DNA of 64,000 nt from an uncultured delta proteobacterium (lineage in GTDB: Bacteria; Myxococcota_A; Polyangia; Polyangiales; Polyangiaceae): the NCBI GenBank assembly GCA_963841435.1, contig CAWJCS010000002.1, positions 384,001 to 448,000 on the forward strand. The letters are read 5' to 3'. Positions 1 to 64,000 of this stretch are shown piece by piece. The notes beneath the pieces are model-generated. The model made no database searches. It saw only the letters and a list, made by a program, of their open reading frames with translations, and was not told where the DNA came from. The position numbers were made by a program, and so were the translations under genes. Each line of letters begins with the position of its first letter. Position 1 is the stretch's first letter.

Positions 1-456
1 GGGCTTGAGGTCCCGATGGATGGCGCCCGTGATGTGCGCGGAGTGCACGCCGTCCGCCGCCTGGGCCGCGAGATCGAGCACCTCCTCGACGGACAGCGCG
101 CCGTGCTCGTTCAATACATCCCGGAGCGAGCGCCCCCGCAAGAGCTCCATCACGATGTAGAGCAGGCCCGTCTCCGTCATCCCGGCGTCGATCACCTCGA
201 CGATGTTGTGGTGGCGGAGTCGGTTCAGGAGCTGCGCTTCGGCCTGCCCCCGCCGCAATGATTCGCGATCGATGCCTCCCGGACGATGGAGCACCTTGAT
301 GGCCACCTCACGACCCATGAAGGTGTTGATCGCGTGGTAGACGCAGGCATGCCCTCCCTGGCCGATGAGGTCCTTGATCTCGTACTTTGAAAGGAAGGTA
401 TCCCCTGCACTGAGGGGACCCTGCGCGGCCCGCTGGGACATCCGAACGGAGCTCAT
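1..456 (-). CDS. Hanks-type Ser/Thr protein kinase, N-terminal part (runs off the window edge)
   Basis: Not in the ORF track; translated by hand from ATG 456: MSSVRMSQ...YEIKDLIGQGGHACVY...VAIKVL...LRHHNIVEV...YIVMELL...IHRDLKP (kinase subdomains I-VIb). Confidence 0.92.
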   Translation of the reverse strand, partial: MSSVRMSQRAAQGPLSAGDTFLSKYEIKDLIGQGGHACVYHAINTFMGREVAIKVLHRPGGIDRESLRRGQAEAQLLNRLRHHNIVEVIDAGMTETGLLYIVMELLRGRSLRDVLNEHGALSVEEVLDLAAQAADGVHSAHITGAIHRDLKP

Positions 457-541
457 CCTAGCCCATCTCCGTGAGCCGGCAGCGGGCGGGACAGGGGCCG
501 CCTCGCGCTCGCGTTCTCGCAATCTTCGAGCACATGCCCCG

Positions 542-568
542 TTCGGCAGGTCAGGGGTCGCCGTTGCA
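542..568 (-). promoter_or_regulatory. Putative sigma-28-like promoter (TGCAACG-N14-GCCGAA) for the kinase at 456
   Basis: Plus strand reads TTCGGC (542-547), 14 nt, CGTTGCA (562-568); same motif and spacing as the other intergenic sites. Confidence 0.65.
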
Positions 569-733
569 GCTTTTTGCTGGGGGCGCACCTCGGGTCGGGC
601 GGAGCGGCCAAGCCGGGCAGGGCGAGCACCCGAGCGAAGGCGCGGCGACACGCGGACTGGGTCGTTCTGCTCGCGGTGGTCGCGGACAGACGGTCGCCGG
701 TCGCGGGGCGACTTCTCGCCCACAGCCGTTTTG

Positions 734-760
734 TGCAACGCTTGACCCCGCCCGGCCGAT
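734..760 (+). promoter_or_regulatory. Putative sigma-28-like promoter (TGCAACG-N14-GCCGAT)
   Basis: TGCAACG 734-740, GCCGAT 755-760, 10 nt before ATG 771. Confidence 0.7.
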
Positions 761-770
761 TGGTCCTACG

Positions 771-2740
771 ATGCGCACGTTGAATCGGTTCTTCGCCATT
801 GCTCTCGTCGCTGCGGCCTCTTACGCCCCGCTCGCGGGGTGCGGCAAGAGTGACCGTCCATGCGAGGAAACGCTGACTTGCCCCGGTACGATCCGGGCGG
901 GGTCTGCCGGTGCGGGCGCGACCAGTGGCAGCGGCGGAGCTGGCACCGGTGGCACGGGTGGCACGACTGGCGGTGGCGGTCGAGGCGGCGCTGCCGCCTC
1001 CGGTCAGGGCGGCGGGTCGGGAGACAGCGCTCTTGGCGGGGGCGGCGGGAGCGGGCAAAACGGGGGTGAAGGTGGAGCTGGCCTCTCCGACGAAGGTGGT
1101 GAGTCGGGAGAAGGCAATCTCGGCGGAGGCGGCAGCTCGCAAGGGGGCGGCGGCTCGGACGCGGGCCTCTCGCAAGATGGGTCCCCATGCTCGGCCGGCC
1201 CGGAGTGCGAGAGCGGGTATTGCGCCGACGGCGTCTGTTGCAATGGCCTCTGCGATGGGCAGTGTGAATCGTGCAAGGAAGGCGGCTCGGTGGGGACATG
1301 CACCCCCGTTCTGGGCACTCCGGTCGCGCCGCGCGCTGACTGCGCGGGGACCGCGCCTTGCAAAGGCGAATGCGACGGCAATGAGACCGAAGCCTGCACC
1401 TTTCCCGATAGCTCGGCCGTTTGTAGTGCCGCCATCTGCACGAACGGCCAGATCACGACCGCGTCGGTTTGCAACGGCTCGGGGGCCTGCACCACGACCA
1501 CCAACAGTGCCTGCCCAGCCGGTGGCTGTGCTCCCGGCAACATGGCGTGCGCGACCAGCTGCACGTCGAGCTCCTGCGGTGCCGGCACCTATTGTGATAC
1601 GACGGGCGCCTGCGTCACGACGCTCGGTCCCGGGCAGAGCTGCTCGGCCGACGTGCAGTGTGGGTCCGGACACTGCGTTCGACGGCGTGTGCTGCGAGAC
1701 TTCCTGCACGGGCCAGTGCATGATCTGCAACTCTGCCGGGAGCTGCGTGCGCAAGACATCCGGAGCTCCAGCGAATGGTCGCGCTGCTTGCACGAGCAGC
1801 GGCACGACTTGCGGCGGCACCTGCAACGGCACTTCGGACACCTGCGCCTATCCTGGCTCGAGCACGAGCTGCGCGACCCCCACGTGCTCCACCGACACGA
1901 CGCAGGTCAACTCGATGGCGTGCAACGGACAGGGCGCCTGCGCGCCGCAGACGATGAGCTGCAACTCCTCATCGTATTGCAAAGGTGGCGCGTGCGTTAC
2001 GAAGGTCGCCAACGGTGGCTCGTGCCAGGGCAGCAACCAGTGCCAAAGCGCAAACTGCTCCACGGATGCCGTCACCGCCACGAGCATTTGCTGCCAGGCG
2101 GGCCGTTCGAACTGCGGCAGCTGCGTTCGACCTGCAGAGCGACGCCTCGCATTGCGGCAGTTGCTCGAATGCTTGCGGCGCGAACCGGGCCTGCCAGAGC
2201 GCGACGTGCCAGTGCACGGGCTACGCGTTCCCCCCGGCATGCGGTCGGTGCGGAAGCTTCGGCTTCGAGTCGGGCACCACGGAAGGCTGGGTCGCGGACA
2301 CCGACCCCAATTTTCCAGTCAACGGCGGCGCCAACAACGGGGTCACGAACGTCACGTTCACCCAGACTCGAGTCCACGACGGCAGCTATGGCCTGGCTGT
2401 CCCCGGCCTCACGAGCTCCGAGGTCGTTTCCGTTGCCGTACCACTGTGTACGGGATCAGCGTCCGTCGCACTCGGCGGCTTCACGATGTCGGCCTGGGTT
2501 TATCTCACGGGTACGACGTTGGACTCGCTTGCGTTCCTGTTCCTCGACGCTTGGAATGCCACGTCGCAAGTCAGTAGTCCCGTCCTGACGGGTAACAACA
2601 TCACGATGAACACCTGGCACCACGTGACGGCAACGTTCAGCTCCGCCATCCAGGCCGACCACGTGGCCATCCGGCTCAACCCGAATACGGCCTGGACCGG
2701 CACGATGTACATCGACAGCGTCGACGTCACGGGCCCGTGA
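771..2740 (+). CDS. Cys-rich repeat lipoprotein with Gly/Ser-rich linker and C-terminal carbohydrate-binding-like beta-sandwich; two +1 frameshifts (~1678, ~2126)
   Basis: MRTLNRFFAIALVAAASYAPLAGC lipobox. Repeats of the C.SG.C.DGVCC type continue across ORFs 471..2588, 910..2577 and 1985..2740. C-terminus FGFESGTTEGW...MYIDSVDV. Confidence 0.8.
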
Positions 2741-2744
2741 GCCC

Positions 2745-4613
2745 ATGAAGGCACCGAAGGCGTCGCAGGACCCGCTGGAGCGGGGGCTCAAGCTACAGCG
2801 CAGTGGGCGCACGAAAGAGGCGGAGTCGGCCTTCCGGCAGCTGATCTCGAAGAACGCACGGCACCACCGGGCGCTGTCCGCGCTCGGCATTCTCATGTTC
2901 GAGACCGGGCGCGTCGAGGAAGCGACTCGCTATCTCGAGCGAGCCGTCCAGGTCGAGCCAAACCCCAAATATCTGACGAACCTCGGCGAGGTCTACCGGC
3001 GACAAGGTCGATTGGACGTCGCCGCGGAGGCATTCGGACGGATCCTCGAAACCGAGCCGAGCTATCCGGACGCGCGCCTGAACCTTGCTTCGGTCCTCGG
3101 CGAGGCGGGCGTCTACGCGCCGGCGCTCGAGCTGCTCCAGCAAGCGGCGGCGTTCGGTCCCGACGGGCCACGCCTCCGGGTTACTCTCGCGTGGGTACTG
3201 TTCCGCCTCAATCGGCCCGACGAATCGTTGGTCCACGCCCGGCGCGCCGTCGAGCTTGCTCCGGACCTCGCATCGGCTCACGGGCAGCTCGGCGACGCCC
3301 TCGATGCGACGGGCGAAAAGGCCGCGGCCCTCGAGAGCTACCGCCGCGCCACCGAGCTCGACCCCTCCAACGACCGTTCTCACAGCGACCTCATCGTCGC
3401 GATGCTCTCGGGTCCGGACTACGACGCCCGGGCCGTCTTCACCGAAGCGCGCGCCTGGGCCGAGCGCCACGCAGAGCCGCTACGAAAGTACCTGCGCGCC
3501 CACGAAAACGACAAAGATCCCGAGCGCCGCCTACGCATCGGCTACGTCTCACCCGATTTTCGGGCGCACGCGATTCAGCAGTTCCTGGTGCCTCTCTTCG
3601 AGCATCACGAAAGGGCCGCATTCGAGATCTTCTTGTATTCGTCCGTGGATCGGCCGGACGCGGAGACCGAATGGTATCGGACGTTCGCGGGGGACCACTT
3701 TCGCGACATTCGACCGCTCGATGACGTTGCGGCCGCCGAGCTCGTCCGCCGCGACCGCGTGGACATTCTGGTCGATCTGGCCCTCCACAGCGCGGGGGGC
3801 CGCCTCAGGACCTTCGCGTGCAAGCCGGCGCCCGTGCAAATGAGCTGGCTCGGCTACGTCGGAACGACGGGCCTCGACACCATCGACTATCGCATCACCG
3901 ATCCTTTCGTCGATCCGCCCGGCACCGAGCTCGGCGCCTACTCCGAGGCCTGCCTCCACTTGCCCGAGACGCTGTGGTGCTACTCGGCGCTCGACACCGA
4001 GCTTTCAGTCGGTGCCCTGCCTGCCCTCGGCGCGGGCCACGTCACGTTCGGTTCTCAGAACACCTACCGCAAGCTCCACGACGCGGTCTTCGTGCTCTGG
4101 GCGCGAGTGCTGAATGCGGTGCCACGGTCGCGACTGTTCCTCTACGCAGAAGAGCATGCGCGCGAGCGGCTCCGCCGAGTGTTCGCTCACGAGGGGATTG
4201 ACGCGGACCGGATCGTGCTCGGAGGCCGGGTTTCGCGCCACGAGTACCTCGAGCGCTATGGTCGCATCGACATCGGGCTCGACACGTTCCCGTTCAACGG
4301 GGCGACCACGACGCTCGACGCGGCGTGGATGGGCGTGCCGGTCGTCAGCCTGAGCGGCTCCTCCGGGTTGCAGCGTGCCGGGGTCAGCATCGCCACGAAC
4401 CTCGGACTTCCCGAGCTTTTCGCGAGCTCCGAGGACGGGTTCGTCGAAACGGCCACCGCGCTCGCGCGCGACCTCGATCGGTTGAGCAAGCTTCGCGCCG
4501 AGCTTCGCTCCCGACTCGAAACGTCGCCGCTCGGAGACGCGCCGCGCTTCGCGCGCCATCTCGAAGCGGCCTATCGTACGGCGTGGCGGCGCTACTGCTC
4601 GGCGCCCGGCTGA
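2745..4613 (+). CDS. TPR-containing O-GlcNAc transferase / SPINDLY-like glycosyltransferase (GT41)
   Basis: N-terminal TPRs; RLRIGYVSPDFRAH, DILVDLALH, KPAPVQMSWLGYVGTTG, DIGLDTFPFNGATTTLDAAWMGVPVV motifs. Confidence 0.92.
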   Translation: MKAPKASQDPLERGLKLQRSGRTKEAESAFRQLISKNARHHRALSALGILMFETGRVEEATRYLERAVQVEPNPKYLTNLGEVYRRQGRLDVAAEAFGRILETEPSYPDARLNLASVLGEAGVYAPALELLQQAAAFGPDGPRLRVTLAWVLFRLNRPDESLVHARRAVELAPDLASAHGQLGDALDATGEKAAALESYRRATELDPSNDRSHSDLIVAMLSGPDYDARAVFTEARAWAERHAEPLRKYLRAHENDKDPERRLRIGYVSPDFRAHAIQQFLVPLFEHHERAAFEIFLYSSVDRPDAETEWYRTFAGDHFRDIRPLDDVAAAELVRRDRVDILVDLALHSAGGRLRTFACKPAPVQMSWLGYVGTTGLDTIDYRITDPFVDPPGTELGAYSEACLHLPETLWCYSALDTELSVGALPALGAGHVTFGSQNTYRKLHDAVFVLWARVLNAVPRSRLFLYAEEHARERLRRVFAHEGIDADRIVLGGRVSRHEYLERYGRIDIGLDTFPFNGATTTLDAAWMGVPVVSLSGSSGLQRAGVSIATNLGLPELFASSEDGFVETATALARDLDRLSKLRAELRSRLETSPLGDAPRFARHLEAAYRTAWRRYCSAPG

Positions 4614-4636
4614 GGGCTCACCCGTCGCCTCCTTCT

Positions 4637-6425
4637 ATGCCGCGCGTTTCCCGACAGCACGACCCGGCCGCACCGAAGCGACGTGAGCGCGCCCGAGTCC
4701 CCGCCTGGCTCTACGTCGTGATGGTGGCCGTGCTCGCCTTCGCGGCCTACAGCCGCCTTCCCGCGCTGCGCGCTCCAGTTGCGCTCGACGACTTCACGCA
4801 GCGAGCGCTCATCGAAGGCAAGCTCGCGCCGGCAAGAAGCATCCTCAATCTCTTCGATTTTTACGCGAATGACAGCCGTGACGCCTTCCTCGACCGCGGA
4901 GCAATCCCGTGGTGGGAATACGTGCCGCACGAAACGGCGCGCTTTCTGCGACCGCTCCCGAGCGCCCTCGTCTGGCTCGACTTTCGCGTCGCCGGTTACG
5001 ATGGCTTCTTGCCACACGTTTTTTCGCTGGCGTGGTGGGTTGCGGCCGTCGCGAGCGGCTTCGTGCTGTTTCGGGGGTTGCTGGGAGCGCGCGCCGCGTT
5101 GCTCGCCACCTCGGTGTTCGCGGTATCTCCTGCGCACACCGTCCCGGTCGTCTGGCTCGCGAATCGTGGCGTGCTCGTCACGCTCGTGTTCGGGGCGTGG
5201 GCGCTGCTCTATTACGCGCGCTTCCGCGAACGGGGGCTCCGGCGTGACGCCATCGTGAGCGGCGTGCTGTGGGCGGCGACGTTTTCGACGGGGGAGTACG
5301 CCCTGTGTTTCGCCGGGTACGTGCTCGCCATCGAGCTCTCGCGACGCGAGGAGACTGCCCTCTCGCGCTTGCGAAAGGCTTCGAGCTTCTTGCTGCCGTT
5401 CGTCGTCTACCTCGCCCTACACGCGGCGCTCGGGTACGGAGCACGAGGGTCTTCGTTTTATCGGAGCCCCCTCGCGGATCCGAACGGCTACCTCGGCGGC
5501 GCGCCGCGCGGGCTTGCCGTGCTGCTGGGCTCGCTCTGGTTCGGGATCCGCGACGAAGCCCTGACGGCAGCGCCCGCTCGCTCGCTCGCTCGTGCTCTGG
5601 GGCATTCCGCTCGCGAGCGTTCTCGGCCTCGCGCTGTTTCGCACGGGCGCGAGCCTGAAGCCCGAACGCCGAACGCGCTTCGTCTGGCTCGTGGCTGGAT
5701 CCGCGATCGCTCTTTTGCCGGTGCTTTCGGCGGGCGCTTCCATGCGGCTTCTCGGCCCGGCCGCGCTCGGCGCGAGCGCCGGCATCGGACTCGTCATCGA
5801 AAGGGCGCTCTTTGGTCGGTCCCGGCAGGAGACGGGCGCCGGCCCAGCGAACGTCGTCGTTTCGCTCGTGGCCCTCGGCCTTGCCGTCTCGCACTTCGCG
5901 ATCGTGCCCGAACAAGCACACGCGTTCACGGCCCTCGCCGCGCAGAAGGAACCGGAGTTCGACGCGCGAATGGCGTGGGTGCGGGCACGAATGACCCCGG
6001 AAAAGTCCACCATCGTCGTGCTGCGCAGCGTTTCGCCGCCAACGGCGTTCGTCGCTCCCTTCATGCTGCGAGACGCCGCGCCTGCACGCTTTCGAGTCCT
6101 GTGCCAGGCGTACGGGCGGATCGCTGTCGTACGTTCCGGCCCGCGCACCCTGGACGTGACTCAAGACGGCAACGAGCCCCTGGTGCACTTCGGTGTGGGC
6201 AATCCGGTGCGTGCCGTCCCATTCCAGGTGGGGGAGGTCGTGGAGGTGCCGGGCATGCGGGTCATAGTCGGCCAGCTCGACGCGGATGGCCTGCCCAAAA
6301 AGCTTCATTTCGAGTTCGATCGGGATCTCGACGATCCGTCGTTCTTCTGGATCCAGGCAGGTGTTTCCGGGTTCTCCGAGGCGTTCCTGCCCCCCGTCGG
6401 CTACGGGATGCTGCTTGCGCCGTGA
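4637..6425 (+). CDS. Polytopic membrane protein, GT-C-like glycosyltransferase; +1 frameshift at a (GCTC)4 tract 5576-5591
   Basis: Many hydrophobic helices, LDDF after TM1, FLRPL motif; reading continues in ORF 5592..6425. Confidence 0.65.
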
Positions 6426-6474
6426 TCACGCGTGACATGAAGGCGCCCCTCGTGCCCGCTTGGATCTCGCAACG

Positions 6475-6789
6475 CTACGGCTCGAGCCGAACGCGATAGG
6501 CTTGGCTCCGCACGCCCGGAGCGAGCGGTCCGCTCGCGCAGCCAACCACGACCTTGCCGTCGGCGCTGATGGCGTGTGCGCTCTCCAAGCTCCAGTCCTC
6601 GAGCATGTCTTCGAAGCCCCGCTCGTGCATCGCGTCGAGAAGGCTCCGCATGCCACCGGCGCGGTCCCAGAAGAAGGCCTCGCTCGGGTTCGCGGCGGGC
6701 GCGGCCGTCCCGACGATCCGCTTTCCATCGCCAGAAACGTCTCTCGCCGCGCTCCCGAAGTCGCCGAGCTCCGGAGGTCTCGGGACCAC
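6475..6789 (-). pseudogene. C-terminal fragment of a HAF-type extracellular repeat protein
   Basis: SAARDVSGDGKRIVG...EAFFWD...GGMRSL...WSLESAHAISADGKVVVG repeats; no signal peptide; similarity starts right at the stop of the upstream gene. Confidence 0.55.
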
Positions 6790-6790
6790 A

Positions 6791-7189
6791 TCATGGGCAA
6801 CTCCTCGAGCTGACGGCCACTCCGGATGGCGCGATGCTGAACGCGATTTCACCCTTGTGCCCCAATCCATTCGCTTCGAGCACGTAGTGCCGGCCTGGCT
6901 CGAGTTTGGGGCAGCCCGGAAGGCCACTGCCATACGGCCACGTCGCCGCGGGAGTGATGGCCCCTGCGCACAGGCGGCTGGCCCCTCTGCTCCCATCTTG
7001 CCGGCGGATGGAAACGAACTCGACCTTCTCTTCTCCGCGAAGAAAGAGCCCACAGTCCTGGAAGGAGAAGACCAACCCTGAGGGGAATTGCATCACGTCG
7101 ATGCGGAGGTCGCGCGAGCACGCCAGCAAGCCGATGCCAAGTATCGTGACAGCGGGGGTCAACGGATGGACGCGGCGGCCGGCTCCCAT
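6791..7189 (-). CDS. Small lipoprotein, candidate immunity protein for the upstream RHS toxin tip
   Basis: 132 aa with TILGIGLLAC lipobox; GAGGAG upstream; begins 32 nt after the toxin stop codon. Confidence 0.6.
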   Translation of the reverse strand: MGAGRRVHPLTPAVTILGIGLLACSRDLRIDVMQFPSGLVFSFQDCGLFLRGEEKVEFVSIRRQDGSRGASRLCAGAITPAATWPYGSGLPGCPKLEPGRHYVLEANGLGHKGEIAFSIAPSGVAVSSRSCP

Positions 7190-7220
7190 GCTTAGTCATC
7201 TCCTCGAGCTTTCTCCGAGT

Positions 7221-10200
7221 CTACCGAGACACCACGAAACGAGCAATCTCGGCAAAAGGGGCCATGCCGCCAGGGCTCTTCACTAGGTCCTGCAAGACAT
7301 AGTCCTCGAACATGTGTGCTTGCTGCTCAACGCCCGCCATTAGGAAGCGCAAGAACATCTCGTGGGGGGCGCTGCTCGCCGCGTACGCGTACGGATCGAT
7401 CCCCAGGAGGGAGCCTCCGATACCCAAAGAAAGACCGTCGGCCGTGACCGAAAGGAAATGCCCGTGGGATCGTTGCCAAACGTGAAACGCCTCGTGGGCG
7501 AGCGTTCCGGCGGCGTTGAGACTCTTGAAATTGACTTCGTTCGCAGCGTTCGACTTCACAAAATAGCTGGGCTTGAGCCAGATCTTCCGGCCGTACGGAT
7601 TCATCCCCACCGCGAACTTGCGCAATGCGGCGGGCATCGCCTCGACGTCGATAGAGTCGTAGTCGAGCGAACCACCATAGTAGCGCTTCAGAAACGCCCG
7701 CTCGTTCGCCGTGAGCGGACGCTTTCCATCTGCGTCCACATGATTGATCGGGTCGTTCCCACAGTACGCGTACACGTTCGTGTCCCCAGCCCCGAACCCG
7801 ATCGGATCCTTCGAAAGCCAGCGTCCGAGCGCGCCCGAGTAGTCTCGCGCGCCGAAGCGGGTGTAGCCGGTGTAAGCGTCGTCGAGGCCGCCCGCGAAAC
7901 CGAAGGGCTGGAAACCGGGGTTGGTGTCGCCCGTGACGTGGCCGAAGGCGTCGTAGTCGAGCTTTTGTTCGACGACGCCGGTCTGGGCGTTGACGACGAG
8001 GCGCACGCTGCCGACGTGGTCCTTGATGACGCGGTAAGGGACGCCGGCGCGCAGGATGTAGTCGGGGGCGCCGCCGATGGCGTCGTCGGCGTAGATGAAG
8101 TGCATGAAGATGCCGGCAGAGTTGACCTGGCCGACGGGACGCAGGCCGTCGCGATAGACCCACGCAGCGTCGAACTTACCGTCCACCTGGCGGGCGACGC
8201 GGCGGCCGAGGCCGTCCACCTTGTAGCTGATGACTCGCGTCGTACCCGAGCGGTTCTGCGTGACGGACAGGAGGTTGCCGAGCGCGTCGTAGACGAGCTC
8301 GTTGGCGTCGTCGCCGTCGCTCATGCGCAAGAGGTCGCCCTGCGGAGTTGCCTCGACGTCGGTGCTACCGAAGCGCGTCAGGCGATCCTGAGCATCGTAG
8401 TCGGCGTCGGCGACGAGGGCGCCATCGACGCTCACCGAAGTGCGGTTGCCGTTCGCGTCGTAGTCGTACTCCGTCGTGGTGCCGTTGACCGTCTCCTTCA
8501 CCAGCCGGCCGAGCTCGTCGTAGTCGTAGTCGATGCCGCGCTCGCCGTTGCCGATGATTTCGTCGATGTGCGTGATGCGGCCCAGTGCGTCACGCTCGAG
8601 CTTCTCGGTGAAGTTGACGTTGCCCTGGAAGGCCGCACGCAGACGCGACGGCTCGCCAAAACCATTGTAGTCGGTGGCCGTGGTCACCGTGCCGAGCGTC
8701 GTGTTCGTGATGAACCCGCTCTTCGCGTCACGCTCGATTTGGTACGTGACGTTGTTGGCGGTGGCCGAGGTCACGAGGCCGTCGTCGTCGTACGTGAACT
8801 TCGCCGTGCTCGAGCCGTTGACGGTCATCGAGGCGAGGAAGAAATTCTCGTCGTACTTGGCGGTGACGCTGCCGTCGATGGCGCCTGACCAGGTGCTGCC
8901 CGTCCAGAGTGGCCCGTCGTGGCTCAGCGTGACTTTCACGCTGTCCGAGCGATTGACGGACGTGAGCATGCCGCCCGAGTCGTAGCCATAGCTGATGGTC
9001 GCGTCGGGGATCTCGAGCGACTTCAAGCGGCCGCTCGCGTCGTCGTAGTGAAAGTCGAGGTTTTGACCGTCGGAGCGCGCGATCTGCAAGAGCTGCCGGT
9101 CGTCGTTGTAGTCGTAGCGGGCGCCGCCCACGGGCAGGTCGTTCTTGCCCGACCCGGAAACGGCCGGGGGCGTGCTGAGCTCGAGCAGGCTCGTCTTGGG
9201 CTGGTACGCGAAGGTGTGCGCGCCGCGGCCCGGAGGCGTGAGCGACAGGAGATTGTCGTCGTCGTCGTAGTCGAACGTGACCGCTTCGTCGTCGGGGCGG
9301 AGCAGCGACTGGATGCGCCCCACGAGATCCGACTCGTACTTCACGCGGTTCCCTTCAGGGTCTTCGCGCTGGGTTAGAAAGCCGTTGGCGTCGTATTCAT
9401 AGGCGACGCGGCGGACGTTGCCGTCGGCGCTCGCTGTCGTCTCGATGAGGCGCCCGAGCTCGTCGTACTCGAAGTGCAGCGACGGCAGCCCCGCCGCGAC
9501 GACGTTCGGTGCGGCGGCCGCGCTCGTCGAGCGTCGTCGTTCTCTGCCGGCCCACCGGCGTCGTCGTCGTGATGCTCCGATCGTCACGCAGGTAGAGCGT
9601 CTCGAACAACCGACCGTTCACGTCGGTGAGCTCGTCCCATTCCTCGACCGACAGCGCATTTTTGATGTCCGTCAGGCGCTTGCCGCGCATCTGGGCAACC
9701 TCGAGCGTGGAGCCGCTCGGAAGCTTGGTGGTGACGGTGCCGGGGTAGAGGGCCTGAGCGCCAAAGGCGGGGTCAGGGAGCAGCAGCGCGGTGGTCGTGC
9801 TGCCGTCAGCGCTTTTGAGCGTCCGGCTGATGGCCGTGTCGTCCCAGCGCACGATGCTGCTGTCGGGCAGATGGACCACGCGCTCGAGCGTCCCGCCGAG
9901 CCCTGCGACGAAATCGTAGGTCGTCTGGCGGCCGGCAGCGGTGGTGACCGAAACGCTCGTGCCGCCTTCGATCGCAACGCGCTCCAGGGTTTCCGTGTAG
10001 CCCGTCGGGTCGGTCGTGCTCGTGAGCGCGCCGTCCACGTACACCGCGTTGGTGATGCCACCGAGCGGGTCGGTGACTTTGGAAATTAGATCCGCGTCGT
10101 ACTCGAACGCGGTATCCCGACCGAGCGGGTCCGTGACTTTGTCGATACGGCCGCGATCGTCGAGCGTGACTTTGGTTTCTTGCAGGAAGGGCCCCTTGAA

Positions 10201-13200
10201 GCCCGTCAGATTGCCGCTCGGGTCGCGGTCGACCAGCGTGACCTGGCCGTTCTTGTCCTTGAGCGTCTCGAGGTGACCTTGCTCGTCGTAGCCGAGCTCG
10301 AGCTCGGTGACGCCGGTCACGGCATCGATGGTCGCCTCGTGCCGCCCGCGCTCGTCGAAGCGGAACAGTGTGGTGCCGTCGGTCGAGGGGACCAGCGACT
10401 GATCCGCTGACAGATCGGGCAAGCCGGGCGCGACCTTGAAGACGCTTTCACGCGTGGCCACGAACAGCGCGCCGTCGCGCCCCACGGCGATGCCGTCCGG
10501 CTCGGTGATGCGCACCTTCTCGGCGAGCTGCCCTTCCTCGAGGCTGGCGTCGCCTCCACCCATGACGGTCTGGATCAAGCCCTCGGTCGTGACCCGGCGG
10601 ATGCGATCGTTCCATTGATCGGCGATGTAGAGCGAGCCGTCTTCCGACAGAGCGAGGCCGCGCGGGCCGTTGAGCTCGGCGTTCTGGGCGCTGCCTCCGT
10701 CACCGGAGAAGCCGGGCGTGCCGGTGCCGGCGACCGTCAGGATGATGCCGCCTGGCGTCACCTTGCGGACGCGGTGGCCGCCTTCCTCTCCGTCGACGCC
10801 GCGCTCGGAGATGTACACCGTGCCGTCGGGGGCCGCGACGACAGCGCTCGGCTCGACGAGCGTCGCCTCGCGCGCCGGCAAACCGTCCCCGCCTTCACCG
10901 CCACCTGCGAACACTTCGAGCACGCCGCCCTCGAAGCGAAACACGCGATCGATGTCGACGATGTAAAGCTCCTCCCGCGGCCCGAGGGCGAGCCCGTCTA
11001 CCTTCGCGAGGTCCGCCACGGCCACCGGATTGTCCGAGGCGGGACCGACGAGCGTGCTGACGGCTCCGCCCGGTGCGATGGCGCGCACGGCCTTCTTGCC
11101 GAAATCCGACACGATGATGGTGCCGTCGTCCTTGACCACGACCCCCTGGGGCGAGCCGAGCACGAGGTCGCCCGCCTCGCCGCTCGCTCCGGCGCCGGCC
11201 ACGACCGTCGTCACTCCCTCGGGGTCGATGCGCAAAATCCTGCCCTGCGGGTCGAGTGAGTCCTCTTGGTCGTCAGTGACGATCAGGCTGCCGTCGGGCG
11301 CGACGCCGATTCCGTCCGGCGTGCCGAGGTCTTCTTGATTGCTCGGGCGCGTGACGACGAGGGCCACGTTCTGCGCGGTGCGAAGGTCGCCCGTGCCGAA
11401 GAAGATGGTCTGGCTCGCCGGATCGTAGGCGTGCAAAACGTCGAGACCGAAGCCGCCGAGCGCGTAGCCCTTCGCATCCCAGACGCCGATGGGTACTTCC
11501 TGCACCTGGGACAGCACGGCGTCGCCGATCGGCGTCGTCTCCTCTGTGGTCCCGGGAATGCCGAAGCCTTCGCCCGCCGCGACTTCGCCGTCGAAGACGA
11601 AGCCGGTGACGACGCGCGCGATCTGCGGCCCCTGAACGAGCCGCCCGAAGCCGTCCTTGCCGTCCCACGACACGACCCGTTTCAGGTTCGGCTCGGGCGC
11701 GAGGGTCTCCTCGAGCGTCTGACCCGCGACCTCGACGACGGAGATCACCTGCTTTAGCCCCGCGGGAACGTCGTCCGAAAGCAACGGTAGCTCGAGCTGG
11801 AAACCGGGCCCGTAGCTCGTGGTGCGGTCGGATTGATAGTGAAGGGAATAGGGTGTCCCGGCGATCGGCACCGCTTGCGACAGCGCTTGCGGCTCGACCA
11901 CGGCGGCGCCGCGACGGGTCGGTTCGTCGAGGACGCGCGTCGCGATGCCCTGGACGTTCGGGGCGATCGCATCCGGGGGCGCCTCGACCGGGAACAGCAT
12001 GTCCCACGAGGAGAAGTGGTTGACGCGCGAGCGCCAGAGCGTCGCGCCCTTCTGGTAGCGGGCGCCGAGCGCGGCGCGTTCGTCTTCGGTCACGCCGGCG
12101 TCGAGCGCGGCGCTCGCAGCGTCCTCGGCGCCGTCGCCGTCGAGATCGAGGACGGCCTTGCCGTTGACGATGTCCAGGACCTCGATGACGCGGCCCGTGT
12201 TGCCGTGCTGCCACTGGCTCTGCTTCTTTTCGTAGTAGCCGAGCGGGACGGAAGAGCCGACGGGTAGGTCGAGGAAGTTCTCGACGTAGACGCTGACCGG
12301 GGTGGAAAGCGCGACGCTCGTGGCGCCAAGCGCGTCGGCCTCCGCGACATCGATCGAGAGGCCGTAGCTCAGCCCACCGGAGACCGGGAGCGTGCCGGGA
12401 GCGAAGCGGGCGGTCGAGACCCAGTTTTCGGCCGTCGGCGGCTCGAAGGGGTACTCGGTGACGCGCAGCGACGCGGCGTCGAGCTTCTTCTGGTCACCGC
12501 CGGGAAGCCGCGCCGTGAGCGTCGTCCCCGGGCGGAACACGAGAAAGGGCTGGCGGGCCCCGAACGCGTCGTCGATCGGGTCGCCGACGGCGGTCTGGGT
12601 CCCGGTGCTGCCGGAACGCACGGACGAGAGGTGCTCGCTCGCCGCGATCATGCCGACCTCGGGGAGCCGGTCGTAGCGCTGCCAGCCGGGCAGGGCGCTC
12701 CGCTCGACGCTCAGGTAGCCCCCGCGCTCGTAGCGGAACACGAGACGCCCGCCGCCATTCACCGCCAGGTCGAACAGGCCGTCGGGGCGCGATTCGGTGT
12801 AGCCGTACTCGTCGTGTCCCACCACCGAGACGCGCACGCCGGCGAGGGCCTCGCCGGCGCGATCCACGATTTTACCACGCACGATGGCCACGCGGCGCCG
12901 GTCGAACGCCGAGGGTTTCGCATCCTTTTGCAGTGGGTCCGCGCCGGAACAAAGAAACGTGGCTGCGAGGTCCACCGTGGTTGCCACCGAGCGATCGAGC
13001 GCGGGGGCGAGGCCACAAAAAGGCGTGGTCAGCCGGCAGTCGAGATCGTCGCAGTCGGCGCGGCCATCGTGATCATCGTCGGCGCCGTTGTCGCAGGCGG
13101 TTTCCGTAGCGCCAGGCTCGGCGGAAGGACCGGCACCATGGGGCGCCTTTTCGCCGCCGCAAGCGGCGACGAGCAAGAAGAGCAGGCACAGGGAAGCCCG

Positions 13201-13221
13201 AGGGCGAGGGGGGAGCGTCAT
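7221..13221 (-). CDS. Teneurin-like lipoprotein / RHS polymorphic toxin (Cys/Asp motif, carboxypeptidase-regulatory-like domain, FN-plug, NHL propeller, YD shell, RHS core, HExxH tip); +1 frameshift ~9508
   Basis: MTLPPRPRASLCLLFLLVAAC lipobox; ETACDNGADDDHDGRADCDDLDC; VRGKIVDRAGEALAGVRVS...DGLFDLAVNGGG; NHL repeats (TVAGTGTPGFSGDGG); YD repeats; RDYSGALGRWLSKDPIG...YAYCGNDPINHVDADG; AHEAFHVWQ. Joins ORFs 9397..13617 and 7221..9587. Confidence 0.88.
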
Positions 13222-13229
13222 GCCAGCCG

Positions 13230-13256
13230 ATCGGGCGCGCGAAAACGCTCGTTGCA
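13230..13256 (-). promoter_or_regulatory. Putative sigma-28-like promoter (TGCAACG-N14-CCCGAT) for the teneurin-like toxin
   Basis: Minus strand TGCAACG agcgttttcgcgcg CCCGAT, 8 nt before ATG 13221. Confidence 0.7.
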
Positions 13257-13288
13257 ACAAAGTGCGTCGGGCGCGAAAACAATCGAAG

Positions 13289-13315
13289 CGCAACGAGCGG
13301 GGCGCGGCGACCGAA
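13289..13315 (+). promoter_or_regulatory. Putative sigma-28-like promoter (CGCAACG-N14-ACCGAA) for the first Flp pilin
   Basis: CGCAACG 13289-13295, ACCGAA 13310-13315, just upstream of GTG 13324 / ATG 13327. Confidence 0.6.
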
Positions 13316-13326
13316 GGGACCAGGTG

Positions 13327-13509
13327 ATGTCCCGGTGGTCCTTTGGTTCGGGTGGTTTCCACGACGAACGAGGCAGCGTCAGTGTGGAGTACGCGGTGCT
13401 GCTCTGCGTCGTGGCGATTGTTTGCGCCTTCGCCGTCGCCGCTCTCGGTGCCCCGCTCGTCACGGCCTACGAGGGCCGCGTGACCCTGCTGCTGCTGCCT
13501 TTCCCCTGA
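13327..13509 (+). CDS. flp: Flp-type pilin-like protein
   Basis: DERG/SVSVEYAVLL class IVb prepilin cleavage motif followed by a hydrophobic helix; 60 aa. Confidence 0.75.
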   Translation: MSRWSFGSGGFHDERGSVSVEYAVLLCVVAIVCAFAVAALGAPLVTAYEGRVTLLLLPFP

Positions 13510-13533
13510 GCGCTGCAAGCGACCGGAGAATCT

Positions 13534-13560
13534 TGCAACGGCCGAAATGGCCCGACCGAA
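13534..13560 (+). promoter_or_regulatory. Putative sigma-28-like promoter (TGCAACG-N14-ACCGAA) for the second Flp pilin operon
   Basis: TGCAACG 13534-13540, ACCGAA 13555-13560, intergenic. Confidence 0.65.
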
Positions 13561-13625
13561 GGGGAGGGGAAACGGGAGCGGGGCCGCCCGGACGGTCTTG
13601 TCCCGCAAAAGGAGCAATCGAAGCC

Positions 13626-13850
13626 ATGAAACGACTCATCAAGAACATCAAGCGCTTCACCGGAGGCCACGTGGTCGTCGCGGACGAGCGAGGGCTCTCG
13701 ACGGTGGAGTACGTCATCATCCTCGTGCTGCTCGCCGTGATGGCCATCGTGACGTGGCGCAGCTTCGGCGACGCCATCAAGGGTCAGGTCAACAGCGCAA
13801 CGAACGACATCAACGATCTTCGTTCGGGTGATTCCGCTCCGAGTCAGTAG
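13626..13850 (+). CDS. flp: Flp family type IVb pilin (probable major pilin)
   Basis: DERG/LSTVEYVIILVLLAV motif; strong AGGAG RBS. Confidence 0.9.
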   Translation: MKRLIKNIKRFTGGHVVVADERGLSTVEYVIILVLLAVMAIVTWRSFGDAIKGQVNSATNDINDLRSGDSAPSQ

Positions 13851-13873
13851 CTCGAAAGCGGGACGACTTCAGC

Positions 13874-14428
13874 ATGGCCCCTTCCCTGATCGTCGACTCC
13901 GCCTCGCTTCTCGTGGGAGGCGTGGGCGCGGTCTGGGACGCCCGTTCCGGGCGCATCCCCAACCGCCTCACGCTCCCCGCGGGGGCCCTGGCCATCGTGC
14001 TTCACGTGGCGCTCGGCGGACTTTCAGAGGGCGTGGAGAGCATCCTCGGGCTGTTGCTCGCCGGGCTCTTGCCGTTCGTGCTTTCGAAAGCCACCCGTGG
14101 CCGCGCCATCGGTGGCGGCGACGTGAAGCTGTTCGCGGCGCTCGGCGCCCTCGAGGGGCCACTCGTCGGGCTCCAAATAGAGCTCTGTGCCTGCATTTTG
14201 CTCAGCACGTTCGCGCTCTTGCGCCTGGCCTTCGCGGGAAAGCTCCTTCGAGTGCTCGGCAACGCCCTCCGCTTGTTCGCCAACCCGCTCCTGCCGGCGC
14301 GCTTTCGAAAGCCCCTTTCGCCCGAGGCGCTCACCGAGCTTCGCATGGGCCCGGCGATTCTCGGCGCGGTCTTTTACGCGTGCTTCGCCAACCAGCTGGC
14401 ACGGTGGGTGCCGTGGCTCGCACTCTGA
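13874..14428 (+). CDS. cpaA: Prepilin peptidase, A24 family (CpaA/TadV)
   Basis: WDARSGRIPNRL and IGGGDVKLFAALGA catalytic Asp motifs; hydrophobic. Confidence 0.92.
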   Translation: MAPSLIVDSASLLVGGVGAVWDARSGRIPNRLTLPAGALAIVLHVALGGLSEGVESILGLLLAGLLPFVLSKATRGRAIGGGDVKLFAALGALEGPLVGLQIELCACILLSTFALLRLAFAGKLLRVLGNALRLFANPLLPARFRKPLSPEALTELRMGPAILGAVFYACFANQLARWVPWLAL

Positions 14429-14442
14429 GCTCCGGGGTCGCG

Positions 14443-15358
14443 GTGCGCTACGGCGCACGCTCGGTGGCGGCCACGGGTCGCGACGAGCGTGGCGTCGTGT
14501 ACCTCGAGTTCTTGCTCGCGTTCATGCCGGTGTTCGTGCTGTTCCTCGCCGTGTGCCAGCTCTCGCTGCTCTACACGGGAGCGCTCGTGGTCCGGCATGC
14601 TGCCTACGCGGCCGCGCGCTCCGCCATCGTCGTGCTCGAGGACGACCCGGCGCGCTACGAACAGGTGCCGCGCGGCATGCTCACGACCGAGCCCCCCGCG
14701 CCCGGCACCGGGCCGGCGTCGCTACTCGCCACCCTGGGCCTTGCCACGGGCGCGAACCCGGCGGCGCTCGCGCAGCAGGCCATCTCGTCGGTCGAACAAG
14801 CCGCGGCGGGGAGCTCGAACGACCACGATTTTCCGCCTCAGCAGGGCGCCCGCATGGTGACGATCCGCACGGCCGCCTACCTCTCGCTCATCACCCTCGC
14901 GCCCAAGGCCCCGCCCGCGGGCTCCCGCAACGATACGCTGAGAGCCAGCATCTCGCAGGATTTCTTCGCGGATCTCGGCCTCGGCCCTCGCGTACACGGA
15001 CGCCGCGGCCGTCGTCACGCTGCACGTCGGCGGCACCGAGGCGCTGGCGGCGGAGCCCATCCCGCTCGACGCCCCCGTCACCGCGAGAGTCACGTACCTC
15101 TACACCTGCAAGGTTCCCATCGTTCGCGCGCTCATCTGCCGCACGCTCGCCTCCCTTTTGCCCGCGGGTGACGAAGGGCAGCCTGGAAATGGTGACGAGC
15201 CCACGCCGGCGCAGGCGCTCGCCGACCGCCTTCGCCTCGCGGAGCGTCCAAGCTGGCTCACGATCGTGATGGAGCCCGGCGCGCGCGTCAGCGTGATCGA
15301 CGCTGCGGTGACGCTGCCGAACCAGGGCGCTCACTACGAGCACACGGAGGGCGGATGA
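14443..15358 (+). CDS. TadE-like pseudopilin; +1 frameshift ~14984
   Basis: DERG/VVYLEFLLAFMPVF...HAAYAAARSAIV; continues in the frame of ORF 15158..15358 (VTARVTYLYTCKVPIV...VTLPNQGA). Confidence 0.8.
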
Positions 15359-17172
15359 CCCGCCACGAAACCCGGCTCGACGAGCGCGGCGCGATGGCGC
15401 TGGTCACGGTCTTCTTCGCCGTCTTCGCCGTGGGCATGCTGTACGCGTTCGTGGGCAGCGTCGAAGCGGTGTTGTTTCGCGAGCGCATGCAGGATGCCGT
15501 CGACTCTGCGGCGCTCTCGGGCGCCGTGATGCACGCGCGGAGCATGAACTTCATCGTGCTCGTCAACATGGTGATGGCCGCGCTGCTCGCGATCCTCATC
15601 GCCATCAAGCTCGCCGAGACGCTGGCCATCATCGGGATGATCATCGCCGCGGTGCTCGCCTGGCCGACGTTCGGCGCGAGCCTCGCCGCCATCCCCGTGC
15701 TCAAGCCCGTGCAGGAAGCGTTGCACGACGCGTACGACTCGCTAAAGGGGCCCGTCGACACCGCGCTCGAGGGCCTGCACACGCTCTCGAGCGCCGTCCA
15801 GGCGGGCGCCGTCGTCGCTGCCGAGCTCCAGGCGCAAAGTGATCTCGAGAAGCACTGGAAGCCTCCCGTGAAATTCGGCGCGGTGATCGGGCGCGTCGAG
15901 CTCACGCTGCCGCTCGAGGACGACTCCTTCGGCGTGCTGTGCGAGCACGGCGGCGAAACGGCCGCGGAGCTCGCACTGTTGCCGCTCGATCCGGTGTTCG
16001 ATGCCGTCCCACCGTTCGCCAAGGCGAAAGGCGCGCTGGTGTCCGCCACCGGGGAGATGACCGGCGCCATGCAGAGCTGGTTCTGCGGGGGAAGCAACGA
16101 CCACGCCCCCACGTTCGAGCGCACGGTCGAGCGCGCCTATCCGCGCTTCGCGGCGAACGACCTTTGCGAGGACACGAACGCGCCGCCCGAGGAGTCGGCA
16201 GACGCCTGCAGCGAGGCCAGCCGGTTCGACGAGGACTCGACGCCCGACAAGGACACGGGAAAGTGTCGAGCTGGGACGAATTGCTCGATCGGCGGGCCGT
16301 ACGAGCAGCGCGTCGCCGCGGCTCGCGTCCAGTGCGACCCGCAAACGCAGCCCACGCCGTTCTTCTACTGGTATCAGCTCCGACAGGGTCACGTTCGCTA
16401 CCTCTGGAACGTCAACCACTGGGAGCGGCAGGAGCCGACCTACGACCCTCCCACCGTCTACCCGCCCGATCTCGAGCATGCGCCGTCGACGACGCGCCCT
16501 CCCTGCGGCCCGCCCCGCACCAACCGCGTTTACGCCGACGGCTACAACGTGACCGTTCGTCGCGCCAGCGACGTGAACGAGGTGCTGCCGGTGTGCAGCA
16601 CCGAGCAGCCGCCGCTCGCTGCTCCGTTGATCACCCGAGGAACCGACCCGGACGAGCCCATCTATTCGGCGCCGATCACCTTCACGGAGGTCACGCACAT
16701 CCTGGGCTGCAAGAAGAACGTGCAGGTGTCGCTCGGCGGCGGGGACGACACGCCGCCCCAGAGCGACGGCGACTCGCGCTCACCCAAGCGCGTGCTCGCC
16801 GGGGTCGATCTCGGGGCGGAGGATTTCCAAATCCGCGGCTTCGTGGTCGGCGATTTCGACGCGGGCAGCGCGTCACGGCTGGTCCGACTGTCGCTCTTCG
16901 GGCGACGTGCACCGGAACAGCCGCTCGGTGAGCTCAGAGCGCTCGGCAACGTCGCGGTGGCTCAGACCGAATACTTCTACGACGGCGCGGAGGGTCGTGA
17001 CGCTTGGATGTGGAACATGAAATGGCGCGCGCGTCTCAAGCGCTTCAAGGTGCCCGAGTCGGGCGCGCTCGACGGGTTGACGGGCGCCTGCGGCGCGGGA
17101 GAAGGGGGCGAGACGGGCTGCGGCGCGCTCGGCGACGTGCTCGGGCGGCTGGGCGATCTGATCGCGCATTGA
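15355..17172 (+). CDS. TadG-like minor pilin/adhesin with Cys-rich extracellular region
   Basis: DERG/AMALVTVF...MQDAVDSAALSGA Tad N-terminal motif; start overlaps the upstream stop (ATGA). Confidence 0.8.
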   Translation: MTRHETRLDERGAMALVTVFFAVFAVGMLYAFVGSVEAVLFRERMQDAVDSAALSGAVMHARSMNFIVLVNMVMAALLAILIAIKLAETLAIIGMIIAAVLAWPTFGASLAAIPVLKPVQEALHDAYDSLKGPVDTALEGLHTLSSAVQAGAVVAAELQAQSDLEKHWKPPVKFGAVIGRVELTLPLEDDSFGVLCEHGGETAAELALLPLDPVFDAVPPFAKAKGALVSATGEMTGAMQSWFCGGSNDHAPTFERTVERAYPRFAANDLCEDTNAPPEESADACSEASRFDEDSTPDKDTGKCRAGTNCSIGGPYEQRVAAARVQCDPQTQPTPFFYWYQLRQGHVRYLWNVNHWERQEPTYDPPTVYPPDLEHAPSTTRPPCGPPRTNRVYADGYNVTVRRASDVNEVLPVCSTEQPPLAAPLITRGTDPDEPIYSAPITFTEVTHILGCKKNVQVSLGGGDDTPPQSDGDSRSPKRVLAGVDLGAEDFQIRGFVVGDFDAGSASRLVRLSLFGRRAPEQPLGELRALGNVAVAQTEYFYDGAEGRDAWMWNMKWRARLKRFKVPESGALDGLTGACGAGEGGETGCGALGDVLGRLGDLIAH

Positions 17173-17182
17173 CGAGGCGACC

Positions 17183-17683
17183 ATGACGAGACCTGAACGG
17201 GGACGAGCACCAAGGCACGGCGCGAGCGCAGGGCGCGGCGTGGCAACCGCCGAGGCCGTCGTCGCCTTGCCCGTCCTCGTGCTGCTCTTCGTCGCGCTCT
17301 TCTATTTTCGCGATCTGTCGGCCGCGCGGCACGAGGCCGCCATGCAGGCGCGGAGCTGCGCCTGGCTGTACTCCGCCGGCAACTGCCGCACGGTGCCGCC
17401 CGGCTGCGAGCTCGAAACGGAGCCGGCCGTCGACGATCCGCCGATCCCCTTACCCGACGCGGGCCCCGTGTCCGGCATCATCGACGGCCTGTTGAAGAAG
17501 GCGCTGCGCAGCATCTTCGGCGACGCGGCGGTCGCGACGGCCCATCGCGACGTTCGCCGTCCCGCGCCGCTCGGTAAAAGCAGCGTGCGCGTCTCGTCCG
17601 AGTATCATCTCCCCTGCAACCTCGCGCCGAGCCGGCCCCTCGACGTCGCCAAGGATGCCTGGAGGATCTGGTGGGGGCCATGA
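17183..17683 (+). CDS. TadE-like pseudopilin
   Basis: GRG/VATAEAVVALPVLVLLF...AAMQARSCAW. Confidence 0.8.
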   Translation: MTRPERGRAPRHGASAGRGVATAEAVVALPVLVLLFVALFYFRDLSAARHEAAMQARSCAWLYSAGNCRTVPPGCELETEPAVDDPPIPLPDAGPVSGIIDGLLKKALRSIFGDAAVATAHRDVRRPAPLGKSSVRVSSEYHLPCNLAPSRPLDVAKDAWRIWWGP

Positions 17684-18630
17684 CGCGCCTCGCTCGCCCG
17701 AGCCGGCCCTCGCTCACCGTCATCGAGCCGACCTTCGAACGGAAGGCGCGTCGCGCGATCTCGACGGCCATTGGCGCCCTTCGCGTCGCGCTGACGCTCG
17801 CCGCCCTGCTCGCTCTCGCCTCCCTCCGTTCGGCGCACGCCGCCGAAGAAGAGGTCGGCGCCCGTCTCTCGCGGTTTGGGGAAGCGCTCAGCGAGCTCGA
17901 AGGGCTTCATCCGCACTCGGCGCCACGCCGACTCGTCATGAACGGCATGGAGCTCGGCGTCCTCGGCATGTCCACGGAGCTCGAGCTCGACGAAGCGCTC
18001 GAGCGGCTCGAATCGACTTGCGGGCGAGGCGGGCTCGACGTACCCGGGGCGCTACTGCACGAGCCGGGAAATGCCCCGGGCGGGGGCGCGCTCGGGCGGC
18101 TTTCTCGCGGCGTGCTCAGGCAACGGAGCGGCGACCGCGGCGTGCTCGCCTGCCTGGACACCGGGGAGCGCCTCGCTCGGACCACGCTCGCCGAGCGGCT
18201 CGGTCGCCTGGCGAAGACCGGCGATCTTGGCGCCGTGGGGGCACTCCGGTTCGCTTTCCTCAGTCGCACGGGCCGAACGACGACCGTGCTTTTCATCTGG
18301 AGCACCGGCAGCCTGCCGATCCTTGCGGCGTTTCCGAAGACGGGTGATGCGCCGGGCCGCGATCTCGACGGCATCCCGCGGCCCGAGGGGTCGCGCCGTC
18401 TGCTCTCCGCCGCCGAAGCGGGCTCGCCGTACGCGCTCGGCTTGTACGAAGACGCAGCCGCCTCGCCCAATCCGCTCGCCACGTACGCCGCCCTGCTCGG
18501 CGCGCGCGGCTTCACCGTGACGCGGGTCTCCGGCGAACGATTGTGGGCCCGCCTGGGCACCCGGGAGCTCGTCGTCAGGGTGACCAGGCACGGCTCGAAA
18601 GCGCTCTATTCACTGGCCCTGCTCGGCTGA
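17680..18630 (+). CDS. Tad-locus-associated membrane-anchored hypothetical protein
   Basis: ATGA overlap with the upstream gene; single N-terminal hydrophobic helix; in operon. Confidence 0.7.
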   Translation: MTRLARPSRPSLTVIEPTFERKARRAISTAIGALRVALTLAALLALASLRSAHAAEEEVGARLSRFGEALSELEGLHPHSAPRRLVMNGMELGVLGMSTELELDEALERLESTCGRGGLDVPGALLHEPGNAPGGGALGRLSRGVLRQRSGDRGVLACLDTGERLARTTLAERLGRLAKTGDLGAVGALRFAFLSRTGRTTTVLFIWSTGSLPILAAFPKTGDAPGRDLDGIPRPEGSRRLLSAAEAGSPYALGLYEDAAASPNPLATYAALLGARGFTVTRVSGERLWARLGTRELVVRVTRHGSKALYSLALLG

Positions 18631-18653
18631 CTGGGCGCCCGCGAGAGCTTTCC

Positions 18654-18680
18654 TGCAACGACCGAGGGCCTGCTGCCGAT
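18654..18680 (+). promoter_or_regulatory. Putative sigma-28-like promoter (TGCAACG-N14-GCCGAT) for the cpaB operon
   Basis: TGCAACG 18654-18660, GCCGAT 18675-18680, in the gap before cpaB. Confidence 0.7.
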
Positions 18681-18725
18681 GAGGGGGTGAGGGCGCCCGG
18701 CAGCGAGCGGCGCTCCGCGAGGACC

Positions 18726-19484
18726 ATGAAAAAGTCTCCCCTCCTCATCGCTCTGGCTTTTGCGGTCGCCGCGGGCGCCGTGGGCCATCTGTACCTGGCC
18801 CGGCTCGAAGCGGAGGTTTCGGGCGGTCCCAAAGTGTCGCTCCTGGTCGCGGCGGAGGAAGTTCCGCTCGGCTCCACCCTCTCGGAGAAAGCGCTCGCGG
18901 TGCGTGACGTGCCGGAGGCGTACGTGGATGCCCGCCAGATCCACGCGAGCGACTCGAAGAAGATCCTCGGCGCCCGGGTTTCGACGGCGCTCGGCGCCAA
19001 CGACGCGATCCTCTGGAGCGACGTTGCGGGGGCAAGCACCACACGAGCGCTCTCGACGCTCGTCGAGCGCGGAATGCGTGCCGTAGCGATCGAAGCTCGC
19101 GCCGGCAGCTTCGACGGCCTGCTCAGACCGGGCGACCGCGTCAACGTGCTGTTCACGGCGAGCTCCGGGAGCGAGCCGGGCGCGACCTCCACGCTGTTGC
19201 AGAACCTGCTCGTTTTGTCGGTGGGCGGCAGCGTCGCCAAGACCAGCGAGGGCGGGGCTCGCGCTCCAGGCGCTCAGCGCGGGGGCTCCGTGACGCTCTC
19301 GGCCAGCGTCACCGACGCGCAGCTCATCACGCAGGCCAGGGAGCACGGCCGGTTGTCGCTCACGCTGCGTAACGCCGACGACATCGCGCTTGCGACGGGG
19401 GTCGCGGAGACGACGGCGCAGGATCTCCGGCAGGCGACGGTCGGCGGTGGCGTGGAGCAACGTGCAAAAGGAGGCCGTCCGTGA
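18726..19484 (+). CDS. cpaB: Flp pilus assembly protein CpaB/RcpC
   Basis: TM, SAF-like domain, GMRAVAI...GLLRPGDRVNVL...LLQNLLVLSVG...LSLTLRN. Confidence 0.92.
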   Translation: MKKSPLLIALAFAVAAGAVGHLYLARLEAEVSGGPKVSLLVAAEEVPLGSTLSEKALAVRDVPEAYVDARQIHASDSKKILGARVSTALGANDAILWSDVAGASTTRALSTLVERGMRAVAIEARAGSFDGLLRPGDRVNVLFTASSGSEPGATSTLLQNLLVLSVGGSVAKTSEGGARAPGAQRGGSVTLSASVTDAQLITQAREHGRLSLTLRNADDIALATGVAETTAQDLRQATVGGGVEQRAKGGRP

Positions 19485-20683
19485 GGGGGCGCTTCCCACC
19501 GAGCTCGGGGCGAGCGTCCCGCCTCGCGTCGCTGGCGCTCGCGCTTTCCTGTTCGGTCTCGAGCGCGGCGCTGGCGCAAGGTCCGACCCCGCCGAAGCCG
19601 GCGGCGAGCGATGCCGCGGCTGCGCCTTTCGACATCATCGAGCTGTCCGTCGGCGAGCAGACCACGATGCCGACACAGAACGTGAAGAGCTTCTCCGAGG
19701 GAGTCCGCGGGATCATCGACGTGCGCATGACGAAGGACGCCAACGAGTTCGTGATCGTCGCGCTCGCCCCCGGCACGACGACCCTCCTGCTCCTCATGAT
19801 GGACGGGGCGGAGCGCTACTACCGGATCGAAGTCACCGACCCGAACGGACCGAAGAAGAAGGCGAAAGCCCAGGGGAGCGTCGAGGCGCGCGACAACATC
19901 CGACTCGATTTCTACTTCGTGCAGCTACAAAAAAGCTACGGCCACCAGCTCGGCTTCGGCTGGCCCTCCTCCGTCGCACCGACGTTCTCCGCTTCCTACG
20001 ATCTGAAAGAGAACGTGCTCTCGAGCGCTACGGCGGTGATCTCCGACCAGGCGCTGCCCCGCCTCGACATCGGCCAGACCTCGGGCTGGGCCAAGGTGAT
20101 GCGCCAAGCGGCCGTGGTGACGGCCAACGGCGAGAAGGCGACGTTCACGACCGGCGGAGAGGTCAACGTCCCGATCCAGACCGCGCTCACCTCGGGAGTC
20201 GAAAAGATCTCTTTCGGCTCCGCGATCGGGGTCGAGCCGGCCTACGACGCGAGCACGGGGCGTGTCGAGCTTCGACTTCACGCGGACATCTCCGAGCTCG
20301 ACAACGACCACGGCACGGGCATCCCGGGCCGTGTGACCTCGGGGCTCGACACCGTCGTCAACCTCGAGCTGGGCCAGTCGTTGATCCTCGGTGGCCTGAG
20401 CGCACGCAGCGAGCGTCACTCCAAGACGGGGCTGCCCGGGCTCTCGCAGATTCCACTGCTCGGCGTGTTCTTCGGCACCAACAGCAGCGCCGAGGAGTCG
20501 GTCGAAAACGTCGTGGTGATCGTCCCCTCCGTCGTCGATTCGGTCTCGATGCAGTCGAAGGCTCGCCTCGACGAGGCTCTCGCGGCATTCCAGGATTTTT
20601 CGGGCGACATCGACGCCGTGCACCTCGTTCCTCGCGCGCCGCGCACCGCGCCGGCTACGCCGGCTGCGCCGAGGCGACCATGA
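19481..20683 (+). CDS. cpaC: Tad secretin CpaC/RcpA
   Basis: Signal peptide; NGEKATFTTGGEVNVP, VVNLELGQSLILGGL, LPGLSQIPLLGVFF secretin motifs. Confidence 0.9.
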   Translation: MRGRFPPSSGRASRLASLALALSCSVSSAALAQGPTPPKPAASDAAAAPFDIIELSVGEQTTMPTQNVKSFSEGVRGIIDVRMTKDANEFVIVALAPGTTTLLLLMMDGAERYYRIEVTDPNGPKKKAKAQGSVEARDNIRLDFYFVQLQKSYGHQLGFGWPSSVAPTFSASYDLKENVLSSATAVISDQALPRLDIGQTSGWAKVMRQAAVVTANGEKATFTTGGEVNVPIQTALTSGVEKISFGSAIGVEPAYDASTGRVELRLHADISELDNDHGTGIPGRVTSGLDTVVNLELGQSLILGGLSARSERHSKTGLPGLSQIPLLGVFFGTNSSAEESVENVVVIVPSVVDSVSMQSKARLDEALAAFQDFSGDIDAVHLVPRAPRTAPATPAAPRRP

Positions 20684-22320
20684 GCGTGGTTCAGCTCCGC
20701 ATCACGGGCCCCGACGGACCGGCCGGGCTCGAGATCCATCAGCAGGGGCGAGTGTGGATCGGTCGCGGCGAAGACTGCGCGATCCGGCTCGGATGGCTGA
20801 ACGTATCCCGGCACCACGCCTCTATCGAGCTCTCGGGGGCCGACGTTATCGTCACGGACAACTCGGCCAACGGCTCGCTGGTCAACGGGGTTTGCCTGCG
20901 CGGCAGCTCGCACCGCCTTTCGCACGGTCGTGGAACGGTCTTGATCGGGCCGTATCGCATCGACATCGCGCGAGCGGAGCACGCTTTCCGTTCTTCCCCG
21001 AAGCCCGACGAGCGCTTGCCTTCGCCGCGCGAGGCCGAACCCGGCGCCACGCCGGCGCCAAAACCGAGCGTCGAAGCACGCCGCGCGATCCGCCGCCAGC
21101 TGCTCGAGCACCTCGATCTCGCCGGTGTCGGACGGCAGGCCATCGACCCCGACACGATGCGCCCCAAAGTCGTCGCGGCCCTCCGGCGGATCCTGGCGGA
21201 GTCGCCGGACGTGGTGCCCGCGGGTGAGGCGCGCGAAGCGCTGGTCGGCGAGCTCGCGGACGAGGCGCTGGGGCTCGGTCCACTCGAGCGGCTGCTCGCC
21301 GACGAAGGCATCAGCGAAATCATGGTCGTCGACCCCCACACCATCTTCGTCGAGCGCAAGGGGCGCCTCGAGCTCACGACACTCTCGTTCACCGACCAGG
21401 AAGCGGTGCGCGCCGTGATCGAGCGTATCGTGACGCCTCTCGGACGGCGGATCGACGAGTCGACGCCGCTCGTCGACGCGCGCCTCAGGGATGGATCGCG
21501 CGTGAACGCCGTCATCCCACCGCTCGCTCTGCGCGGCCCGTGCATCACGATCCGGAAGTTTTCCAAGACGCCTCTCGCCATGAGCGACCTCGTCCGACTG
21601 GGGTCGATGTCACCCGAGATGGCGGAATTTCTGGAGCGCTCGGTCAAGGTGAAGAAGAACATCGTGATTTCCGGGGGAACCGGCAGCGGCAAGACCACGC
21701 TGCTCAACGTGCTCTCGGGCGCCATCCCGGCGCGGGAGCGCGTCGTCACCGTGGAGGACGCAGCGGAGCTGAGGCTCATGCAGCCGCACGTCGTGGCTCT
21801 CGAAGCACGGCCGCCGAACCTCGAGGGCAAGGGCGAGTATTCGATCCGCGATTTGGTCAAGAACGCGCTTCGCATGCGGCCCGACCGCATCGTGGTGGGC
21901 GAGTGCCGAGGCGGTGAGGCCATCGACATGTTGCAGGCGATGAACACGGGGCACGACGGCTCGCTCACCACGACCCACGCCAACAGCCCGCGCGAAGCCG
22001 TCGCGCGTATCGAGACCTTGTGCCTGATGGCCGGGCTCGACCTGCCGGTGCGCGCCGTACGCGGGCAGATCGCCGCGAGCGTGCACCTGATCGTGCAGCA
22101 GACACGCTTTTCGGACGGAGCGCGCCGCGTCTCGAGCATCGCCGAGGTCTCGGGCATCGACGACCGCGGCGAGGTGGAGCTCAGGGAAATCTACCGTTTC
22201 GCGATGCGTCGAGCGGACGCCGCCTCGAGCGAGGGCGAGTTCCTCGCCACCGGGTTCTTGCCGACCTTCCTCGACCAATTCGCGGTGCACGGCTTCCTCG
22301 ATACCGGGAGCGCACCGTGA
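20680..22320 (+). CDS. cpaF: CpaF/TadA ATPase with N-terminal FHA domain
   Basis: FHA: IGR...VSRHHA...SANGSLVNG; GGTGSGKTT Walker A; LRMRPDRIVVGECRG; MNTGHDGSLTTTHAN. Confidence 0.95.
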   Translation: MSVVQLRITGPDGPAGLEIHQQGRVWIGRGEDCAIRLGWLNVSRHHASIELSGADVIVTDNSANGSLVNGVCLRGSSHRLSHGRGTVLIGPYRIDIARAEHAFRSSPKPDERLPSPREAEPGATPAPKPSVEARRAIRRQLLEHLDLAGVGRQAIDPDTMRPKVVAALRRILAESPDVVPAGEAREALVGELADEALGLGPLERLLADEGISEIMVVDPHTIFVERKGRLELTTLSFTDQEAVRAVIERIVTPLGRRIDESTPLVDARLRDGSRVNAVIPPLALRGPCITIRKFSKTPLAMSDLVRLGSMSPEMAEFLERSVKVKKNIVISGGTGSGKTTLLNVLSGAIPARERVVTVEDAAELRLMQPHVVALEARPPNLEGKGEYSIRDLVKNALRMRPDRIVVGECRGGEAIDMLQAMNTGHDGSLTTTHANSPREAVARIETLCLMAGLDLPVRAVRGQIAASVHLIVQQTRFSDGARRVSSIAEVSGIDDRGEVELREIYRFAMRRADAASSEGEFLATGFLPTFLDQFAVHGFLDTGSAP

Positions 22321-23177
22321 GCCCGAGCACCTTCTGGCTGGGGCGCGGGGCGCTCGGGGCGGCGTTGTTTGCGCTTTTCATCGCCGGCTGGTCGGAGCTC
22401 GGGCGGCCGGGCGGCTCGCTGCGTGCCCCGCTCGAGCGCTACGCGCGGGCTCTCGATGCCCGCTTGCGCTTTCTGCGGATGACGCCATGCGGACGCGTCA
22501 TCGTGCGGGCCCAGGTGCTCGGCGTCGGGCTGGCGGCGGCGGTACCGTTGCTCGGCGGCCACGCCGTCGTGCTCGGTTTGCTGCCGCTCGTCGTGTTCGG
22601 GCCGAAGGCGTTCGTCGAGCGACGGGCGGCGCGCCGCACCGCAGCCGTCGACGCTCAGCTCGAGCAGTGGCTCGGGGCGGTGGCCAACGCTCTCAAGGCG
22701 AGCCTCTCGCTCGGCGAAGCCATCGCGTTGACGAGCCGCCTCGTCCCGCCGCCGATGAATCAGGAGATAGACCTTTTGGTACGCGAGTACGAGCTCGGCA
22801 CGCCGCTCGACGAGGCGCTGCAGCGCTTCGCGGAGCGCGTTCCCTCGAAAACGGTGGCGGGCGCGGTGCTGGCGTTGAAGGTGGCCCGCAACACGGGCGG
22901 CAATCTGCCCGAGATGCTCGAGAGCGCGGGCGTGGCACTCAGGGAGCTCGCGCGGCTGGAAGGCGTCGTTCGTTCGAAGACCGCGGAAGGCAAGGCGCAG
23001 GCCTGGGTCGTGAGCGCGATCCCCGTACCGCTGGTTCTCGGGATCTCGAGCATCGATCCACACTTCTTCGATCCGCTCTCGCGGACGTTCGTCGGAAGCG
23101 TCGTCATCCTGGCCGCGACGGCGCTTTGGGTGACCGCAATCCTGATGGCGCGCAAGATCCTCGCGGTGGACGTGTGA
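22317..23177 (+). CDS. tadB: TadB inner-membrane platform protein
   Basis: T2SSF-like: ANALKASLSL...ELGTPLDEAL...TGGNLPEML...KTAEGKAQA; GTGA overlap with cpaF. Confidence 0.9.
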   Translation: MSPSTFWLGRGALGAALFALFIAGWSELGRPGGSLRAPLERYARALDARLRFLRMTPCGRVIVRAQVLGVGLAAAVPLLGGHAVVLGLLPLVVFGPKAFVERRAARRTAAVDAQLEQWLGAVANALKASLSLGEAIALTSRLVPPPMNQEIDLLVREYELGTPLDEALQRFAERVPSKTVAGAVLALKVARNTGGNLPEMLESAGVALRELARLEGVVRSKTAEGKAQAWVVSAIPVPLVLGISSIDPHFFDPLSRTFVGSVVILAATALWVTAILMARKILAVDV

Positions 23178-23178
23178 G

Positions 23179-24093
23179 GTGAGCGTGACGATCACGTTGA
23201 CCGAGCTTCGCATCCTGTTCGTGGCCCTCGCCGCCGGCAGCGTCGTTTCGCCCGTCTACCTGCTCGCGCGCAGCCGGCTGCCGCCGCCGCCGCGTTTCGG
23301 CAGGCGCGGGGCCGCACGTGAGCGTGCTCGCCGGACCAGCGCGTCTTTTTCGCTGGCTGACCCGGCGCTGAGGTTCGCGGCCGGCCTGCTCTCCAAGCTG
23401 CCGATCCCCCGGCTCGAAGCGGCGCTCGAGACCGAGCTCCGGCGCGCGGACTACCCGCTCGGCCTCACGGCGCACGAGTACGCGGCCCTCTCTCTGTTCT
23501 CGGCGGTGCTGCTCGGCGGGCTGACACTCGGCCTCGCGCTGACGATGGGAAGCTCGCCCGCGGTCGCCGTGCCCGCGGTGGCCTTCGGCCTGCTCCTGCC
23601 CAAGCTTCAGATCCAGGAAATCACTCGCGCCCGGGTGAAGGAGATCACGCGCGGGCTACCCCACGCGATCGAGATCGCGGCGCTCTGCATGGGGGCCGGA
23701 GCGGACTTTCCGGGCGCTCTTCGCCTGCTCGTGGGCGCCGACGACGACGCGACGCGCGGCGCGCTCAACCGAGAGCTGTCGCTCATCCTCGAGGAGCTCG
23801 AGCTCGGTCACACGCGACGCGAAGCACTGCTCGACTTCGCGGAGCGCGTCCCGACGCCCGCGGTACGCGACTTCGTCAGCGCAGTGATTCAGGCGGAGGA
23901 GAAGGGCAACCCGCTCGCCAAAGTGATCCAGATCCAGGGGCGCATGCTCAACCAGCGTCGCAGCGTCGCAGCCGAAGAAGCCGCTGCTCGCGCCGGGGTG
24001 CTGATGATCGCGCCGCTCATGCTCTTGCTCGTCGCCATCCTCCTCATCTTGATGGGGCCATTCATCGCGACCTCCGGAGGGCTATCACCGTGA
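23179..24093 (+). CDS. tadC: TadC inner-membrane platform protein
   Basis: LPHAIEIAALCMGAG...LGHTRREAL...QAEEKGNPLAKV...AEEAAARAGVLMIAPL. Confidence 0.9.
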   Translation: MSVTITLTELRILFVALAAGSVVSPVYLLARSRLPPPPRFGRRGAARERARRTSASFSLADPALRFAAGLLSKLPIPRLEAALETELRRADYPLGLTAHEYAALSLFSAVLLGGLTLGLALTMGSSPAVAVPAVAFGLLLPKLQIQEITRARVKEITRGLPHAIEIAALCMGAGADFPGALRLLVGADDDATRGALNRELSLILEELELGHTRREALLDFAERVPTPAVRDFVSAVIQAEEKGNPLAKVIQIQGRMLNQRRSVAAEEAAARAGVLMIAPLMLLLVAILLILMGPFIATSGGLSP

Positions 24094-24926
24094 CTCATTG
24101 GGTGGACGTTCACAGGCCGGGCGCCGCCGCCGAGCGGTTCGCCCTCGAAGGTACGCTCGTTTTCATCGTCGAGGATGGCGAGGGTAGGCTCGTGCCGCGC
24201 GACGACGCCTCGGGCCGCCCCGGCATCGAGCTGGTTCCGGGAAGCGCCGGCGTGAAAATCGCGGTGCGACGGGGCTTTCCAGGTCGAGCTCGGGCACACG
24301 GCGCGGAGGTGCAGCAAACGCTGCTCGCCTGGGGCGACGATCTGTTCGTGGACGACGTGCGCCTCGCGTTCCTTCAGCGCGCCAAAGGCGGAAGCCGAGT
24401 GTTCGTGCTCGTCGCGACGGTGCTCGCGGGCGCCACGGTGGTCCTCGGCGCGCTCCGCGAACCGAGCGCGCGCGGTAGAGCGAACGATCCGAAGCCACCC
24501 CCGCTCGCCGCGGCCGAAAAGAGCTGCACTGCGTCCGGCGAGGCCGCGGAAGCCCGCGCGCGCGAAGCCGAACGACGCGCGGACGCCAAGCGCGCGCGCT
24601 ATCCATTCGATCCGAGCGACGGCGTGGAGACGCTCCCCCTGCTCGAGGAGGCCGCCTCGTGCTTCCGCGCGGCGGGTCGCATCGAAGACGCGCGGCGCTC
24701 GCGCGCGGCGCTCGACACGTGGCGCGAGCGCCTCGACGGCGACTACGCCTCGCTCAGGCTCGCTCTGCGCGGTGCGTTGGCGGAAAACCGCAGCAACGCA
24801 GCCCTCGAGGCGGTGCGCGATCTGGAGAGCCTCTTGTCCGGGAGGCGCGACGATCCCTACTTCGAGTGGCTGGAAAGCAAGCGCCGTGAGCTCGAGCGGA
24901 CGCTCGCACGCTCGTCGAAGCGCTAG
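24090..24926 (+). CDS. Membrane protein with degenerate FHA-like N-terminus and helical periplasmic domain
   Basis: GTGA overlap with tadC; beta-rich N-terminus ending LAWGDDLFVDDVRLAF; central TM helix. Confidence 0.65.
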   Translation: MTHWVDVHRPGAAAERFALEGTLVFIVEDGEGRLVPRDDASGRPGIELVPGSAGVKIAVRRGFPGRARAHGAEVQQTLLAWGDDLFVDDVRLAFLQRAKGGSRVFVLVATVLAGATVVLGALREPSARGRANDPKPPPLAAAEKSCTASGEAAEARAREAERRADAKRARYPFDPSDGVETLPLLEEAASCFRAAGRIEDARRSRAALDTWRERLDGDYASLRLALRGALAENRSNAALEAVRDLESLLSGRRDDPYFEWLESKRRELERTLARSSKR

Positions 24927-25029
24927 CGGGAGCGCGGCGCGCGGCGGGCAGCGGGCAGCGGGCAGGGCGCGCTCCGCGAGCTCTGGTTTCGTCGAAGCCT
25001 CGGCGGGTACCGCGCGTCGCGTCTCGCGA

Positions 25030-25180
25030 AACGCCCGCGGGGCGCGTCGTGTGCAGCGCCTTCTGCGGAACGCCCGCGGGGCGCGTCGTGCGCAGCGCCT
25101 TCTGCGGAACGCCCGCGGGGCGCGTCGTGCGGAACGCCTTCTGCGGAACGCCCGCGGGGCGCGTCGTGCGGAACGCCCGC
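25030..25180 (+). repeat. 39-bp tandem repeat (about 3.8 copies) with internal hairpin, REP-like
   Basis: AACGCCCGCGGGGCGCGTCGTG(t/c)G(c/g)A(g/a)CGCCTTCTGCGG units start at 25030, 25069, 25108, 25147; CGCCC-GCG-GGGCG stem; next to RAYT. Confidence 0.85.
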
Positions 25181-25334
25181 AGCGTGCGTCTTGCGCAGCG
25201 CGTCTTGCGCAGCGCGCGCAGCGTGCGGGCGCTCACGCGTTCTCGATGTGGTCCGTGTCTGGGGAGCGTGCGGAGGGGCCGCCGCATGAGTTGCTAAATT
25301 ATAAGAACCAGGGTATCATGTAGCCTTATTCAAG

Positions 25335-26115
25335 TTGGCTCCCGCTCGCCACCGTCGCTACGCAAGCCAACCCCAGCCACGCTCGGGGTCGCGCCAATTA
25401 CTCCTCCCTTTCGAGTCGAGCTGGGGAGGCGCGCGCAAGGGTGCCGGCCGCAAGCCGGGCCCCCACCCGCGCACGCCGCATCGCGCGCGCCCGAAGCACT
25501 ACTTCGGTCACCCCGTGCACGTCACGTTGCGGGCTCGCTTGGGCTCGCTGCGCAGCCAGGCCCTCTTTCCGACGGTGCGCCTCGCCATTTCGCGGGCCAC
25601 ACGCCAGGCGCCGGAGCGCTTTCGCATCATCCACTTCTCGGTGCAGTCCAACCACCTGCACCTGCTCGTCGAGGCTGGCGAGCGGCGCGCCCTCACGGCC
25701 GGCGTGCACGGGCTCGCCATCCGCATCACCCGCTACGTCAACGACCTCTTGATGCGCCGCGGGTCGCTCTGGGCCGACCGGTGGCACGGGCGCGCCCTGA
25801 AAGCACCCCGAGAAGCGCGGAAATGCCCTCGTCTACGTGCTTTCGAATTTTCGGAAGCATGCGTCGCGCTCCGTGCCGGCGGGGGTGGATCCGTGCTCAT
25901 CGGGCGTGTGGTTCCACGGCTGGCACGGTGTCGGTAGAGGGCCCCCGCCGCTTTTCGGGAGAGCGCCGCTCGGACGGCACGGCGAAGAGGTGCCCGTCTC
26001 GCAGCCGCGCACCTGGCTGTTGCGCGAAGGGTTCCTCAAAGCCGGGCGCGTGAGGTTCCACGAGGCCCCGCGAGGCTCCCCTCGCGAAACCCCGAAAGCC
26101 TCCGCTCCGCCCTAA
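25335..26115 (+). mobile_element. REP-associated tyrosine transposase (RAYT, Y1/HUH family); +1 frameshift ~25822
   Basis: WGGARKGAGRKP, PVHVTLR, HFSVQSNHLHLLVEA (HUH); removing one A gives REARNALVYVLSNFRKH with the catalytic Tyr. Confidence 0.85.
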
Positions 26116-26141
26116 GCAGCAATCGGGAAGCAGCAATCGGG
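26114..26141 (+). repeat. 14-bp tandem direct repeat at the RAYT stop codon
   Basis: AAGCAGCAATCGGG twice. Confidence 0.8.
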
Positions 26142-26349
26142 CGCCGGGGCGCAAACGAGGCCGAGGATTTTTTGAGGCGACCGCCGTCCCTCGCCGAAAC
26201 GCCGCCGTGCCGCGCCGTTCCACCGAAGGTCCGGAAATGGGCGGCGTCAAAGGCCCGCCGCTGCGCACCCTGGCGCTGCATGGGGCGCTGCACGGGTAGG
26301 TCACGAGGGCGCCCTCGGCGCGCTGGGCGGCTTTGCGCGGGAAGAAACC

Positions 26350-26375
26350 TGCAACGACGCCGGCGTGGGGCCGAT
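26350..26375 (+). promoter_or_regulatory. Putative sigma-28-like promoter (TGCAACG-N13-GCCGAT) for the TPR-cpaF2 operon
   Basis: TGCAACG 26350-26356, GCCGAT 26370-26375, 8 nt before GTG 26384; spacer one base shorter than the other sites. Confidence 0.6.
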
Positions 26376-26383
26376 GGGAGGGC

Positions 26384-27043
26384 GTGCCTGCGAACGCAAC
26401 CACCCGCTCGCCCCGCGTTCTCCTTGTGGCCACCGCGCTCTTCGCGTGCCTGGTCTGCTCGGCCTGCGGCGCAAGGGGTCCCGAGGATGCCGCCAGCGTG
26501 GGCGCCCACGACGGGGCGCCGAGCGCGACATGGCTCGCCGCGGAAGGCGAGCGGGCGGCGCTCCGCGGCGACACGGTGCGCGCCGAGCAGTACCTCGCCC
26601 TCGCGGTCGAGCGCGGGTACGACGAGCGCCGCGCTCTTCCCCTGCTGCTCTCGGTTTGCATCAGAGGGTCGCGGCTGCGCTCCGCCCTGAACCACGCCGA
26701 GCCCTACCTGCGCGATCACCCCGACGATCAATCGCTCCGCTACCTGGTCGCCACGCTCGACGTGAGCCTCGGCGACGAAGCGGGCGCACGGCGGGAGCTC
26801 GAGGCGCTTTTACGGGGCGACCCTGCCCACGGGGCCGCCCTCTACCTGCTCGGTACCCTGGAGCTCGACCGCGAGCCCGAGCGGGCAGCGGATCTGTTCC
26901 GGAGCTACCTCGAGAAGGAGCCGGACGGTCCGCACGCCGCTGACGTACGCGAACAACTGCGTGACCTCGACCTCGAGCGAGCGCACGCCACGACGCAGCG
27001 AAGCGCGCTCGCGGCGCGGGCAGCCAAGCGGGGCTTCCGATGA
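26384..27043 (+). CDS. TPR lipoprotein, TadD/pilotin-like
   Basis: ALFACLVCSAC lipobox-like signal; TPR helices (ALYLLGTL...AADLFRSYLEKEPDGPHA); start position uncertain. Confidence 0.7.
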   Translation: MPANATTRSPRVLLVATALFACLVCSACGARGPEDAASVGAHDGAPSATWLAAEGERAALRGDTVRAEQYLALAVERGYDERRALPLLLSVCIRGSRLRSALNHAEPYLRDHPDDQSLRYLVATLDVSLGDEAGARRELEALLRGDPAHGAALYLLGTLELDREPERAADLFRSYLEKEPDGPHAADVREQLRDLDLERAHATTQRSALAARAAKRGFR

Positions 27044-28161
27044 TTCCGACGAGCGTGTACTCGTCGTCGATCCGCACGTTCTTGGCGCCCGTTGCCGAGC
27101 TCCTCGACGACGCGAGCGTCACCGAGATTTTGGTGAACGGGCCGGATAGCGTGTTCGTCGAGCGGAAGGGGCGCCTCGCGCGTACGGAGGTACGGTTTCG
27201 CTCCGCGGATCAGTTGCTCTCGGCGCTCAGGGTCGTCGCGCAGTACGTCGGACGCCCGCTCGACGAGCATCACCCCATCCTGGAAGCGCGCCTGCCCGAT
27301 GGTTCGCGCTTGGAAGCGGTGCTCGCGCCCATCGCCTCACCGGGCCCCTCGCTGTCGATTCGCCGTTTCTCCAAGGACAAGCTCACGTTGGAGCGACTTT
27401 TGGAGCACGGTGCGCTCACGTCGGATGCGACCGAGACGCTGCGCGTGCTCATCGAGTGCAAGCAGAACGTCGTCGTCGCCGGGGGCACCGGGTCGGGGAA
27501 GACGTCGCTTTTGAACGCGCTCTCCTCGCTGATTCCACGCGACGAGCGCGTGATCGTGATCGAGGATGCGCGCGAGCTCGCTCTGCAGCGCGAGCACGTC
27601 GTGCAGCTCGAAACCCGCGCGCCGGACGCTCGCGGGCAAAACGCCGTCACCGTCCGGGATCTGTTCAAGGCGTCGCTCAGGATGCGCCCCGATCGCATCG
27701 TGCTCGGCGAGATCCGGGGGGGCGAGGCACTCGACCTCGTCCAGGCGATGACGAGCGGGCATGGCGGCTGTCTGGCCACCGTTCACGCCACATTTCCCAT
27801 CGACACCTTGAACCGGCTCGAGACGCTCGCCCTGATGGGGGGCGTCGATTTGCCGCTGGCCGCGCTGCGGGCGCAGCTCGCGTCCGCGGTCGACATCGTG
27901 GTTCAGACGGCTCGCTTGCGGGACGGACGGCGCATGGTGACGCACGTGACCGAAGTCGTCGGCACGGACCCGGTGCGGGGCTACCGCATCAAGGATCTCT
28001 TCGTGGCCGTGCCAGGCGAAACTGCGTCGGGGGCCAGCGGACCGATGGAGCTCGTTGCGACGGGTGTGCTGCCCGACTGTCTGCCGATGCTCAGAGCCCA
28101 CGGCGCGGATCTGCCGCGAGCGGTGCTCGACCACGCGCGGCGTGCCCGTGACGCTGCTTGA
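27040..28161 (+). CDS. cpaF: Second CpaF/TadA ATPase, no FHA domain
   Basis: GGTGSGKTS Walker A; LRMRPDRIVLGEIRGGE; MTSGHGGCLATVHA. Confidence 0.93.
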   Translation: MIPTSVYSSSIRTFLAPVAELLDDASVTEILVNGPDSVFVERKGRLARTEVRFRSADQLLSALRVVAQYVGRPLDEHHPILEARLPDGSRLEAVLAPIASPGPSLSIRRFSKDKLTLERLLEHGALTSDATETLRVLIECKQNVVVAGGTGSGKTSLLNALSSLIPRDERVIVIEDARELALQREHVVQLETRAPDARGQNAVTVRDLFKASLRMRPDRIVLGEIRGGEALDLVQAMTSGHGGCLATVHATFPIDTLNRLETLALMGGVDLPLAALRAQLASAVDIVVQTARLRDGRRMVTHVTEVVGTDPVRGYRIKDLFVAVPGETASGASGPMELVATGVLPDCLPMLRAHGADLPRAVLDHARRARDAA

Positions 28162-29833
28162 ACGGAGAACCAGGATGCTAGACGATCAGCGAGTATCGAG
28201 GATCTTGGGCATGGAGCTTGCTACTCGTCGCGGCTCGCTCAGGCTCTGGTTTCGCCCCGGCGACGACCGCGCTTTCGTGGTCGGCAACTGTGCCGGCGCC
28301 GACCTGCGCCTGACGAGCGCCAGCGCCGGCGCGGTGGCGTTCCATCTGGAGCGACGAGGTGCGCGAGTCGAGCTCTTTCCCGGCGATGCCTCGCGCGAAA
28401 TCTACGTCGATGCCGGACGCGTGACCCGACCGGTGCTGCTCCGGCAGACCTCGGTCATCGACGTCGGCGAGGATCGAATCGTCGCCACGACTTTCGACGC
28501 GACCGAGCTCGCCCAGACCGTGACGTTTCCGCGCGCAGGTGCCGAGCGCGACCGCGTCACCGCGCCGCAACGCGAGAGCGACCCAACCCGACTCGGCCTG
28601 CCGGCCCCCGAGCTCGCCGGGCCCGTGACCGACGCGCTGCCCACCGTCGCCTATGCGCCGGGCCGAACGCGCGAGCCGGCGCCCTCGCCTGAGCCCCCGC
28701 GCTGGGAACGCACGGAGCCGCTGAACTTCGCCGAGCGCCCGGTCGTGCGGGAGCCGCTGGGACCGACGGGCACGCAGATCGTCAGCGCTGCGGAGCTCAA
28801 CCCACCCAGGGCTCCGGCGCCCGAGCCGCGACCCGACGCGGTCGAGCGAAGCGAAACGCCGGCGCCCCCGACTCCCGCGCCCGAAGCGGACCCGGACGGC
28901 GTCGCTCTCACTCGAAAGCGCGACGCTGCTTCCGAGCCGCCTGCGCCGAAGCAAGCGACGATCGCCGATGAGCCGGCGCAACGCAGCGCACCCTCGGCGG
29001 CCTCGCCGCCGGCTCACGTCGACAAGGCGCCGGAGCGGCGCCGCAAGGACATCGGCCGCGCCACCACGGCGCTCGATGTGCGAGCGCTCGCACCGCCGAT
29101 GGTTGAAAAGGCGCCCGCGCGGCCGGCGACACGGCGCCCGAGCCCAGCTGTCGAGCAGCCCACGCTCGTGTCCCCTCCGGCGCGGGGCGCCGGCTTTTTG
29201 GGCGCGTTAGGGCGCTTCGCGCGGGGGCTCGCCACAGCCGGCAAGCGCTCACCCGCGGAGAATCTGGCGGCGGTCGGACGCGTCGCACGAAAGCGACCGC
29301 TCGTCGTCTTCACGGTTTCGATCATGCTCGCGTGTGGTGGTGCGGTGGCTCTGACGGCGCTGTCGCGACTCGGACCGAGGAGCGCCCCTCGCACGCCGCA
29401 GCCGCCACTTCACTCGCAAGTCGCGCGCCCCGCCGGCGACGCGAGCGCCAGAGCTTCCGGCGCGCTACGCCCCGCGCCGCTCGGCGGCCCGCGCACCGCG
29501 ATCTCCGGGAGCGCACCACCCGCGGCGAGCGAAAGCCCCCCGCCCCCGACCAGCGCCGTCCCCGAGCTCTCGATCCGCGCACCGGCGCCCGCTGCCGAGC
29601 CTTTCGCATCGCCGGCGCCCGCCGGGGCCGATCCGGACGTCGCGGCCGCCATCGACGCGCTCGTCGCTGGTCGCGATGCCGAGGCCCGCCTCGCGTATGC
29701 ACGCCTCGCGTCGCGCCCGGGTGCAAACCCCGCCTACGCCGCGCTCGCCGCGCTGCTCACGCGTGCCGCGGGCGACGTGTGCCAGGGAGCCGCCGCCGAG
29801 GACCACCCGTTCTGCCCGGAGGTGAAGCGATGA
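28148..29833 (+). CDS. Pro-rich membrane protein with degenerate FHA-like N-terminus
   Basis: Beta-rich N-terminus (FVVGNCAGADLRL...IDVGEDRIV), long Pro/Thr-rich region, one TM helix; start uncertain (28148 or 28175). Confidence 0.65.
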   Translation: MTLLERRTRMLDDQRVSRILGMELATRRGSLRLWFRPGDDRAFVVGNCAGADLRLTSASAGAVAFHLERRGARVELFPGDASREIYVDAGRVTRPVLLRQTSVIDVGEDRIVATTFDATELAQTVTFPRAGAERDRVTAPQRESDPTRLGLPAPELAGPVTDALPTVAYAPGRTREPAPSPEPPRWERTEPLNFAERPVVREPLGPTGTQIVSAAELNPPRAPAPEPRPDAVERSETPAPPTPAPEADPDGVALTRKRDAASEPPAPKQATIADEPAQRSAPSAASPPAHVDKAPERRRKDIGRATTALDVRALAPPMVEKAPARPATRRPSPAVEQPTLVSPPARGAGFLGALGRFARGLATAGKRSPAENLAAVGRVARKRPLVVFTVSIMLACGGAVALTALSRLGPRSAPRTPQPPLHSQVARPAGDASARASGALRPAPLGGPRTAISGSAPPAASESPPPPTSAVPELSIRAPAPAAEPFASPAPAGADPDVAAAIDALVAGRDAEARLAYARLASRPGANPAYAALAALLTRAAGDVCQGAAAEDHPFCPEVKR

Positions 29834-30504
29834 GAATGCTGCGTGTGCTCGTGCTGGTTTTGGTCACGACCGCTTGCCACCGCGCGCCACCGCCCGAACG
29901 TCCGCGGTTCGCGGTTGCGGTTCGGCTCACCGTGGACGGCCACGAGCCCTTGCCGGGCGCGATCATCCTCAGGGACGAACAACCCTTCGGCGTCACGGAT
30001 GCGGAGGGTCGCGTGCTCTCGACGATTGGCGCCGTGGAAGGTCAGAACGTCAAGCTCAGGGCCCGCTGCCCCGCAGGGTTCGTCGATGGCAAGGTCGAAG
30101 CGTCCGTGCGGCTCGCGCTGACGAGGCGCGTCGAAAGCCGCGCTCCGGAAGCGCAGAAGGTGGAGCTCACCTGCAAGAAGCTCACCCGCGCCGCGGTGCT
30201 GGTCGTCCGTGCGCCGGGGGGTGGCACCCTACCGGTGCGAGTCAACGGACAGCCGGCCGTTACCACCGACGCGGCCGGCAACGCCCATGTGCTGATGGAA
30301 GTGCGCCGCGACCTTGGAGCCGTCGAGGTCGAGATCGACACGAGCGACAAGAAGCACCTCGTGCCCAGAACCCCGCGTCGGCTCTTTGCGCTCGACGGCA
30401 GGGACGCCGTGCTCGTGCTCGAGCAAAGCTTCTCCGTTCACAACCGACAGAAGGCGCCCGCCACGCCCGCTCCCCAGCGGCACGTCCCCACGAGAATCGA
30501 CTGA
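29830..30504 (+). CDS. Hypothetical lipoprotein with two beta-sandwich-like domains
   Basis: MRMLRVLVLVLVTTAC lipobox; GVTDAEG and TTDAAG repeats; ATGA overlap. Confidence 0.7.
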   Translation: MRMLRVLVLVLVTTACHRAPPPERPRFAVAVRLTVDGHEPLPGAIILRDEQPFGVTDAEGRVLSTIGAVEGQNVKLRARCPAGFVDGKVEASVRLALTRRVESRAPEAQKVELTCKKLTRAAVLVVRAPGGGTLPVRVNGQPAVTTDAAGNAHVLMEVRRDLGAVEVEIDTSDKKHLVPRTPRRLFALDGRDAVLVLEQSFSVHNRQKAPATPAPQRHVPTRID

Positions 30505-30509
30505 GCCGC

Positions 30510-30833
30510 ATGACGGGCTCGGCCAACACCAAGAAAGCGGCTTGCCGGCAACCAACGGGGGACCCGGACTTCGATCCTCCGGCATCGGTAGAAACGTTGC
30601 TCGTTTCCGGAAACCTGATGCCCGACCTCGACGGGCGCGTGCTCGGCGCGCTCGTTCCGTGGGTCTCCGAGCTCACGCACGAGGAGCTCGGCTGGGTGCG
30701 TGCGGTGCTGCTCGCCCAGCTGACGATGGATCCGGAGCTGCGTGGTCTCGTGGCCCGCGTCGCCCGCGCTCGGGAAGCCGCGCCGAGCGACGCTCCGGGT
30801 GGCCCCCTCGCGCCGTCCGGGCGAAGGGAGTAA
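30510..30833 (+). CDS. Small helical hypothetical protein, paralog of the next gene
   Basis: EELGWVRAVLLAQLTMDPELRGLV aligns with the downstream protein; start uncertain. Confidence 0.5.
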   Translation: MTGSANTKKAACRQPTGDPDFDPPASVETLLVSGNLMPDLDGRVLGALVPWVSELTHEELGWVRAVLLAQLTMDPELRGLVARVARAREAAPSDAPGGPLAPSGRRE

Positions 30834-30846
30834 GCTGGATGCCGTC

Positions 30847-31119
30847 ATGAGCGCTCAGGGAAGCTCGGGAGCTCTCGATCGAGCCGGGAACGGCGGCAGC
30901 GCCGCGCTCGAACGGCTACGCCGCGGCGAGATCACGCTGGACGCGTACCTCGATTTTCGTGCAGACGAGAGCGTCAAGGCGCTCTCAGGCTCCATCCCGG
31001 AGGAGCGGCTCGAGATGATCCGTCTTGCCATGCGCGAACAGCTCGCCACCGATCCGGTGCTGCTCGCGATGGTGGAGGCCGTGACCGGCGGCAAGCCCGA
31101 GGCGAATCCGGCGCGCTGA
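30847..31119 (+). CDS. Small helical hypothetical protein upstream of the sigma factor
   Basis: LERLRRGEITLDAYLD...ERLEMIRLAMREQLATDPVLLAMV. Confidence 0.65.
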   Translation: MSAQGSSGALDRAGNGGSAALERLRRGEITLDAYLDFRADESVKALSGSIPEERLEMIRLAMREQLATDPVLLAMVEAVTGGKPEANPAR

Positions 31120-31134
31120 AACGAGGGGGCTGGC

Positions 31135-31875
31135 TTGACTGACCGAGCGCCGACACCGCTGAGACCTCGCGCACCGGGTGTGGAGGACCCAGCGGAAGTG
31201 CTCGCCAGATTCCACGAGCACCTCGAGCTCGTGAACATCATCGCGGCGCAGGTGCGCCGGAGCGTCGGCCCGTCCGCCGATCGCGACGACCTCGTTGCCA
31301 ATGGGCGCGAAGGCTTGCTCGAAGCCGCGCGGCGCTACGACGCGACCCGGGGCGTCCCCTTCAAGCTCTACGCCAACTACCGGGTGCGCGGAGCCATGAT
31401 CGACGGCGTCCGGAAGTCCGCCGCGCTGCCGCGCCGCACCTACGAACGCCTCGTCGCGCTCCAGGCGTCGAGCGCGGTGAGCGAAGGTGAGCTCGAGCAT
31501 TCCGGCGTTGCGAAGTGGTTGCCGACGGACGTTGCCGAAGCCGAGGATCTCTTGGCCGAGCACCTTTCGGGCATGGCGGCGGCCGCTGCTCTCGCCACGC
31601 TGACGGGCCGCGGCTACGACGGCGACGCTCGCACCGAGCCCGGAGCGTCCGTTTCGCCCGAAGAAGAGCTGTCGCGCGCGGAGCTCATCGCCCGGGTGAA
31701 GCAAGCCGTCGAGGAGCTGTCGCCGGAGGCTGCGGCCGTCGTGAGGCGACACTATCTCGAAGGCGAGCGGCTCGAAGACATCGCGCGCGACTACGAGATG
31801 AGCAAATCGTGGGCGAGCCGCCTGCTCACGCGTACCACCGCTCGGCTCGCGAAACGCCTCGCGTCACTCGCCTAG
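31135..31875 (+). CDS. RNA polymerase sigma factor, FliA/WhiG (sigma-28) family
   Basis: DDLVANGREGLLEAARRYDATRGVPFKLYANYRVRGAMIDGVRK...LPRR (region 2 and 3 start); C-terminal HTH LEDIARDYEMSKSWASRL; start uncertain. Confidence 0.88.
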   Translation: MTDRAPTPLRPRAPGVEDPAEVLARFHEHLELVNIIAAQVRRSVGPSADRDDLVANGREGLLEAARRYDATRGVPFKLYANYRVRGAMIDGVRKSAALPRRTYERLVALQASSAVSEGELEHSGVAKWLPTDVAEAEDLLAEHLSGMAAAAALATLTGRGYDGDARTEPGASVSPEEELSRAELIARVKQAVEELSPEAAAVVRRHYLEGERLEDIARDYEMSKSWASRLLTRTTARLAKRLASLA

Positions 31876-31899
31876 CGCCATCCAACGAGGAGCGAGTGG

Positions 31900-32235
31900 C
31901 TAGGGCTCTTGACCGGGCCTTGGCCGCAACCCGCTCGACATGGCCGTAACGAGCCAGACACCCATGGCTTCCGCCGCCGGGCCGTCGGCAGTGAGCTCCA
32001 CGCCACCGAGGCGCGTGCGCCGCTCGTCGTAGCTTTCGCCCGCTTCGGTCATGTGGCGCCCGAGATCGTCGAGGTCGAGCAGCACGGGGTAGGCCTCACC
32101 GTGAACGTCGAAGAAGGGCTCGAGATACTCGGGAACCCAAGCTGGCTGGACGTGCACGCGAAACGCCTCGTTTTCCTCGACGCAGAAAAGATCGAGGCGT
32201 GCGCTCGGACCCCGCCTCCCTGGCCGGCTCGTCAT
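31900..32235 (-). CDS. Hypothetical protein
   Basis: Globular-looking acidic ORF directly downstream of the kinase on the same strand. Confidence 0.55.
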   Translation of the reverse strand: MTSRPGRRGPSARLDLFCVEENEAFRVHVQPAWVPEYLEPFFDVHGEAYPVLLDLDDLGRHMTEAGESYDERRTRLGGVELTADGPAAEAMGVWLVTAMSSGLRPRPGQEP

Positions 32236-32286
32236 GCACACGAAGATAGCACCGTCCAGGGCCTCGCGGGGCGCAGGACCACGTCC

Positions 32287-33162
32287 CTAGCGCGCGAGGA
32301 ACCCGAGCAGCTCCGCGCGGAAGGCGTCGGCCGACCGAGGGCGATGCTCGGGACGAGGCTCGAGGGCACGCATCACGACGGCGTCGAGCCCGTGCGCAAT
32401 GGGAACCGACGAGACCCGGGAGGGCGGCGACGGCCGCTCTCTACCGCCGTCATGAGGCCCGCGACCCGTGAGCATCAAGTAGAGGACGGCGGCGAGCGAG
32501 TAGAGGTCGCTCTGGGGCCCCAGACGTTCGCCGCGACCCGCCTCGGGGCTCATGAAACGCAGCGACCCAACGACGGTCCCCGTGTCCGTAGGAACCACGG
32601 GGGGCGCCGGAGCAGCGGGCGGCGCGCCGGGGAGAACGCGGGCGAGCCCGAAATCGAGGACCTTCAACGTACGGCGAAAGCCAGGTGGCGCGTGCAAGAA
32701 CAGGTTCTCCGGCTTCACGTCGCGATGAACGACGCCGAGCCGATGGGCCGCCGCGAGGCCGGAGAGAGCCTGGCAGGCGAGGTCGACCGCTTCCGGCCCT
32801 GGCAGACGCGTCGAGCGCGAGAGCTCGCGAGCCAGCGTGTGGCCCTCGAGCAGCTCGAGGACCAGGCAGGGGTTGTCCCCCGCGAACCAGAAGTCCACGA
32901 TGTCGACGACGTTGGGATGGCGAAGCCCCGCGATGATCTGGGCCTCGACGCGGACCCGGTCCAGAAGGCTCGGATCCTTCGCGCGGAACGGGTAAAGCAC
33001 CTTGAGCGCAAACTGCTTGAGCAACACCTCGTGCTCGACGAGGTACACGGCGCTCATCGCACCCCCACCCAGGCGCCGCAAAAGCCGGTAGGGCTGCCCC
33101 GCGACCAGATCCTCGGCCGCGGTCGAGGGGCCGACGGGTAGGCGGCGGGTCGTGTGGCCCAC
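32287..33162 (-). CDS. Ser/Thr protein kinase, kinase domain only
   Basis: LGGGAMSAVY, FALKVL, HRDVKPEN, DFGLA, FMSPE, DLYSL; start approximate. Confidence 0.92.
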   Translation of the reverse strand: MGHTTRRLPVGPSTAAEDLVAGQPYRLLRRLGGGAMSAVYLVEHEVLLKQFALKVLYPFRAKDPSLLDRVRVEAQIIAGLRHPNVVDIVDFWFAGDNPCLVLELLEGHTLARELSRSTRLPGPEAVDLACQALSGLAAAHRLGVVHRDVKPENLFLHAPPGFRRTLKVLDFGLARVLPGAPPAAPAPPVVPTDTGTVVGSLRFMSPEAGRGERLGPQSDLYSLAAVLYLMLTGRGPHDGGRERPSPPSRVSSVPIAHGLDAVVMRALEPRPEHRPRSADAFRAELLGFLAR

Positions 33163-33182
33163 GGGCGCCAAGCTACCATTCT

Positions 33183-33209
33183 TGCAACGCAAGCGCTGCC
33201 GTGGCCGAT
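33183..33209 (+). promoter_or_regulatory. Putative sigma-28-like promoter (TGCAACG-N14-GCCGAT) for the kinase at 33222
   Basis: TGCAACG 33183-33189, GCCGAT 33204-33209, between the two divergent kinases. Confidence 0.7.
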
Positions 33210-33221
33210 TGCGTGAGGTCG

Positions 33222-34340
33222 ATGCCGACCTCAGAGCACCCGCCGTCGTCCGACCCGTTCGAGGGCACGCCCTACCGTGCGCTCGAGCGACTCGCTGCGG
33301 GCGGCATGGGCGAGGTCTTCGTCGTGCAGCATCGTCAGCTCGGCCGCACCTTCGTGGCCAAGGCACTGCATACGCCGCTCTCTCGGCACCCCCAGGTCGT
33401 GGATCGCATGCGACTCGAGGCCCAGTCGCTCGGTCGTCTCAACCACCCGAACATCGTCTCCGTGTCGGGGTTCGGTCTCACCAAGGACGGCCGTCCGTTT
33501 CTGGTGATGGAGCATCTGGGCGGTCGCACCCTCCAAGAGGAGCTCGCCGAACGCGGTCGACTGCCCGCGAGCGAGGCGCTCCTCATCGCGGACCAGCTGC
33601 TCGCCGGGCTCGAGGCAGCGCACGGGCTCGGCATCGTCCACCGCGACGTGAAGCCGGACAACCTCTTCCTCGCCGACGTGCCGAACGTCGGGCGCGTCCT
33701 CAAGATCCTCGACTTCGGCGTCGCTCGCGTGCTGCCCGACGCCCCTCCGACCGCGCCTCGTCCGCTGGCGGTGCGGACCGAGACCGGCGCCGTCGTCGGC
33801 ACGCCGCGGTTTCTGAGCCCGGAAGCGGCCAGTGGCTCGCGCGTGGACGTCCGCGCGGACCTCTACGGCGTGGGGCTCGTGCTCTACGCGATGCTCACCG
33901 GCAGAGGCCCGTTCGATCACCTGGCCGACGACGACCTCGTGCCGGCCCATGCGCTCGAGGCGCCGGCGGCGCCGTCCACCATCGTCGGAGCGGAAGTCTC
34001 GCCGCGCCTCGATCAGATCGTGCTCCGCGCCCTGGCCAAGGATCCCGCGGAGCGCTTCCAGACGGCTCCGGATCTTCGGGCGGCGCTGAATGGGCTCGCG
34101 GGCGATCGCTCGCTCGGGAGCTCGCCGCCTGCGCCGGTCACGACCCGGGTGGCGCCCCCGCTATCGGTGCCGCAAGGCTCGGGCTTTGGCGTGACCGACC
34201 ACGAGAGCGACCGTCGTCCAAGCGTTCGCCCACCTCGCGGCCCGTCGAAGCTCGTGCTCGCCGTGTTGTTTCTGCTCGGCCTCGTCGTGTCCGGCGTCGG
34301 AGCGGCGGCGCTCGTCGCGCTTTTGCTCGGCCGTCGCTGA
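33222..34340 (+). CDS. Ser/Thr protein kinase with C-terminal TM helix
   Basis: LAAGGMGEVF, HRDVKPDN, DFGVA, FLSPE, DLYGVG; hydrophobic C-terminus. Confidence 0.93.
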   Translation: MPTSEHPPSSDPFEGTPYRALERLAAGGMGEVFVVQHRQLGRTFVAKALHTPLSRHPQVVDRMRLEAQSLGRLNHPNIVSVSGFGLTKDGRPFLVMEHLGGRTLQEELAERGRLPASEALLIADQLLAGLEAAHGLGIVHRDVKPDNLFLADVPNVGRVLKILDFGVARVLPDAPPTAPRPLAVRTETGAVVGTPRFLSPEAASGSRVDVRADLYGVGLVLYAMLTGRGPFDHLADDDLVPAHALEAPAAPSTIVGAEVSPRLDQIVLRALAKDPAERFQTAPDLRAALNGLAGDRSLGSSPPAPVTTRVAPPLSVPQGSGFGVTDHESDRRPSVRPPRGPSKLVLAVLFLLGLVVSGVGAAALVALLLGRR

Positions 34341-34492
34341 GCGGCGAACCCAGGCGCCGATGCGGCCATGGAACCGCGGACGTGAGTACCGCGCCGGGCT
34401 CGCGCGAAGCGGCCTCGGAGTCTTGGCGTCCCCCGCGAGTCTGGGCGTTCGCTACGTCTTCTGAGTGCGCCGCAACGTTTGGCACGCGTCTC

Positions 34493-37267
34493 TCACGGCG
34501 ACCCGACGCGGTCGAGGTGCCACTGGTAGTGGATCGTGCCGCCGAGGCCGTCCGGTAGGTCGTAGCTGCCCTCGATGGATTGGCCGTCGTCGGAAACGGC
34601 GAGAGGCTCGGCCATCCGCCACCAGTTGATCGTGGTGGGCGAGTACAGGGTCTCGTCCACGCTCAGGTCGTTGCAGTTGCTCACCTCGGTCATCTCGGCG
34701 GCGGTGATACCGGAAGCGACGTACTCCTGCGGATCGACATCGGTGATGACGTTCAGGTTGGCGGAGGTCGTGCCGTAGGCGAGGGGGTCGTACTGTCCGT
34801 CGAGCATGGCCCCGGAAGCGCTCTGCAACGTCCGGCACGCGGGGACGCGACTCGGGAAATCGTAGAGGGCGTCGAAGGTGTAGCTCCCGCTGCCGGATTT
34901 GACCCGGAAGGGCACGGAGCCCTGCTCGGGCGGTGCGAGGGGGTCGAACTCGAACGTCACCTGCGCCGTGGTGCTCGTCGTGAGGGTGCCGAGCCCGGCG
35001 AAAGGCGAATCCTGGTCGCTCGTGACCGTGCCGGTCCAGACGAGCGCGCAGGGCTCGGACTTCGGATGCACGTGCAAGGGTCCCGAGACGCGCTCTCCGG
35101 CCCGCAGCGCATGATTGGCGAGCACCAGCAAGATGCGATCGAAGCTGCCACGTCGCGTAACGGTGGCCGGCCCGTCGTCGAAGCAGAACGTGACCTGGTT
35201 TTCGTCGCTAAAGTCGTAGGGCTGTGCCACCCAGTCGTCCGTCGTGCGGACCAACGCGAGCACGTCGAGCCGATCCGTCGGCGAGAGCTCGGAAAAATCG
35301 AGCTCGACCTGGTGCGTACGCGTGTCCGCCACGTCGAGCTCGACGTAGCGCGCCGTGAGGTTTTCGAAGTCGAGGCTGAGGTCGAAGTCCTGATCCGCGT
35401 TCAGGGTCCCCGACTCCTTGGGTGGACCGTGCTTGTCTGGAAACTGCGCTGGATCCAGATGGACGTAGCGCTCGGTTTCGGGCAGGGGATCACCGGGCAC
35501 GAGCTCGTCGTTCAGATTTCTGAGAGCGAAGCGTCGGAAGTGCTCGTCGAAAGGAAACGCGGCGTCGATGATGTCGTCCGCTTGCTCGAGGGTCGCGTTG
35601 TCGGCGAGCCCGCCCAGGCCATTCCAGATGGAGGCCATGAAGTCCGCGCCTCCGGTCTCTTGTTCGACGAAGTAAGGCCAGATGTAGGCCGCGTAGTCGT
35701 GAGGGTCCGCGAACGCGACGTTGAGCGCAGCGTGGGACGGCAGGATTCGCTGCAGGAAGCGCAGGTGGGCCGAAACGTAGGAGGCCCTCCCGTCCGGCCA
35801 GGGCGCGAGCGTGCGATCGAAATACGCCCCGGCCCAGGTGGCAGAGGCCTCGACGAACCATTGCTTCGCCGCCATGGACGCATTCCCCTGAGACCTCTTG
35901 CCCGCCCACCAGACTCCATGCGCGAGCTGGAGCACGTGAAAGAGCTCGTGGCTGACCGTGAAGTGAAACCGGGACAGGTACAGCTGCGGGCGGGGCAACA
36001 TCACGAACGCGCTCGCCGCGTGTCCGACGTAGGGCAGGTCGTTCTCGGTATTTCCCCGGGCGTCCGGGGCGTAGCCAACGCCCGAACGATGCACGCGGCT
36101 TCCCGGGTCCACGATGTAAAAGTCGATGGCATCGTCCCCACCCCCCAGGTCGAGGAGCGGCGGGCCCATCAGCGCCGTCTCGGGGCCAAAGACCTTGTCC
36201 AGGATCCCAAGCGTCAAATCCAAAAGGCGCACGCTCTCTGCGTCGTGCGCGACGTCGCCCGTGCACTGCGCCCACGCCCGGACCGGCCGCGTTCCGCTGC
36301 GCTTCGAAACCCAGCTCCCGGACTCGGGTGGGCAGGCTTCGGGGGCGGGCAGCACGGCGGCCAGCACCGCCCGCTGCGGCGCATCCGGCCCGAGCACGTC
36401 TGGGAGCGTGACCTCGTTCCACGCGCTCGAGTCGTCCGGCGGTCGCACTCTGTACCGCTCGAGCGCCGCCAGCGCTCCGGGCGAGAGATTCGATCGCTCG
36501 CTCTCGATCTCTTGGGACAGCAGCGAATCCTCCTCCTCCGAGCCCCAGCCGCGGAGCTCACTCGGCAGCCGGTCGTCACCGAAGAGCGCGTACTCGCGGT
36601 AGAGCAGCGACGTTTCGTAGTCGATGGTCCCGGCTTGCTCGGCGTCACGGATCAACGCCTGGGACGTGGGCTCCGTGTTGACGACGGATACGTCGAGCGA
36701 TGCCAGCGCGGTAGCGCCGCCGCCCGTTGCCGTCAGGCCGAGGGCCAGGTCCGTGCCGGCGGCGAGCGCACCATCCAGCATGATCGGAAGCTCGCCCACC
36801 CCAACCGCGCCCGGGAGCACCAGCACGTCGGCGTCGATGCCCTGCGTCGCTCGCGTCGTGATGCTGACGGGATCGGTGAACCCCGCATCGCGCGTGACCG
36901 TCACGCGCAGCACCGCGGTCGCGCCACGCGGCGCCGAGAGCTCAGCGGGCTCGACGGTCACCCTGAACCGCGCCGGCACGTCCCCACTCCCTCCCTCACC
37001 GGCGTCGGCGGCACCGGAGCCGCCCCTGCCGCTCACCGACGACCCGCTACTCCCACCCGCCCCGTCGCCCGCGGCGGACGCCGCTTCGCCACCCTGACCG
37101 CTCTCCGCCCTCGAGCCGCCGGCTCCAGCGGACGACGCGCCGCCCTTCCCGGCCAAACCCGCGCCGCTCGACCCGCCACCTCCCGCGGGACCGTCGTCTC
37201 CGCAGGCGGCAAACATTCCAACGACGACCACGACGACGAGGCCCTGGCCTCTGGCGAAAAGAATCAC
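34493..37267 (-). CDS. Large lipoprotein with HExxH zinc-metallopeptidase-like domain
   Basis: VVVVVGMFAAC lipobox, Gly-rich linker, TVSHELFHVLQ, then WFVEASATWA; start approximate. Confidence 0.75.
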   Translation of the reverse strand: MILFARGQGLVVVVVVGMFAACGDDGPAGGGGSSGAGLAGKGGASSAGAGGSRAESGQGGEAASAAGDGAGGSSGSSVSGRGGSGAADAGEGGSGDVPARFRVTVEPAELSAPRGATAVLRVTVTRDAGFTDPVSITTRATQGIDADVLVLPGAVGVGELPIMLDGALAAGTDLALGLTATGGGATALASLDVSVVNTEPTSQALIRDAEQAGTIDYETSLLYREYALFGDDRLPSELRGWGSEEEDSLLSQEIESERSNLSPGALAALERYRVRPPDDSSAWNEVTLPDVLGPDAPQRAVLAAVLPAPEACPPESGSWVSKRSGTRPVRAWAQCTGDVAHDAESVRLLDLTLGILDKVFGPETALMGPPLLDLGGGDDAIDFYIVDPGSRVHRSGVGYAPDARGNTENDLPYVGHAASAFVMLPRPQLYLSRFHFTVSHELFHVLQLAHGVWWAGKRSQGNASMAAKQWFVEASATWAGAYFDRTLAPWPDGRASYVSAHLRFLQRILPSHAALNVAFADPHDYAAYIWPYFVEQETGGADFMASIWNGLGGLADNATLEQADDIIDAAFPFDEHFRRFALRNLNDELVPGDPLPETERYVHLDPAQFPDKHGPPKESGTLNADQDFDLSLDFENLTARYVELDVADTRTHQVELDFSELSPTDRLDVLALVRTTDDWVAQPYDFSDENQVTFCFDDGPATVTRRGSFDRILLVLANHALRAGERVSGPLHVHPKSEPCALVWTGTVTSDQDSPFAGLGTLTTSTTAQVTFEFDPLAPPEQGSVPFRVKSGSGSYTFDALYDFPSRVPACRTLQSASGAMLDGQYDPLAYGTTSANLNVITDVDPQEYVASGITAAEMTEVSNCNDLSVDETLYSPTTINWWRMAEPLAVSDDGQSIEGSYDLPDGLGGTIHYQWHLDRVGSP

Positions 37268-37469
37268 AGCAGACGGTGCGCGCGAGCGCGGGCGATAGCA
37301 ACACAAAGGGTGAAGCGATCCATTCCGATCCACGTTCCGGCGGGGTATTCAGTCCTCCCGGCGAAAAATGCGGCAAGGTCGCCCCGCGCATCGGTCGAGT
37401 GTGCCAGAGTTTGCGTCGGCCTCGACGCCCAGCGGGGCCACGGCTGAAAAAAAGGAACCCGAGCGCACG

Positions 37470-38534
37470 ATGCCCGATCGAGAACGGCTCGGGGGACCGC
37501 CTCCGAGGGTCGCGGTGCTCGCGCCCATTTCTTGGCGCGTCCCCCCCGTGCACTATGGGCCCTGGGAGCAATTCGTGTCCCTGTTGACGGAGGGTTTGGT
37601 CGAGCGGGGTCTGGACGTGACGCTCTTCGCGACGGAAAACTCGGTCACCCGGGCGCGCCTGGTGGGGAGCGCGCCGTGTGGATACTCCGAGTCGGCGAGC
37701 ATCGACGCGAAGGTGTGGGAGGCGTTGCACATCTCGGCCTGCTTCGAGCGCGCCTCGGAATTCGATATCATCCACAATAGCTTCGACTTTCTGCCTCTCG
37801 CGTTTTCCGGGCTCGTCGAGACCCCGGTCGTGACCACGATCCACGGATTTTCTTCGGAGCGGATACTCCCCGTCTATCAGAAGTACGACGCGACGAATCA
37901 CTACGTCGCGATCAGTGATGCCGACCGGCACCCGTCGCTCCACTATGCCGCGACCATCCACCACGGCATCGACATGGGCGCCTTCGAGCTCGGCCGAGGT
38001 GCGCGAGACCACTTGCTGTTCTTCGGACGCATTCACCCCGACAAGGGAACGGCCGAGGCCATTTCGATCGCACGTCTTTCGGGCCTTCCGCTCGTCATCG
38101 CTGGCATCATTCAGGACCGCGCCTACTTCGCGAAGGCGGTAGAGCCTCACATCGACGGCAAGCAGGTCACGTTTCTGGGTCCGATTGGTCCCGAGCGGAA
38201 GAGCCAGCTGCTCGGCAGCGCGCGGGCCCTCATTCACTACGTCAGCTTCGACGAGCCTTTCGGGTTCAGCGTCGTGGAGGCGATGGCGTGTGGAACACCC
38301 GTGATCGCAACGCGGCGCGGCTCGATGCCGGAGCTGATCCGCGACGGCCTCAACGGCCGCCTGGTCGAGACCCTCGCCCAGGCAGCTGACGCCGTGGCAA
38401 AAATGCGGGACCTGCCGCCTGCAGCCGTGCGTGCCTCCGTCTCCGATCGCTTTCGCGACGATCGCATGGTCGACGACTACCTGGCCTTGTACCGGCGCAT
38501 TCTGGCCGGGCGCGCCGCGCAGGCACGCCCTTGA
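37470..38534 (+). CDS. Glycosyltransferase family 4
   Basis: VPPVHYGPWE, FFGRIHPDKG, FDEPFGFSVVEAMACGTPV. Confidence 0.92.
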   Translation: MPDRERLGGPPPRVAVLAPISWRVPPVHYGPWEQFVSLLTEGLVERGLDVTLFATENSVTRARLVGSAPCGYSESASIDAKVWEALHISACFERASEFDIIHNSFDFLPLAFSGLVETPVVTTIHGFSSERILPVYQKYDATNHYVAISDADRHPSLHYAATIHHGIDMGAFELGRGARDHLLFFGRIHPDKGTAEAISIARLSGLPLVIAGIIQDRAYFAKAVEPHIDGKQVTFLGPIGPERKSQLLGSARALIHYVSFDEPFGFSVVEAMACGTPVIATRRGSMPELIRDGLNGRLVETLAQAADAVAKMRDLPPAAVRASVSDRFRDDRMVDDYLALYRRILAGRAAQARP

Positions 38535-39757
38535 GCGCGCCCGCGGTCACGCCGTTCCGGCTGGGGATCAACTACTGGCCGGCGCGGACGGCGATGGGCT
38601 TTTGGAGCTCGTTCGACGCTCGGGAGGTCGAGACGGACTTCCGACGTATCGCCGAAGGCGGGTTCGACTCGGTCCGCCTCTTTCTGACCTGGGAGGACTT
38701 CCAGCCCAGCCTGGGCGCGCTGGATCCGATCTGCTGCGCGCGCTTGGTCTCGACCCTCGACCTGGCAAGTGCGGTGGGACTCGCCGTCATGCCGACGCTC
38801 TTCACGGGCCACATGAGCGGCGTGAACTTTATCCCAGCCTGGGCTCTGGGGCACCGAAGCGGCGACGACCGCTTCCGCGTCGTCTCGGGAGGTCGCGTCG
38901 TCGCGTCGCGGCTCGCGAGCTGGTATTCCGATGGGGCGATCGGCAAGGCACAGAGCTCGCTCGCCGGCGAGCTCGCCACGGCCCTTTCGGGGCATCCCGC
39001 CCTATGGGCCTGGGATCTCGGCAACGAGAACTCCAACTGCGGCGCGGCGCCCGACAAAGAGAGCGCGCGCGCCTGGCTTCACCGCGTCAGCGAAGCGATC
39101 CGTCGTGCCGACGGGAGCGCGAGGATCACCATGGGCCTTCACATGGAAGACCTGGAACACGATCGGAACCTCGGGCCCGCCGAAGCCGCGGAAGTGTGTG
39201 ATTTTCTGACGATGCACGGCTATCCAGGCTACGCGCCTTGGGCCGATGGCCCTACCGACGAGCGCCTGCTGCCTTTTCTGACTCGGCTCACCGCTCTCTT
39301 GAGTGGTGATGCCGAGGTCCTGTTCTCCGAATTCGGAGTCCCAACGACGGTGAACGGTGAGCTCGAACCGGACGAGCCTCCCTCCGGCCCGGCGCTCGTG
39401 AGCGAGGAGGTCGCCGCGGCTTACGTCGGTCGCGCCCTCCATGCGCTCCATCACTCCGGAAGCACCGGCGCGATGCTCTGGTGCTACAGCGACTACCCCG
39501 CCAATCTCTGGAGCGAGCCGCCCTTCGACGTGGCGATCCACGAGCGCTCCTTCGGTCTGTGGCGCGCGGACGCTTCCCCGAAACCCGCCGTCGCCGTTGT
39601 CCGCTCTTTCGCACAGGAGCGCGCTCTCTTCGCACCGGCCGAGCCGCTGCCCCACTCGAGCTGGTTCGACCGCGACCCGAAGCGATTCTACGCGGCACCG
39701 GAGATCGAGCTGCCACGCCTGTTCGGGCGCTACTGTTCGGCAGCGTCTGCCGGCTAG
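38531..39757 (+). CDS. Glycoside hydrolase, clan GH-A (GH5-like), cytoplasmic
   Basis: GINYWP, VRLFLTWEDFQP, WDLGNE (acid/base), FSEFG (nucleophile), HERSFGL; overlaps the GT4 stop. Confidence 0.85.
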   Translation: MSAPAVTPFRLGINYWPARTAMGFWSSFDAREVETDFRRIAEGGFDSVRLFLTWEDFQPSLGALDPICCARLVSTLDLASAVGLAVMPTLFTGHMSGVNFIPAWALGHRSGDDRFRVVSGGRVVASRLASWYSDGAIGKAQSSLAGELATALSGHPALWAWDLGNENSNCGAAPDKESARAWLHRVSEAIRRADGSARITMGLHMEDLEHDRNLGPAEAAEVCDFLTMHGYPGYAPWADGPTDERLLPFLTRLTALLSGDAEVLFSEFGVPTTVNGELEPDEPPSGPALVSEEVAAAYVGRALHALHHSGSTGAMLWCYSDYPANLWSEPPFDVAIHERSFGLWRADASPKPAVAVVRSFAQERALFAPAEPLPHSSWFDRDPKRFYAAPEIELPRLFGRYCSAASAG

Positions 39758-39912
39758 GTCGCGTGCCGGCGTCCGTACCTTCTCGTCACGCGCGGCTTCC
39801 GACGACGCCGCGGCGACCATGCTGGTCCCGCTGGTCCTCGGCACCGCGGTGCTGCTGTCGTGGCGCTTGCGCCCGTCGAGCCGGGTGCTGGTGTCGGCAC
39901 CAAGATGGTGGT

Positions 39913-41199
39913 CTAGAGCAACAGCTTCCGCGGGCGGGCGGCCGTTTGGCGTAGAGCGAGCCGTTCGGCGAGCTCGCCGGCAAGGTTGTCGAAGAGGAAC
40001 GCGACCGGGGGCGGCGCGTCCTCGTCGAGCTGGCGCAGCGGCACGCCGTGCTGCGTCGCCTCGAGGAAGGCCGGATGGCGGGGGATGGTCGTGTCGAAAA
40101 GCCACTCGGGCGGCAACTCCTCGAGCGCGCCCTGGAAGACCCCGAGCGAGGCCTGGTGTCGGGTCTGCAGCATGTTGAGCACCACGCCCGCGACCGCGGG
40201 GCGGCGACCCTCGGGCAGCGCGGCGAGCGCTTCCGAAAAGCGCGGGAACGAGCGAGACGCCAGCACCTCGGCCTGCAGTACGCCGACGACGTGCGTCACC
40301 CCGCGTAAGATTGCTCGCGTCGCACCGAACATGCCGGCGGGCGTGTCGACGACCACGACGTCGGCGCGCTGCGCGAGCAGGCCGAGCAGCTCCACCCAGC
40401 GCCGGTGCGGGTCCAAAATCACGAGGTCGAGGTCCGGCAGCACCGGCCCCACCGCCGGCATCAGCTTGAGCCGTGGCAGCACGGTGTCGATCAGCGCCTC
40501 GTCGATGGTCGCGCGGCCGCTCACGATGTCGAGCGCGCCTGCCTTGGCGCGTTCGCGCGCGTCGATGCCGGAGAGCACGTCGCCGTTGACGTCGCCGTTG
40601 ACCAAGATCACCGAGTGCCCGCGCCGGGCGAGGCTCAAGGCGGTGTTGAGCGCGATCGTGCTCTTGCCCGAGCCGCCCTTTGGGCTCACGAACGCGAGGA
40701 TCCTCGCGTCGCGCGCGGGCGCGGCGAGCGACGGGTGGCGGCTCCTTGGGCGTGCGGGCGCGAGAACCGGGGCGGGCGGCGGAGACGATTCGGGGACGGG
40801 CGCGCCCGGAGCCGGCGGCGCCACCCCGGGGTGCGTGGGCAGCTCTTGCAGCGTGAAGGGGCGCGCCTTTTCGGGCCGGACGCTGGAGCGGTCGCCCACG
40901 GCGTCCACCAGGAGCGCGTCGAGGCGGCCGAGCGGCTCCGGAAGCTCCTCCGGCGTCTCCGAGCGAAAGACGAAGAAGTCTCCTTCCTTCGTGCGAAACA
41001 GGTCCTTGAACGCCTCGTGCCCTTGGTGCTCGTCGGCGCTCGCGCTCACGACGTGCCCGCTCTTGACGAAGATGGTGCCGCTCGGGTGCCCGTCGCGCGA
41101 CAGCTCCACGCCCGTGTATTGCCGACCCAGACTCACCACCTGCAGAACCTCGGCGAGGTCGAACTCGCGCAAGCTGCCCTGCATCACTCCGATCTTCAT
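39913..41199 (-). CDS. DUF4388 (PatA_N-like) domain fused to a ParA/MinD ATPase
   Basis: MQGSLREFDLAEVLQVV...TG...GTIFVKSGHVVSA; KGGSGKST deviant Walker A; VVVDTPAG. Confidence 0.85.
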   Translation of the reverse strand: MKIGVMQGSLREFDLAEVLQVVSLGRQYTGVELSRDGHPSGTIFVKSGHVVSASADEHQGHEAFKDLFRTKEGDFFVFRSETPEELPEPLGRLDALLVDAVGDRSSVRPEKARPFTLQELPTHPGVAPPAPGAPVPESSPPPAPVLAPARPRSRHPSLAAPARDARILAFVSPKGGSGKSTIALNTALSLARRGHSVILVNGDVNGDVLSGIDARERAKAGALDIVSGRATIDEALIDTVLPRLKLMPAVGPVLPDLDLVILDPHRRWVELLGLLAQRADVVVVDTPAGMFGATRAILRGVTHVVGVLQAEVLASRSFPRFSEALAALPEGRRPAVAGVVLNMLQTRHQASLGVFQGALEELPPEWLFDTTIPRHPAFLEATQHGVPLRQLDEDAPPPVAFLFDNLAGELAERLALRQTAARPRKLLL

Positions 41200-41765
41200 G
41201 ACGGGTTCTCCGTTCCGAGGCGTGCCTCGTCGATGCCCGCCTCCGCGAGCTGCAAAAGCAGCGCTTCCTCGCCCTGTCGCTCTGCCGCGGCGGCGCCGTT
41301 CAGCGCGCCTTGCCGATCGACCCCTGCCGAGCCGAGGCGCATGGTCTGCGCGAGCAGGGTGTAAAGCTGCGTCCACGCGGCCCGAACCTCGGGCGTGAAC
41401 GCTTCGCCGAGTCCGTAATCGAGCGTCCAGAGCAGCGCTTCGGCCACGACGCCGTAAGACGCGGAAGGGATGCGGTAGAGCTCGGAGTGACGACGCCCGA
41501 GGGCGAGCACGACGAGCATCAGATCCTGCTCGGGCGGCACATCGTCGCGCCACTCGTTGTCCGAGAAGTCGAGCGACTTGACGATGAAGGCGAGCATTCG
41601 CAAGAGCTTTCGCTTCTGCGACGCCATGTCCCCCTTGAAGAGCGACTGATAGTCGGGGCGGAGCTCGAATAGGCGCTTGTAGAAGAGATCCGCCGCCGTG
41701 TCCGCAATGGGGACGACCAAGCGGAAACTTTGGCGCACTGCTTTGCGATCGCTTTCGGTCAGCAT
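41196..41765 (-). CDS. Single-domain globin
   Basis: VRQSF...FYKRLFELRPDYQSLF...LGRRH...Y...VAEALLWTL...AWTQLY. Confidence 0.9.
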   Translation of the reverse strand: MLTESDRKAVRQSFRLVVPIADTAADLFYKRLFELRPDYQSLFKGDMASQKRKLLRMLAFIVKSLDFSDNEWRDDVPPEQDLMLVVLALGRRHSELYRIPSASYGVVAEALLWTLDYGLGEAFTPEVRAAWTQLYTLLAQTMRLGSAGVDRQGALNGAAAAERQGEEALLLQLAEAGIDEARLGTENPS

Positions 41766-41778
41766 TCTTCCTCCGGGC

Positions 41779-42184
41779 TCAGGAGCTCGAGCTCTGCATC
41801 AGCGACGCGATCGCGCCGTAGGCCTCGCTCCACGCGGTTGAAAGCTCGGGCGTCCACGCGTCACCGGCGACGCTCGCCAGCGTTTCGAGCAGGCTCGCTC
41901 CCACCCAGCCGTACATTTCCGGCTTCACGCCATAGTCGCGGTGCTTTTCTCCGAGTGCCCGCAGCTGCTCGGTGAGCCACGGCCCGTCGTCGAGGTGATC
42001 GACGACGGCCACCAACATGTCACGCAGCATTCGCTCTTGCTCGGGGCGCCCGCGAGTCTTGAACAGCGGCTGTGCTTCGGGGTGGTTCTTGAACAAGAAC
42101 GTCGTAGAAACGGTGCGTCACTTCCGGCTCGCGCTCCACGACGAGCGCGAAGCTCGAGCGCAATAGTTCGACGTTGAGTGCCAT
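41779..42184 (-). CDS. Single-domain globin; +1 frameshift ~42098
   Basis: GGAGG RBS; MALNVELLRSSFALVVERE...RFYDV joins LFKNHPEAQPLF...LGEKHRDYGVKPEMYGWVG. Confidence 0.85.
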
Positions 42185-42359
42185 CGATTACCTCCACCCG
42201 CCGTCTCCGGCGGTCCTGTGGCCGCCTGTCCCTGACGGTCGCAGGCGAGCCTAACCCGAGGGGCACCCGCCGAGCAACGGTGCCACGGGTGCGGGCGTTC
42301 AGGGTAGGTACGCGATGACCCCTCGCTCCGCCGTCAATGGGGCGGATCCGCCAGTCGCG

Positions 42360-42641
42360 TCAAACCGCGTGCTTGCGCATCATCGACGGGGCGGGCGGCG
42401 GTGGCCCCTTCGGCCTGGGCGGCGAGTTCGGCGTAGTCCGCGGTGCGCCTGCTTTGGAGCTCGTCAGCGCGGGCTTTTCGGCCGCGGCTGCCACCGCTTC
42501 TGCTTCGGCCGCCGTGGCGGCCCGAGCCGCAGCTTGAGCAGCAAGCTCGGCACTCCTCGCGGCGTCGTCCTTCGTGGCGCAGCACTTCTTGTACTTCTGA
42601 CCCGAGCCACAATGGCACGGGTCGTTTCTTCCAATCTTCAT
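42360..42641 (-). CDS. SEC-C zinc-binding motif protein
   Basis: MKIGRNDPCHCGSGQKYKKCC followed by an Ala/Pro-rich tail. Confidence 0.85.
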   Translation of the reverse strand: MKIGRNDPCHCGSGQKYKKCCATKDDAARSAELAAQAAARAATAAEAEAVAAAAEKPALTSSKAGAPRTTPNSPPRPKGPPPPAPSMMRKHAV

Positions 42642-42988
42642 GACGTCTGCCTTTCTCGCGCGAAGTCCTCGCAGCCGCCGCTCTTGACACCGTCCCGAGC
42701 GGACGTTGAGCAAGCCTGGGATGGTCCGTCGCCCGAGCTGACGCGCGAGGGTCGAGTCGAGCCACGCCGCATCCTTAGCACCGCCCACGAGGCGCGAGGT
42801 CGGCCTGCGCGAAAACGGGCTCCACCTAGGTGCACGAGCTCATCGAGCGGCTGGACGAACGGGGTGGACGCGCGTGCGGTCACGAAAACGGGCACCCCGC
42901 GAGCCGCGGGTTGAGCCGGCACACTGTTCGGCAGCGTCTGCCCGGGCGGCCACGCCCGTCCTTCCCGTCCCGATTGAAATCGCGCCCC

Positions 42989-43435
42989 CTAGGTTGCGAC
43001 CGTGAGCGTCAGCTGGGCGTCGTTGCCGTTCGTGCAGCCGGCTCCCTGACTGTCCACCCAAATGACGAAGTGGATGCGCGTGCCGGGCGCGACGCTCGCG
43101 TCGAGGTGAAAGCTCGCCCTGAAATCGAGGCTCGCTCCCGGGTTGATGCCGAAGTAATTCGTCCAAGGGTTCATCGTCCGGTCATCGCCGCGGACGTCGG
43201 TGATGCCGGGGAACGAGGGCGTCTCACCCGGCGAAGACGCGAGGGCTCCGCCCTGCCCCCCACTGGCTCCCGCGGCTGGCGTCGCGCCGCCGCCCGCGGT
43301 GCCCCCGCTGCCGCCCACCGTGAGCGCGCCGCCGGCGCCGCTCGCTCCAAGGCGTTGGCTCACCGAGCGGCCGGAGCAGGCCGCGCCGAGAGCGCACGCA
43401 CCGAACACGACGAGCACCAACGTCCGGGCCACCAC
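42989..43435 (-). CDS. Hypothetical lipoprotein with Gly-rich linker
   Basis: LVVFGACALGAAC lipobox; short beta-rich C-terminal domain. Confidence 0.55.
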   Translation of the reverse strand: MVARTLVLVVFGACALGAACSGRSVSQRLGASGAGGALTVGGSGGTAGGGATPAAGASGGQGGALASSPGETPSFPGITDVRGDDRTMNPWTNYFGINPGASLDFRASFHLDASVAPGTRIHFVIWVDSQGAGCTNGNDAQLTLTVAT

Positions 43436-43467
43436 GTTTCATTATGTACCGCGCGCGCGGCTGGCAC

Positions 43468-44868
43468 TCAGTGCTGGTACGCCCCGCTGTCGAATCCGCC
43501 GGTGCGCACTTTGCCGTCGATGTCCGTGTCCACGCCGTAGGCGCTCGTTCCGGCGCCAATCAGCGGGGAATTGGGGCTCGGTGAGAAGTCACCGTTCGTG
43601 AAGTCGGCGAACCAGGTCGTCGAGCTTTCGTCGTTGGAGACGACGTTGCCGACCTGAGTCACCGACGGGCCGTTTCCGTTTTTCACCGGGTCGGCGAGGT
43701 AGGCGATGGCGTTGTTGGCCAGGACGACCGGCAAGGTCGGCGGATTCCAGAACGAGATGGCGCTGTTCGGGTCGCCAGCAGAGGTGAGTGTGTTGTGCCG
43801 GAACCAGAGCTTGGAAGAAACGGCGTCGACCTCGCTGAGGCCGCCGTTGATCTCGAACACGACGCCTTCGAGCACGACGTTTCGGACGACGTTGTTGAAC
43901 ACGTCGAGCACGAGGCGACTGCCGGGGGCGGACTCGGCGGCCGGCTGCGTGTCGAAGGCGAAGTGCAAAAAGTCGTAGCACTGAGCGGTGCTGTCGCAGC
44001 GCGAGCCCTGGATCGTGATCACGTCGTCGATACGCTCGCCCCCGGGCATCACCGTGACTTCGAAGCCGGGCGAGCTGATCGTCACGCCCTCGACGAGCAG
44101 CTCGAACGTGCCTCCCGCGTTCTGCACGAACCGCGCGGGCTCCGAGCTGGGCGCACAGATAGCGGTGTGACCCGTGTTGATCTCGAGGCGCTGAAGCGCG
44201 AGCTTGAGGTTGCCCGTCGCGGCGAGGCGACCCTCGAGCTGCAGGTCGCTCAGCGTGGTCATGCGGGTCGTTGCTGCGTCGGCGTTGACCGCACCACAAA
44301 CAATCGAGCCGAAGCCGAGGCCCCGCACGTTCACGCCCGCGCGCAGCGTGAGATCACCGCGGTATCCGCCGCCGACCAGACACACGGTCGAAGGGACCGG
44401 TGCGGCGTCGATCGCGGCTTGGAGCGCACCGACGGCCCCTCCCGAGGGCAAGGTGACGGTGCATGCATTGGGGTCGGGTCCTTCTCCCGCACTGCCGGCT
44501 TCTCCCGACTCGCCGGCGGCCGTTCCGGCGCTGCCCGCACCGGCTCCTCCCGCCCCCGAGCCACCCCTCGCCGCGGCACCCGCCGCGCCCAGACCGCCGC
44601 TGCCCGATGCGTCTCCGGTGCCGGCGATCGTCCCGCCGCTCGCGGCCAACGTGCCGCCGTTCCCCGCGCTCGGGAAGCCGCCGCTCGACCCTCCCGCAGA
44701 CGGCGCGCCACCGGAGCCCGTCGCGCCGGAAGCACTCGCCCCAGCGCCGCTGCGGCCGGCGCCTCCGTCTACATCGATGGTCAACTTGGAGCGACCACAG
44801 CCATACGCGAGCAGAAGCCCGCATCCGATCTTTGCCCAGCCGGCTCGCGCTGTACCACCAACACCCAT
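43468..44868 (-). CDS. Lipoprotein with Gly-rich linker and beta-helix (pectin-lyase-like) domain
   Basis: LLLAYGC lipobox; LQAAIDAA...GGYRG; NN ladders; GDFSPSPNSPLIGAG...DIDGKVRTGGFDSGAYQ tail. Confidence 0.75.
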   Translation of the reverse strand: MGVGGTARAGWAKIGCGLLLAYGCGRSKLTIDVDGGAGRSGAGASASGATGSGGAPSAGGSSGGFPSAGNGGTLAASGGTIAGTGDASGSGGLGAAGAAARGGSGAGGAGAGSAGTAAGESGEAGSAGEGPDPNACTVTLPSGGAVGALQAAIDAAPVPSTVCLVGGGYRGDLTLRAGVNVRGLGFGSIVCGAVNADAATTRMTTLSDLQLEGRLAATGNLKLALQRLEINTGHTAICAPSSEPARFVQNAGGTFELLVEGVTISSPGFEVTVMPGGERIDDVITIQGSRCDSTAQCYDFLHFAFDTQPAAESAPGSRLVLDVFNNVVRNVVLEGVVFEINGGLSEVDAVSSKLWFRHNTLTSAGDPNSAISFWNPPTLPVVLANNAIAYLADPVKNGNGPSVTQVGNVVSNDESSTTWFADFTNGDFSPSPNSPLIGAGTSAYGVDTDIDGKVRTGGFDSGAYQH

Positions 44869-45199
44869 CCCGAAGCCAGCGTACCACGGGCACTCCGGGC
44901 GTGAGGAATTGCCCGTTTCCCTCGAGGAAACCCAACCACGCGCTTGGCTCGTGCGGCGCGCAGCGCAGCGCAGCGTCCGCACCCGTGCGGGAGATTCGGT
45001 CGCGCCTCTTGAACGACGTGCTCTCGGCCGGGCACGGAGGGTCGAAGGCGGTGATGCCAATGACGAATTCGAGACGAGCAACGGCTCGACGAGGCGAGCT
45101 CCGAAGTGCTCGTCGCTACCATCGGTGCCCGCTTCTGCGGCGACGACGCCACCGTCACGGCCAACGATCGGGTCGCCTACCGCACGCTCGAAAAGCTCC

Positions 45200-45450
45200 T
45201 CGGCTACGTCTACGTTCCGGTTCTCGGCGAAACGACGCGCGGCGGGCACTCGAACATGATGATTCGAAACCTCCCGAACGGTTTTGGCTATAGCCTCCCG
45301 TTCGAGCGCACGTTCGCTGACGACGGCGTCTGCTACGAAGGCATCGGACTCACACCGGACGTCCCCGTGGCTTTCGACTTCGAACGCTTCGTGGCAGGCG
45401 ACGACGCCATGTTCGACGCCGCGGTCGAGCTACTTTCCAGCAAAGAATAG
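45200..45450 (+). pseudogene. C-terminal remnant of an S41 family peptidase
   Basis: VLGETTRGG...LPNGFGYSL...YEGIGLTPDV...DAMFDAAVELL; the catalytic upstream part is missing; left edge approximate. Confidence 0.65.
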
Positions 45451-46088
45451 CCGGGGCCCTCGAGGCCCCAGCGTGAGCTGGACGAAGGGGCGCTTCGAGC
45501 GACTCGTCCCCTCGGCCCGGCCTGTGCTTTCGCACAACTGCTCGTTGTCTCCCTTGAGCTCAGCGGGCAAATCAGAACCGAGAACATTTTCATGAGCAGT
45601 CTCGACTACTCCGCGCTCTCTAGGACCCGGGCGGGCGGCTCGGTGTTGGTGGTTTCATGGGGCGCGGAGCGGCAGGCGTACGCTCTGACGGTGTGACATT
45701 CGCTCAAAATCAAGTCGTGGAACGGGGAGTCGGCGCGTTTCGTCTCCGCGCCGACGTAGACGGGGTTGGAGCAGGCGGGTCCAATCGTCGAGACGGTGGC
45801 GGTGTGGACGTTGAAGAAGCAGGAGACCGGCTGTGACGGCGCGAGCCCGCTGAATCCCCTGAGTCCTTCGAATTCGTTCTCGTGACGTTCGCCGAGTCCT
45901 CCGCTTTTCGGAGGCCCCGCAACCTTGCTGACCGCTTTCGGCGGGCTGTCAACGAAGACCGACTCCGCGGGCGCGTCGTTGCCGCGACGGCGCCACCCCC
46001 TTGCGATCGTGGAGCGTGACGCCCCGCGAGTAGCGCGACGCCGGCAACTCCGACCAGGCAGGCGACCGCCGCCGCCCAGGCTCACCGC

Positions 46089-46300
46089 TTGGGCGCAGAG
46101 ATCCTCGTCACTCGAACGGTCGAGCGCATCGCGGCGGACACGTTCCACGTCTACCTGGACGGCGGCGACGTCCTTTGCGCCAACACCATCATCCTGGCCA
46201 GCGGGGTCGCCTGGCGAAACCTCGCCATCGAAGGATTTGGTCGATTGGTCGGCAAAGGCATCTTCTACGGGGCCTCCCGAAGCGAGGCGCCGAACAGTAC
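46089..46300 (+). pseudogene. Internal fragment of a thioredoxin-reductase-like FAD oxidoreductase
   Basis: GAEILVTRTVERI...TIILASGVAWRNLAIEGFGRLVGKGIFYGASRSEA; both GxGxxG motifs absent; edges approximate. Confidence 0.65.
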
Positions 46301-46727
46301 CTGCGCGATCGCCCCGCTCGCTGACGCTCACCTGGTTCGAAAGTTCGACGTTCCCTTCTCAGAGCGGGAACGTGCACGAAAAGCAACGCGTTAACGGCCG
46401 CGACCGCCGACAACGCGAGCGGCTACGCCGTTACGTCACGCGGCGCTAACTCCACCTTGCCTCGGTGCTCTGACAACGCACCCCGCCAGCGGCTTTCCCA
46501 GTTCATTGTGCCTGGGCGCAATGTAAACGTTGCCAACGCCGGGCTTTGGGTGTCCCATCTCTCGAGAGGACGATCCTCCCGTATTTCTGCCCACATTGTG
46601 GGGGGGTGTGCGCGTAGGGCGTGGACTAAACGGTCTTGAGTGCCGCGTGCCCTCACGCGCGGGCATGGTTCCGGAGCTACACGTCACGGTCTCGCGTGAA
46701 CGCGCCTCCCAGAGAAGGTGGCGATGG

Positions 46728-49700
46728 ATGGGCTCCGTAGACTCGACGGCCGCAAACGGTGAACGTGGCACCCCGGAAATGGGCCTTGCGGAGCGTGCGG
46801 CGTTCCTCAACTCCATCCTAGAGAGCTCCACCGAATACTCGATTGTCGCCAAAGATCTCGACGGAACGATCCGTGCGTGGAACGCGGGCGCGCGGAGGCT
46901 GTACGGGTACGACGCGGCTGACGTAGTCGGGAACGCGAACGCCTTCGTCCTTCACTGCCCCGAAGACGTGAAGAGCGGTCGCGCGCAGGCGATTCTCGAC
47001 GAGGCTCGCGTCACCGGCAAGTGGTCCGGGGAGCTCAAACGGATCAGGAAGAATGGTGAGGAATTCACCGCCTTCGTGACGATCACGCTCCGGGTTGACG
47101 CCGCGCGCAAGCCCGTCGGATTCACGATGATCTCTCGGGACCTTACCGAGCCACAGCGACTGCTTCGCGATCTCCGCGAGTCGCAAGAGTACAACCGCGG
47201 GCTCATCGAATCGAACATCGATGCTCTGATGGCGACCGATCCGCTCGGCGTGATCAGCGACGTCAATCTGCAGATGTGCGAGATGACGGGGATTGCGCGA
47301 GAGAAGCTCGTCGGCTCTCCGTTCAAACAATACTTCACGGATCCCAAGCTGGCCGAGGATGGCATCCGCAAGGTGCTGTCCGACGATCGGGTCACCAACT
47401 ACGAGCTCGTGATGCGCTCGCAAGCCGGCACGGAAACCGTGGTCTCGTACAACGCCACCACCTTTCGATCGGCGGACGGAAAGCTGAAAGGTGTCTTCGC
47501 GGCCGCCCGGGACATCACGGACCAGAAACGCCTCGAGAGCGACCTTCGTCAGGCCCAGAACTACACCCGCGGTCTCATCGAAGCCTCCGTCGATGCGCTC
47601 TTGACCGTGGATCCCGAGCTGCGCATCACGGATGTGAACGATCAGACCGCCCGCATGACCGGGTACACCCGAGAAGAGCTGATCGGGAGCCTTTTCCCCG
47701 ACTACTTCACCGATCCCGAGCGAGCCACCGCGGGCGTCAAGAAGACCCTGGCCGAGGCGTTCGTCACCAACTACGTGCTCGGCCTGCGTTCGAAAGAAGG
47801 AAAGGAGACCCTGGTCTCCTTCAACGCCTCCATCTTCAAGGACACCGACGGCATCGTGCGCGGGATTTTCGCGGCGGCGCGCGACATCACCGAACAGAAG
47901 AGGCTCGAAGAGGAGCTGCGGCAAGCGCAGAACTACACGCGTGGCCTCATCGAGGCCTCCATCGATCCGATGATCACCGTTAACGCGGAGCTCACGATCA
48001 CGGACGTCAACGAGCAGATGGTCCGCCTCACCGAGATCGAGAAGAACGAGCTCATCGGGAGCCGATTCGACGCTTACTTCACCGAACCCCAGAAGGCCGT
48101 CGTGGGCGTGCGCGACACGCTTCGCGAGGGGTTCGTCAAGAACTACGAGCTCACGCTCGAAACGCCGAGCGGGCGGCAGGTGCTCGTCTCTTTCAACGCA
48201 TCGATCTTCAAGGACACCCAGGGGAAGGTGAAGGGCATCTTCGCCGTCGCGCGGGATGTCACCGAGCAACGGCGTCTGGAGCAAGAGCTGCGGGAGCAAC
48301 AGAACTACAGCCGAGGGCTCATCGAAGCCTCCGTCGATGCGCTCGTGACGGTCGATCCCCAGGGGCGAATCACCGACGTCAACGAGCAGTTGGCGCGCCT
48401 TACCGGCCACAACAGGAAGAAGCTCGTCGGAAGCCCTTTCGCCGACTACTTCACCGATCCGGGAAAGGCGCGCGAGGGCGTCAAAAAGACGTTCCAGGAC
48501 GGCGTGCTCAAGAACCACGAGCTCGTCGTCCGCGCGAAATCAGGAAGCGTGGCGCCCGTCTCGCTCAACGCGTCCGTGTTCAAGGACACGGCGGGGCGCG
48601 TGGCCGGCATCCTTGCGGCGGCTCGCGATATCTCGGACCAACAGCAGCTGCAGGCGAAGCTCGTCGAACAGCAGGCCTACAACCGTGGGCTCGTCGAATC
48701 GAACATCGATGCTCTCATGACGACCGATCTGCTCGGGACCATCACCGATGTCAACAAGCAGATGTGCGCCGTCACGGGGCGCGAGCGAGACTTCCTCGTG
48801 GGCACGCCGTTCAAGGACTATTTTACGGATTCGAAGCGTGCCGAGGATGGCATCCTCAGGGTTCTCGGAGAGGGTCGTGTCACGAACTACGAGCTCACCC
48901 TCCGCGGAGCAGACGGCAAAGAGACCGTCGTGTCTTACAACGCAACCACGTTTGCCGGGGAGGATGGGAGGCTCAAAGGAGTGTTCGCTGCCGCGCGCGA
49001 CATCACCGATCAGAAGCGGCTCGAAGAGCAATTGCGCCAGGCGCAGAACTACAACCGCGGGCTCATCGAATCCTCCGTTGACGCGATGCTCACGGTCGAT
49101 CCCGACGACACGATCACGGACGTCAACGAGCAGATGGTCAAGCTCTCCGGATACAGCCGAGAGCAGCTCATCGGGACCTCGTTCAAGGACTACTTTTCGG
49201 AACCCGAACGCGCAGCACAGGGTGTGCGCCAGACTCTGAGCGAGGGATCCGTAACCAACTACGAGCTCACGCTTCGGTCCCAACGCCGGCGCCAGATCCT
49301 GGTCTCGTTCAACGCGTCCGTGTTCAAAGACACCGAAGGCGAGGTTCGAGGTATTTTCGCGGTCGCTCGCGACGTCACCGATCAAAAGCGTCTCGAGGAG
49401 AAGCTGCGCGAGTCGGAGAACTACAACCGAGGTCTCATCGAGTCTTCCGTGGACGCCCTCGTGACCGTCAATCCGGATCTGACGGTCACGGACGTCAATG
49501 AACAAATGGTAAAACTCACCGGTTACTCCCGCGAGGAGCTCGTGGGTAGCCCCTTCAAGGACTACTTCACCGAGCCCGCCCGTGCCGCCGCGGGCGTCCG
49601 GCAGACCTTCGACGATGGATCGGTGACCGACTACGAGCTCGTTCTGAAATCGCGCGCTGGAAAGCAAACGGTGGTCTCGTTCTACGCGGGCACGTTCAAG

Positions 49701-52082
49701 GATGCGAGCGGCCGGGTTGCAGGCATCCTCGCCGCGGCTCGCGACATCACGGCGCAGAAACGCCTGGAAGATCAGCTTCGGGATCAACAGAACTACAACC
49801 GCAGTCTGATCGAGTCGCGCGTTGACGCGCTGATGACGGTTGACCCTCACGGCATCATCACGGACGTGAACGAGCAGACCATCAAGCTCAGCGGCCACAA
49901 CCGCAAGCAGCTCGTCGGGAGCCCGTTCGTGGACTATTTCACCGACGCCGAGCGGGCCCTTTCCGGTGTACGAAAGACGTTCGACGATGGCGTCGTCACC
50001 AACTACGAGCTCGTCGTCCACGCGAAGTCGGGCAAGGAGCTGCCTGTTTCGTTCAACGCTGCGGTGTTCCGAGATGCCGGCGGCGCCGTCGCCGGTATCC
50101 TTGCAGCGGCGCGCGACATCACGCAGCAGAAAGAAATCGAGCACGCGCTCCGGGAGCAGCAGACGTACACGCGCGGCCTCATCGAGTCGAACATCGACGC
50201 GCTGATGACGACGGATACCCTCGGCATCATCACCGACGTCAACAAGCAGATGTGTGCCGTCACGGGACGAACACAGGACGAGCTGATCGGGACGCCGTTC
50301 AAAGGCTATTTCACTGACACGAAGCTCGCAGAGGATGGTATCCGGAAGGTGCTCAGCGAGGATCGCGTCACGAACTACGAGCTGACGATCCAAGGCAAGG
50401 ACGGCAAGCAATCCTTCGTCTCGTACAACGCGACGACCTTCAAGGGAGCGGACGGCAGGCTCAGGGGCGTTTTCGCCGCGGCGCGCGACATCACCGATCA
50501 GAAGCAACTCGAGGAGCAGCTGCGGCGCAAGAACGAAGAGCTCGAGGAGCAGAATCGGCGGGTTCAGAAGGCGAATCGTCTGAAGAGCGAGTTTCTCGCG
50601 AACATGTCGCACGAGCTACGGACACCGCTCAACGGCATCATTGGCTTCGCGGAGCTGATGCACGACGAAAAGGTGGGGCCCGTGTCCGCCGACCACAAGG
50701 AGTACCTCGGCGACATTCTCACGAGCTCGCGCCACCTGCTTCAGCTGATCAACGACGTCCTCGATCTCGCGAAGGTCGAGTCGGGGAAGTTGGAGTTTCG
50801 GCCGGAGCGTGTCGATCTCCGAAAGCTCGTCGGCGAAGTGCGCGACATCGTGCGGACGCTCACGGCCCAAAAGCGGATTCAACTGACCTGCGAGGTCGAT
50901 TCGACACTAGAAGCCGTCATGATCGATCCGGGGAAGCTGAAGCAAGTGCTCTACAACTATCTCTCGAACGCGTTGAAGTTCACGCCCGACGCGGGAACGG
51001 TCGTCGTTCGGGTGCGGCCGGAAGGCGATGCTCGCTTTCGTCTCGAAGTGCAGGACACCGGTATCGGCATTCGCGAGGAGGACTTCAAACGCCTCTTCGT
51101 CGAATTCCAGCAACTCGATGCGAGCGCCGCCAAGAAACACCAAGGGACGGGCCTCGGGCTCGCTCTGACCCGCCGAATCGTCGAGGCGCAGGGTGGCGAA
51201 ATTGGCGTCACCAGCACTCCGGGAAAGGGCAGCACATTCTACGCCATTTTGCCCCGTACCTGTCCGGCCGCAGAACGCCAGCCGAGCGCCGACGAAGTGG
51301 CGGACGCCGCCCCGCGCAAGCCCGGGCAGCAGTCCGTTCTCGTCGTCGAGGACGACGCAAAGGAACGCGCGTGGATCGTCGGCACGTTGACGGCCGCAGG
51401 CTACGCCGTGGAAGCGGCGGCGACGGGCGAGGCTGCGATCCGCGCTGGGCAGGAGCGCTCGTTCGACGCGGTCACCCTCGATTTGCTGCTTCCGGACATG
51501 AGCGGCTGGGACGTGTTGCGAGCGATGCGGGCCGGGCCTCGAAACCGCGACGTCGCGGCGATTGTGCTCACCGTCGTCGCGGAGAAGGGGGCTGGGGTCG
51601 GCTTCATCGTTCGAGACTTCTTGGTCAAGCCGGTTCGAGCCGATGCTCTGCTCCATGCGCTGAAATGCATCCGCGCGGGACCCTCTGGGGAGCGCTCGGT
51701 GCTCATCATCGACGACGATCCGAACGCGGCGAAGCTGGTAGAGCCGGCGCTCCACGAGCACGAATTCCACGTGACGGCGGTCCGCGATGGGGCGAGCGGC
51801 CTGAAGGCCGCAAGGGCCCGCCCTCCATCGGCGGTGGTTCTGGACCTGCTGATGCCCGGTATGGATGGGTTCGAATTCTTGCGTCAGTTTCGGCTCACGG
51901 ATGCCGGATGCAACACGCCCGTCATCGTCTGGACCGTGAAGGAGCTGACGAATGCGGAGCGTGTTCGGCTTCAGGCTTCGGCCCAGGCCATCATCACGAA
52001 GGGGGCGGGCTCCACCGACGTGCTCCTCGCGGCGCTCGAGCTCCACCTCGCGCAGACGATGCGGGGTTCCTATGGCGGGTGA
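46728..52082 (+). CDS. Soluble hybrid histidine kinase: 10 PAS domains, HisKA, HATPase, two receiver domains
   Basis: Ten PAS/PAC units ending in RDxT/S; FLANMSHELRTPLNG; NALKFT, DTGIG, GTGLGL boxes; two REC domains; start uncertain. Confidence 0.95.
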   Translation: MGSVDSTAANGERGTPEMGLAERAAFLNSILESSTEYSIVAKDLDGTIRAWNAGARRLYGYDAADVVGNANAFVLHCPEDVKSGRAQAILDEARVTGKWSGELKRIRKNGEEFTAFVTITLRVDAARKPVGFTMISRDLTEPQRLLRDLRESQEYNRGLIESNIDALMATDPLGVISDVNLQMCEMTGIAREKLVGSPFKQYFTDPKLAEDGIRKVLSDDRVTNYELVMRSQAGTETVVSYNATTFRSADGKLKGVFAAARDITDQKRLESDLRQAQNYTRGLIEASVDALLTVDPELRITDVNDQTARMTGYTREELIGSLFPDYFTDPERATAGVKKTLAEAFVTNYVLGLRSKEGKETLVSFNASIFKDTDGIVRGIFAAARDITEQKRLEEELRQAQNYTRGLIEASIDPMITVNAELTITDVNEQMVRLTEIEKNELIGSRFDAYFTEPQKAVVGVRDTLREGFVKNYELTLETPSGRQVLVSFNASIFKDTQGKVKGIFAVARDVTEQRRLEQELREQQNYSRGLIEASVDALVTVDPQGRITDVNEQLARLTGHNRKKLVGSPFADYFTDPGKAREGVKKTFQDGVLKNHELVVRAKSGSVAPVSLNASVFKDTAGRVAGILAAARDISDQQQLQAKLVEQQAYNRGLVESNIDALMTTDLLGTITDVNKQMCAVTGRERDFLVGTPFKDYFTDSKRAEDGILRVLGEGRVTNYELTLRGADGKETVVSYNATTFAGEDGRLKGVFAAARDITDQKRLEEQLRQAQNYNRGLIESSVDAMLTVDPDDTITDVNEQMVKLSGYSREQLIGTSFKDYFSEPERAAQGVRQTLSEGSVTNYELTLRSQRRRQILVSFNASVFKDTEGEVRGIFAVARDVTDQKRLEEKLRESENYNRGLIESSVDALVTVNPDLTVTDVNEQMVKLTGYSREELVGSPFKDYFTEPARAAAGVRQTFDDGSVTDYELVLKSRAGKQTVVSFYAGTFKDASGRVAGILAAARDITAQKRLEDQLRDQQNYNRSLIESRVDALMTVDPHGIITDVNEQTIKLSGHNRKQLVGSPFVDYFTDAERALSGVRKTFDDGVVTNYELVVHAKSGKELPVSFNAAVFRDAGGAVAGILAAARDITQQKEIEHALREQQTYTRGLIESNIDALMTTDTLGIITDVNKQMCAVTGRTQDELIGTPFKGYFTDTKLAEDGIRKVLSEDRVTNYELTIQGKDGKQSFVSYNATTFKGADGRLRGVFAAARDITDQKQLEEQLRRKNEELEEQNRRVQKANRLKSEFLANMSHELRTPLNGIIGFAELMHDEKVGPVSADHKEYLGDILTSSRHLLQLINDVLDLAKVESGKLEFRPERVDLRKLVGEVRDIVRTLTAQKRIQLTCEVDSTLEAVMIDPGKLKQVLYNYLSNALKFTPDAGTVVVRVRPEGDARFRLEVQDTGIGIREEDFKRLFVEFQQLDASAAKKHQGTGLGLALTRRIVEAQGGEIGVTSTPGKGSTFYAILPRTCPAAERQPSADEVADAAPRKPGQQSVLVVEDDAKERAWIVGTLTAAGYAVEAAATGEAAIRAGQERSFDAVTLDLLLPDMSGWDVLRAMRAGPRNRDVAAIVLTVVAEKGAGVGFIVRDFLVKPVRADALLHALKCIRAGPSGERSVLIIDDDPNAAKLVEPALHEHEFHVTAVRDGASGLKAARARPPSAVVLDLLMPGMDGFEFLRQFRLTDAGCNTPVIVWTVKELTNAERVRLQASAQAIITKGAGSTDVLLAALELHLAQTMRGSYGG

Positions 52083-52467
52083 GGGGATCCTCATCGTCGA
52101 CGACAACGCGGTGAACCTCAAGCTGCTCCGGATCACGCTGACCGTCGCGGGCTACGAAGTACGCACGGCCATCGATGCCGACCAGGCGACTGCCGTTCTC
52201 GCCACGTTTCGCCCGCGCCTGATTCTCATGGACATCCAGCTACCGGGCATGGATGGCCTCGAGCTAACGCGACGGCTCAAGGCAGAGCCCTCGACCTGTG
52301 GCGCCATCGTCCTCGCCGTCACCGCTTACGCGATGAAGGGGGATGAAGAGCGCGCGCTCGCGGCAGGTTGCGATGGATACGTGACGAAGCCCATCGATAC
52401 GCGAACGCTGGCCACCACGGTCGCCCAGCATCTCCAGCAGGACCGCAACCGAAAGGCGTGTCCATGA
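52072..52467 (+). CDS. Single-domain response regulator
   Basis: ILIVDDN, LILMDIQLPGMDG, VTAYAM, GCDGYVTKP. Confidence 0.93.
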   Translation: MAGEGILIVDDNAVNLKLLRITLTVAGYEVRTAIDADQATAVLATFRPRLILMDIQLPGMDGLELTRRLKAEPSTCGAIVLAVTAYAMKGDEERALAAGCDGYVTKPIDTRTLATTVAQHLQQDRNRKACP

Positions 52468-55400
52468 CTGCTCGCGTCGTCCTGGTGATCGAGGACAATC
52501 CGGTCTCGCGGAAGCTCGTGCGCCTGACCCTTGGCAGCGAGGGTTACACGGTCATCGAAGCCACCGAAGGCGTCGAAGCGCTGGCCATGGCCGTGAAAAC
52601 GGTGCCCGATTTGATCCTGCAGGATCTTCTCCTGCCTGACATGGATGGGTTCGAGCTCGTGGACCGTCTGCGCGCGCTGCCCGAGCTCGTCGGCGTCCCA
52701 ATCATCGCCTTCTCCGGTTTCCTCTCCCGCCTGGAATACGGGCGAGCCGCGGCCGCGGGCTTTACCGACTTCGTACCAAAGCCCGTCGAGCCCTCGCACC
52801 TGGTTCAGGTCGTCCGGGCCCACCTGCCCCCTGAACCAGCAATGCCGGCCGAGACCAGGCCAGGGCGGCGCGCTCTCGTCGTGGATGACGACCCGGTACA
52901 ATTGAAGCTCACCAAGCTTCGACTCACGGCCCTGGGATGGGAGGTTGCTACGGCTCGGGACGGCGTAGAGGCACTCGACGTGCTCAAGCTTGGCGGCATA
53001 GGGGTGGTCATTAGCGACGTCCTGATGCCGCATCTGGATGGATTTGGCCTTTCGGTGGCGATTCGACGAGACCCGCGACTCTCGCGCCTACCCATCATTC
53101 TGGTGTCCTCCAATTATGTCGAAGAGGCCGATCGACAGCTCGCACGCACCATGGGAGCGAACGCCTTCGTCGTTCGAACGCCGGACCTTGCGGGCGTGAT
53201 TCAGGCCGCGGATGCCGCCATCGCGACCCCCGTGGATGCCTTGGTCCCCTCCGTTCATCCCGACCCCGGCGAGCATCAGCAGCGAGTCTTGTGTCAGCTC
53301 GATCGGCAGGCCGCGATGAACGCCGCCCTTGCGCACCGCTCCTCGATGCATGCCTCGATGCTCTCGGTCGTCGCCGGCATTTGCGAGACGTTGACGATCC
53401 ATCAATCGGTCGAGCGCGTGTTGCCGGACATTCTTGCGAGCCTGCTCGACGCGAGCGGCGTTTCGAGAGGCGCCCTCTTCGTGAGGGATGGGCGCGTCCT
53501 CGCGCCCGGCGCTCCGGTGCTGGATGGAATCGCGCTGCGGGCTCACGTCGGCTTCGACGCCCCCGCGGCGGACGACCTCACCAGGTTTTTCGCGCACCGC
53601 GAGATCTTTCAGCGCGCCGTCGTCACGAAGTCCCCCATCATCGTGGGTGCAGTAGACGAGGGCTCGGCTGGGCGCGATCTCCTCGCGCGCGCCGGGGTAG
53701 AGTCTGTCTTGCTCGTGCCATTCATCGCGGACCAGGAGTGCTTGGGGATTTTTCTCCTCGCCTCCAAGACGCGTGATCTCACCGAAGGGGACTGGCTCCC
53801 GTTCGGCCGCACCGTGGCGGTCCAGATCGGACAGGCACTTGCCCTGAGCCGCTCGTTCGCCAAGCTCGCGGCTTCCGAGAGCCGCTACCGCCTCCTCGTG
53901 GAGAGTGCCAACGATGGGATCTTCACCCTGGATGCGAAAGGGACCTTCCTCGATCTGAACCCCGCGATGGAGCGTTTCCTCGGACGGCCCAGGTCCGAGG
54001 TCATCGGTGCAACGACCTCGGTATTCGTGGCTCCGGATGACCGCGATCGAGCAAAGCGCGAATCCGAGCTCCTGCAGGAGCGGGGTAGCTTTCAGGCGGA
54101 GGCGCGACGTTTTACTCGGCCAGACGGAAGCGTGGTGTTGGGCGACGTCTCGTCGAACGTCGCGGACCGCGTCAACGGCATCGAGCTGTGCATCCTTCGC
54201 GATGTCACGGAGAAAGACCGAGTAGAACGGGAGACTCGCATGCTCCAAAGCCTCGCTCTGGCGGCGAGTGAGGCGCCCAACGCCTCGTCGGCGTTCGAGG
54301 TCGTCCTTCGGAGCGTCTGCGAGACGAACGGTTGGACGGTCGGGGCCGCCTGGCTTCCGCAACCGGAGAAGGGATTTTTGGAGTGCGCGACGCTCTGGAC
54401 GCGTGAGCCCGCCGCGCGTGCTCGGTTCCAGCCGCTTGGAGAGCGCGCCTTTGCGCTCGGCGAAGGGGTCCTCGGCCGAGCGTGGGCGTCGCGTACGCCG
54501 CTGTGGGTCGCCGACCTTGCCATGGAGGCGGGTTGCGCGCGAAGTGCAACCGCGGCAGCCCTCGGGGTGCATGCCGCTCTCGTCGTCCCCGTGGTCGTCA
54601 AAGACGACGTGATCGCGGTCGTCGAGTTCTTCATGGATCACGTGTGCGTCGAGGAGGAAGGGCTTGCCCGCATCGCGTCGGAAAGCTGCGCGCAACTGGG
54701 GGCAATCATCACGCGCAAGCGCGCCGAGGACGCGCTCCGAGCGAGCGAAGCTCGATTTGCGCGCCTGGCCGACTCGGGGATCATCGGAATTGCCATTGCA
54801 AACGTCCGGGGCAACATCCACGAGGCGAACGCCGCTCTGCTCGCCATGGTCGGATTCACGCGGGAGGAGCTTGCCGCCGGCGCGGTACGGTGGTCGGCCC
54901 TCACGCCCCCCGAGTTCAAGGGCGCGAACGACGCGGCGGTCGACCAGCTCCAGAAACACGGCGTGGCTCCTCCGTACGAAACGGAAATCTTTCGCAGGGA
55001 CGGGAGCCGGCTGTCCATCCTTTGCGGCCTGGCAATGCTGGAATACCCCAACGTCATCGCCACATGGACGGACATCTCGGAGCGCAAGCGCGCGGAGAAC
55101 TTGCTCCTCGCACACGCTCGGGTCGCCGCTCTCGGCGGGGAAGTTGGGATTGCTCTCAACAAGCGCCAGGCGCTTCGCGAAGCCCTCCAGCAATGCTGTG
55201 AATCCGTCGTACTGCGCCTGGATGCAGCGTTCGCGCGCATTTGGACGCTCGATTCCGCGAGGAAGGTCCTGGAGCTACAGGCGAGTGCGGGGATGTACAC
55301 GCATATCGACGGACCCCACGCGCTCGTTCCCGTGGGAAGCTTCGAGATCGGCCGCATCGCGGAATCAGGCGAGCCGCACCACTCGAACAACGTCCTCAAC

Positions 55401-56810
55401 GAGCCTTGGCTGGGGGATTGCGACTGGGCGCGCCGCGAAGGGATGCGGTCCTTCGCGGGCTATCCTCTTCTTGCCGGGGGTCAGGTGGTGGCTGTCATCG
55501 CGATGTTCGGTCGTGAACCGTTGACGGACATCGCGCTCGACGGCTTCTCTTCGATTGCGGACGCAATTGGCCTCCACATCCAGGGCGCGGCCGTCGCGGC
55601 GTCCAACCGGTCGTTGGAGAATCAGCTTCGCCAGGCTCAGAAGATGGAAGCCGTTGGGCGGCTCGCGGGTGGCGTTGCGCACGACTTCAACAATTTGCTC
55701 TCCGTCATCTTGAGCTACAGCGAGATGGTCTCCCGTGAGCTCAAAGCCGGTGACCCCATGCGCGACGACGTGGACGAGATTCGCACGGCCGGAACCCGCG
55801 CCGCGGAGCTCACTCGGCAGCTCCTCACGTTCAGCCGCCAGCAAGTGATTGAGCCGAAGGTACTGGACATCAGAACGGTGCTCAGCAGCATGGAAAAAAT
55901 GCTGCAACGCATTCTCGGCGAAGACGTCGATCTGGTTTCCCGCTCGAACCCAGCACTGTGGCGGGTGAAGATGGATCCGAGCAGTCTCGAGCAGGTCATC
56001 ATGAACCTCGTCGTGAATGCCCGCGACGCCATGCCCACCGGCGGCAAGCTCACGATCGAGGCAAGCAACGTCAACCTCGACGAGACCTTCGTACGGGAGC
56101 ATGTCGGTGCGACGCCCGGGCCTCACGTGATGCTCGCGGTGAGCGACAACGGCATGGGGATGGACAGGGAGACCCAGGCTCACATCTTCGAGCCATTCTT
56201 CACGACGAAGGACAAGGACAAGGGCACGGGGCTAGGGTTGTCAACCGTCTATGGGATCATTCTGCAAAGCGGCGGCATCGTCTCCGTTTACAGCGAGCCC
56301 GGCAGAGGGACGAGCTTCAAGGTGTATCTGCCGCGGGTCAACGGCGTGCTCGACACGGCCCGAGCTCAAGATGCCCACGGGAGCCTGCGTGGAACGGAGA
56401 CGATTTTGCTCGTCGAGGACGAGGACCAGGTTCGGCTCGTCGCCAGCACAATCCTAAGAAAGCAGGGTTACCGGATTTTCGAGGCTCGTCACGCCGGCGA
56501 GGCACTCCTGCTTTGCGAAGGGCAATCTGACGAGATCCACCTTCTGCTCACCGACGTGGTCATGCCGCGCATGAGTGGTCCCGAGCTGGCGAAGCGGCTC
56601 GTGCAGATCCGGCCACGGATGAGGGTACTCTGCATGTCGGGATATACCGACGACAGCATCGTGCGCCACGGCGTCCTGCAAGCCGACATCGCGTATCTTC
56701 AAAAGCCGATCACGCCGCAGACCTTGGCGAAGAAAGTACGGGAGGTGCTGGACGCGCCGCCCGGCGTACAGCGCACCAACGGGGCAGAGCAAGCGAGCAA
56801 GCGTGACTGA
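52464..56810 (+). CDS. Hybrid histidine kinase: REC-REC-GAF-PAS-GAF-PAS-GAF-HisKA-HATPase-REC
   Basis: QKMEAVGRLAGGVAHDFNNLL; NARDAM; FEPFFTTK; GTGLGL; receiver domains at both ends; ATGA overlap. Confidence 0.93.
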   Translation: MTARVVLVIEDNPVSRKLVRLTLGSEGYTVIEATEGVEALAMAVKTVPDLILQDLLLPDMDGFELVDRLRALPELVGVPIIAFSGFLSRLEYGRAAAAGFTDFVPKPVEPSHLVQVVRAHLPPEPAMPAETRPGRRALVVDDDPVQLKLTKLRLTALGWEVATARDGVEALDVLKLGGIGVVISDVLMPHLDGFGLSVAIRRDPRLSRLPIILVSSNYVEEADRQLARTMGANAFVVRTPDLAGVIQAADAAIATPVDALVPSVHPDPGEHQQRVLCQLDRQAAMNAALAHRSSMHASMLSVVAGICETLTIHQSVERVLPDILASLLDASGVSRGALFVRDGRVLAPGAPVLDGIALRAHVGFDAPAADDLTRFFAHREIFQRAVVTKSPIIVGAVDEGSAGRDLLARAGVESVLLVPFIADQECLGIFLLASKTRDLTEGDWLPFGRTVAVQIGQALALSRSFAKLAASESRYRLLVESANDGIFTLDAKGTFLDLNPAMERFLGRPRSEVIGATTSVFVAPDDRDRAKRESELLQERGSFQAEARRFTRPDGSVVLGDVSSNVADRVNGIELCILRDVTEKDRVERETRMLQSLALAASEAPNASSAFEVVLRSVCETNGWTVGAAWLPQPEKGFLECATLWTREPAARARFQPLGERAFALGEGVLGRAWASRTPLWVADLAMEAGCARSATAAALGVHAALVVPVVVKDDVIAVVEFFMDHVCVEEEGLARIASESCAQLGAIITRKRAEDALRASEARFARLADSGIIGIAIANVRGNIHEANAALLAMVGFTREELAAGAVRWSALTPPEFKGANDAAVDQLQKHGVAPPYETEIFRRDGSRLSILCGLAMLEYPNVIATWTDISERKRAENLLLAHARVAALGGEVGIALNKRQALREALQQCCESVVLRLDAAFARIWTLDSARKVLELQASAGMYTHIDGPHALVPVGSFEIGRIAESGEPHHSNNVLNEPWLGDCDWARREGMRSFAGYPLLAGGQVVAVIAMFGREPLTDIALDGFSSIADAIGLHIQGAAVAASNRSLENQLRQAQKMEAVGRLAGGVAHDFNNLLSVILSYSEMVSRELKAGDPMRDDVDEIRTAGTRAAELTRQLLTFSRQQVIEPKVLDIRTVLSSMEKMLQRILGEDVDLVSRSNPALWRVKMDPSSLEQVIMNLVVNARDAMPTGGKLTIEASNVNLDETFVREHVGATPGPHVMLAVSDNGMGMDRETQAHIFEPFFTTKDKDKGTGLGLSTVYGIILQSGGIVSVYSEPGRGTSFKVYLPRVNGVLDTARAQDAHGSLRGTETILLVEDEDQVRLVASTILRKQGYRIFEARHAGEALLLCEGQSDEIHLLLTDVVMPRMSGPELAKRLVQIRPRMRVLCMSGYTDDSIVRHGVLQADIAYLQKPITPQTLAKKVREVLDAPPGVQRTNGAEQASKRD

Positions 56811-56894
56811 CCGCCCGACCGAGCATCGACCCGGTCGCGAGGTGCCGTCCCTGCCCGGGACTGAGGCGTGAGCCGCACCAATTGTAGGCAGCGC

Positions 56895-57353
56895 CTAGCC
56901 GACGTGTGGCACGGCGGCTGCGGTGGCTCCGCCTTGCTGCGCTCGCAGGCTCACCAGTAGCGACTCGACCTCTCGACTCATCGGATGGCCAAGATACGAC
57001 AAGCCCTCGTTGACCTGCTGTAGGCCCAAGACCTTGGTGTTCTTGACGAACCAACCGAACACCTTGGCGATGGGCAGGATTCGCTTGTCCGACAGTAAGA
57101 TCGCCATGCGCAATTTGTCCGAGCTGATCTCGCGCGTGATCAGAGCACGCTGCGAAGCGCTCGGTGCTTTGGGACCGGCCAGAACCAAAACCTCGACGCC
57201 GCCATGCTCGTCCGCGACGGTCTTCACCCAGCGCAAGTAGGCGACCCATTCATCGTCAGCAGGTGGCAGGGTACCCACACTGACGAACACCACCAGGCGC
57301 TCGACATTGCCGTACGCTATGGTTCGGCCTACGACCTGGATGCTCGAGCTCAT
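56895..57353 (-). CDS. STAS/SpoIIAA-like alpha-beta protein
   Basis: PPADDEWVAYL...VLVLAGPKAPSASQR...MAILL...KVFGWF...GLSYLG; AGGAG upstream; paralog of the divergent gene. Confidence 0.7.
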   Translation of the reverse strand: MSSSIQVVGRTIAYGNVERLVVFVSVGTLPPADDEWVAYLRWVKTVADEHGGVEVLVLAGPKAPSASQRALITREISSDKLRMAILLSDKRILPIAKVFGWFVKNTKVLGLQQVNEGLSYLGHPMSREVESLLVSLRAQQGGATAAAVPHVG

Positions 57354-57510
57354 CTCATCTCCTACGGCCACCTGCCGCACCCCAGAATGGCCTTCCCGCG
57401 CCATGCCGCAACGCAAATCGCTCTGAACCCCTATGGCGTGCCGATTTTGTGGCAGCGCACGCTTCCTCCCGGACATCGGAGTCACCCGGGGCTACACTCG
57501 GGTGAGGCTC

Positions 57511-57969
57511 ATGCCCGAAGTGACATCGACGGAGATTCTGGGCGAAACCTTGTCGTGCTGTTACGACGGCGGTTTGGTCATTGTGGCCCACGCCATCAAC
57601 GTTCCACCGTCTGACGTCGAATGGGAGGCGTATGTGAGGTGGGCCGCGGCGCTGTGTCGAGTGCACGGCAAGCTCAAGGTGCTCGTGTTGCCCGGCAACC
57701 ACTCGCCCAGCTCCCGGCAGCGCAGCCTGTACAATAGCGAGATTGGAGCCGACTCAGTCGAGATAGCTGTTCTGATTCGACAACCCGGTATGTTGCCAAT
57801 CATCAAGATTTTTGCCTGGTTCATTCGCAGCATCAAGGCGTTTGGCAGGGACGACCTGCCGGGGGCTCTCGACTACTTGGGTATCACGGCACACCCGGAA
57901 CGCTTGAAACGAATCCGCAGTTTTGCCGCGTCATACTTCGCAGACGAGGAACGCCGGGCGGCGAAGTAG
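57511..57969 (+). CDS. STAS/SpoIIAA-like alpha-beta protein
   Basis: PPSDVEWEAYV...VLVLPGNHSPSSRQR...IAVLI...KIFAWF...ALDYLG. Confidence 0.7.
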   Translation: MPEVTSTEILGETLSCCYDGGLVIVAHAINVPPSDVEWEAYVRWAAALCRVHGKLKVLVLPGNHSPSSRQRSLYNSEIGADSVEIAVLIRQPGMLPIIKIFAWFIRSIKAFGRDDLPGALDYLGITAHPERLKRIRSFAASYFADEERRAAK

Positions 57970-58286
57970 TCCGTACGAGCCCAAGCATGGTGCGCACGCG
58001 CACGAACAAGCCCGCCATCACGGGCGCCAAGATGGCGAGGAACCCGATAGCGTAGAGCAAAAGGGGGGCGTTCGTTTTCAGGTGGAGCTCTGGCGCGCTG
58101 CGGGCGAGCGCCGGTTCGAGTCAACGTGTGGCAAAGGTGCTCGAACGCCTCGGCCCCTGAAACTCTCGCGTGCCCGACACGCAGTCCATCCGCACTGCGC
58201 GATCCGAAGATAGGTTAGCAATTCGTGGTCGCTCACGACAAACCCCGGATATGCCCATGCCGCGACGTTCACGAGAAGGTCACCAG

Positions 58287-60446
58287 GTGCGCAGCCGATC
58301 CCTACGAATTTCGTCCCACTCGCTCGCAATGGTTGCCCTCGTTCTGTGCGCGTGTGCGACCGACAGCGGTGAGCGCGGTGGCAGGTCGAGTGGTGGCATG
58401 GGCGCCACCACTGGGGGATCCGCAACGGGGGCCGTTGGCGGCACTTACGCGGGAACGGGAAACGCTGGCGGGGAAACCGGCGGCACGAGTGGTGTGTCCG
58501 CTGCCGGCACTGGCGGAGGGGGCCTGGTTGGCACCGGCGGGATATCTGCGGGCGGCAGCGGCGTGGGTGGTCTTGCAACGGGAGGGGTGTCTCCGACCGG
58601 GGGGGGCGGGACCGCCACCGGTGGGGCAGGCTCTTTCAGCGGTGGTATGGGGGGCAATGGCGGCTCGTCTGGAGGGCCTGGACCGAACGGACCCATCTAC
58701 GTTGCTCCCGAGGGAAACGACTCCAATCCTGGAACCCTCGACCAGCCGCTCAAGACGCTGGGGCGGGCACGAGACCTCGTGCGAACGATGACCGCCACCA
58801 TGACCGACGACATCTTGGTCTATCTGCGCGGTGGCACGTATCCCTTGACGGATACCCTGACCTTCTCGAACGCCGACTCGGGCCACGCTGGGTTCTACGT
58901 GAAGTACATGGCCTACGAGGGCGAACGGCCGCTCATCACGGGGGGCCGGCCGATCACGGGCTTCACGGTCTTTGACGCTGCCAACAACATCTACTCGGCG
59001 ACCGGCGTCTCGACGCCCTTTCGCCAACTTTACGTCAACGGCGTCAAAGCCGTCCGCGCTCGCAGCCCGAACCTGGCTTCGAACGGGGGACCGAACTTCA
59101 CCAAGGCCACGGGCTGGGACTCGGCGGCGCACAATTTCCAGGTATCGACCTCGGACGTTTCGGACTGGAACAACCTCACGAAGGTCGAGATGCACCTGAT
59201 GGTCCTTTGGGCGGACAACATCATGCGCCTCGCATCGGTCACGAAATCGGGCAACACGGCGTACATCACCGTTCAGAGCCCCGAGGACGGAATGATCTTC
59301 GAGAGGCCGAACCCCGCTTTCTTTCCGTCTTCGCTACGCTTTTACTTCGAGAACGCCCTCGAGTTTCTGGACCAGCCCGGCGAATGGTACCTCGACGAGA
59401 CTACGAACGTTCTCTACTACAAACCCAGGGCGACTGAAGACATGGCGACGGCCACGGTCGTCGCCCCGATGGTCGAGACCCTGCTCAGCGTGAACGGCGC
59501 GAGCACCTCGGATCAAGCAGGTTACCTCTGGTTCGAGGGCTTGACGTTTGCGCATTCGACCTACATGCGCCCGAGTCAATACGGCTTTTTGGATGCACAA
59601 GCCGGCCAATACAATCTGACGGCGCCATCCAACAACGAGCAGACCGTCGGTAGGCCCGCCGCGGGCGTCGTCGTCACCAACGCCAATCACATTCATTTCG
59701 AGGGCAATCTGTTCACCCAGATGGCGGCTACCGGCCTCGACTTCATCTCGGGAACCCATGACGACATGGTCATCGGCAATGCGTTCACGGACATCGGTGG
59801 CAGCGGCATCTCGATCGGCAAATTCACGGTCGATGAAAAGACCGAATACCACGTTGCGTACAACCCGACGGACAAGAACGACATCTGCACCCGCGACACG
59901 ATCAGGAGCAACTACATCGATCACGTGACCACCGAGATCCAGGGGGCCACGGGAATAGCCGCCGGCTACCCCGCGTACATCGACATCGAGCACAACGAGG
60001 TGAGCCACGTCAACTACTCCGGGATCTCCGTCGGGTACGGCTGGACCGCCGCGACCAATGCCATGACGAACAACAAGATCAACTTCAACGACATCCACCA
60101 CGTGTGCGAGATCCTCGGTGATTGCGGCTCGATCTACACGTTGTCGAATCAAATGCCCGCCTCGGAAATGCTCAACAACTACTGCCATGACTTCGCGACG
60201 AGCGCCTGGGCCGACTACAGCATCAACAACCTCTACATGGACGAGCAGACAGACGGGTACACCGTCGCGCACAACGTTCTTTTGAACTCGCCGAACATCG
60301 TCCATCAGAACAAGAACGGCCCGAACATGATCCTGATGGACAACGGACCCAATCCCACCGGGGCGGCGGAGACCATGTCATCGGCCGGCATCGAGCCCGC
60401 CTACGCGGACATCAAGAACCTAACGGTTCCCGCCGCGCAGTTCTGA
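58287..60446 (+). CDS. Lipoprotein with right-handed beta-helix, GH141-like glycoside hydrolase
   Basis: LVLCAC lipobox, Gly-rich linker, YVAPEGNDSNPGT.DQP.KT, YLRGGTY, FENALEFLDQPGEWY, DCGSIYTL, LYMDE; start approximate. Confidence 0.75.
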   Translation: MRSRSLRISSHSLAMVALVLCACATDSGERGGRSSGGMGATTGGSATGAVGGTYAGTGNAGGETGGTSGVSAAGTGGGGLVGTGGISAGGSGVGGLATGGVSPTGGGGTATGGAGSFSGGMGGNGGSSGGPGPNGPIYVAPEGNDSNPGTLDQPLKTLGRARDLVRTMTATMTDDILVYLRGGTYPLTDTLTFSNADSGHAGFYVKYMAYEGERPLITGGRPITGFTVFDAANNIYSATGVSTPFRQLYVNGVKAVRARSPNLASNGGPNFTKATGWDSAAHNFQVSTSDVSDWNNLTKVEMHLMVLWADNIMRLASVTKSGNTAYITVQSPEDGMIFERPNPAFFPSSLRFYFENALEFLDQPGEWYLDETTNVLYYKPRATEDMATATVVAPMVETLLSVNGASTSDQAGYLWFEGLTFAHSTYMRPSQYGFLDAQAGQYNLTAPSNNEQTVGRPAAGVVVTNANHIHFEGNLFTQMAATGLDFISGTHDDMVIGNAFTDIGGSGISIGKFTVDEKTEYHVAYNPTDKNDICTRDTIRSNYIDHVTTEIQGATGIAAGYPAYIDIEHNEVSHVNYSGISVGYGWTAATNAMTNNKINFNDIHHVCEILGDCGSIYTLSNQMPASEMLNNYCHDFATSAWADYSINNLYMDEQTDGYTVAHNVLLNSPNIVHQNKNGPNMILMDNGPNPTGAAETMSSAGIEPAYADIKNLTVPAAQF

Positions 60447-60554
60447 CGCGCCGCCGTCAGGCCCCCTCGGCGTCGCAGCGTAGGTGTCCGTCCGCCCGAG
60501 CGCACCCTCTGACGGCGCCCCTGCGCGGGGCTGGGCGCGGCAGACTCGGCGGCG

Positions 60555-60890
60555 ATGGCACGCTGGACGGCGGACGAGGCAGGAGAGATTTTGTCGCGAT
60601 GGCGGGCGAGCGGGAAATCGGCTCGGTCGTACGGACGTGAGCACGGCATCGACCCGCAGCGGCTGCATTTCTGGCAGCGTCGGCTCGGAGCGGGGACGAA
60701 GCGCGGACGAAAGTCGGTTGACGGCGCGATCTCGCGTCTCGTTCCGGCCGTGGTGCGGATCGAGTCTGGCGCCAGGGCCGAGCACCCGGTCGTGGTGCGT
60801 CTGCCGGGTGGGGTGGCGGTCGAGCTGGATCCAGGGCGGGTGCCGCCGTCGTGGGTGGTGGCGCTCGTGGGCGAGCTGGTGAGGCAGTAG
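60555..60890 (+). CDS. tnpA: IS66 accessory protein TnpA
   Basis: WRASGKSARSYGREHGI...LHFWQRRL HTH; VRLPGGVAVEL. Confidence 0.85.
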   Translation: MARWTADEAGEILSRWRASGKSARSYGREHGIDPQRLHFWQRRLGAGTKRGRKSVDGAISRLVPAVVRIESGARAEHPVVVRLPGGVAVELDPGRVPPSWVVALVGELVRQ

Positions 60891-60894
60891 GCCC

Positions 60895-61275
60895 GTGTTG
60901 CTTCTGCCGCGCGCGGTGCGCGTATACGTGGGGACGGAGCCGGTGAACTTGAGGAAGTCATTCGACGGCTTGTCGAACGAGGTGCGCGAGGTGCTGCGGC
61001 GCGACCCGCTGAGCGGGCACGTCTTCGTGTTTCTGAACCGACGGCGCACGATGGTGAAGCTTTTGTTGTGGACTCGCGGCGGCTTCACGATTGTGCACAA
61101 GCGGCTCGAGCAGGGGCGTTTCACGTTTGCGAAGAGGATGACGAGCGAGGCGAAGAGCGTGGAGCTCGACGTGCACGAGCTCTCGATGCTGCTCGAGGGC
61201 ATCGACGCCCGGGTGGTGCACGCGCAGAAGCGCTGGGAGCCGCCGCTGCACGCTCGGGCATCTGCGTCCGGGTGA
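60895..61275 (+). CDS. tnpB: IS66 accessory protein TnpB
   Basis: PVNLRKSFDGL, DPLSGHVFVFLNRRRTMVKLL, KRLEQGRF, LLEGID. Confidence 0.95.
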   Translation: MLLLPRAVRVYVGTEPVNLRKSFDGLSNEVREVLRRDPLSGHVFVFLNRRRTMVKLLLWTRGGFTIVHKRLEQGRFTFAKRMTSEAKSVELDVHELSMLLEGIDARVVHAQKRWEPPLHARASASG

Positions 61276-61347
61276 CGCTACGTGATCCCACGTGACACCC
61301 TGCGATTGTGCTTGGCACTGGCGATCGCGATGAAATAGAAAGCGTGG

Positions 61348-62994
61348 GTGGCCGGAGCGTCGAAGAGCACTAGCGAGCGACGAGGGGCGGTGCTCGACGT
61401 GCTCAAGGAGCTGCTCTCCGAGGGACGCAACGACGAGGTGCTCGCGGTGGTGGAGAAGCTCGTGGCGCGCAATAGCGAGCTCGAGCAGCGGCTTGCCGAG
61501 ATCGCGTCGCGCCGCAAGAAGAACGAGAGCGTGCCGAAGGCGCAGCTGCTGTTGTTTCTCGACGCACTCGCTACGGCGGCGGAGAGCGAGAGCGGGACGG
61601 ACGAGGAGCGGGACGAAGCGAACCGAAGGCTCCGCAGTGCTGCCGGCATCGACGACGGGGCAAAGGAGGACCCGGAGACGAAGGAAACGAAGGAGCCCAA
61701 GAAGCAGCCGCCGCTGCGGAAGGCGCCGCCGCCGGAGCTGCGACGTATCGAGAACCTGCTCCGCGTGCCCGACGCCGAGCGACCCTGCCCGGTCTGCGGA
61801 GCCGAGCGGGAGTGCATCGGCCACGACGTGACGGAAGTCATCGAGCTCATCCCGGCAGAGGTCGTGGTGCGGCGCGACGCTCGCGAGAAGCTTGCGTGCA
61901 AGCGGTGCGAGGGCGAGCTCGTGCGAGCACCGCCGGGCGACAAGGTCGTCTCGGGCGGCAAGCTCGGCGCGAGACTCGTCGCCCAGCTCTTGGTGGACAA
62001 GTATTGGGATGGCCTGCCGCTGCACCGTCAGAGGCAGCGTTTCGAGAGAATGGGGCTCGACATCAGCGTCTCGACGCTCGCCGACCAGGTGACGTGGGCG
62101 ACGGACTTGCTCCGACCGCTCTGGCGCGCGGCCATCGCGAACGTCTTGATGTCGGTCGTGATGCACCTGGACGGCACGAGCCTGCCAGTGCTCGATCGGG
62201 ACGCGCCTGGCGGCAAGAAGCTCGGAACGCTCTGGGGTTACGTGGGCGACCAAGAGACGGCGCTCTACCTCTACGCCTCGACCGGCAAAAAGACGGGGCA
62301 GAAAAAGGGTGAGCTTGGGCCGGAAGACGTGCTCAAGCTCCGAAACGGCTACACGGTGGCCGACGCGGCCGGCGTTTTCGATGCGAGCTTCAAGCGCGAG
62401 ACGCTCATCGAGTGCGGCTGCAACATGCACGCTCGCCGCTACTTCTTCGAGGCGCTCGACGGCGGTGACAAGCGCGCGGCGCTGCCGATCGCCGCGTACA
62501 AGAAGCTTTACGAAATCGAGGCGGGGACGAAGGACGCGACGCCGGAGGCCCGGCTCGTCGAGCGGCAGGCACGGAGCAAGCCGGTCTTCGACGAGCTCGT
62601 CGCCTGGGCGAACGTCCACGAACCGCACGAACCACCGAGCTCGCCGATGGGCACGGCGATCCGCTACCTCCAAAACCACCACGTCGCGCTCGGTCGGTTT
62701 CTCGAAGACGGTGTGATCCCCATCGACAACGGCGTCGTCGAACGCCTGCACGTCCGCGCGGCACTCACGCGCAAGAACTTTCTCTTCGCCGGCTCCGACG
62801 CCGGCGGCGAACGAGCTGCGATCGCCTACACCATCCTCGGCTGCTCGGCGCTCGCCGAGATCGACCCCGTCGAGTACCTCGCCGACGTGCTGCCGCGCCT
62901 CGCCCGCCGTATGCGTCTCAAGGATCTGCCGGATTTGCTGCCGGCGCCGTGGCAGGTGGCGCGCGCGGCGGCGCCGCCTTCCGCCGCCGAATAG
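61348..62994 (+). CDS. tnpC: IS66 DDE transposase TnpC
   Basis: CPVCG and CKRC zinc finger, LPLHRQ, HLDGT, CNMHARRYF, IDNGVVER, RKNFLFAGS. Confidence 0.95.
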   Translation: MAGASKSTSERRGAVLDVLKELLSEGRNDEVLAVVEKLVARNSELEQRLAEIASRRKKNESVPKAQLLLFLDALATAAESESGTDEERDEANRRLRSAAGIDDGAKEDPETKETKEPKKQPPLRKAPPPELRRIENLLRVPDAERPCPVCGAERECIGHDVTEVIELIPAEVVVRRDAREKLACKRCEGELVRAPPGDKVVSGGKLGARLVAQLLVDKYWDGLPLHRQRQRFERMGLDISVSTLADQVTWATDLLRPLWRAAIANVLMSVVMHLDGTSLPVLDRDAPGGKKLGTLWGYVGDQETALYLYASTGKKTGQKKGELGPEDVLKLRNGYTVADAAGVFDASFKRETLIECGCNMHARRYFFEALDGGDKRAALPIAAYKKLYEIEAGTKDATPEARLVERQARSKPVFDELVAWANVHEPHEPPSSPMGTAIRYLQNHHVALGRFLEDGVIPIDNGVVERLHVRAALTRKNFLFAGSDAGGERAAIAYTILGCSALAEIDPVEYLADVLPRLARRMRLKDLPDLLPAPWQVARAAAPPSAAE

Positions 62995-63083
62995 CCCGAC
63001 CGGCCACACCTCGGCGTCAACCCTCGCACCGGGTGCGGTCCGGCGGACGGACACCAGCGTAGCGGCTCGGGCTTGCGCCGCGA

Positions 63084-64000
63084 CTACCGCCGACTGCGCC
63101 GCCGGCGCGCGAAGAGCATGCCGAGCCCGGCCATCGCGACGAATGCCCACAGGCGGCCTTCGGCGGAGTGCCCTGCGATCCGGCAGCCGCAGCCGGCCGG
63201 CTCTTCCGGTGCGTTGGCTCCGGTCGCTGCGCCGCTGCCCGGCGCACCGCCAGTCCCTGAAGCGCCGGCCGACGTCGCGCCACCGGTGCCGCCCATCGCC
63301 GGCGTCGTGCCGCCCGTGGCACCGCTTCCGCCCGTGCCCGCTGACTGAGAACCGCCCGCAGCGGTGTCGCCCGCCGTGGAACCGCCGTTGCCGCTCGACC
63401 CGCCGGTGCTCATGCCGCCCGTCCCAGACGCGCCACCCGTGCTCATCATGCCGCCCGTCCCAGACGCGCCACCCGCGCCTGCGCCACCCGCGCCTGCGCC
63501 ACCCACGCTCGCACCACCGGAGCTCGCACCTGCATTCATCCCGCCAGCACCCGCGATTGCGCCAGTGCCGGCAGCACCCCCGCTCCCGGCGCCACCCGCG
63601 CCCGAAGCGCCGCCGCTGCTGGCACCGCCGGCCCCGCCCATGCCTCCGGTGCCCGAAGTGGTCATGAGCCCACAGGCGCCGGTCGGCTTGTCGAGACCGA
63701 GGAAGGTGACGACCTGACCGAACAAGTTCGCGCCGGTGAGGTCGTGACGCTGGCTGGTGGGACCGAGGTTCGTCTCCAGCCTCACGTTACCGTCAGTGTC
63801 CTTGTACACGGTGCGCGTCCAACCGCTCGGCGCCCCCGTGCCTGACATCCCCGCGCCGAGGTTGCTCAAGTTCTGGAACTGCGCGGCGACCGCGGGGAGC
63901 CAGCCGTTGAAGTTGTACTCGTCCCCACCGCCTACCCACTGCTGCGAGCACGGCCGCGTACCGTCCCAGGCAAAAACGTTGCGAGCCATGTCGCCCCAAT
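63084..64000 (-). CDS. MYXO-CTERM surface protein, C-terminal part; upstream domain resembles a PHB-depolymerase-like / CE1 esterase
   Basis: Long Gly-rich linker, GCGCRIAG...LWAFVAMAGLGMLFARRRR sorting signal; runs off the window edge. Confidence 0.8.
   Translation of the reverse strand, partial: WGDMARNVFAWDGTRPCSQQWVGGGDEYNFNGWLPAVAAQFQNLSNLGAGMSGTGAPSGWTRTVYKDTDGNVRLETNLGPTSQRHDLTGANLFGQVVTFLGLDKPTGACGLMTTSGTGGMGGAGGASSGGASGAGGAGSGGAAGTGAIAGAGGMNAGASSGGASVGGAGAGGAGAGGASGTGGMMSTGGASGTGGMSTGGSSGNGGSTAGDTAAGGSQSAGTGGSGATGGTTPAMGGTGGATSAGASGTGGAPGSGAATGANAPEEPAGCGCRIAGHSAEGRLWAFVAMAGLGMLFARRRRSRR

Follow-up and report, generated by a model that had tools for sequence, protein, structure and literature searches.

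What reads a short bipartite motif that is repeated around the pilus and toxin genes of this locus, and what does it switch on? The motif, YGCAACG-N14-VCCGAW, was originally predicted to mark a non-flagellar sigma-28 regulon in the window, i.e. the whole 64-kb stretch of DNA analysed here. All eight predicted copies exist, with the coordinates and strands given in Table 1. Each is intergenic and aimed into a gene according to a crude codon-usage gene caller made for this analysis, with site 8 overlapping the called start of a divergent kinase gene. The proposed targets, namely two kinases, the lipoprotein/glycosylation genes, the toxin, both Flp pilins and the cpaB and TPR-cpaF2 operons, are correct by Pfam.

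Table 1. Motif copies and associated genes (positions are those of the window)
Feature	Position	Strand	Description
Site 1	542..568	-	TGCAACG-N14-GCCGAA; into Ser/Thr kinase gene (1-456, runs past window edge); ATG 85 nt downstream
Site 2	734..760	+	TGCAACG-N14-GCCGAT; ATG of 605-aa lipoprotein (771-2588) 10 nt downstream
GT41/TPR glycosyltransferase	2745-4613		follows the 605-aa lipoprotein gene of site 2
Teneurin/Rhs-like toxin ORF	7221-9587	-	RHS repeat, teneurin YD-shell (Pfam)
Teneurin/Rhs-like toxin ORF	9397-13221	-	TTR_TEN, TEN_NHL, RHS repeat (Pfam)
Site 3	13230..13256	-	TGCAACG-N14-CCCGAT; ATG of teneurin-like lipoprotein gene 8 nt downstream
Site 4	13289..13315	+	CGCAACG-N14-ACCGAA; GTG/ATG of Flp pilin 1 (13327-13509) 8/11 nt downstream
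Site 5	13534..13560	+	TGCAACG-N14-ACCGAA; Flp pilin 2 (13626-13850) 65 nt downstream, Shine-Dalgarno-like AGGAG
Prepilin peptidase	13874-14428		follows Flp pilin 2 (Peptidase_A24)
TadE-like	14380-15171		followed by three genes without assigned function, to 18630
Site 6	18654..18680	+	TGCAACG-N14-GCCGAT, ahead of cpaB
Kil-like Tad core	18726..24926	+	cpaB (RcpC), secretin, FHA-CpaF ATPase (20680-22320), two T2SSF platform genes, 278-aa protein without assigned function
Site 7	26350..26375	+	TGCAACG-N13-GCCGAT; GTG of TPR lipoprotein gene 8 nt downstream
TPR protein	26384-27043	+	first gene behind site 7
Second CpaF-type ATPase	27040-28161	+	followed by 552-aa and 224-aa proteins without assigned function, to 30504
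p107	30510..30833	+	diverged tandem paralog of p90
p90	30847..31119	+	candidate anti-sigma factor, new family
FliA/WhiG-like sigma (P0001)	31135..31875	+	lineage-specific paralog
Divergent kinase gene	32287-33192		called start overlapped by site 8
Site 8	33183..33209	+	TGCAACG-N14-GCCGAT; ATG of Ser/Thr kinase (33222-34340) 12 nt downstream
Weak candidate ninth site	37454..37478	+	GGAAC-N15-CCGAT behind A-run, 36 nt ahead of GT4 glycosyltransferase gene (37515-38534)

The locus is a Kil-like Tad locus in the sense of the parts of the Kil paper used here (PMC8460266), as it encodes an FHA-CpaF ATPase (FHA and T2SSE), secretin (Secretin), CpaB (RcpC), TadB/C (two T2SSF), a prepilin peptidase and Flp pilins. 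The Flp_Fap match is weak (for pilin 1, E 0.0053, short of the cut-off). The two toxin ORFs overlap by 191 nt, the gene or genes spanning 7221..13221(-), and have orthologs on G008:C450 in a related genome. Genes 26384..30504(+) are separated by gaps of at most 14 nt.

The N14 motif has 7 matches in the window against 0.09 expected (100 dinucleotide shuffles, largest 1), a figure that is inflated because the pattern was fitted to these sites. The single N13 copy is non-significant when taken alone (one or more in 5 of 100 shuffles), and the candidate ninth site, with one mismatch, does not rise above background. In the whole genome (7.78 Mb) the N14 motif has 20 matches, compared with 4 to 11 for the N10-N13 and N15-N19 spacers. 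Seven of the 20 are intergenic by the same gene caller and every one of these lies inside the window; the other 13 fall within called genes and all start with CGCAACG. All six genomic copies of TGCAACG-N15-CCGAW are found in the window. The spacers of the eight sites have no sequence in common and, therefore, the motif is not a repeat element.

A purely local regulon was suggested by a one-mismatch scan for TGCAACG...CCGAW, which gave no excess outside the window. This picture was overturned by the shorter core GCAAC, and the regulon would thus extend beyond 542-33209. Exact intergenic copies of GCAAC-Nx-CCGAW number 26 at N16 and 15 at N15, as opposed to 6-10 at each of 11 other spacers. Among these intergenic copies, a long GC3-rich ORF starts 6-13 nt after CCGAW in 10 cases at N16 and 4 at N15, and in a total of 3 over the 11 other spacers. 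The genome-wide excess over background is thus limited to the N15 and N16 spacings. Without the intergenic filter, a start-codon-anchored scan picked up far too many internal codons in frame to be of use. Outside the window there are about 20 further intergenic sites, including one before an orphan FlhB gene and one before an SpvB-type toxin gene. The FlhB gene was considered as part of a secretion cluster, and its neighbours proved unrelated. FlhA, FliP and FlhB have one homolog each, dispersed in the genome. Control of late flagellar genes, a usual mark of sigma-28, has no counterpart here, since neither Flagellin_N nor Flg_bb_rod had a match in the 95%-complete genome; the setting is non-flagellar, as originally proposed.

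The position of the sites provides a clue regarding their function. At six of the eight sites, 734(+), 13230(-), 13289(+), 18654(+), 26350(+) and 33183(+), CCGAW is followed by a start codon at a distance of 3-12 nt; the distance is greater at 542(-) and 13534(+) (85 and 65 nt). Six of the eight target transcripts therefore look leaderless. This fixed short distance, together with the fixed geometry of the motif, makes it promoter-like and supports the view that it behaves as a promoter. The sigma-28/WhiG consensus, as given in the portions of PMC13595943 used here, consists of a -35 element xT(C/A)Ax, a 16-nt spacer and a -10 element GCCGA with a CGA core. In our sites CCGA is present in 8/8 and the preceding G in 5/8, and the spacer, when TGCAA is taken as the 5-mer and measured to GCCGA, is 16 nt in seven sites and 15 in one; both elements match, in line with the predicted reading of CCGAW as a sigma-28-type -10 box. 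In the -35 element (T)GCAA(C), C and A fit the same consensus and G replaces T in all eight sites.

The sigma factor encoded at 31135-31875 was predicted to belong to the FliA/WhiG family. Its best NCBIfam match among 46 matching models is indeed FliA_WhiG (TIGR02479; 103 bits, E 2e-29), a score that lies under the curated cut-off of 189.6 bits. Among solved structures, the top match is E. coli FliA (6pmi_F, E 6.5e-15, residues 28-245 versus 19-239), followed by 6pfj/6pfv ('RNA polymerase sigma factor'; we take 6pfj to be WhiG-RsiG) and 9wsf, another FliA. Its homologs are labelled FliA by JGI. Pfam detects Sigma70_r2 and r4 and no r3, with the FliA alignment spanning the region 3 stretch. These comparisons support FliA and WhiG as its nearest known relatives. 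The genome carries a second, core paralog at C5:614901-615596. The local copy forms a 100/100 clade with syntenic copies of the related genomes G008 and G022, on a long branch (0.97), and on this phylogenetic evidence is a fast-evolving, lineage-specific paralog. From 26384 to 31875 all gaps between genes are at most 15 nt, and the same-strand run behind the 26350 site shows no terminator excess (3 predicted versus 3.4 expected), so that the predicted activation of the sigma by itself is possible. However, in G008 and G022 the pair of p90 and sigma has its own sigma-70-like leaderless promoter and does not stand behind cpaF2; autoregulation is therefore not conserved.

The 90-aa protein p90, encoded just upstream, adjoins the sigma in this genome as well as in G008 and G022, and does so too on metagenome contigs that carry both. 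The neighbouring p107 matches the p90 ortholog of G008 (E 7e-6) and not p90 of the window itself. p90, p107 and p113, all small ORFs beside the sigma gene, matched no Pfam family, FlgM included (for p90 and p107 up to E 10), and neither p113 nor a 125-aa reading of the p90 ORF (30742-31119) matched an NCBIfam family. A model of the p90-sigma complex scored 0.82, the best of three controls 0.00. Of 157 solved complexes, 116 come up to that mark, as do 2 of 215 mismatched pairs; these counts hold only roughly here because our own alignments were used. The runs share at least 83% of contacts, with a partner pLDDT of 73 or more. The model predicts contacts with sigma regions 2, 3 and 4; it may pass by likeness, since FliA-FlgM complexes have already been solved. 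p90 is thus a predicted sigma binder and a candidate anti-sigma factor. A p90 paralog on C1 was considered as part of a type III secretion cluster, but its surroundings proved by Pfam to be FtsEX, an M23 peptidase and proteins without a family.

Comparison with relatives connects the motif with this sigma family. In other genera, GCAAC-N15/16-CCGAW is kept ahead of the orthologous cpaB, flp and TPR-cpaF2 operons. For cpaB, 13 other genomes with closer orthologs were compared; upstream of the gene the motif is exact in 4 and within one mismatch in 11, at -35 to -101 (shuffles: mean 0.25, maximum 3). It was found in 0/16 distant cpaB homologs, and the more distant ones of this myxobacterial family have sigma-70-like leaderless promoters instead. 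The motif also precedes TPR-cpaF2 in G217 and G215, as well as flp in G215 and G008. Among 34 sigma loci examined, it follows the sigma stop codon within 160 nt in 13 of the 23 same-genus core-type loci, which ties it to the sigma family, and in 7/7 such loci examined an ATG opens a conserved gene of ~105 aa 8-13 nt further on. These relatives are kin, so that all such counts overstate independence. A metagenome scan with the sigma gave relatives of 29-43% on short contigs, one soil contig having the motif after the sigma. Whole-genome counts of GCAAC-N15/16-CCGAW in five relatives (105-148 matches each versus 31-97 in the reversed control) are too noisy without gene maps. The sigma itself is present in 40/41 relatives and 19/22 chosen genomes, so widespread that co-occurrence with the pilus locus is uninformative. 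In a scan of 41 genomes, exact TGCAACG-N15-CCGAW is scattered, often in Cys-rich coding repeats, and is clustered only in the present genome; the exact 7-mer is thus specific to it.

These data suggest that FliA/WhiG-like (sigma-28-like) factors read the sites, but which member does so in this genome may be debated. The reader may mainly be the core paralog, the local copy being redundant, narrower in range or a modulator, which we hold to be fairly unlikely. G217, G215 and G184 have the same locus and motif while their only sigma of this family sits on another contig; the core paralog can thus presumably read such sites, and the predicted pairing with the local sigma is weakened to that extent. 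The motif beside core-type sigma genes is, moreover, essentially that of the locus, and our genome keeps its core copy as well as the ~20 sites outside the window. However, the local sites form a tighter class, with G after GCAAC in 8/8 compared with 5/33 intergenic N15/N16 sites elsewhere in the genome, T before it in 7/8, and an A/T-rich stretch upstream. G008 has GCAACT/C/G in its locus although it carries the local-type sigma, and hence the TGCAACG extension is not tied to the local clade. The region 4.2 helix also differs, being LLTRT in the 13 closest homologs listed, local clade included, and LHTRA in four more distant core-type ones (17 of 37 homologs in all), and the local copy sits inside the locus beside p90, a predicted partner of its own.

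A reader from outside the family, such as one of the many ECF sigmas, with the FliA-like genes as mere targets or neighbours, appears quite improbable. ECF promoters carry AAC in the -35 box, as do our sites, which also lack the T of the sigma-28 consensus, and the pairing of sigma and promoter is a matter of proximity and family resemblance. On the other hand, ECF -10 boxes are of the CGT type and ours is CCGA(W) with a CGA core, a scan of 55 window proteins turned up no other sigma, and the motif lies right behind 13 of 23 same-genus core-type sigma genes and around the local copy. It is very improbable that the motif is not a promoter at all and serves as the operator of a DNA-binding regulator, even if the locus, with its two kinases and its FHA proteins, may be under extra regulation. 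Its halves are neither direct nor inverted repeats of each other, its orientation always follows the downstream gene, and the 6-13 nt to the start codon in the 14 N15/N16 cases, against 3 for the other spacers, fits a -10 box before leaderless transcripts.

We consider it probable, therefore, that the eight sites are promoters of sigma-28 geometry, with the local paralog as likely dedicated reader, feedback through the 26350 site and restraint by p90. RNA polymerase with a FliA/WhiG-like sigma, of a type widespread in this flagellum-less myxobacterial family, would recognise a -35 GCAA(C), a 15-16 nt spacer and a -10 (G)CCGA(W). Transcription would probably start ~7-9 nt after CCGAW, which would leave six of the eight transcripts leaderless. 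Jointly, the sites would switch on the Kil-like Tad pilus, two Flp pilins, the teneurin/Rhs-like toxin, the lipoprotein/glycosyltransferase operon and two Ser/Thr kinases. The local sigma, probably co-transcribed from the 26350 site, would thereby enter a positive feedback, and p90 would probably keep it inactive.

More tentatively, and possible rather than probable, the sigma-28 lineage may have outlived the loss of the flagellum in Polyangiaceae-like myxobacteria and may now serve a contact-weapon programme. The core copy would then control a dispersed regulon to which the orphan FlhB export gene, an SpvB/Tc-type toxin and Ig-like surface proteins belong. The fast-evolving duplicate, whose -35-reading helix is altered, would have p90 as an anti-sigma of a new family and the extended -35 TGCAACG to itself, and would be a private switch for the island of Kil-like pilus and teneurin toxin. 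If true, duplication would here have produced a natural, insulated sigma/promoter pair. Under the favoured reading, one locus combines a short, defined promoter with candidates for both the sigma and its anti-sigma, so that the question can be directly tested with reporter fusions.

The E. coli/Salmonella FliA-FlgM pair (PDB 6pmi, 1rp3) is the best sequence match, FliA being a group-3 sigma of ~240 aa. FlgM contacts FliA regions 2, 3 and 4, as is predicted for p90. The full-length alignment is weak, p90 has no FlgM match in Pfam, the flagellum is missing, and the -35 is GCAA here and TAAA in enteric FliA.

The Kil apparatus of Myxococcus xanthus is a Tad-like prey-killing machine with an FHA-CpaF ATPase, and shares with our locus the secretin, platform proteins, prepilin peptidase, several pilins and many uncharacterised genes (PMC8460266). 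Kil is split into two clusters; the consulted parts of this founding paper describe neither a dedicated sigma nor how such machines are switched on in myxobacteria, and a killing role of our locus is putative. In full-text literature searches, no paper turned up that connects a FliA-like sigma with Tad/Kil-type machines in Myxococcota.

The predicted repurposing of a sigma-28 for a pilus-plus-toxin programme agrees with the targets and with the lack of flagellin and rod genes, the re-use for pili being already known. According to the sections of PMC5430801 used here, FliA controls the TAD (Flp pilus) operon in Bdellovibrio bacteriovorus and B. exovorus, as tested in E. coli deleted for fliA with the help of promoter-lacZ fusions. 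Both cases link a sigma-28 family factor to flp pilin and Tad genes in former delta-proteobacteria. Bdellovibrio is predatory and flagellated and its FliA co-regulates flagellins, whereas our system, known from sequence alone, has another -35 and a duplicated sigma. In Actinomycetota, the WhiG/sigma-28 homologs described in the available portions of PMC13595943 likewise have no flagellar targets, include type IV pilus genes of Rubrobacter among their targets and are predicted to regulate themselves in some species. Their anti-sigma is RsiG with c-di-GMP, while our candidate, in another phylum, is an unrelated 90-aa protein, and the pilus in our locus is of the Kil-like Tad type, with a link to toxins. 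If our reading is true, this would be the third independent re-use of sigma-28 for pili, after Bdellovibrio and Actinomycetota. Polymorphic toxins and leaderless transcripts would here go together with the pilus, and the evolution of regulon insulation could be traced in the duplicated sigma.

The motif YGCAACG-N14-VCCGAW occurs in the window beyond chance. All seven copies with the N14 spacer, and likewise the N13 copy at 26350-26375, were found where the original prediction had placed them, and 100 dinucleotide-preserving shuffles gave a mean of 0.09 matches and a maximum of 1 against the seven observed. The eight spacers share nothing, so the motif is not a repeat element. In the source genome G000 (7.78 Mb, 6 contigs, G+C about 68%), where the window occupies C2:384001-448000, the N14 pattern matches 20 times, compared with 4-11 times for each of nine other spacers. 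According to our own crude codon-usage gene caller (6,509 genes, 87% of the genome), on which every use of "intergenic" here depends, 7 of these 20 matches are intergenic, all 7 within the window; the remaining 13 lie inside called genes and every one starts with CGCAACG. The variant TGCAACG-N15-CCGAW has six copies in all of G000, six of them within the window. A short A/T-rich stretch lies 5′ of the -35 element at the local sites, against the G+C-rich genome. Separately, an identical 34-nt string starting AAATGGACGCAAGACG was found at seven or more places in G000, creating false one-mismatch motif matches; this string probably forms one end of a mobile element present in several copies.

As predicted, all eight sites are directed into a gene. 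Exact intergenic GCAAC-Nx-CCGAW matches number 26 for N16 and 15 for N15, of which 7 and 1, respectively, fall in the window, versus 6-10 for each of 11 other spacers, the genome-wide excess being confined to N15/N16. The start codon of a long GC3-rich ORF follows CCGAW by 6-13 nt in 10 (N16) and 4 (N15) intergenic cases, compared with 3 cases for the 11 other spacers combined. Such a gene-oriented box, at a fixed short distance 5′ of start codons, looks like a -10 element preceding leaderless transcripts. According to a WhiG-homolog study (2026; PMC13595943), the sigma-28 family consensus has -35 xT(C/A)Ax and -10 GCCGA set 16 nt apart, CGA being obligatory. Placed in the same frame, the local sites read TGCAA, 16 nt (15 in one) and (G/C/A)CCGA: the -10 box and the spacing agree with that consensus, whereas the -35 box retains C-A but has G where the consensus has T.

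Coordinates of the features discussed (window coordinates unless prefixed; C, contigs of G000; L, extracted loci)
Feature	Position	Strand	Remarks
Motif site	542	-	start codon 85 nt after CCGAW
Motif site	734	+	start codon 10 nt after CCGAW
Motif site	13230	-	start codon 8 nt after CCGAW
Motif site	13289	+	start codon 8 or 11 nt after CCGAW
Motif site	13534	+	start codon 65 nt after CCGAW, with AGGAG
Motif site	18654	+	GTG 6 nt after CCGAW; ATG at 45
Motif site	26350	+	start codon 8 nt after CCGAW
Motif site	33183	+	start codon 3 or 12 nt after CCGAW
Local sigma gene	31135-31875
p107, diverged tandem paralog of p90	30510-30833
p90, candidate anti-sigma	30847-31119
113-aa gene	31900-32241	-	convergent with sigma; kept in G008 and G022 (58-59% identity); no family match
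Core sigma paralog	C5:614901-615596
p90 paralog	C1:230025-230357	-	43% identity
~105-aa gene after core sigma	L037:5339-5656; equivalents in L041, L043, L046-L049		no Pfam match
~105-aa homolog in G000	C4:664633-664941		behind GAAAC-N16-CCGAT, ATG 9 nt later
TAnnnT-type -10 boxes before cpaB GTG	L066, L068, L074, L076-L078, L080, L082
Sole FlhB/YscU-family gene of G000	C6:1049888-1050922	-	exact GCAAC-N16-CCGAT site ending C6:1050934, ATG 11 nt later
FlhA homolog	C6:1570432-1572273
FliP homolog	C3:1004600-1005196
34-nt repeated string	C3:327917, C3:1429279, C5:57519, C5:280788, C5:1202047, C6:102871, C6:794435
Teneurin-like and Rhs/YD-shell ORFs	7221-13221	-	191-nt overlap, different frames
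Gap before site 26350	24926-26350		1.4 kb; 200-aa ORF, weak IS200-like Y1 transposase match (E 5e-4)
DUF4388 + ParA/MinD-type ATPase gene, then two globin-domain genes	39913-42096	-
Two giant hybrid histidine kinases either side of a single-domain response regulator	46728-56810	+	1,784 aa, ten PAS domains; 1,450 aa, three receiver domains plus GAF; G+C 0.62-0.65 vs ~0.69
IS66-family element	60895-62994	+	TnpB-like Orf2 (60895-61275), DDE transposase (61390-62994)

The whole pilus locus is syntenic in the related genomes G008 (same genus), G186, G217, G215 and G184. Among 13 other genomes with closer cpaB orthologs (at least 46% identity), the motif lies 5′ of cpaB in exact form in 4 and with at most one mismatch in 11, 35-101 nt before the approximate start (shuffled controls: mean 0.25, maximum 3); G186 has a two-mismatch version only (GCAGG). 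Further copies precede the TPR-cpaF2 operon (G217, G215) and flp genes (G215, G008). The intergenic sequence around it is not conserved, marking the motif as a footprint. By architecture and conservation, the reading of the motif as a promoter is thus well supported, and transcription would be expected to start at the local sites. None of 16 more distant cpaB homologs carries the motif upstream; these have instead TAnnnT boxes 7-9 nt before a GTG start, which suggests that Tad/Kil genes of this family often have leaderless sigma-70 transcripts.

The product of the local sigma gene (246 aa) contains Sigma70_r2 and r4 domains (Pfam). It had been assigned to the FliA/WhiG family, and FliA_WhiG is indeed its best NCBIfam model, but its score of 103 bits stays below the cut-off of 189.6. 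Among solved structures, E. coli FliA comes closest (6pmi_F, E 6.5e-15, full length); next are 6pfj/6pfv, titled only "RNA polymerase sigma factor"; database labels of its homologs are FliA (JGI) and sigma-70 family, Polyangiaceae bacterium (NCBI). Homologs were found in 40 of 41 related genomes, and G000 itself has a second copy on contig C5, 50% identical to the local one. In a tree of 34 sigma copies, those of the window, G008 and G022 form a 100/100 clade, the window copy on a long branch (0.97), while the C5 copy clusters with ordinary same-genus copies. The ordinary copies are flanked by an HD-GYP response regulator and mnmA, tilS and ftsH; the local neighbourhood (small gene, sigma, 113-aa gene, kinases) is common only to G008 (contig C450) and G022 (contig C472) besides G000. 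The predicted -35-reading helix is SKSWASRLLTRT in the 13 closest homologs and SKSWASRLHTRA in 4 more distant ones, among the 17 of 37 alignment rows listed.

What ties the motif to these sigma factors is proximity. We surveyed 34 sigma loci, 23 of them same-genus core-type, and in 13 of the latter GCAAC-N15/16-(C/T)CGA(A/C/T) lies no more than 160 nt 3′ of the sigma stop codon, for which rough base-composition arithmetic gives a chance of about 0.002 per locus. In 7/7 loci examined, an ATG 8-13 nt after the motif opens a conserved ~105-aa gene without family match, with the C-terminal pattern LIALQAGIYRY..EAV.L..K.VDRA; its product may be a dedicated partner of the core sigma or a substrate that is secreted. 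This gene is absent beside the C5 copy, with a homolog on contig C4. A soil metagenome contig with a 39% sigma relative likewise has the motif after the sigma gene. Found both at the local locus and after core-type sigma genes, the motif is associated with the sigma family in two unrelated genomic settings, an association that supports its assignment at family level.

The signs as to which paralog would read the local sites point both ways. The original prediction named the 31135 copy, and this choice is favored by the uniformity of the local sites, the changed region 4.2 helix in the closest homologs, and its position inside the locus. A G follows GCAAC in 8/8 local sites but in only 5/33 intergenic N15/N16 sites elsewhere in G000, and a T precedes it in 7/8; the A/T-rich stretch 5′ of the -35 element adds to this uniformity. 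On the other hand, genera without the local copy also carry the motif at the pilus locus, the sole sigma of this family in G217, G215 and G184 being on another contig, and in G008, which has a local-type sigma, the locus sites read GCAACT/C/G. Within the family-level reading, we consider the odds about even that the local copy is the main reader.

The predicted targets hold by Pfam. They comprise two Ser/Thr kinases; a lipoprotein of 605 aa with a GT41/TPR glycosyltransferase behind it; a protein of teneurin/Rhs type (TTR_TEN, TEN_NHL, RHS repeats, YD-shell); two weakly matching Flp-type pilins; genes for a prepilin peptidase and a TadE-like protein; CpaB, secretin, two platform proteins and a CpaF ATPase whose N-terminus carries an FHA domain; and a second CpaF together with a TPR protein. 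The overlapping teneurin-like and Rhs/YD-shell ORFs, in the same two-part layout in G008, are either two genes or one frameshifted gene. A 278-aa gene and the TPR gene are about 86 nt apart in G008, which suggests an insertion in G000. A regulon limited to the window is not borne out, GCAAC-N15/16-CCGAW sites also preceding genes elsewhere in G000, among them the FlhB/YscU-family gene, a 1,820-aa SpvB + FG-GAP protein, two paralogous Big_5 proteins, an FHA-containing sigma-54 activator and an XPB-type helicase. The FlhB/YscU-family gene is an orphan with unrelated neighbours; FlhA and FliP homologs occur once each, dispersed, and a search of G000 for flagellin and rod genes found none. These dispersed genes could be left over from a lost flagellum or could belong to a reduced type III system.

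Self-activation of the sigma had also been proposed. The seven same-strand genes at 26384-31875 are separated by gaps of at most 15 nt, and scans of this run found no sigma-70-like promoter and no excess of terminators (3 versus 3.4 expected), so the sigma may be transcribed from site 26350 and could then be autoregulated. In G008 and G022, however, the p90-sigma pair is not behind cpaF2 but follows a box of its own, GCGACA-N17-TACATT, 7-8 nt from the ATG, so that the feedback loop is not conserved. Directly 5′ of the sigma gene lie p107 and p90, for neither of which Pfam gives a family up to E 10; p107 matches the p90 orthologs of G008 (E 7e-6) and G022 (E 4e-5), not the window p90. Among 17 homologs of p90, all unnamed, 3 are on contigs equal in length to contigs with close sigma homologs, and so apparently share them. 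A model of the sigma-p90 complex (alignments of 38 and 16 rows) scored 0.82 versus 0.00 for the best of 3 controls, a mark reached by 116/157 solved complexes and 2/215 mismatched pairs, counts that hold only roughly for our own alignments. At least 83% of contacts agree between runs, the partner pLDDT is at least 73, and in the model p90 contacts sigma residues 39-43, 77-82, 101-155, 177-187 and 239-243. The model supports binding of p90 to the sigma, although, with FliA-FlgM complexes already solved, its score may reflect likeness; p90 would then be a putative anti-sigma. For the p90 paralog on C1, a TAGGAT box resembling a sigma-70 element stands 6 nt from the ATG; two unknown genes of 153 aa and ftsE/ftsX/M23-peptidase genes lie upstream of this paralog.

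Our full-text literature search, supplements aside, found no Myxococcota paper on such a sigma, motif or anti-sigma. The sites and genes described here make up a probable sigma-28-type regulon of a myxobacterium that lacks flagella. The regulon is linked with a Kil-like pilus and polymorphic toxins, its sigma is duplicated, and its candidate anti-sigma represents a new family. The proposed repurposing of a sigma-28 to a pilus-plus-toxin programme keeps its family-level association, but its pilus side has precedents. Fusions to lacZ in E. coli without fliA showed that FliA of Bdellovibrio drives the TAD operon, flp1 and flp2 included (PMC5430801). In Rubrobacter and other Actinomycetota, type IV pilus genes are among the targets of WhiG homologs (PMC13595943). 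That sigma-28 can be turned to pili is thus already known. An FHA-CpaF fusion, which in the pertinent part of PMC8460266 marks the Myxococcus Kil apparatus, is common to Kil and the pilus locus of the window.

Follow-up and report, generated by a model that had tools for sequence, protein, structure and literature searches.

Putative teneurin-like toxin gene and Tad pilus genes

The window, a 64,000-nucleotide stretch of a Polyangiaceae contig, carries a gene for a teneurin-like protein (TLP) that lies head-to-head with a Tad pilus locus. As a sequence-only reading had reported, 105 bp separate the TLP start codon (ATG 13221, minus strand) from that of flp1 (ATG 13327, plus strand), the first Flp pilin gene of a two-ATPase Tad locus. 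A correction to that reading is that the toxin gene occupies two reading frames, 9397..13221 and 7221..9506 (both minus strand), with a break near 9,500, whereas each orthologue is one ORF of about 2,000 aa. The break is probably an assembly error and not the mark of a pseudogene, since the assembly also breaks rpoB into several frames and frame shifts were seen in 3 of 51 genes tested. One soil DNA run contained scattered short records over the stretch, and a single 151-nt soil record (depth about 2) crosses the frame break without showing it, which is weak when taken alone.

The first frame encodes, in order, a lipoprotein signal (LVAAC), an acidic double-disulfide repeat, TTR, TIP, FN-plug, an NHL propeller, and the start of the YD shell (Pfam, TIGRFAM, and alignment), and the second encodes the YD shell, the RHS core, and the C-terminal domain (Pfam TEN_YD-shell and RHS; TIGR03696). 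PF25021, PF25023, and, weakly, PF24329 (E 0.009) matched across both frames, and PF25020 (E 3e-22) matched the TTR/TIP region upstream of the plug. The first frame aligns to the Bacillus TLP 9ifo (E 9e-140, positions 30-585), and this alignment is unbroken over a stretch that animal teneurins lack. Two RHS aspartyl-protease motifs, DPIG and P-x4-DADG, are 24 residues apart, with Ala in place of Pro in the second. Judged by its sequence, the protein belongs with the bacterial TLPs on domain order, TTR/TIP, and the bipartite RHS motif. It also shares with published TLPs (PMC13018210; 9ifo) the TTR-TIP-FN-plug-NHL-YD shell order, the SPII signal, the RHS cleavage motifs, a variable and putatively toxic C terminus, and a small gene downstream.

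The C-terminal domain (7221..7718, minus strand) is predicted to be an HExxH zinc metallopeptidase of the VgrG2b-CT/Tpe (DUF4157-like) family. It matched the profile of PDB 6H56 at E 3e-25, its predicted model (pLDDT 92.8) gave a Foldseek prob of 1.0 and a TM of 0.66, and the HEAFH and EQQ (second Glu) motifs are kept in 42 homologues. The assignment as a probable toxin is supported, as the profile and Foldseek place the domain in a proven periplasmic antibacterial toxin family with envelope-located immunity proteins (VgrG2b-CT/PA0261 and Tpe-Tpi; PMC6899460, PDB 6H56). As in that family, the HExxH metallopeptidase fold is accompanied by a small cysteine-containing, predicted envelope protein encoded downstream. 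VgrG2b-CT, however, rides on a T6SS spike, whereas the copy here is joined to a TLP shell; a search of this genome for T6SS sheath genes found none. The downstream gene (6791..7189, minus strand), 31 nt behind the toxin stop, encodes a candidate immunity lipoprotein of 132 aa, whose lipobox (LLAC) and five cysteines fit the pattern of immunity proteins in the VgrG2b/Tpe family, which are located in the envelope and contain cysteines. None of 27 candidates compared was a homologue of it. Counting against the immunity assignment, a 35-40% similar C-terminus in genome G004 precedes a different, membrane protein. Overall, it is highly probable that the domain and the lipoprotein form an antibacterial toxin-immunity pair.

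The TLP C-termini and the small genes downstream of them differ from locus to locus, a pattern indicating that toxin tips are exchanged between loci. This bears on whether the TLP is a weapon or, like Bdellovibrio Bd0109 or the animal teneurins, a pilus regulator or an adhesion/recognition protein. The YD-repeat gene Bd0109 is co-transcribed with Tad genes in that predator, and its product is a proposed controller of pilus extrusion (PMC3818213, PMC5430801); the TLP paper, too, leaves communication roles open (PMC13018210). The swapped enzymatic C-termini, the intact HExxH and second Glu motifs, and the immunity-like gene behind each tip speak against a regulator or adhesin, which we consider extremely improbable. 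Bd0109 also qualifies the earlier statement that no described Tad-teneurin linkage was known: an RHS/YD gene had been linked to Tad genes, although as a periplasmic pilus regulator and not as a teneurin-fold toxin with a variable tip and an immunity gene.

Pfam confirmed the Tad genes, all on the plus strand: Flp (two), prepilin peptidase, TadE/G (three), CpaB, secretin, FHA-CpaF, TadB, TadC, and a second CpaF. On sequence, the locus has the Tad (type IVc) core of Flp, TadV, CpaB, secretin, CpaF, TadB, TadC, and TadE/G. It had been called complete, which applies to this core, whereas there are two ATPases, and none of the 46 window proteins scanned with Pfam gave a TadZ/CpaE or RcpB family match. 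The two Flp pilins (13327-13509 and 13626-13850) are followed by the prepilin peptidase (TadV/CpaA, 13874..14428) and by three minor pilins of Tip type (14491..17683), whose architecture resembles that of the KilL/M/N Tips. The first of these, a TadE-like pilin from 14491 (start approximate), is likewise split in two frames. The second is a large Cys-rich TadG-like pilin (15355-17172), and the last is again TadE-like (17183-17683). A conserved membrane-anchored protein (17671..18630) comes next, at the same place as in other Polyangiaceae Tad loci. Its C-terminal domain was PA1624/DcrB/BamC-like in a fold search (best Z 9.8, rmsd 2.6, 93 aligned); this recovered only a common alpha/beta domain and gave no function.

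CpaB, secretin, FHA-CpaF, TadB, and TadC span 18726..24093, and the FHA fusion of the first ATPase (20680-22320) was borne out by PF00498 at E 4e-12. A conserved membrane protein (24102..24926) follows, the orthologues of which have an FHA-like (YscD cytoplasmic) N terminus; three orthologues match PF16697 (5e-5 to 2e-4), whereas the window copy and two close orthologues do not. A TPR lipoprotein in a TadD/pilotin-like position and the second CpaF ATPase, without FHA (26426..28161; Pfam, TIGRFAM), come after the Tad core across the order. The remaining genes (28211..31119) encode a Pro-rich membrane protein with a weakly FHA-like start (from 28211), a lipoprotein (29836-30504), and two small proteins (30618-30833 and 30847-31119), of which the lipoprotein and the 30847 protein are kept in related islands. 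A complex prediction for the TadG-like pilin (residues 75-605) and the TLP TTR/TIP scored 0.00 twice, was run without controls, and counts neither way.

TLP-Tad linkage across genomes

Gene-neighborhood analysis showed that the adjacency is conserved and recurs in other genomes. After 3 near-duplicate TLP rows and fragments of <150 aligned columns were dropped, 29 distinct close-clade TLP loci were counted, and flp was within 2.5 kb in 15 of them. In the other 14, Tad genes were further along the contig (2), the TLP abutted a sigma/kinase/PEGA module (4), the two were unlinked (4), or the contig was too short (4). Of 47 genus genomes, 11 have this Tad type, and 10 of these 11 carry this TLP type; none of the other 36 does. 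The carriers are spread over three separate rpoB clades (the tree leaves out G203, and 19 genus genomes had no rpoB match). Furthermore, the adjacency arose in two separate TLP and Tad lineages: in G005 and G201, a TLP of a second lineage and the flp gene of a second Tad lineage stand head-to-head. In metagenomes, flp or Tad genes were upstream of 5 of 12 close TLPs and flp was at 0 of 68 distant ones, one of which (L347) had a weak CpaF-like match 8 kb downstream. In a single-query scan of genome contigs for TLPs, 4 of 22 were real TLP loci. For distant TLPs, 0 of 40 family genomes, many of them fragmented, had a TLP <=80 kb from CpaF on one contig, and linkage was found in 0 of 13 genomes from the rest of the phylum. 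The TLP-Tad linkage itself is almost certainly real, and the sequences indicate that the two were gained and lost together. Supported branches yielded only 4 independent pairs (3-4 concordant, 0 discordant; p 0.125-0.25), and co-divergence was moderate in mirror-tree tests (r 0.1-0.6). No specific Tad partner for the TLP was singled out by these tests.

Some loci count against coupling. Close-type Tad loci lack a close TLP in G191, G118, and G154, sigma-kinase-PEGA-TLP cassettes have no adjacent Tad in G003, and TLPs are present in Bacillota and in G019 and G006, where this Tad type was not found. The first two cases, together with the majority of TLPs being without a Tad link, favor a shared regulon with separate mechanisms, in which a mobile sigma-kinase cassette gathers surface genes that help under the same circumstances, the pilus serves adhesion or predation, and the TLP acts alone; co-transfer alone could then explain the co-occurrence and co-divergence. 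However, the TLP was put at the same spot before flp1 in two separate lineages, and that spot outlasts rearrangement (G208, G205). In addition, related Tad loci carry Flp-pilin-HINT-toxin fusions, which link this Tad family physically to toxins and have a toxin class in common with one Tad-linked TLP. We regard separate mechanisms as unlikely.

The fusions also bear on whether the Tad machine is a dedicated exporter or carrier of the TLP, passing it via the secretin to the surface or lifting it on the Tip. Type II secretion, which moves pullulanase, is a model for such export, but a 200-kDa shell in its folded state would be a large load for a secretin. The divergent co-regulated layout, a lipoprotein signal without a known surface route, the pilin-toxin fusions in sister loci, and the proposal that Tip pilins are toxin vehicles in Kil (PMC12075869) are all in its favor. 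On the other hand, TLPs are found without this Tad, and no Tad protein co-diverges with the TLP N terminus clearly above the others. We consider a dedicated exporter improbable.

Island sigma factor and promoter motif

The sequence-only reading also placed a sigma factor and kinases beside the Tad genes, and Pfam indeed gave a sigma-70 family sigma and two Ser/Thr kinases. The sigma (31180..31875, plus strand) is FliA/WhiG-like and matched TIGR02479 at E 1.6e-29 with 103 bits, below the cut-off of 189.6. Island copies sit on long branches, separate from the core copy that each genome has once, and we assign them by sequence to a FliA-like Polyangiaceae subfamily. A small conserved protein (31900-32157, minus strand) and the divergent kinases (32287-33162, minus strand; 33222-34340, plus strand) follow. 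The unit, previously bounded at 6791..34340, runs further left, to a lipoprotein, a kinase, and a TPR/PEGA gene. The kinase is represented by its 5′ part (1..441, minus strand), the gene leaving the window (contig C2:382807-384441), and the TPR/PEGA gene after it is outside; both belong to the sigma-kinase module. Loci in G165, G003, G208, and metagenomes have a homologue of this kinase between the TLP and the sigma. The predicted lipoprotein (771..2588, plus strand) has a Gly/Cys-rich N-terminal half and no Pfam match, and we infer its place in the island from its promoter motif only.

That motif, GCAAC-N16-CCGA, occurs in back-to-back copies at 13255 (minus strand) and 13290 (plus strand), spanning 13231..13314 inside the 105-bp spacer as first noticed. 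Its CCGA is presumably a -10 box resembling the sigma-28 consensus. More sites are at 13535 (flp2), 18655 (cpaB), 33184 (the plus-strand kinase), 735 (plus strand), and 567 (minus strand, before the leftmost kinase). The kinase reading leftward from 33162 has no own-strand site here (score -0.4), though relatives have one. Within 200 nt upstream, the motif is found at 34 of 6698 called genes of this genome. When a weight matrix learnt from 31 Tad upstream regions only, with no TLP promoters, was applied to the close TLPs, 13 of 15 had an upstream score within the top 1% of background. Among distant TLPs, counted after those with an ORF leaving the locus were dropped, 1 of 15 reached the top 5%, the Tad-linked one. 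Genome wide, the matrix revealed no clear regulon beyond the island (548 sites at score >=13, mostly background). The -35 box is island-specific, also in two-island genomes (44 sites; identity 0.53 versus 0.19 shuffled, 0/10,000, a p value overstated because the variants fall on 3-4 related island clades), and its variant tracks region 4.2 of the island sigma. Counting against sigma control, only the core sigma was found in motif-bearing G010, G207, G095, G164, G160, and G005. The toxin, pilus, and kinase promoters thus have a common motif co-varying with the island sigma, and the island genes are very likely co-regulated by this sigma family. In Bdellovibrio, FliA also reads the Tad promoter (PMC3818213, PMC5430801); that FliA is the global flagellar sigma, whereas here an island copy has altered -35 specificity. 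Such island-specific sigma-promoter pairs would be natural orthogonal regulatory circuits.

A private sigma with its promoter variants would also suit a selfish element, whose pilus contacts help the island spread while the toxin removes non-carriers. The patchy distribution with two islands per genome, the G015 and G004 islands being nearer each other than same-genome paralogues, and an integrase-ParB-holin element at the Tad end in 3 loci fit this idea. However, no such element lies beside the island in this genome, the window has no tRNA, no TLP was found in viral contigs, and elsewhere this Tad family occurs widely without a TLP. We consider a selfish element very improbable.

Relation to Kil and a contact-attack model

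The island pilus shares with the Kil system of Myxococcus xanthus (PMC8460266, PMC12075869) an FHA-fused CpaF directly after the secretin, a three-pilin Tip, an extra Flp, and, more doubtfully, further FHA-like proteins, for which two weak matches are the candidates here. By published features, Kil has one ATPase, no TadG/TadD, and split clusters. The island differs in its two ATPases, TadD-like TPR lipoprotein, single cluster, own sigma and kinases, and linked toxin-immunity pair, and the second CpaF and TPR lipoprotein are in one cluster across the order as well. Judged from these features, the pilus is Kil-related yet outside Kil's defining features, and the earlier Kil-like reading is not supported in the sense of a Kil system. 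The Tip1-4 families are reported in the Kil literature almost only from Myxococcales (PMC8460266, PMC12075869). As for the needleless T3SS cluster that partners Kil, one SctV/FlhA-family gene was found, isolated on contig C6 and without the motif.

Two gaps in the literature mirror each other. For the predatory Kil/Tad pili, the toxic effectors have yet to be identified (PMC12075869), and TLP delivery to targets "remains to be elucidated," with no obvious delivery machinery found and a main text without the words pilus, pili, or Tad (PMC13018210). Unlike in published TLPs, one TLP clade here keeps a constant place next to a Tad locus and is very likely regulated together with it. A single promoter system serves TLP and Kil-related pilus in repeated cases, and sister loci fuse toxins to pilins. 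We lean toward a mobile, co-regulated contact-attack island of Polyangiaceae; of the original interpretation, this keeps the parts backed by conserved adjacency, common motif, and toxin family, and drops the Kil identity. One FliA-like sigma, travelling with Ser/Thr kinases, would act at the motif before the pilins, Tad core, kinases, and TLP. By analogy with known families, the TLP would be a lipoprotein of the Sec/SPII route. Its YD shell would cleave itself at the RHS core and enclose the C-terminal domain, a VgrG2b/Tpe-type metallopeptidase that would kill from the periplasm while the envelope lipoprotein shields the producer. Upon induction, the cell may assemble a two-ATPase Tad pilus bearing a Tip of three pilins, which would grip a neighboring bacterium and draw it against the surface-anchored TLP, the shell of which would set the toxin free into the target envelope. 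Assembly at the contact site would probably be gated by the kinases and FHA domains. The chances seem even that the pilus is needed for, or strongly boosts, TLP killing. The targets may be prey or rival myxobacteria, and swapped tips and private immunity genes lead us to favor rivals. TLPs are related to animal nerve-wiring proteins, and in this group of soil myxobacteria the pilus is a candidate for their missing means of reaching victims.

More tentatively, and with somewhat less than even confidence, two-ATPase Polyangiaceae Tad pili may act as a delivery platform that draws polymorphic toxins from one pool in two loading modes, with a private sigma-promoter circuit per island. If so, bacterial teneurins would gain a first named delivery route, and a Kil-related pilus its first effectors that can be identified. 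In one mode, self-releasing Flp-pilin-HINT-toxin fusions would lie inside the fiber; in the other, the pilus would carry teneurin-like capsules to the target. Each island would then be a private circuit with co-diverged sigma and promoters.

A candidate teneurin-like toxin head-to-head with a Tad locus

The teneurin-like protein (TLP) gene, which starts at 13221 on the reverse strand, encodes a lipoprotein whose domains are TTR, TIP, FN-plug, NHL, and YD shell, and its N-terminal 581 residues align with the solved Bacillus teneurin-like protein (E 9e-140). The gene is split over two frames near 9,500; single open reading frames of about 1,950 to 2,040 aa were found in nine orthologous loci from four relatives. 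Since the same assembly (7.8 Mb in six contigs, the window being C2:384001-448000) also breaks rpoB, and 3 of 51 tested genes were frame-shifted, the break is read as an assembly error. At the C terminus, two RHS aspartyl-protease motifs precede an HExxH domain of 165 aa. Its profile matches the VgrG2b effector domain (E 3e-25), and its predicted structure (pLDDT 92.8) matches the VgrG2b effector fold at a TM score of 0.66. The portion of PMC6899460 available describes this family as one that kills from the periplasm, with cysteine-bearing immunity proteins that are periplasmic, lipoprotein or membrane-anchored. A candidate immunity lipoprotein of 132 aa with five cysteines is encoded 31 nt 3′ of the toxin gene; a homologue search detected none. 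When 15 TLP C termini were compared, most were unrelated and the type found here recurred once; the genes downstream of TLPs include DUF2247 and ankyrin proteins. Contig C1 of the genome studied here carries another TLP gene, of distant type and spread over several frames (L197:9163-17058), with orphan RHS-core pieces behind it and no motif site called upstream.

The Tad locus begins at 13327 on the forward strand with two Flp pilins, TadV, three minor pilins, and a conserved protein of unassigned role. It continues on the same strand with CpaB, the secretin, FHA-CpaF, TadB, TadC, and an FHA-like protein, then a TPR lipoprotein, a second CpaF, and three more uncharacterized genes, beyond which lie a FliA-like sigma factor and two kinases. 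An IS200-like remnant sits within the locus (25335-25937). Converging on the last kinase is a gene (34493-37267, reverse strand) for a large lipoprotein whose HExxH metalloprotease domain belongs to the MXAN_6640 family; no homologue of this lipoprotein was seen in related islands. Farther along are two globins adjoining a DUF4388-ParA/MinD fusion (39913-42096), two neighboring hybrid kinases in a region of lower GC, one a histidine kinase with some ten PAS domains and the other of GAF/PAS type (46779-56810), and an IS66 element close to the window end (60750-62994).

Recurrence of the TLP-Tad arrangement

The adjacency extends beyond this genome, and two TLP lineages show it divergently next to Tad genes in relatives. 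Among 40 relatives, the closest TLPs (48 to 51%) are oriented divergently to FHA-CpaF in G008 and at two loci each in G004 and G015, and further cases were found in G010, G208, G205, and two named records. In a tree of 61 TLP N termini, one clade held 32 rows, or 29 once near-duplicates were removed. An flp gene lay within 2.5 kb at 15 of these 29 close-clade loci (three of them show flp only), Tad lay further along the contig at two, and four abutted a sigma/kinase/PEGA module; four were unlinked and four were too short to tell. Among 47 genus genomes (63 to 100% complete; one negative, G203, is unpublished), with close Tad called by a secretin at 65% or more, a close TLP was present in 10 of the 11 with a close secretin and in 0 of the 36 without. 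In an rpoB comparison of 27 genomes, carriers fell in three clades with non-carriers, including a three-contig genome, nested among them; only four supported independent pairs were available, of which three or four were concordant and none discordant (p 0.125 to 0.25). A separate metagenome collection (80 loci kept of 117) agrees: flp or Tad genes lay upstream of 5 of 12 close TLPs and flp upstream of 0 of 68 distant ones, 35 of which show at least 2.5 kb upstream.

A different TLP lineage is paired with a different Tad lineage in G005 and G201, where TLP and flp1 again lie head-to-head; the G201 copy is decayed. TLP recruitment to Tad therefore happened at least twice. No link was seen outside these clades. 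FHA-CpaF was found in 87 of 160 family genomes, and 40 of the 87 have a TLP, in no case within 80 kb of it on one contig, many of these assemblies being fragmented. Of 76 genomes from elsewhere in the phylum, 13 had a TLP, none sharing a contig with a CpaF among the matches listed. In two related islands, a TraB/PrgY/GumN-family gene sits between TLP and flp (L067:9732-10304 and L070:9919-10719). Elsewhere, the head-to-head partner of a TLP is an isolated Flp pilin whose low-complexity tail spans 100 residues (L088:7638-8165), other Tad genes being absent within 8 kb.

Promoter motif and sigma factors

A Gibbs search restricted to 31 flp and cpaB upstream regions recovered the motif TTTC..GCA.C-N-G.CCGA, whose CCGA −10 box resembles the sigma-28 consensus. 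Scored with this Tad-derived matrix against 6,694 background regions, 13 of 15 close TLPs, unlinked ones included, have an upstream site in the top 1%, which bears out the sequence-only reading that toxin and pilin have a promoter motif in common. Among distant TLPs, with starts guessed from lipoboxes, 1 of 15 reached the top 5%, namely the Tad-linked G005 copy.

In five of five non-carrier genus genomes with a single match (G215, G019, G199, G202, and G013), that match is one core sigma factor of the FliA-like family; the islands carry an additional, divergent copy. The −35 box differs from island to island, even between two islands in one genome: GCAAC in this window, G008, G208, and L089; GAAAC in G015 C21, G018, and G217, where sigma region 4.2 reads MHKSW; GCA[T/C/G] in G015 C15, G004 C107, and G165; and GCCCG in G004 C10. 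Identity of the −35 box within islands was 0.53, compared to 0.19 when shuffled (44 sites, 0/10,000), and the TLP site was the commonest variant of its own island in seven of nine cases. The variants track three or four island clades and therefore represent few independent changes. The core sigma copy may also read GCAAC sites, because the sigma gene is on another contig in G208 and G004 and six motif-bearing genomes show a single sigma only. In Bdellovibrio, a Tad operon has been proven to be under FliA control, according to the available text of PMC5430801.

G003 has four extra sigma-kinase-PEGA cassettes (L294-L299), all motif-rich and none adjoining a Tad locus; a full TLP is present in two of them and a large RHS protein in one. 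In the genome studied here, a small gene and two TPR/PEGA genes, preceded by a motif site and with kinases near (L200:8068-10928, C2:1,076,000), are possibly an outlying piece of the island regulon.

Relation to Kil, candidate mechanism, and apparent mobility

The Tad-TLP island is real, has formed repeatedly, and is very probably co-regulated. It had been called Kil-like, after the predatory pilus of Myxococcus xanthus. It plausibly works like Kil, by analogy; however, it belongs to the TLP and Tad families and is not Kil, which the accessible part of PMC8460266 defines by a single FHA-ATPase without TadG, RcpB, or TadD, whereas this island has two CpaF proteins and a TPR lipoprotein. Searches of the open-access literature turned up no account of a Tad-teneurin or Tad-polymorphic-toxin link. 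The nearest precedent is the YD-repeat protein Bd0109 of Bdellovibrio, whose gene is transcribed together with Tad genes; in the text seen of PMC3818213, it is proposed to regulate the pilus. In the parts available, PMC13018210 states that TLP delivery is unknown and does not mention pilus, pili, or Tad; PMC12075869 leaves Kil effectors open and mentions neither RHS nor teneurin; PMC10196010 reports Tad genes from four Polyangiales genera; and bioRxiv 10.64898/2026.07.08.737194 mentions no RHS, toxin, or Bd0109. The island makes both stated questions, TLP delivery and Kil effectors, testable.

The favored mechanism is grip-and-pull, in which the TLP would stay lipid-anchored on the producer, the pilus would bring the target into contact, and the TLP shell would let its cargo go. 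Direct export of the TLP by the Tad secretin, a reading that draws on the pullulanase analogy, is less likely because TLPs are found without this Tad type; a folded 200-kDa shell would also be large for a secretin. The main rival to grip-and-pull is that pilus and TLP are independent, for which the Tad-free sigma-kinase-TLP cassettes of G003 and the close Tads without a TLP in G191, G118, and G154 speak. A type VI sheath had no match in the genome (95% complete), which has one isolated SctV-family gene.

Tad loci of this kind may be a polymorphic-toxin platform, some pilins themselves carrying polymorphic modules. In two distant-type Tad loci, Flp-pilin genes fused to PT-HINT and a variable, toxin-like C terminus directly follow the Tip (minor-pilin) genes (L309:6178-7943 in G201 and L084:9801-11747 in G016; proteins P0004-P0039); the G201 copy is followed by an immunity-like gene. 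Of 70 relatives found, 35 have the N-terminal Flp motif, with four C-terminal classes, one of them common to the Tad-linked TLP of G004 C10. The window has no such fusion. In the portion of PMC12605009 available, Flp pilins are listed a single time among proteins that carry ARC toxin domains.

Finally, the island looks mobile because it is patchy, duplicated, and rearranged, and because an integrase-ParB-holin element is at its border in three loci. In four loci the sigma module is on the far side of the TLP, and in this island and at least two others it is on the far side of Tad. The conserved 20-kb element at the Tad end of three islands (G015 twice and G008; L151, L153, L154, L069, L073, and L075) encodes a tyrosine or serine integrase, ParB, a holin, and a weak endolysin match, its other genes being mostly uncharacterized. 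None of its 24 scanned proteins matched a capsid family, and the element may be a myxobacterial provirus or integrative element of a kind not yet described.

Follow-up and report, generated by a model that had tools for sequence, protein, structure and literature searches.

A probable teneurin-like toxin gene of a Polyangiaceae-type myxobacterium with a lipobox and a cysteine motif common to animal teneurins

Introduction

Animal nervous systems depend for their wiring on teneurins, receptors that are presumed to descend from bacterial teneurin-like proteins (TLPs). In a 64,000-nucleotide stretch of DNA from an uncultured delta proteobacterium (GCA_963841435.1, CAWJCS010000002.1:384001-448000; in the following, the window), a first reading from the sequence alone had described a lipoprotein with the full teneurin extracellular superfold including a Cys/Asp motif, which raises the questions of what kind of protein the gene encodes and whether its motif has a bearing on the origin of the animal receptor. 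After our analysis, the gene as a whole is best explained as encoding a TLP of the polymorphic toxin class in a Polyangiaceae-type myxobacterium, a reading to which we assign a probability of about 85%. This kind of protein has already been published (Raoelijaona et al. 2026, PMC13018210), so that the gene is a further member, and since lipid-anchored TLPs of Myxococcota are also in print there, the anchor adds no novelty. The gene is notable mainly for its retained, putatively calcium-binding cysteine motif, which is common to animal teneurins and plausibly bears on their origin; in all other respects, its annotation is unremarkable.

Gene Organization and Similarity to Known Teneurin-Like Proteins

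The gene runs on the minus strand from 13221 to 7221 and comprises about 2,020 codons. While the sequence-only reading had placed its end at 7725, only the Rhs core terminates there, and the gene continues to a stop codon at 7221-7223. The deduced protein revealed, in this order, a signal peptide with lipobox, an acidic Cys/Asp motif, a transthyretin-like (TTR) domain, a domain named teneurin insertion protein (TIP), an FN-plug, NHL repeats, a YD shell, an Rhs core, and a C-terminal domain (Table 1). All seven sequence blocks quoted earlier were located in the translation, on the minus strand and in the order given; the earlier domain list was incomplete, lacking the TIP domain, the C-terminal toxin domain of 166 residues, and the candidate immunity gene.

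Table 1. Features of the teneurin-like gene and its surroundings in the window
Feature	Position	Strand	Basis
Start codon, signal peptide and lipobox (MTLPPRPRASLCLLFLLVAA/C)	13159..13221	-	Translation; codon of the putatively lipid-modified Cys at 13159-13161
Block MTLPPRP (start)	13201-13221	-	Translation
Single acidic Cys/Asp (C-rich) motif ETACDNGADDDHDGRADCDDLDCRLTTPFC, four cysteines	13015..13104	-	Alignment and NCBIfam
Block ETACDNGADDDHDGRADCDDLDC	13036-13104	-	Translation
Linker from C-rich motif to TTR, with short helix	12907..13014	-	Alignment to Bacillus TLP and animal teneurins
TTR domain	12649..12906	-	Pfam TTR_TEN1-4
Block IVRGKIV...	12826-12885	-	Translation
Block YGYTESRPDG...	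12748-12807	-	Translation
TIP domain, boundaries approximate	11923..12648	-	Alignment to Bacillus TLP
FN-plug domain, boundaries approximate	11353..11922	-	Alignment to TLP/teneurins
Block QALSQAVPIAGTPYSLHYQSDRT	11821-11889	-	Translation
Block WDGKDGFGRLVQG	11629-11667	-	Translation
Block LGGFGLDVLHAYD	11422-11460	-	Translation
NHL beta-propeller, boundaries approximate	10378..11352	-	Pfam TEN_NHL (E 2.9e-19, above cut-off), NHL (E 1.3e-12)
YD shell, first part, upstream reading frame	9506..10377	-	RHS_repeat and YD_repeat_2x matches
Single frame-change site, G+C-rich run	9495..9530	-	Alignment to relatives and codon-position model
YD shell, second part, downstream reading frame	7956..9505	-	Pfam TEN_YD-shell, RHS_repeat
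Rhs-associated core, predicted self-cleavage motif (DPIG ... DADGK)	7722..7955	-	NCBIfam Rhs_assc_core
C-terminal toxin domain, 166 residues, HEAFH at 7482-7496, stop codon included	7221..7721	-	phmmer, Foldseek
Candidate immunity gene, 132-residue lipoprotein	6791..7189	-	ORF listing; 32 bases downstream of toxin gene

Comparison with solved structures using phmmer resulted in E values far beyond chance, with 1.7e-205 to the TLP of Bacillus inaquosorum (BiTLP, PDB 9pt5 and 9ifo), the structure solved by Raoelijaona et al. 2026 (PMC13018210), and 3.4e-43 to animal teneurin-2. The Bacillus match consisted of a single alignment over protein residues 203-755 and of more alignments across the NHL and YD parts; TTR, TIP, and FN-plug aligned continuously to Bacillus residues 360-927, the NHL part gave repeated alignments to the Bacillus NHL, and the first part of the YD shell aligned to residues 1105-1565. 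Thus, homology shows the predicted TTR/TIP/FN-plug/NHL/YD-shell/Rhs-core architecture to be that of the solved Bacillus protein. BiTLP and the TLPs of Myxococcota share this order and a short polymorphic C-terminal domain with the gene described here, and its putative SPII lipoprotein signal and small downstream gene have counterparts in the Myxococcota TLPs of PMC13018210.

The full superfold was also recovered by domain searches, in which Pfam TTR_TEN1-4 (E 3.7e-22, 78.5 bits versus a cut-off of 27), TEN_NHL, and TEN_YD-shell (E 4.8e-22, 78.3 bits versus 50) all exceeded their curated cut-offs. NHL repeats, YD repeats (RHS_repeat, E 1.2e-27), and Rhs core (NCBIfam Rhs_assc_core, E 1.1e-19, 70.7 bits versus 32.5) were confirmed by Pfam and NCBIfam, and the domain that had been called carboxypeptidase-like corresponds to the TTR domain. 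Similarity to animal teneurins is not confined to generic NHL and YD repeats, as the TTR and FN-plug segments each match them on their own. Searched alone, the piece of C-rich motif plus TTR matched 18 distinct PDB sequences, all of them TLP or teneurin, and the FN-plug segment matched the Bacillus TLP (E 1.4e-24) and teneurin-2 (E 1.6e-7), with 18 TLP or teneurin sequences at E <= 9e-4 and three noise rows at E > 0.5. The three FN-plug blocks quoted in the sequence-only reading align with their teneurin counterparts; the Pfam FN-plug_TEN1-4 score of 18.9 bits lies under the cut-off of 27.8. In the predicted model, the TTR part revealed a pLDDT of 91-98, and linker and TTR superposed on those of teneurins at Z 15.3-18.6, so that the likeness to animal teneurins (for example, the teneurin-2, -3, and -4 structures 6fb3, 8r50, and 7bam) also extends to the predicted fold of this part.

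Between TTR and FN-plug lies the TIP insert of about 240 residues, whose name and position follow PMC13018210, where TIP is present in 96% of TLPs. The domain is absent from most animal teneurins, and the segment matched no Pfam family.

Differences to other TLPs were detected at the putative cleavage sites and at both ends of the protein. The Gly-Ser cleavage site of the FN-plug reads Gly-Ala (RRGAAVVE), with Ala in place of Bacillus S724. A pattern placed the site in 48 of 90 sequences (89 relatives and the window's own protein); the Gly is followed by Ser in 29 of these, by Pro in 8, and by Ala in 3. In the Rhs core, the Asp pair is 24 residues apart, the same spacing as D2116/D2140 of the Bacillus TLP, and the second motif is DADG, where the clade consensus is DPxG. 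Based on these two substitutions, self-cleavage at the FN-plug site and at the Rhs-core site may be altered. Apart from that, FN-plug Gly-Ser cleavage is a trait of most TLPs and not an author-defined criterion of the family. In contrast to other TLPs, the protein has no Ig-like or other adhesion domains; its putative lipid anchor is followed within about 20 residues by the acidic cysteine motif and then by TTR, and its toxin is of the VgrG2b metallopeptidase type and not a membrane-active peptide.

Putative Lipid Anchor and C-Rich Motif

The N-terminus reads as a signal peptide of 20 residues with a basic, then hydrophobic start and the lipobox LVAA/C. The earlier assignment as a lipoprotein is consistent with this directly visible lipobox and with its recurrence among relatives, since a strict lipobox pattern was positive in 30 of 42 motif-bearing relatives; the remaining 12 carried mostly variant lipoboxes (LPAC, LNAC, LEAC, SVGC) or truncated starts. 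The protein would be exported via Sec, receive its lipid at Cys153 through the SPII pathway, and stay attached to the cell envelope, probably to the outer membrane, with its domains presumably exposed at the surface.

The C-rich motif aligned to the C-rich region of teneurin-3, gave E 0.0014 with a crystal chain of the teneurin-4 C-rich region (7plp, 49 residues), and matched the NCBIfam family acid_disulf_rpt (NF033662) at E 2.5e-6, which is under the family cut-off. In an alignment of 38 relatives, none of its Cys and Asp positions varies. The claim that the Cys/Asp motif is that of teneurins holds insofar as it aligns residue for residue with their C-rich region; its form is the bacterial one with four cysteines and not the teneurin form with six. 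Compared with the six-cysteine teneurin consensus (ExxCx(D/N)xxDx(D/E)xDxxxDCxxx(D/E)CCxxxxCxxxxxC, PMC3278476), the first 23 positions (E172 to C194) match exactly, and the rest diverges; the fourth teneurin Cys is Arg here and only one further Cys follows, leaving four cysteines and two possible disulfides, for which the pairing 1-3 and 2-4 would be expected. When we mapped the translation onto the residues named in PMC9058538, it was identical to the teneurin-4 C-rich domain at seven of eight acidic calcium ligands, with Asn at the remaining one. The motif would be expected to bind calcium and to stiffen a short stalk between lipid anchor and TTR.

The motif was found in 42 of 90 relatives, mostly Polyangiaceae-type, in one copy each, and TTR starts 48 residues past it in all 23 relatives in which a pattern located the TTR start. 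One relative (P0080) likewise carries its motifs, here in the plural, upstream of TTR. The same four-cysteine signature (C-x-D-G-x-D-N/D-D-x-D-G-x-x-D-C-x-D-x-D-C-x(6-7)-C) defines the NF033662 acidic double-disulfide repeat of large bacterial surface proteins, which have arrays of 4 to 13 copies, whereas a single copy is fixed here directly upstream of the TTR linker. This context was not found in the alignments of the text supplement of PMC13018210, in which gaps and line breaks could mask it, and the main text does not mention the motif for bacteria. Possibly, the C-rich motif directly upstream of TTR is the sole point that is unreported.

Further differences separate the protein from animal teneurins. 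It carries a putative lipid anchor where teneurins have a type II transmembrane helix with EGF repeats; Pfam scans of the protein detected no EGF family, and the eight EGF repeats and transmembrane N-terminus of the teneurin type are missing. The Rhs-core cleavage residues are kept in our protein in contrast to teneurins, and a predicted metallopeptidase toxin replaces the domains ABD and Tox-GHH, neither of which was detected in the Pfam scans. Altogether, the gene represents a minimal natural form, consisting of a putative lipid anchor, one putative calcium module, and the superfold.

Origin of the Teneurin C-Rich Module

Tucker et al. 2012 proposed a second donor, a diatom or alga, for the C-rich domain of teneurins. 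Tentatively, and with the odds somewhat against it, a bacterial TLP could already have combined the C-rich module with TTR and superfold before it was passed to the ancestor from which choanoflagellates and animals arose. If so, the entire block from C-rich motif to YD shell came from one bacterial donor, making the diatom or algal donor unnecessary; the teneurin ectodomain would then consist of the contribution of this donor plus EGF repeats, which is a small correction to the two-donor model of 2012. The constant arrangement in relatives (one copy in 42/90, 48-residue spacing in 23/23), the presence of the motif in two or three unconnected parts of the TLP tree, and the seven identical ligands out of eight speak for such an ancestral junction. 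Against it, the module is a common and mobile bacterial repeat, and the better substitution model nested the motif-bearing Polyangiaceae clade among other Myxococcota TLPs and not beside the eukaryotes, so that this junction may also have arisen more than once through separate captures of the module. In the predicted structure, the pLDDT over the motif is only 57-76, and the alignment (VIA) to teneurin-4 begins at chain residue 864, so that the motif was not superposed in register.

The phylogeny proposed with the sequence-only reading was run with bacterial homologs and did not discriminate for or against inheritance of the motif by animals from such a protein. Trees were calculated from hand-chosen rows (59, then 33, from 62 assembled, with three fragments of fewer than 1,000 residues dropped); they included neither a choanoflagellate nor a named Paenibacillaceae sequence, and the careful search was unfinished. 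In these trees, the eukaryotes formed one clade attached deep on an unresolved backbone. Under LG+G4, constraining the eukaryotes to group with the Polyangiaceae motif clade improved on the free quick tree by 11.2 log-likelihood units (AU p 0.69), and constraining them to group with two Bacillota rows cost 2.6 units (AU p 0.46). The LG+C20 model nested the Polyangiaceae clade among Myxococcota TLPs, and the LG+G4 grouping is possibly due to long-branch attraction.

Frameshift and Gene Integrity

A frameshift had been implied in the sequence-only reading; it is present, and we can specify it as a single change near 9505/9506, where the codon-position model switches phase. This raises the alternative that the gene is a real pseudogene, whose product would be at most an N-terminal lipoprotein fragment of about 1,240 residues that reaches from the C-rich motif to the first YD repeats. 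Polymorphic toxin genes frequently decay, which would fit this alternative, as would the frame change in the assembly as given and the public gene call, which lists the 3' half as a separate protein of 707 residues (P0093). However, the essential genes rpoB and rpoC are frame-split three and two times in the same assembly, rpoC lying in three pieces in three open frames and rpoB in four pieces alternating between two frames; indel errors are therefore common here, with about one per 1.3-1.5 kb in these two genes. A second TLP copy of the same genome is split over at least four frames. Also against decay, both halves of the gene retain a strong third-position GC bias (0.86 and 0.89), and in alignments to intact relatives of about 2,000 residues one frame takes over where the other ends, without missing residues (P0003, 1144-1224, then 1224-1306).

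Since rpoB and rpoC are affected as well, an assembly error most likely accounts for the frameshift near 9505, and the gene is thus probably intact in the organism; we consider a true pseudogene unlikely. More generally, apparent frameshifts in an assembly with so many indel errors should not be taken as pseudogenes. None of the public sequencing runs searched holds the stretch (a soil-metagenome run came closest, its share of words being 0.05), and a search for an orthologue at the DNA level across the indel in 30 relatives, 18 of them of the same genus, gave only short and weak matches. The codon-position model was dropped as a frameshift counter for the whole window in favour of the rpoB/rpoC test, because it does not separate frameshifts from ordinary gene boundaries.

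C-Terminal Domain and Candidate Immunity Gene

According to PMC13018210, the C-terminal domains of TLPs are toxic and of about 15 kDa on average, and those of Myxococcota are polymorphic, with immunity genes immediately downstream and SPII signals on the TLPs. The C-terminal domain of our protein matched the effector domain of VgrG2b of Pseudomonas aeruginosa (6h56) in phmmer (E 0.0057, residues 3-143 including HExxH, 24% identity). Its predicted model (pLDDT 93) matched 6h56 over the whole domain in Foldseek (E 1.5e-4, probability 1.00, TM 0.67/0.63, 165 columns), the two 6h56 rows being the only ones at E <= 0.001 among the 364 matches listed. HEAFH aligned with HEMTH of 6h56, and in both proteins the HExxH is followed by a conserved Glu; across 46 members of the toxin family, E77 and E132 never vary, and at least 90% retain H76 and H80. 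The domain in the window belongs to no Pfam family, and of the 46 members three weakly match eCIS_core and two DUF6782. Homology in sequence and predicted structure thus shows it as a putative HExxH metallopeptidase with the fold of the VgrG2b C-terminal effector.

The VgrG2b domain acts as a toxin in the periplasm, and its immunity proteins (PA0261 in P. aeruginosa) are targeted to the envelope and often Cys-bearing lipoproteins (Wood et al. 2019, PMC6899460). Similarly, the candidate immunity protein here is small and Cys-bearing, with the lipobox GLLAC and four further Cys. Its frame fits the GC content by codon position (0.63/0.55/0.76, compared to 0.61/0.43/0.76 in the toxin domain); an overlapping frame on the same strand fits poorly (0.75/0.65/0.53), and an ORF on the opposite strand is less clear-cut (0.59/0.60/0.72). 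In third-position GC, toxin domain and downstream ORF (both 0.76) fall below the remainder of the gene (0.86-0.89). The candidate matched neither a Pfam nor an NCBIfam family, and its nearest clusters in the Protein Atlas are unnamed lipoproteins, a lead only, with recognition below trust level. In a relative with the same toxin family (L023), the downstream gene encodes a membrane protein and not a lipoprotein. Based on position, lipobox, and composition, we regard the downstream gene as a candidate immunity gene.

The main difference to VgrG2b is the carrier, which is a YD-shell lipoprotein here and a T6SS spike there. This toxin family has until now been studied on T6SS spikes, and its pairing with the minimal form shows once more that these toxin domains move freely among delivery scaffolds. 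T6SS Rhs effectors and TcB/TcC cocoons have in common with our protein the Rhs core and a YD/Rhs shell around a self-cleaved C-terminal toxin; their structures gave weak phmmer matches (E 1.7e-7 to 3e-4). They differ in having no FN-plug, TTR, or TIP and in being delivered by PAAR/VgrG or TcA; no such partner was seen adjoining the gene.

Putative Function and Neighbouring Kil-Like Locus

As a TLP of the polymorphic toxin class, the protein would enclose its C-terminal domain in the FN-plugged YD shell once this domain has been cleaved off by the aspartyl protease of the Rhs core. The toxin would be released when a competitor or prey cell is touched and would act in the periplasm or envelope of the target, and the small downstream lipoprotein would protect the producer.

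Alternatively, the protein could mainly serve as a surface receptor for adhesion or kin recognition, like animal teneurins, with a C-terminal domain that is not a delivered toxin. Cell-to-cell communication by TLPs of social bacteria is left open in PMC13018210, and the calcium-binding C-rich domain contributes to dimer contacts of teneurin-4 (PMC9058538). However, the C-terminal domain has an intact HExxH, the conserved Glu, and a fold known from a toxin with proven antibacterial activity; together with the gene for the putative envelope lipoprotein downstream, it makes up a cassette of distinct composition, and the catalytic Asp pair of the Rhs core is present. A role mainly as a receptor is improbable.

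Deployment of the toxin together with a Kil-like Tad apparatus, whose locus is encoded divergently from 13874 (prepilin peptidase, CpaB/RcpC, secretin, FHA-fused CpaF ATPase, TadB/C), is very improbable: the locus has the FHA-fused ATPase that is a signature of the Myxococcus Kil system (PMC8460266), and a TLP adjoins parts of it in three related loci (upstream in L018 and L025, downstream in L027), but in none of 10 other TLP-holding genomes of the family does a TLP on the same contig lie within 2 Mb of the orthologous ATPase, and among the best 80 TLP loci the ATPase lies within the fetched flank in L018 only. Linkage as a general feature was therefore rejected, and the adjacency seems to reflect a gene order passed on within a single narrow lineage.

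Gene structure and domain content

The region carries one long teneurin-like protein (TLP) gene on the minus strand of the window, spread over two overlapping open frames. The start of its product is a signal peptide, basic and then hydrophobic, with a lipobox at the end. A sequence-only reading had placed a lipoprotein with the teneurin superfold at 7725..13221, and all seven blocks it quoted were recovered in the order proposed (13201-13221 at the start, 13036-13104, 12826-12885, 12748-12807, 11821-11889, 11629-11667, and 11422-11460). Its lower bound of 7725 proved to be the end of the Rhs core and not of the gene, which continues through a further domain of 166 residues down to the stop codon. 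The domain list stood as far as these blocks go and had missed the teneurin insertion protein (TIP) domain between the transthyretin-like (TTR) domain and the FN-plug, where about 240 residues align with the TIP domain of the Bacillus inaquosorum TLP.

Coordinates of the features in the window
Feature	Position	Strand	Remark
TLP start codon	13221	-	ATG; product begins MTLPPRPRASLCLLFLLVAAC
TLP upstream frame	9397-13617	-	
C-rich motif	13015-13104	-	
TLP downstream frame	7221-9587	-	
TLP stop codon	7221-7223	-	
Immunity candidate ORF			132 codons, 32 bases downstream of TLP stop; lipobox and four further cysteines
ORF downstream of immunity candidate	6478-7053	-	HAF repeat at end (TIGR02913, E 2e-5)
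Kil-like Tad locus	13874-24926	+	divergent from TLP, on its upstream side
Cys-rich secreted lipoprotein gene	471-2740	+	MRTLNRFFAIALVAAASYAPLAGC...; by eye across frames 471-2588, 910-2577, 1985-2740
TPR protein gene	2745-4613	+	fused family-41 (O-GlcNAc-transferase-like) glycosyltransferase domain
Polytopic membrane protein gene	4325-6425	+	by eye split over frames 4325-6499 and 5592-6425
Two very large hybrid sensor kinases	46530-56810	+	lower-GC stretch (0.62-0.65)

Based on family models, we identified TTR_TEN1-4 (78.5 bits, cut-off 27), TEN_NHL (69.7 bits, cut-off 27.1), and TEN_YD-shell (78.3 bits, cut-off 50) from Pfam as well as the Rhs-associated core from NCBIfam (70.7 bits, cut-off 32.5), while the Pfam FN-plug model reached only 18.9 bits, under its cut-off of 27.8. 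Among solved structures, the upstream frame matched the Bacillus TLP (9pt5, 9ifo) at E 1.7e-205, with residues 203 to 755 aligned in one piece with chain positions 360-927, and animal teneurins at E 3.4e-43 and weaker. The piece comprising the acidic Cys/Asp (C-rich) motif and the TTR domain by itself matched 18 distinct PDB sequences, all of them TLPs or teneurins; 7plp, the teneurin-4 C-rich crystal chain of 49 residues, was matched at E 0.0014. The FN-plug piece by itself revealed similarities to the Bacillus TLP (E 1.4e-24) and teneurin-2 (E 1.6e-7), with QALSQAVPIAGTPYSLHYQSDRT, WDGKDGFGRLVQG, and LGGFGLDVLHAYD aligning with teneurin counterparts. Since the TTR, C-rich, and FN-plug pieces match teneurins or TLPs, the likeness is not confined to generic NHL and YD repeats. 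The initial observation is thereby confirmed and its teneurin-like interpretation supported.

Relation to the published TLP family

Cryo-EM structures of the B. inaquosorum TLP were reported by Raoelijaona et al. (Nat Commun 2026; PMC13018210). According to that paper, TLPs occur in 139 genomes of six phyla and in more than 20% of the Myxococcota species; Myxococcota TLPs have predicted SEC/SPII signals and lipoprotein anchoring, a TIP domain is present in 96% of TLPs, self-cleavage takes place both in the Rhs core and within the FN-plug, and the C-terminal domains are toxic, about 15 kDa in size, and have immunity genes directly downstream. The gene fits this description and therefore is a further member of the family described in 2026, of a kind already known. 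By our own searches, the family extends well beyond 139 genomes: scanning one genome per species with a pattern revealed at least 581 confirmed loci, and 14 of 60 other genera in the window's own family had a match at E <= 1e-30. Where the Bacillus TLP has Ser724 after the FN-plug cleavage Gly, our protein has Ala (Ser was found in 29 of the 48 sequences placed by pattern, from 90 comprising 89 relatives and the window's own protein), and its second Rhs-core motif is DADG in contrast to the clade consensus DPxG.

Frame change within the gene

When aligned to intact relatives about 2,000 residues long, the two frames abut with no residues lost (1144-1224, then 1224-1306 of relative P0003), and a codon-position model put the phase switch at 9505/9506, within a G+C-rich run. 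No close DNA orthologue was found among 30 relatives, and no public sequencing run containing the stretch was found. In the window's own genome (G000), the essential genes rpoC (three pieces in three open frames) and rpoB (four pieces, two frames in alternation), both at C3:1310142-1318438, and a second TLP copy are split between frames, so that this assembly carries frequent indel errors. These amount to about one per 1.3-1.5 kb in rpoB and rpoC, and the TLP gene shows one frame change per about 6 kb. The frame change is very probably such an error and the gene probably intact in the organism; that the split marks a real pseudogene seems unlikely. Since indel errors are this frequent, apparent frameshifts throughout G000 are to be distrusted.

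The second, very different TLP copy (L015, G000:C1:412000-422596, about 1046-10058) is located at the end of contig 1 and runs through at least four frames. Roughly a dozen Cys-rich repeats (DDGNPCT.D.CDP..GV.HTP...GT.C.DA.VCNGAETCDG.G.C) form its N-terminus and precede TTR, TIP, FN-plug, NHL, YD, and Rhs core; the Gly-Ser FN-plug site is retained.

Two other genes in the window appear by eye to run across frames. The frame changes in the Cys-rich secreted lipoprotein gene are probably two more assembly indels, and neither half of the polytopic membrane protein gene matched a Pfam family.

C-terminal domain and downstream gene

The Rhs core (DPIG ... DADGK) has its two Asp 24 apart, the same spacing as in the Bacillus protein, and is followed by the 166 residues, which contain HEAFH and matched no Pfam or NCBIfam family. 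Among 1.84 billion representative proteins, 85 relatives of this domain were found at E <= 0.001, including the window's own publicly called 3' half; most are short, and the consensus starts with a remnant DPxG. Across an alignment of 46 members, E77 and E132 never vary, H76 and H80 are retained in at least 90%, only three members weakly match eCIS_core, and two match DUF6782. By sequence, a single solved relative was found, 6h56, the effector domain of VgrG2b (E 0.0057). A model of the domain (pLDDT 93) matched 6h56 over its whole length in Foldseek (E 1.5e-4, TM 0.67/0.63), and the 6h56 matches were the only two at E <= 0.001 among the matches listed. In the work of Wood et al. 2019 (PMC6899460), the VgrG2b domain proved to be a zinc metallopeptidase that exerts its toxicity in the periplasm. 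Judging from sequence and model, the TLP is thus predicted to carry a VgrG2b-type toxin domain.

Immunity proteins of the VgrG2b type are described as envelope-targeted, often lipoproteins, with conserved cysteines (PMC6899460). The GC content by codon position of our immunity candidate (0.63/0.55/0.76) fits its own frame; an overlapping same-strand frame (0.75/0.65/0.53) does not fit, and an opposite-strand ORF (0.59/0.60/0.72) gives a more ambiguous picture. The toxin domain (0.61/0.43/0.76) resembles the candidate, while the rest of the TLP gene reaches 0.86-0.89 at third positions; such shared codon-position GC is typical of toxin-immunity cassettes that have been swapped. The downstream lipoprotein is probably the immunity gene. 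In L023, a related locus with the same toxin family, the downstream gene encodes a small membrane protein and not a lipoprotein.

The ORF following the immunity candidate shares its upstream stretch with the immunity ORF and so probably has its real start further along.

The C-rich motif and teneurin origin

Against the teneurin C-rich consensus of Tucker et al. 2012 (PMC3278476), the motif matches at each of the first 23 positions. By our own mapping to the numbering of Meijer et al. 2022 (PMC9058538), who list the calcium ligands of teneurin-4, the TLP motif shares seven of the eight acidic ligands and has Asn in place of the remaining one. While the animal form has six cysteines, the TLP motif has four; the NCBIfam acidic double-disulfide repeat matches it at E 2.5e-6, which is under the family cut-off.

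Searching with the C-rich and TTR region, we detected the motif in 42 of 90 relatives, in one or two copies each. A strict lipobox was present in 30 of these carriers, most of the rest having lipobox variants or truncated starts. Exactly one more Cys follows just past the motif in 39 of 42, TTR starts 48 residues past it in all 23 carriers placeable by pattern, and neither the Cys nor the Asp columns vary across 38 aligned members. Named carriers are Polyangiaceae, Polyangiales, or Myxococcales metagenome bins. In the best 80 of at least 581 species-scan loci, the motif occurred in 11, all within this same group; the 69 loci belonging to other phyla lacked it. A model of the C-rich and TTR piece (pLDDT 83) had teneurins as best structural matches (Z 15.3-18.6, versus 12.9 for generic TTR domains), since the linker helix superposes too; the motif itself had a pLDDT of only 57-76 and did not superpose in register.

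Five large non-TLP proteins (P0278, P0279, P0280, P0287, and P0293) harbor 4 to 13 tandem copies of the same acidic four-cysteine unit, with 54-66% identity to the C-rich motif of a nematode teneurin. This shows the calcium module to be both mobile and conserved.

In the proposal of Tucker et al. (PMC3278476), teneurins acquired their C-rich domain from a diatom or algal gene, separately from the bacterial YD protein. In the accessible text of PMC13018210, a cysteine-rich region is mentioned for animal teneurins only. Full-text and within-paper term searches turned up no report of the motif in a bacterial TLP, and a string search of the searchable supplements of PMC13018210 yielded no C-rich context, which alignment gaps could hide. 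Thus, its presence in bacterial TLPs is possibly unreported.

Trees were based on the region from TTR to the early YD shell, using 59 and then 33 rows hand-picked from 62, with three short fragments dropped and with neither a choanoflagellate nor a named Paenibacillaceae sequence. Eukaryotic teneurins formed one clade, attached by a long branch to an unresolved bacterial backbone. Under LG+G4, the tree that kept them with the Polyangiaceae motif clade exceeded the free quick tree by 11.2 log-likelihood units (AU p 0.69), and the one that kept them with two Bacillota rows fell 2.6 units short of it (AU p 0.46). With a site-heterogeneous model, the Polyangiaceae clade was nested among other Myxococcota TLPs, and the motif required three changes on the tree. 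The teneurin donor is not placed by these trees and may have borne the motif, which is compatible with the data; possibly, the motif, being a common mobile module, was instead captured independently at the same junction. The sole point of wider interest is a teneurin-like calcium motif fixed directly upstream of TTR in a clade consisting mostly of metagenome bins.

Tad locus and other neighbours

The Tad locus encodes an A24 prepilin peptidase, a conserved 605-residue protein outside any family, RcpC/CpaB, a secretin, an FHA-fused CpaF ATPase recalling the Myxococcus Kil system (PMC8460266), and two T2SSF (TadB/C-like) proteins. This locus adjoins a TLP gene in three related loci (L018, L025, and L027) and in none of the 10 other TLP-bearing genomes of the window's family; the adjacency is read as inherited gene order rather than a functional link.

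Of the two sensor kinases farther along, the first displays ten PAS domains, HisKA, HATPase, and two receiver domains, and the second three receivers, GAF, PAS, HisKA, and HATPase.
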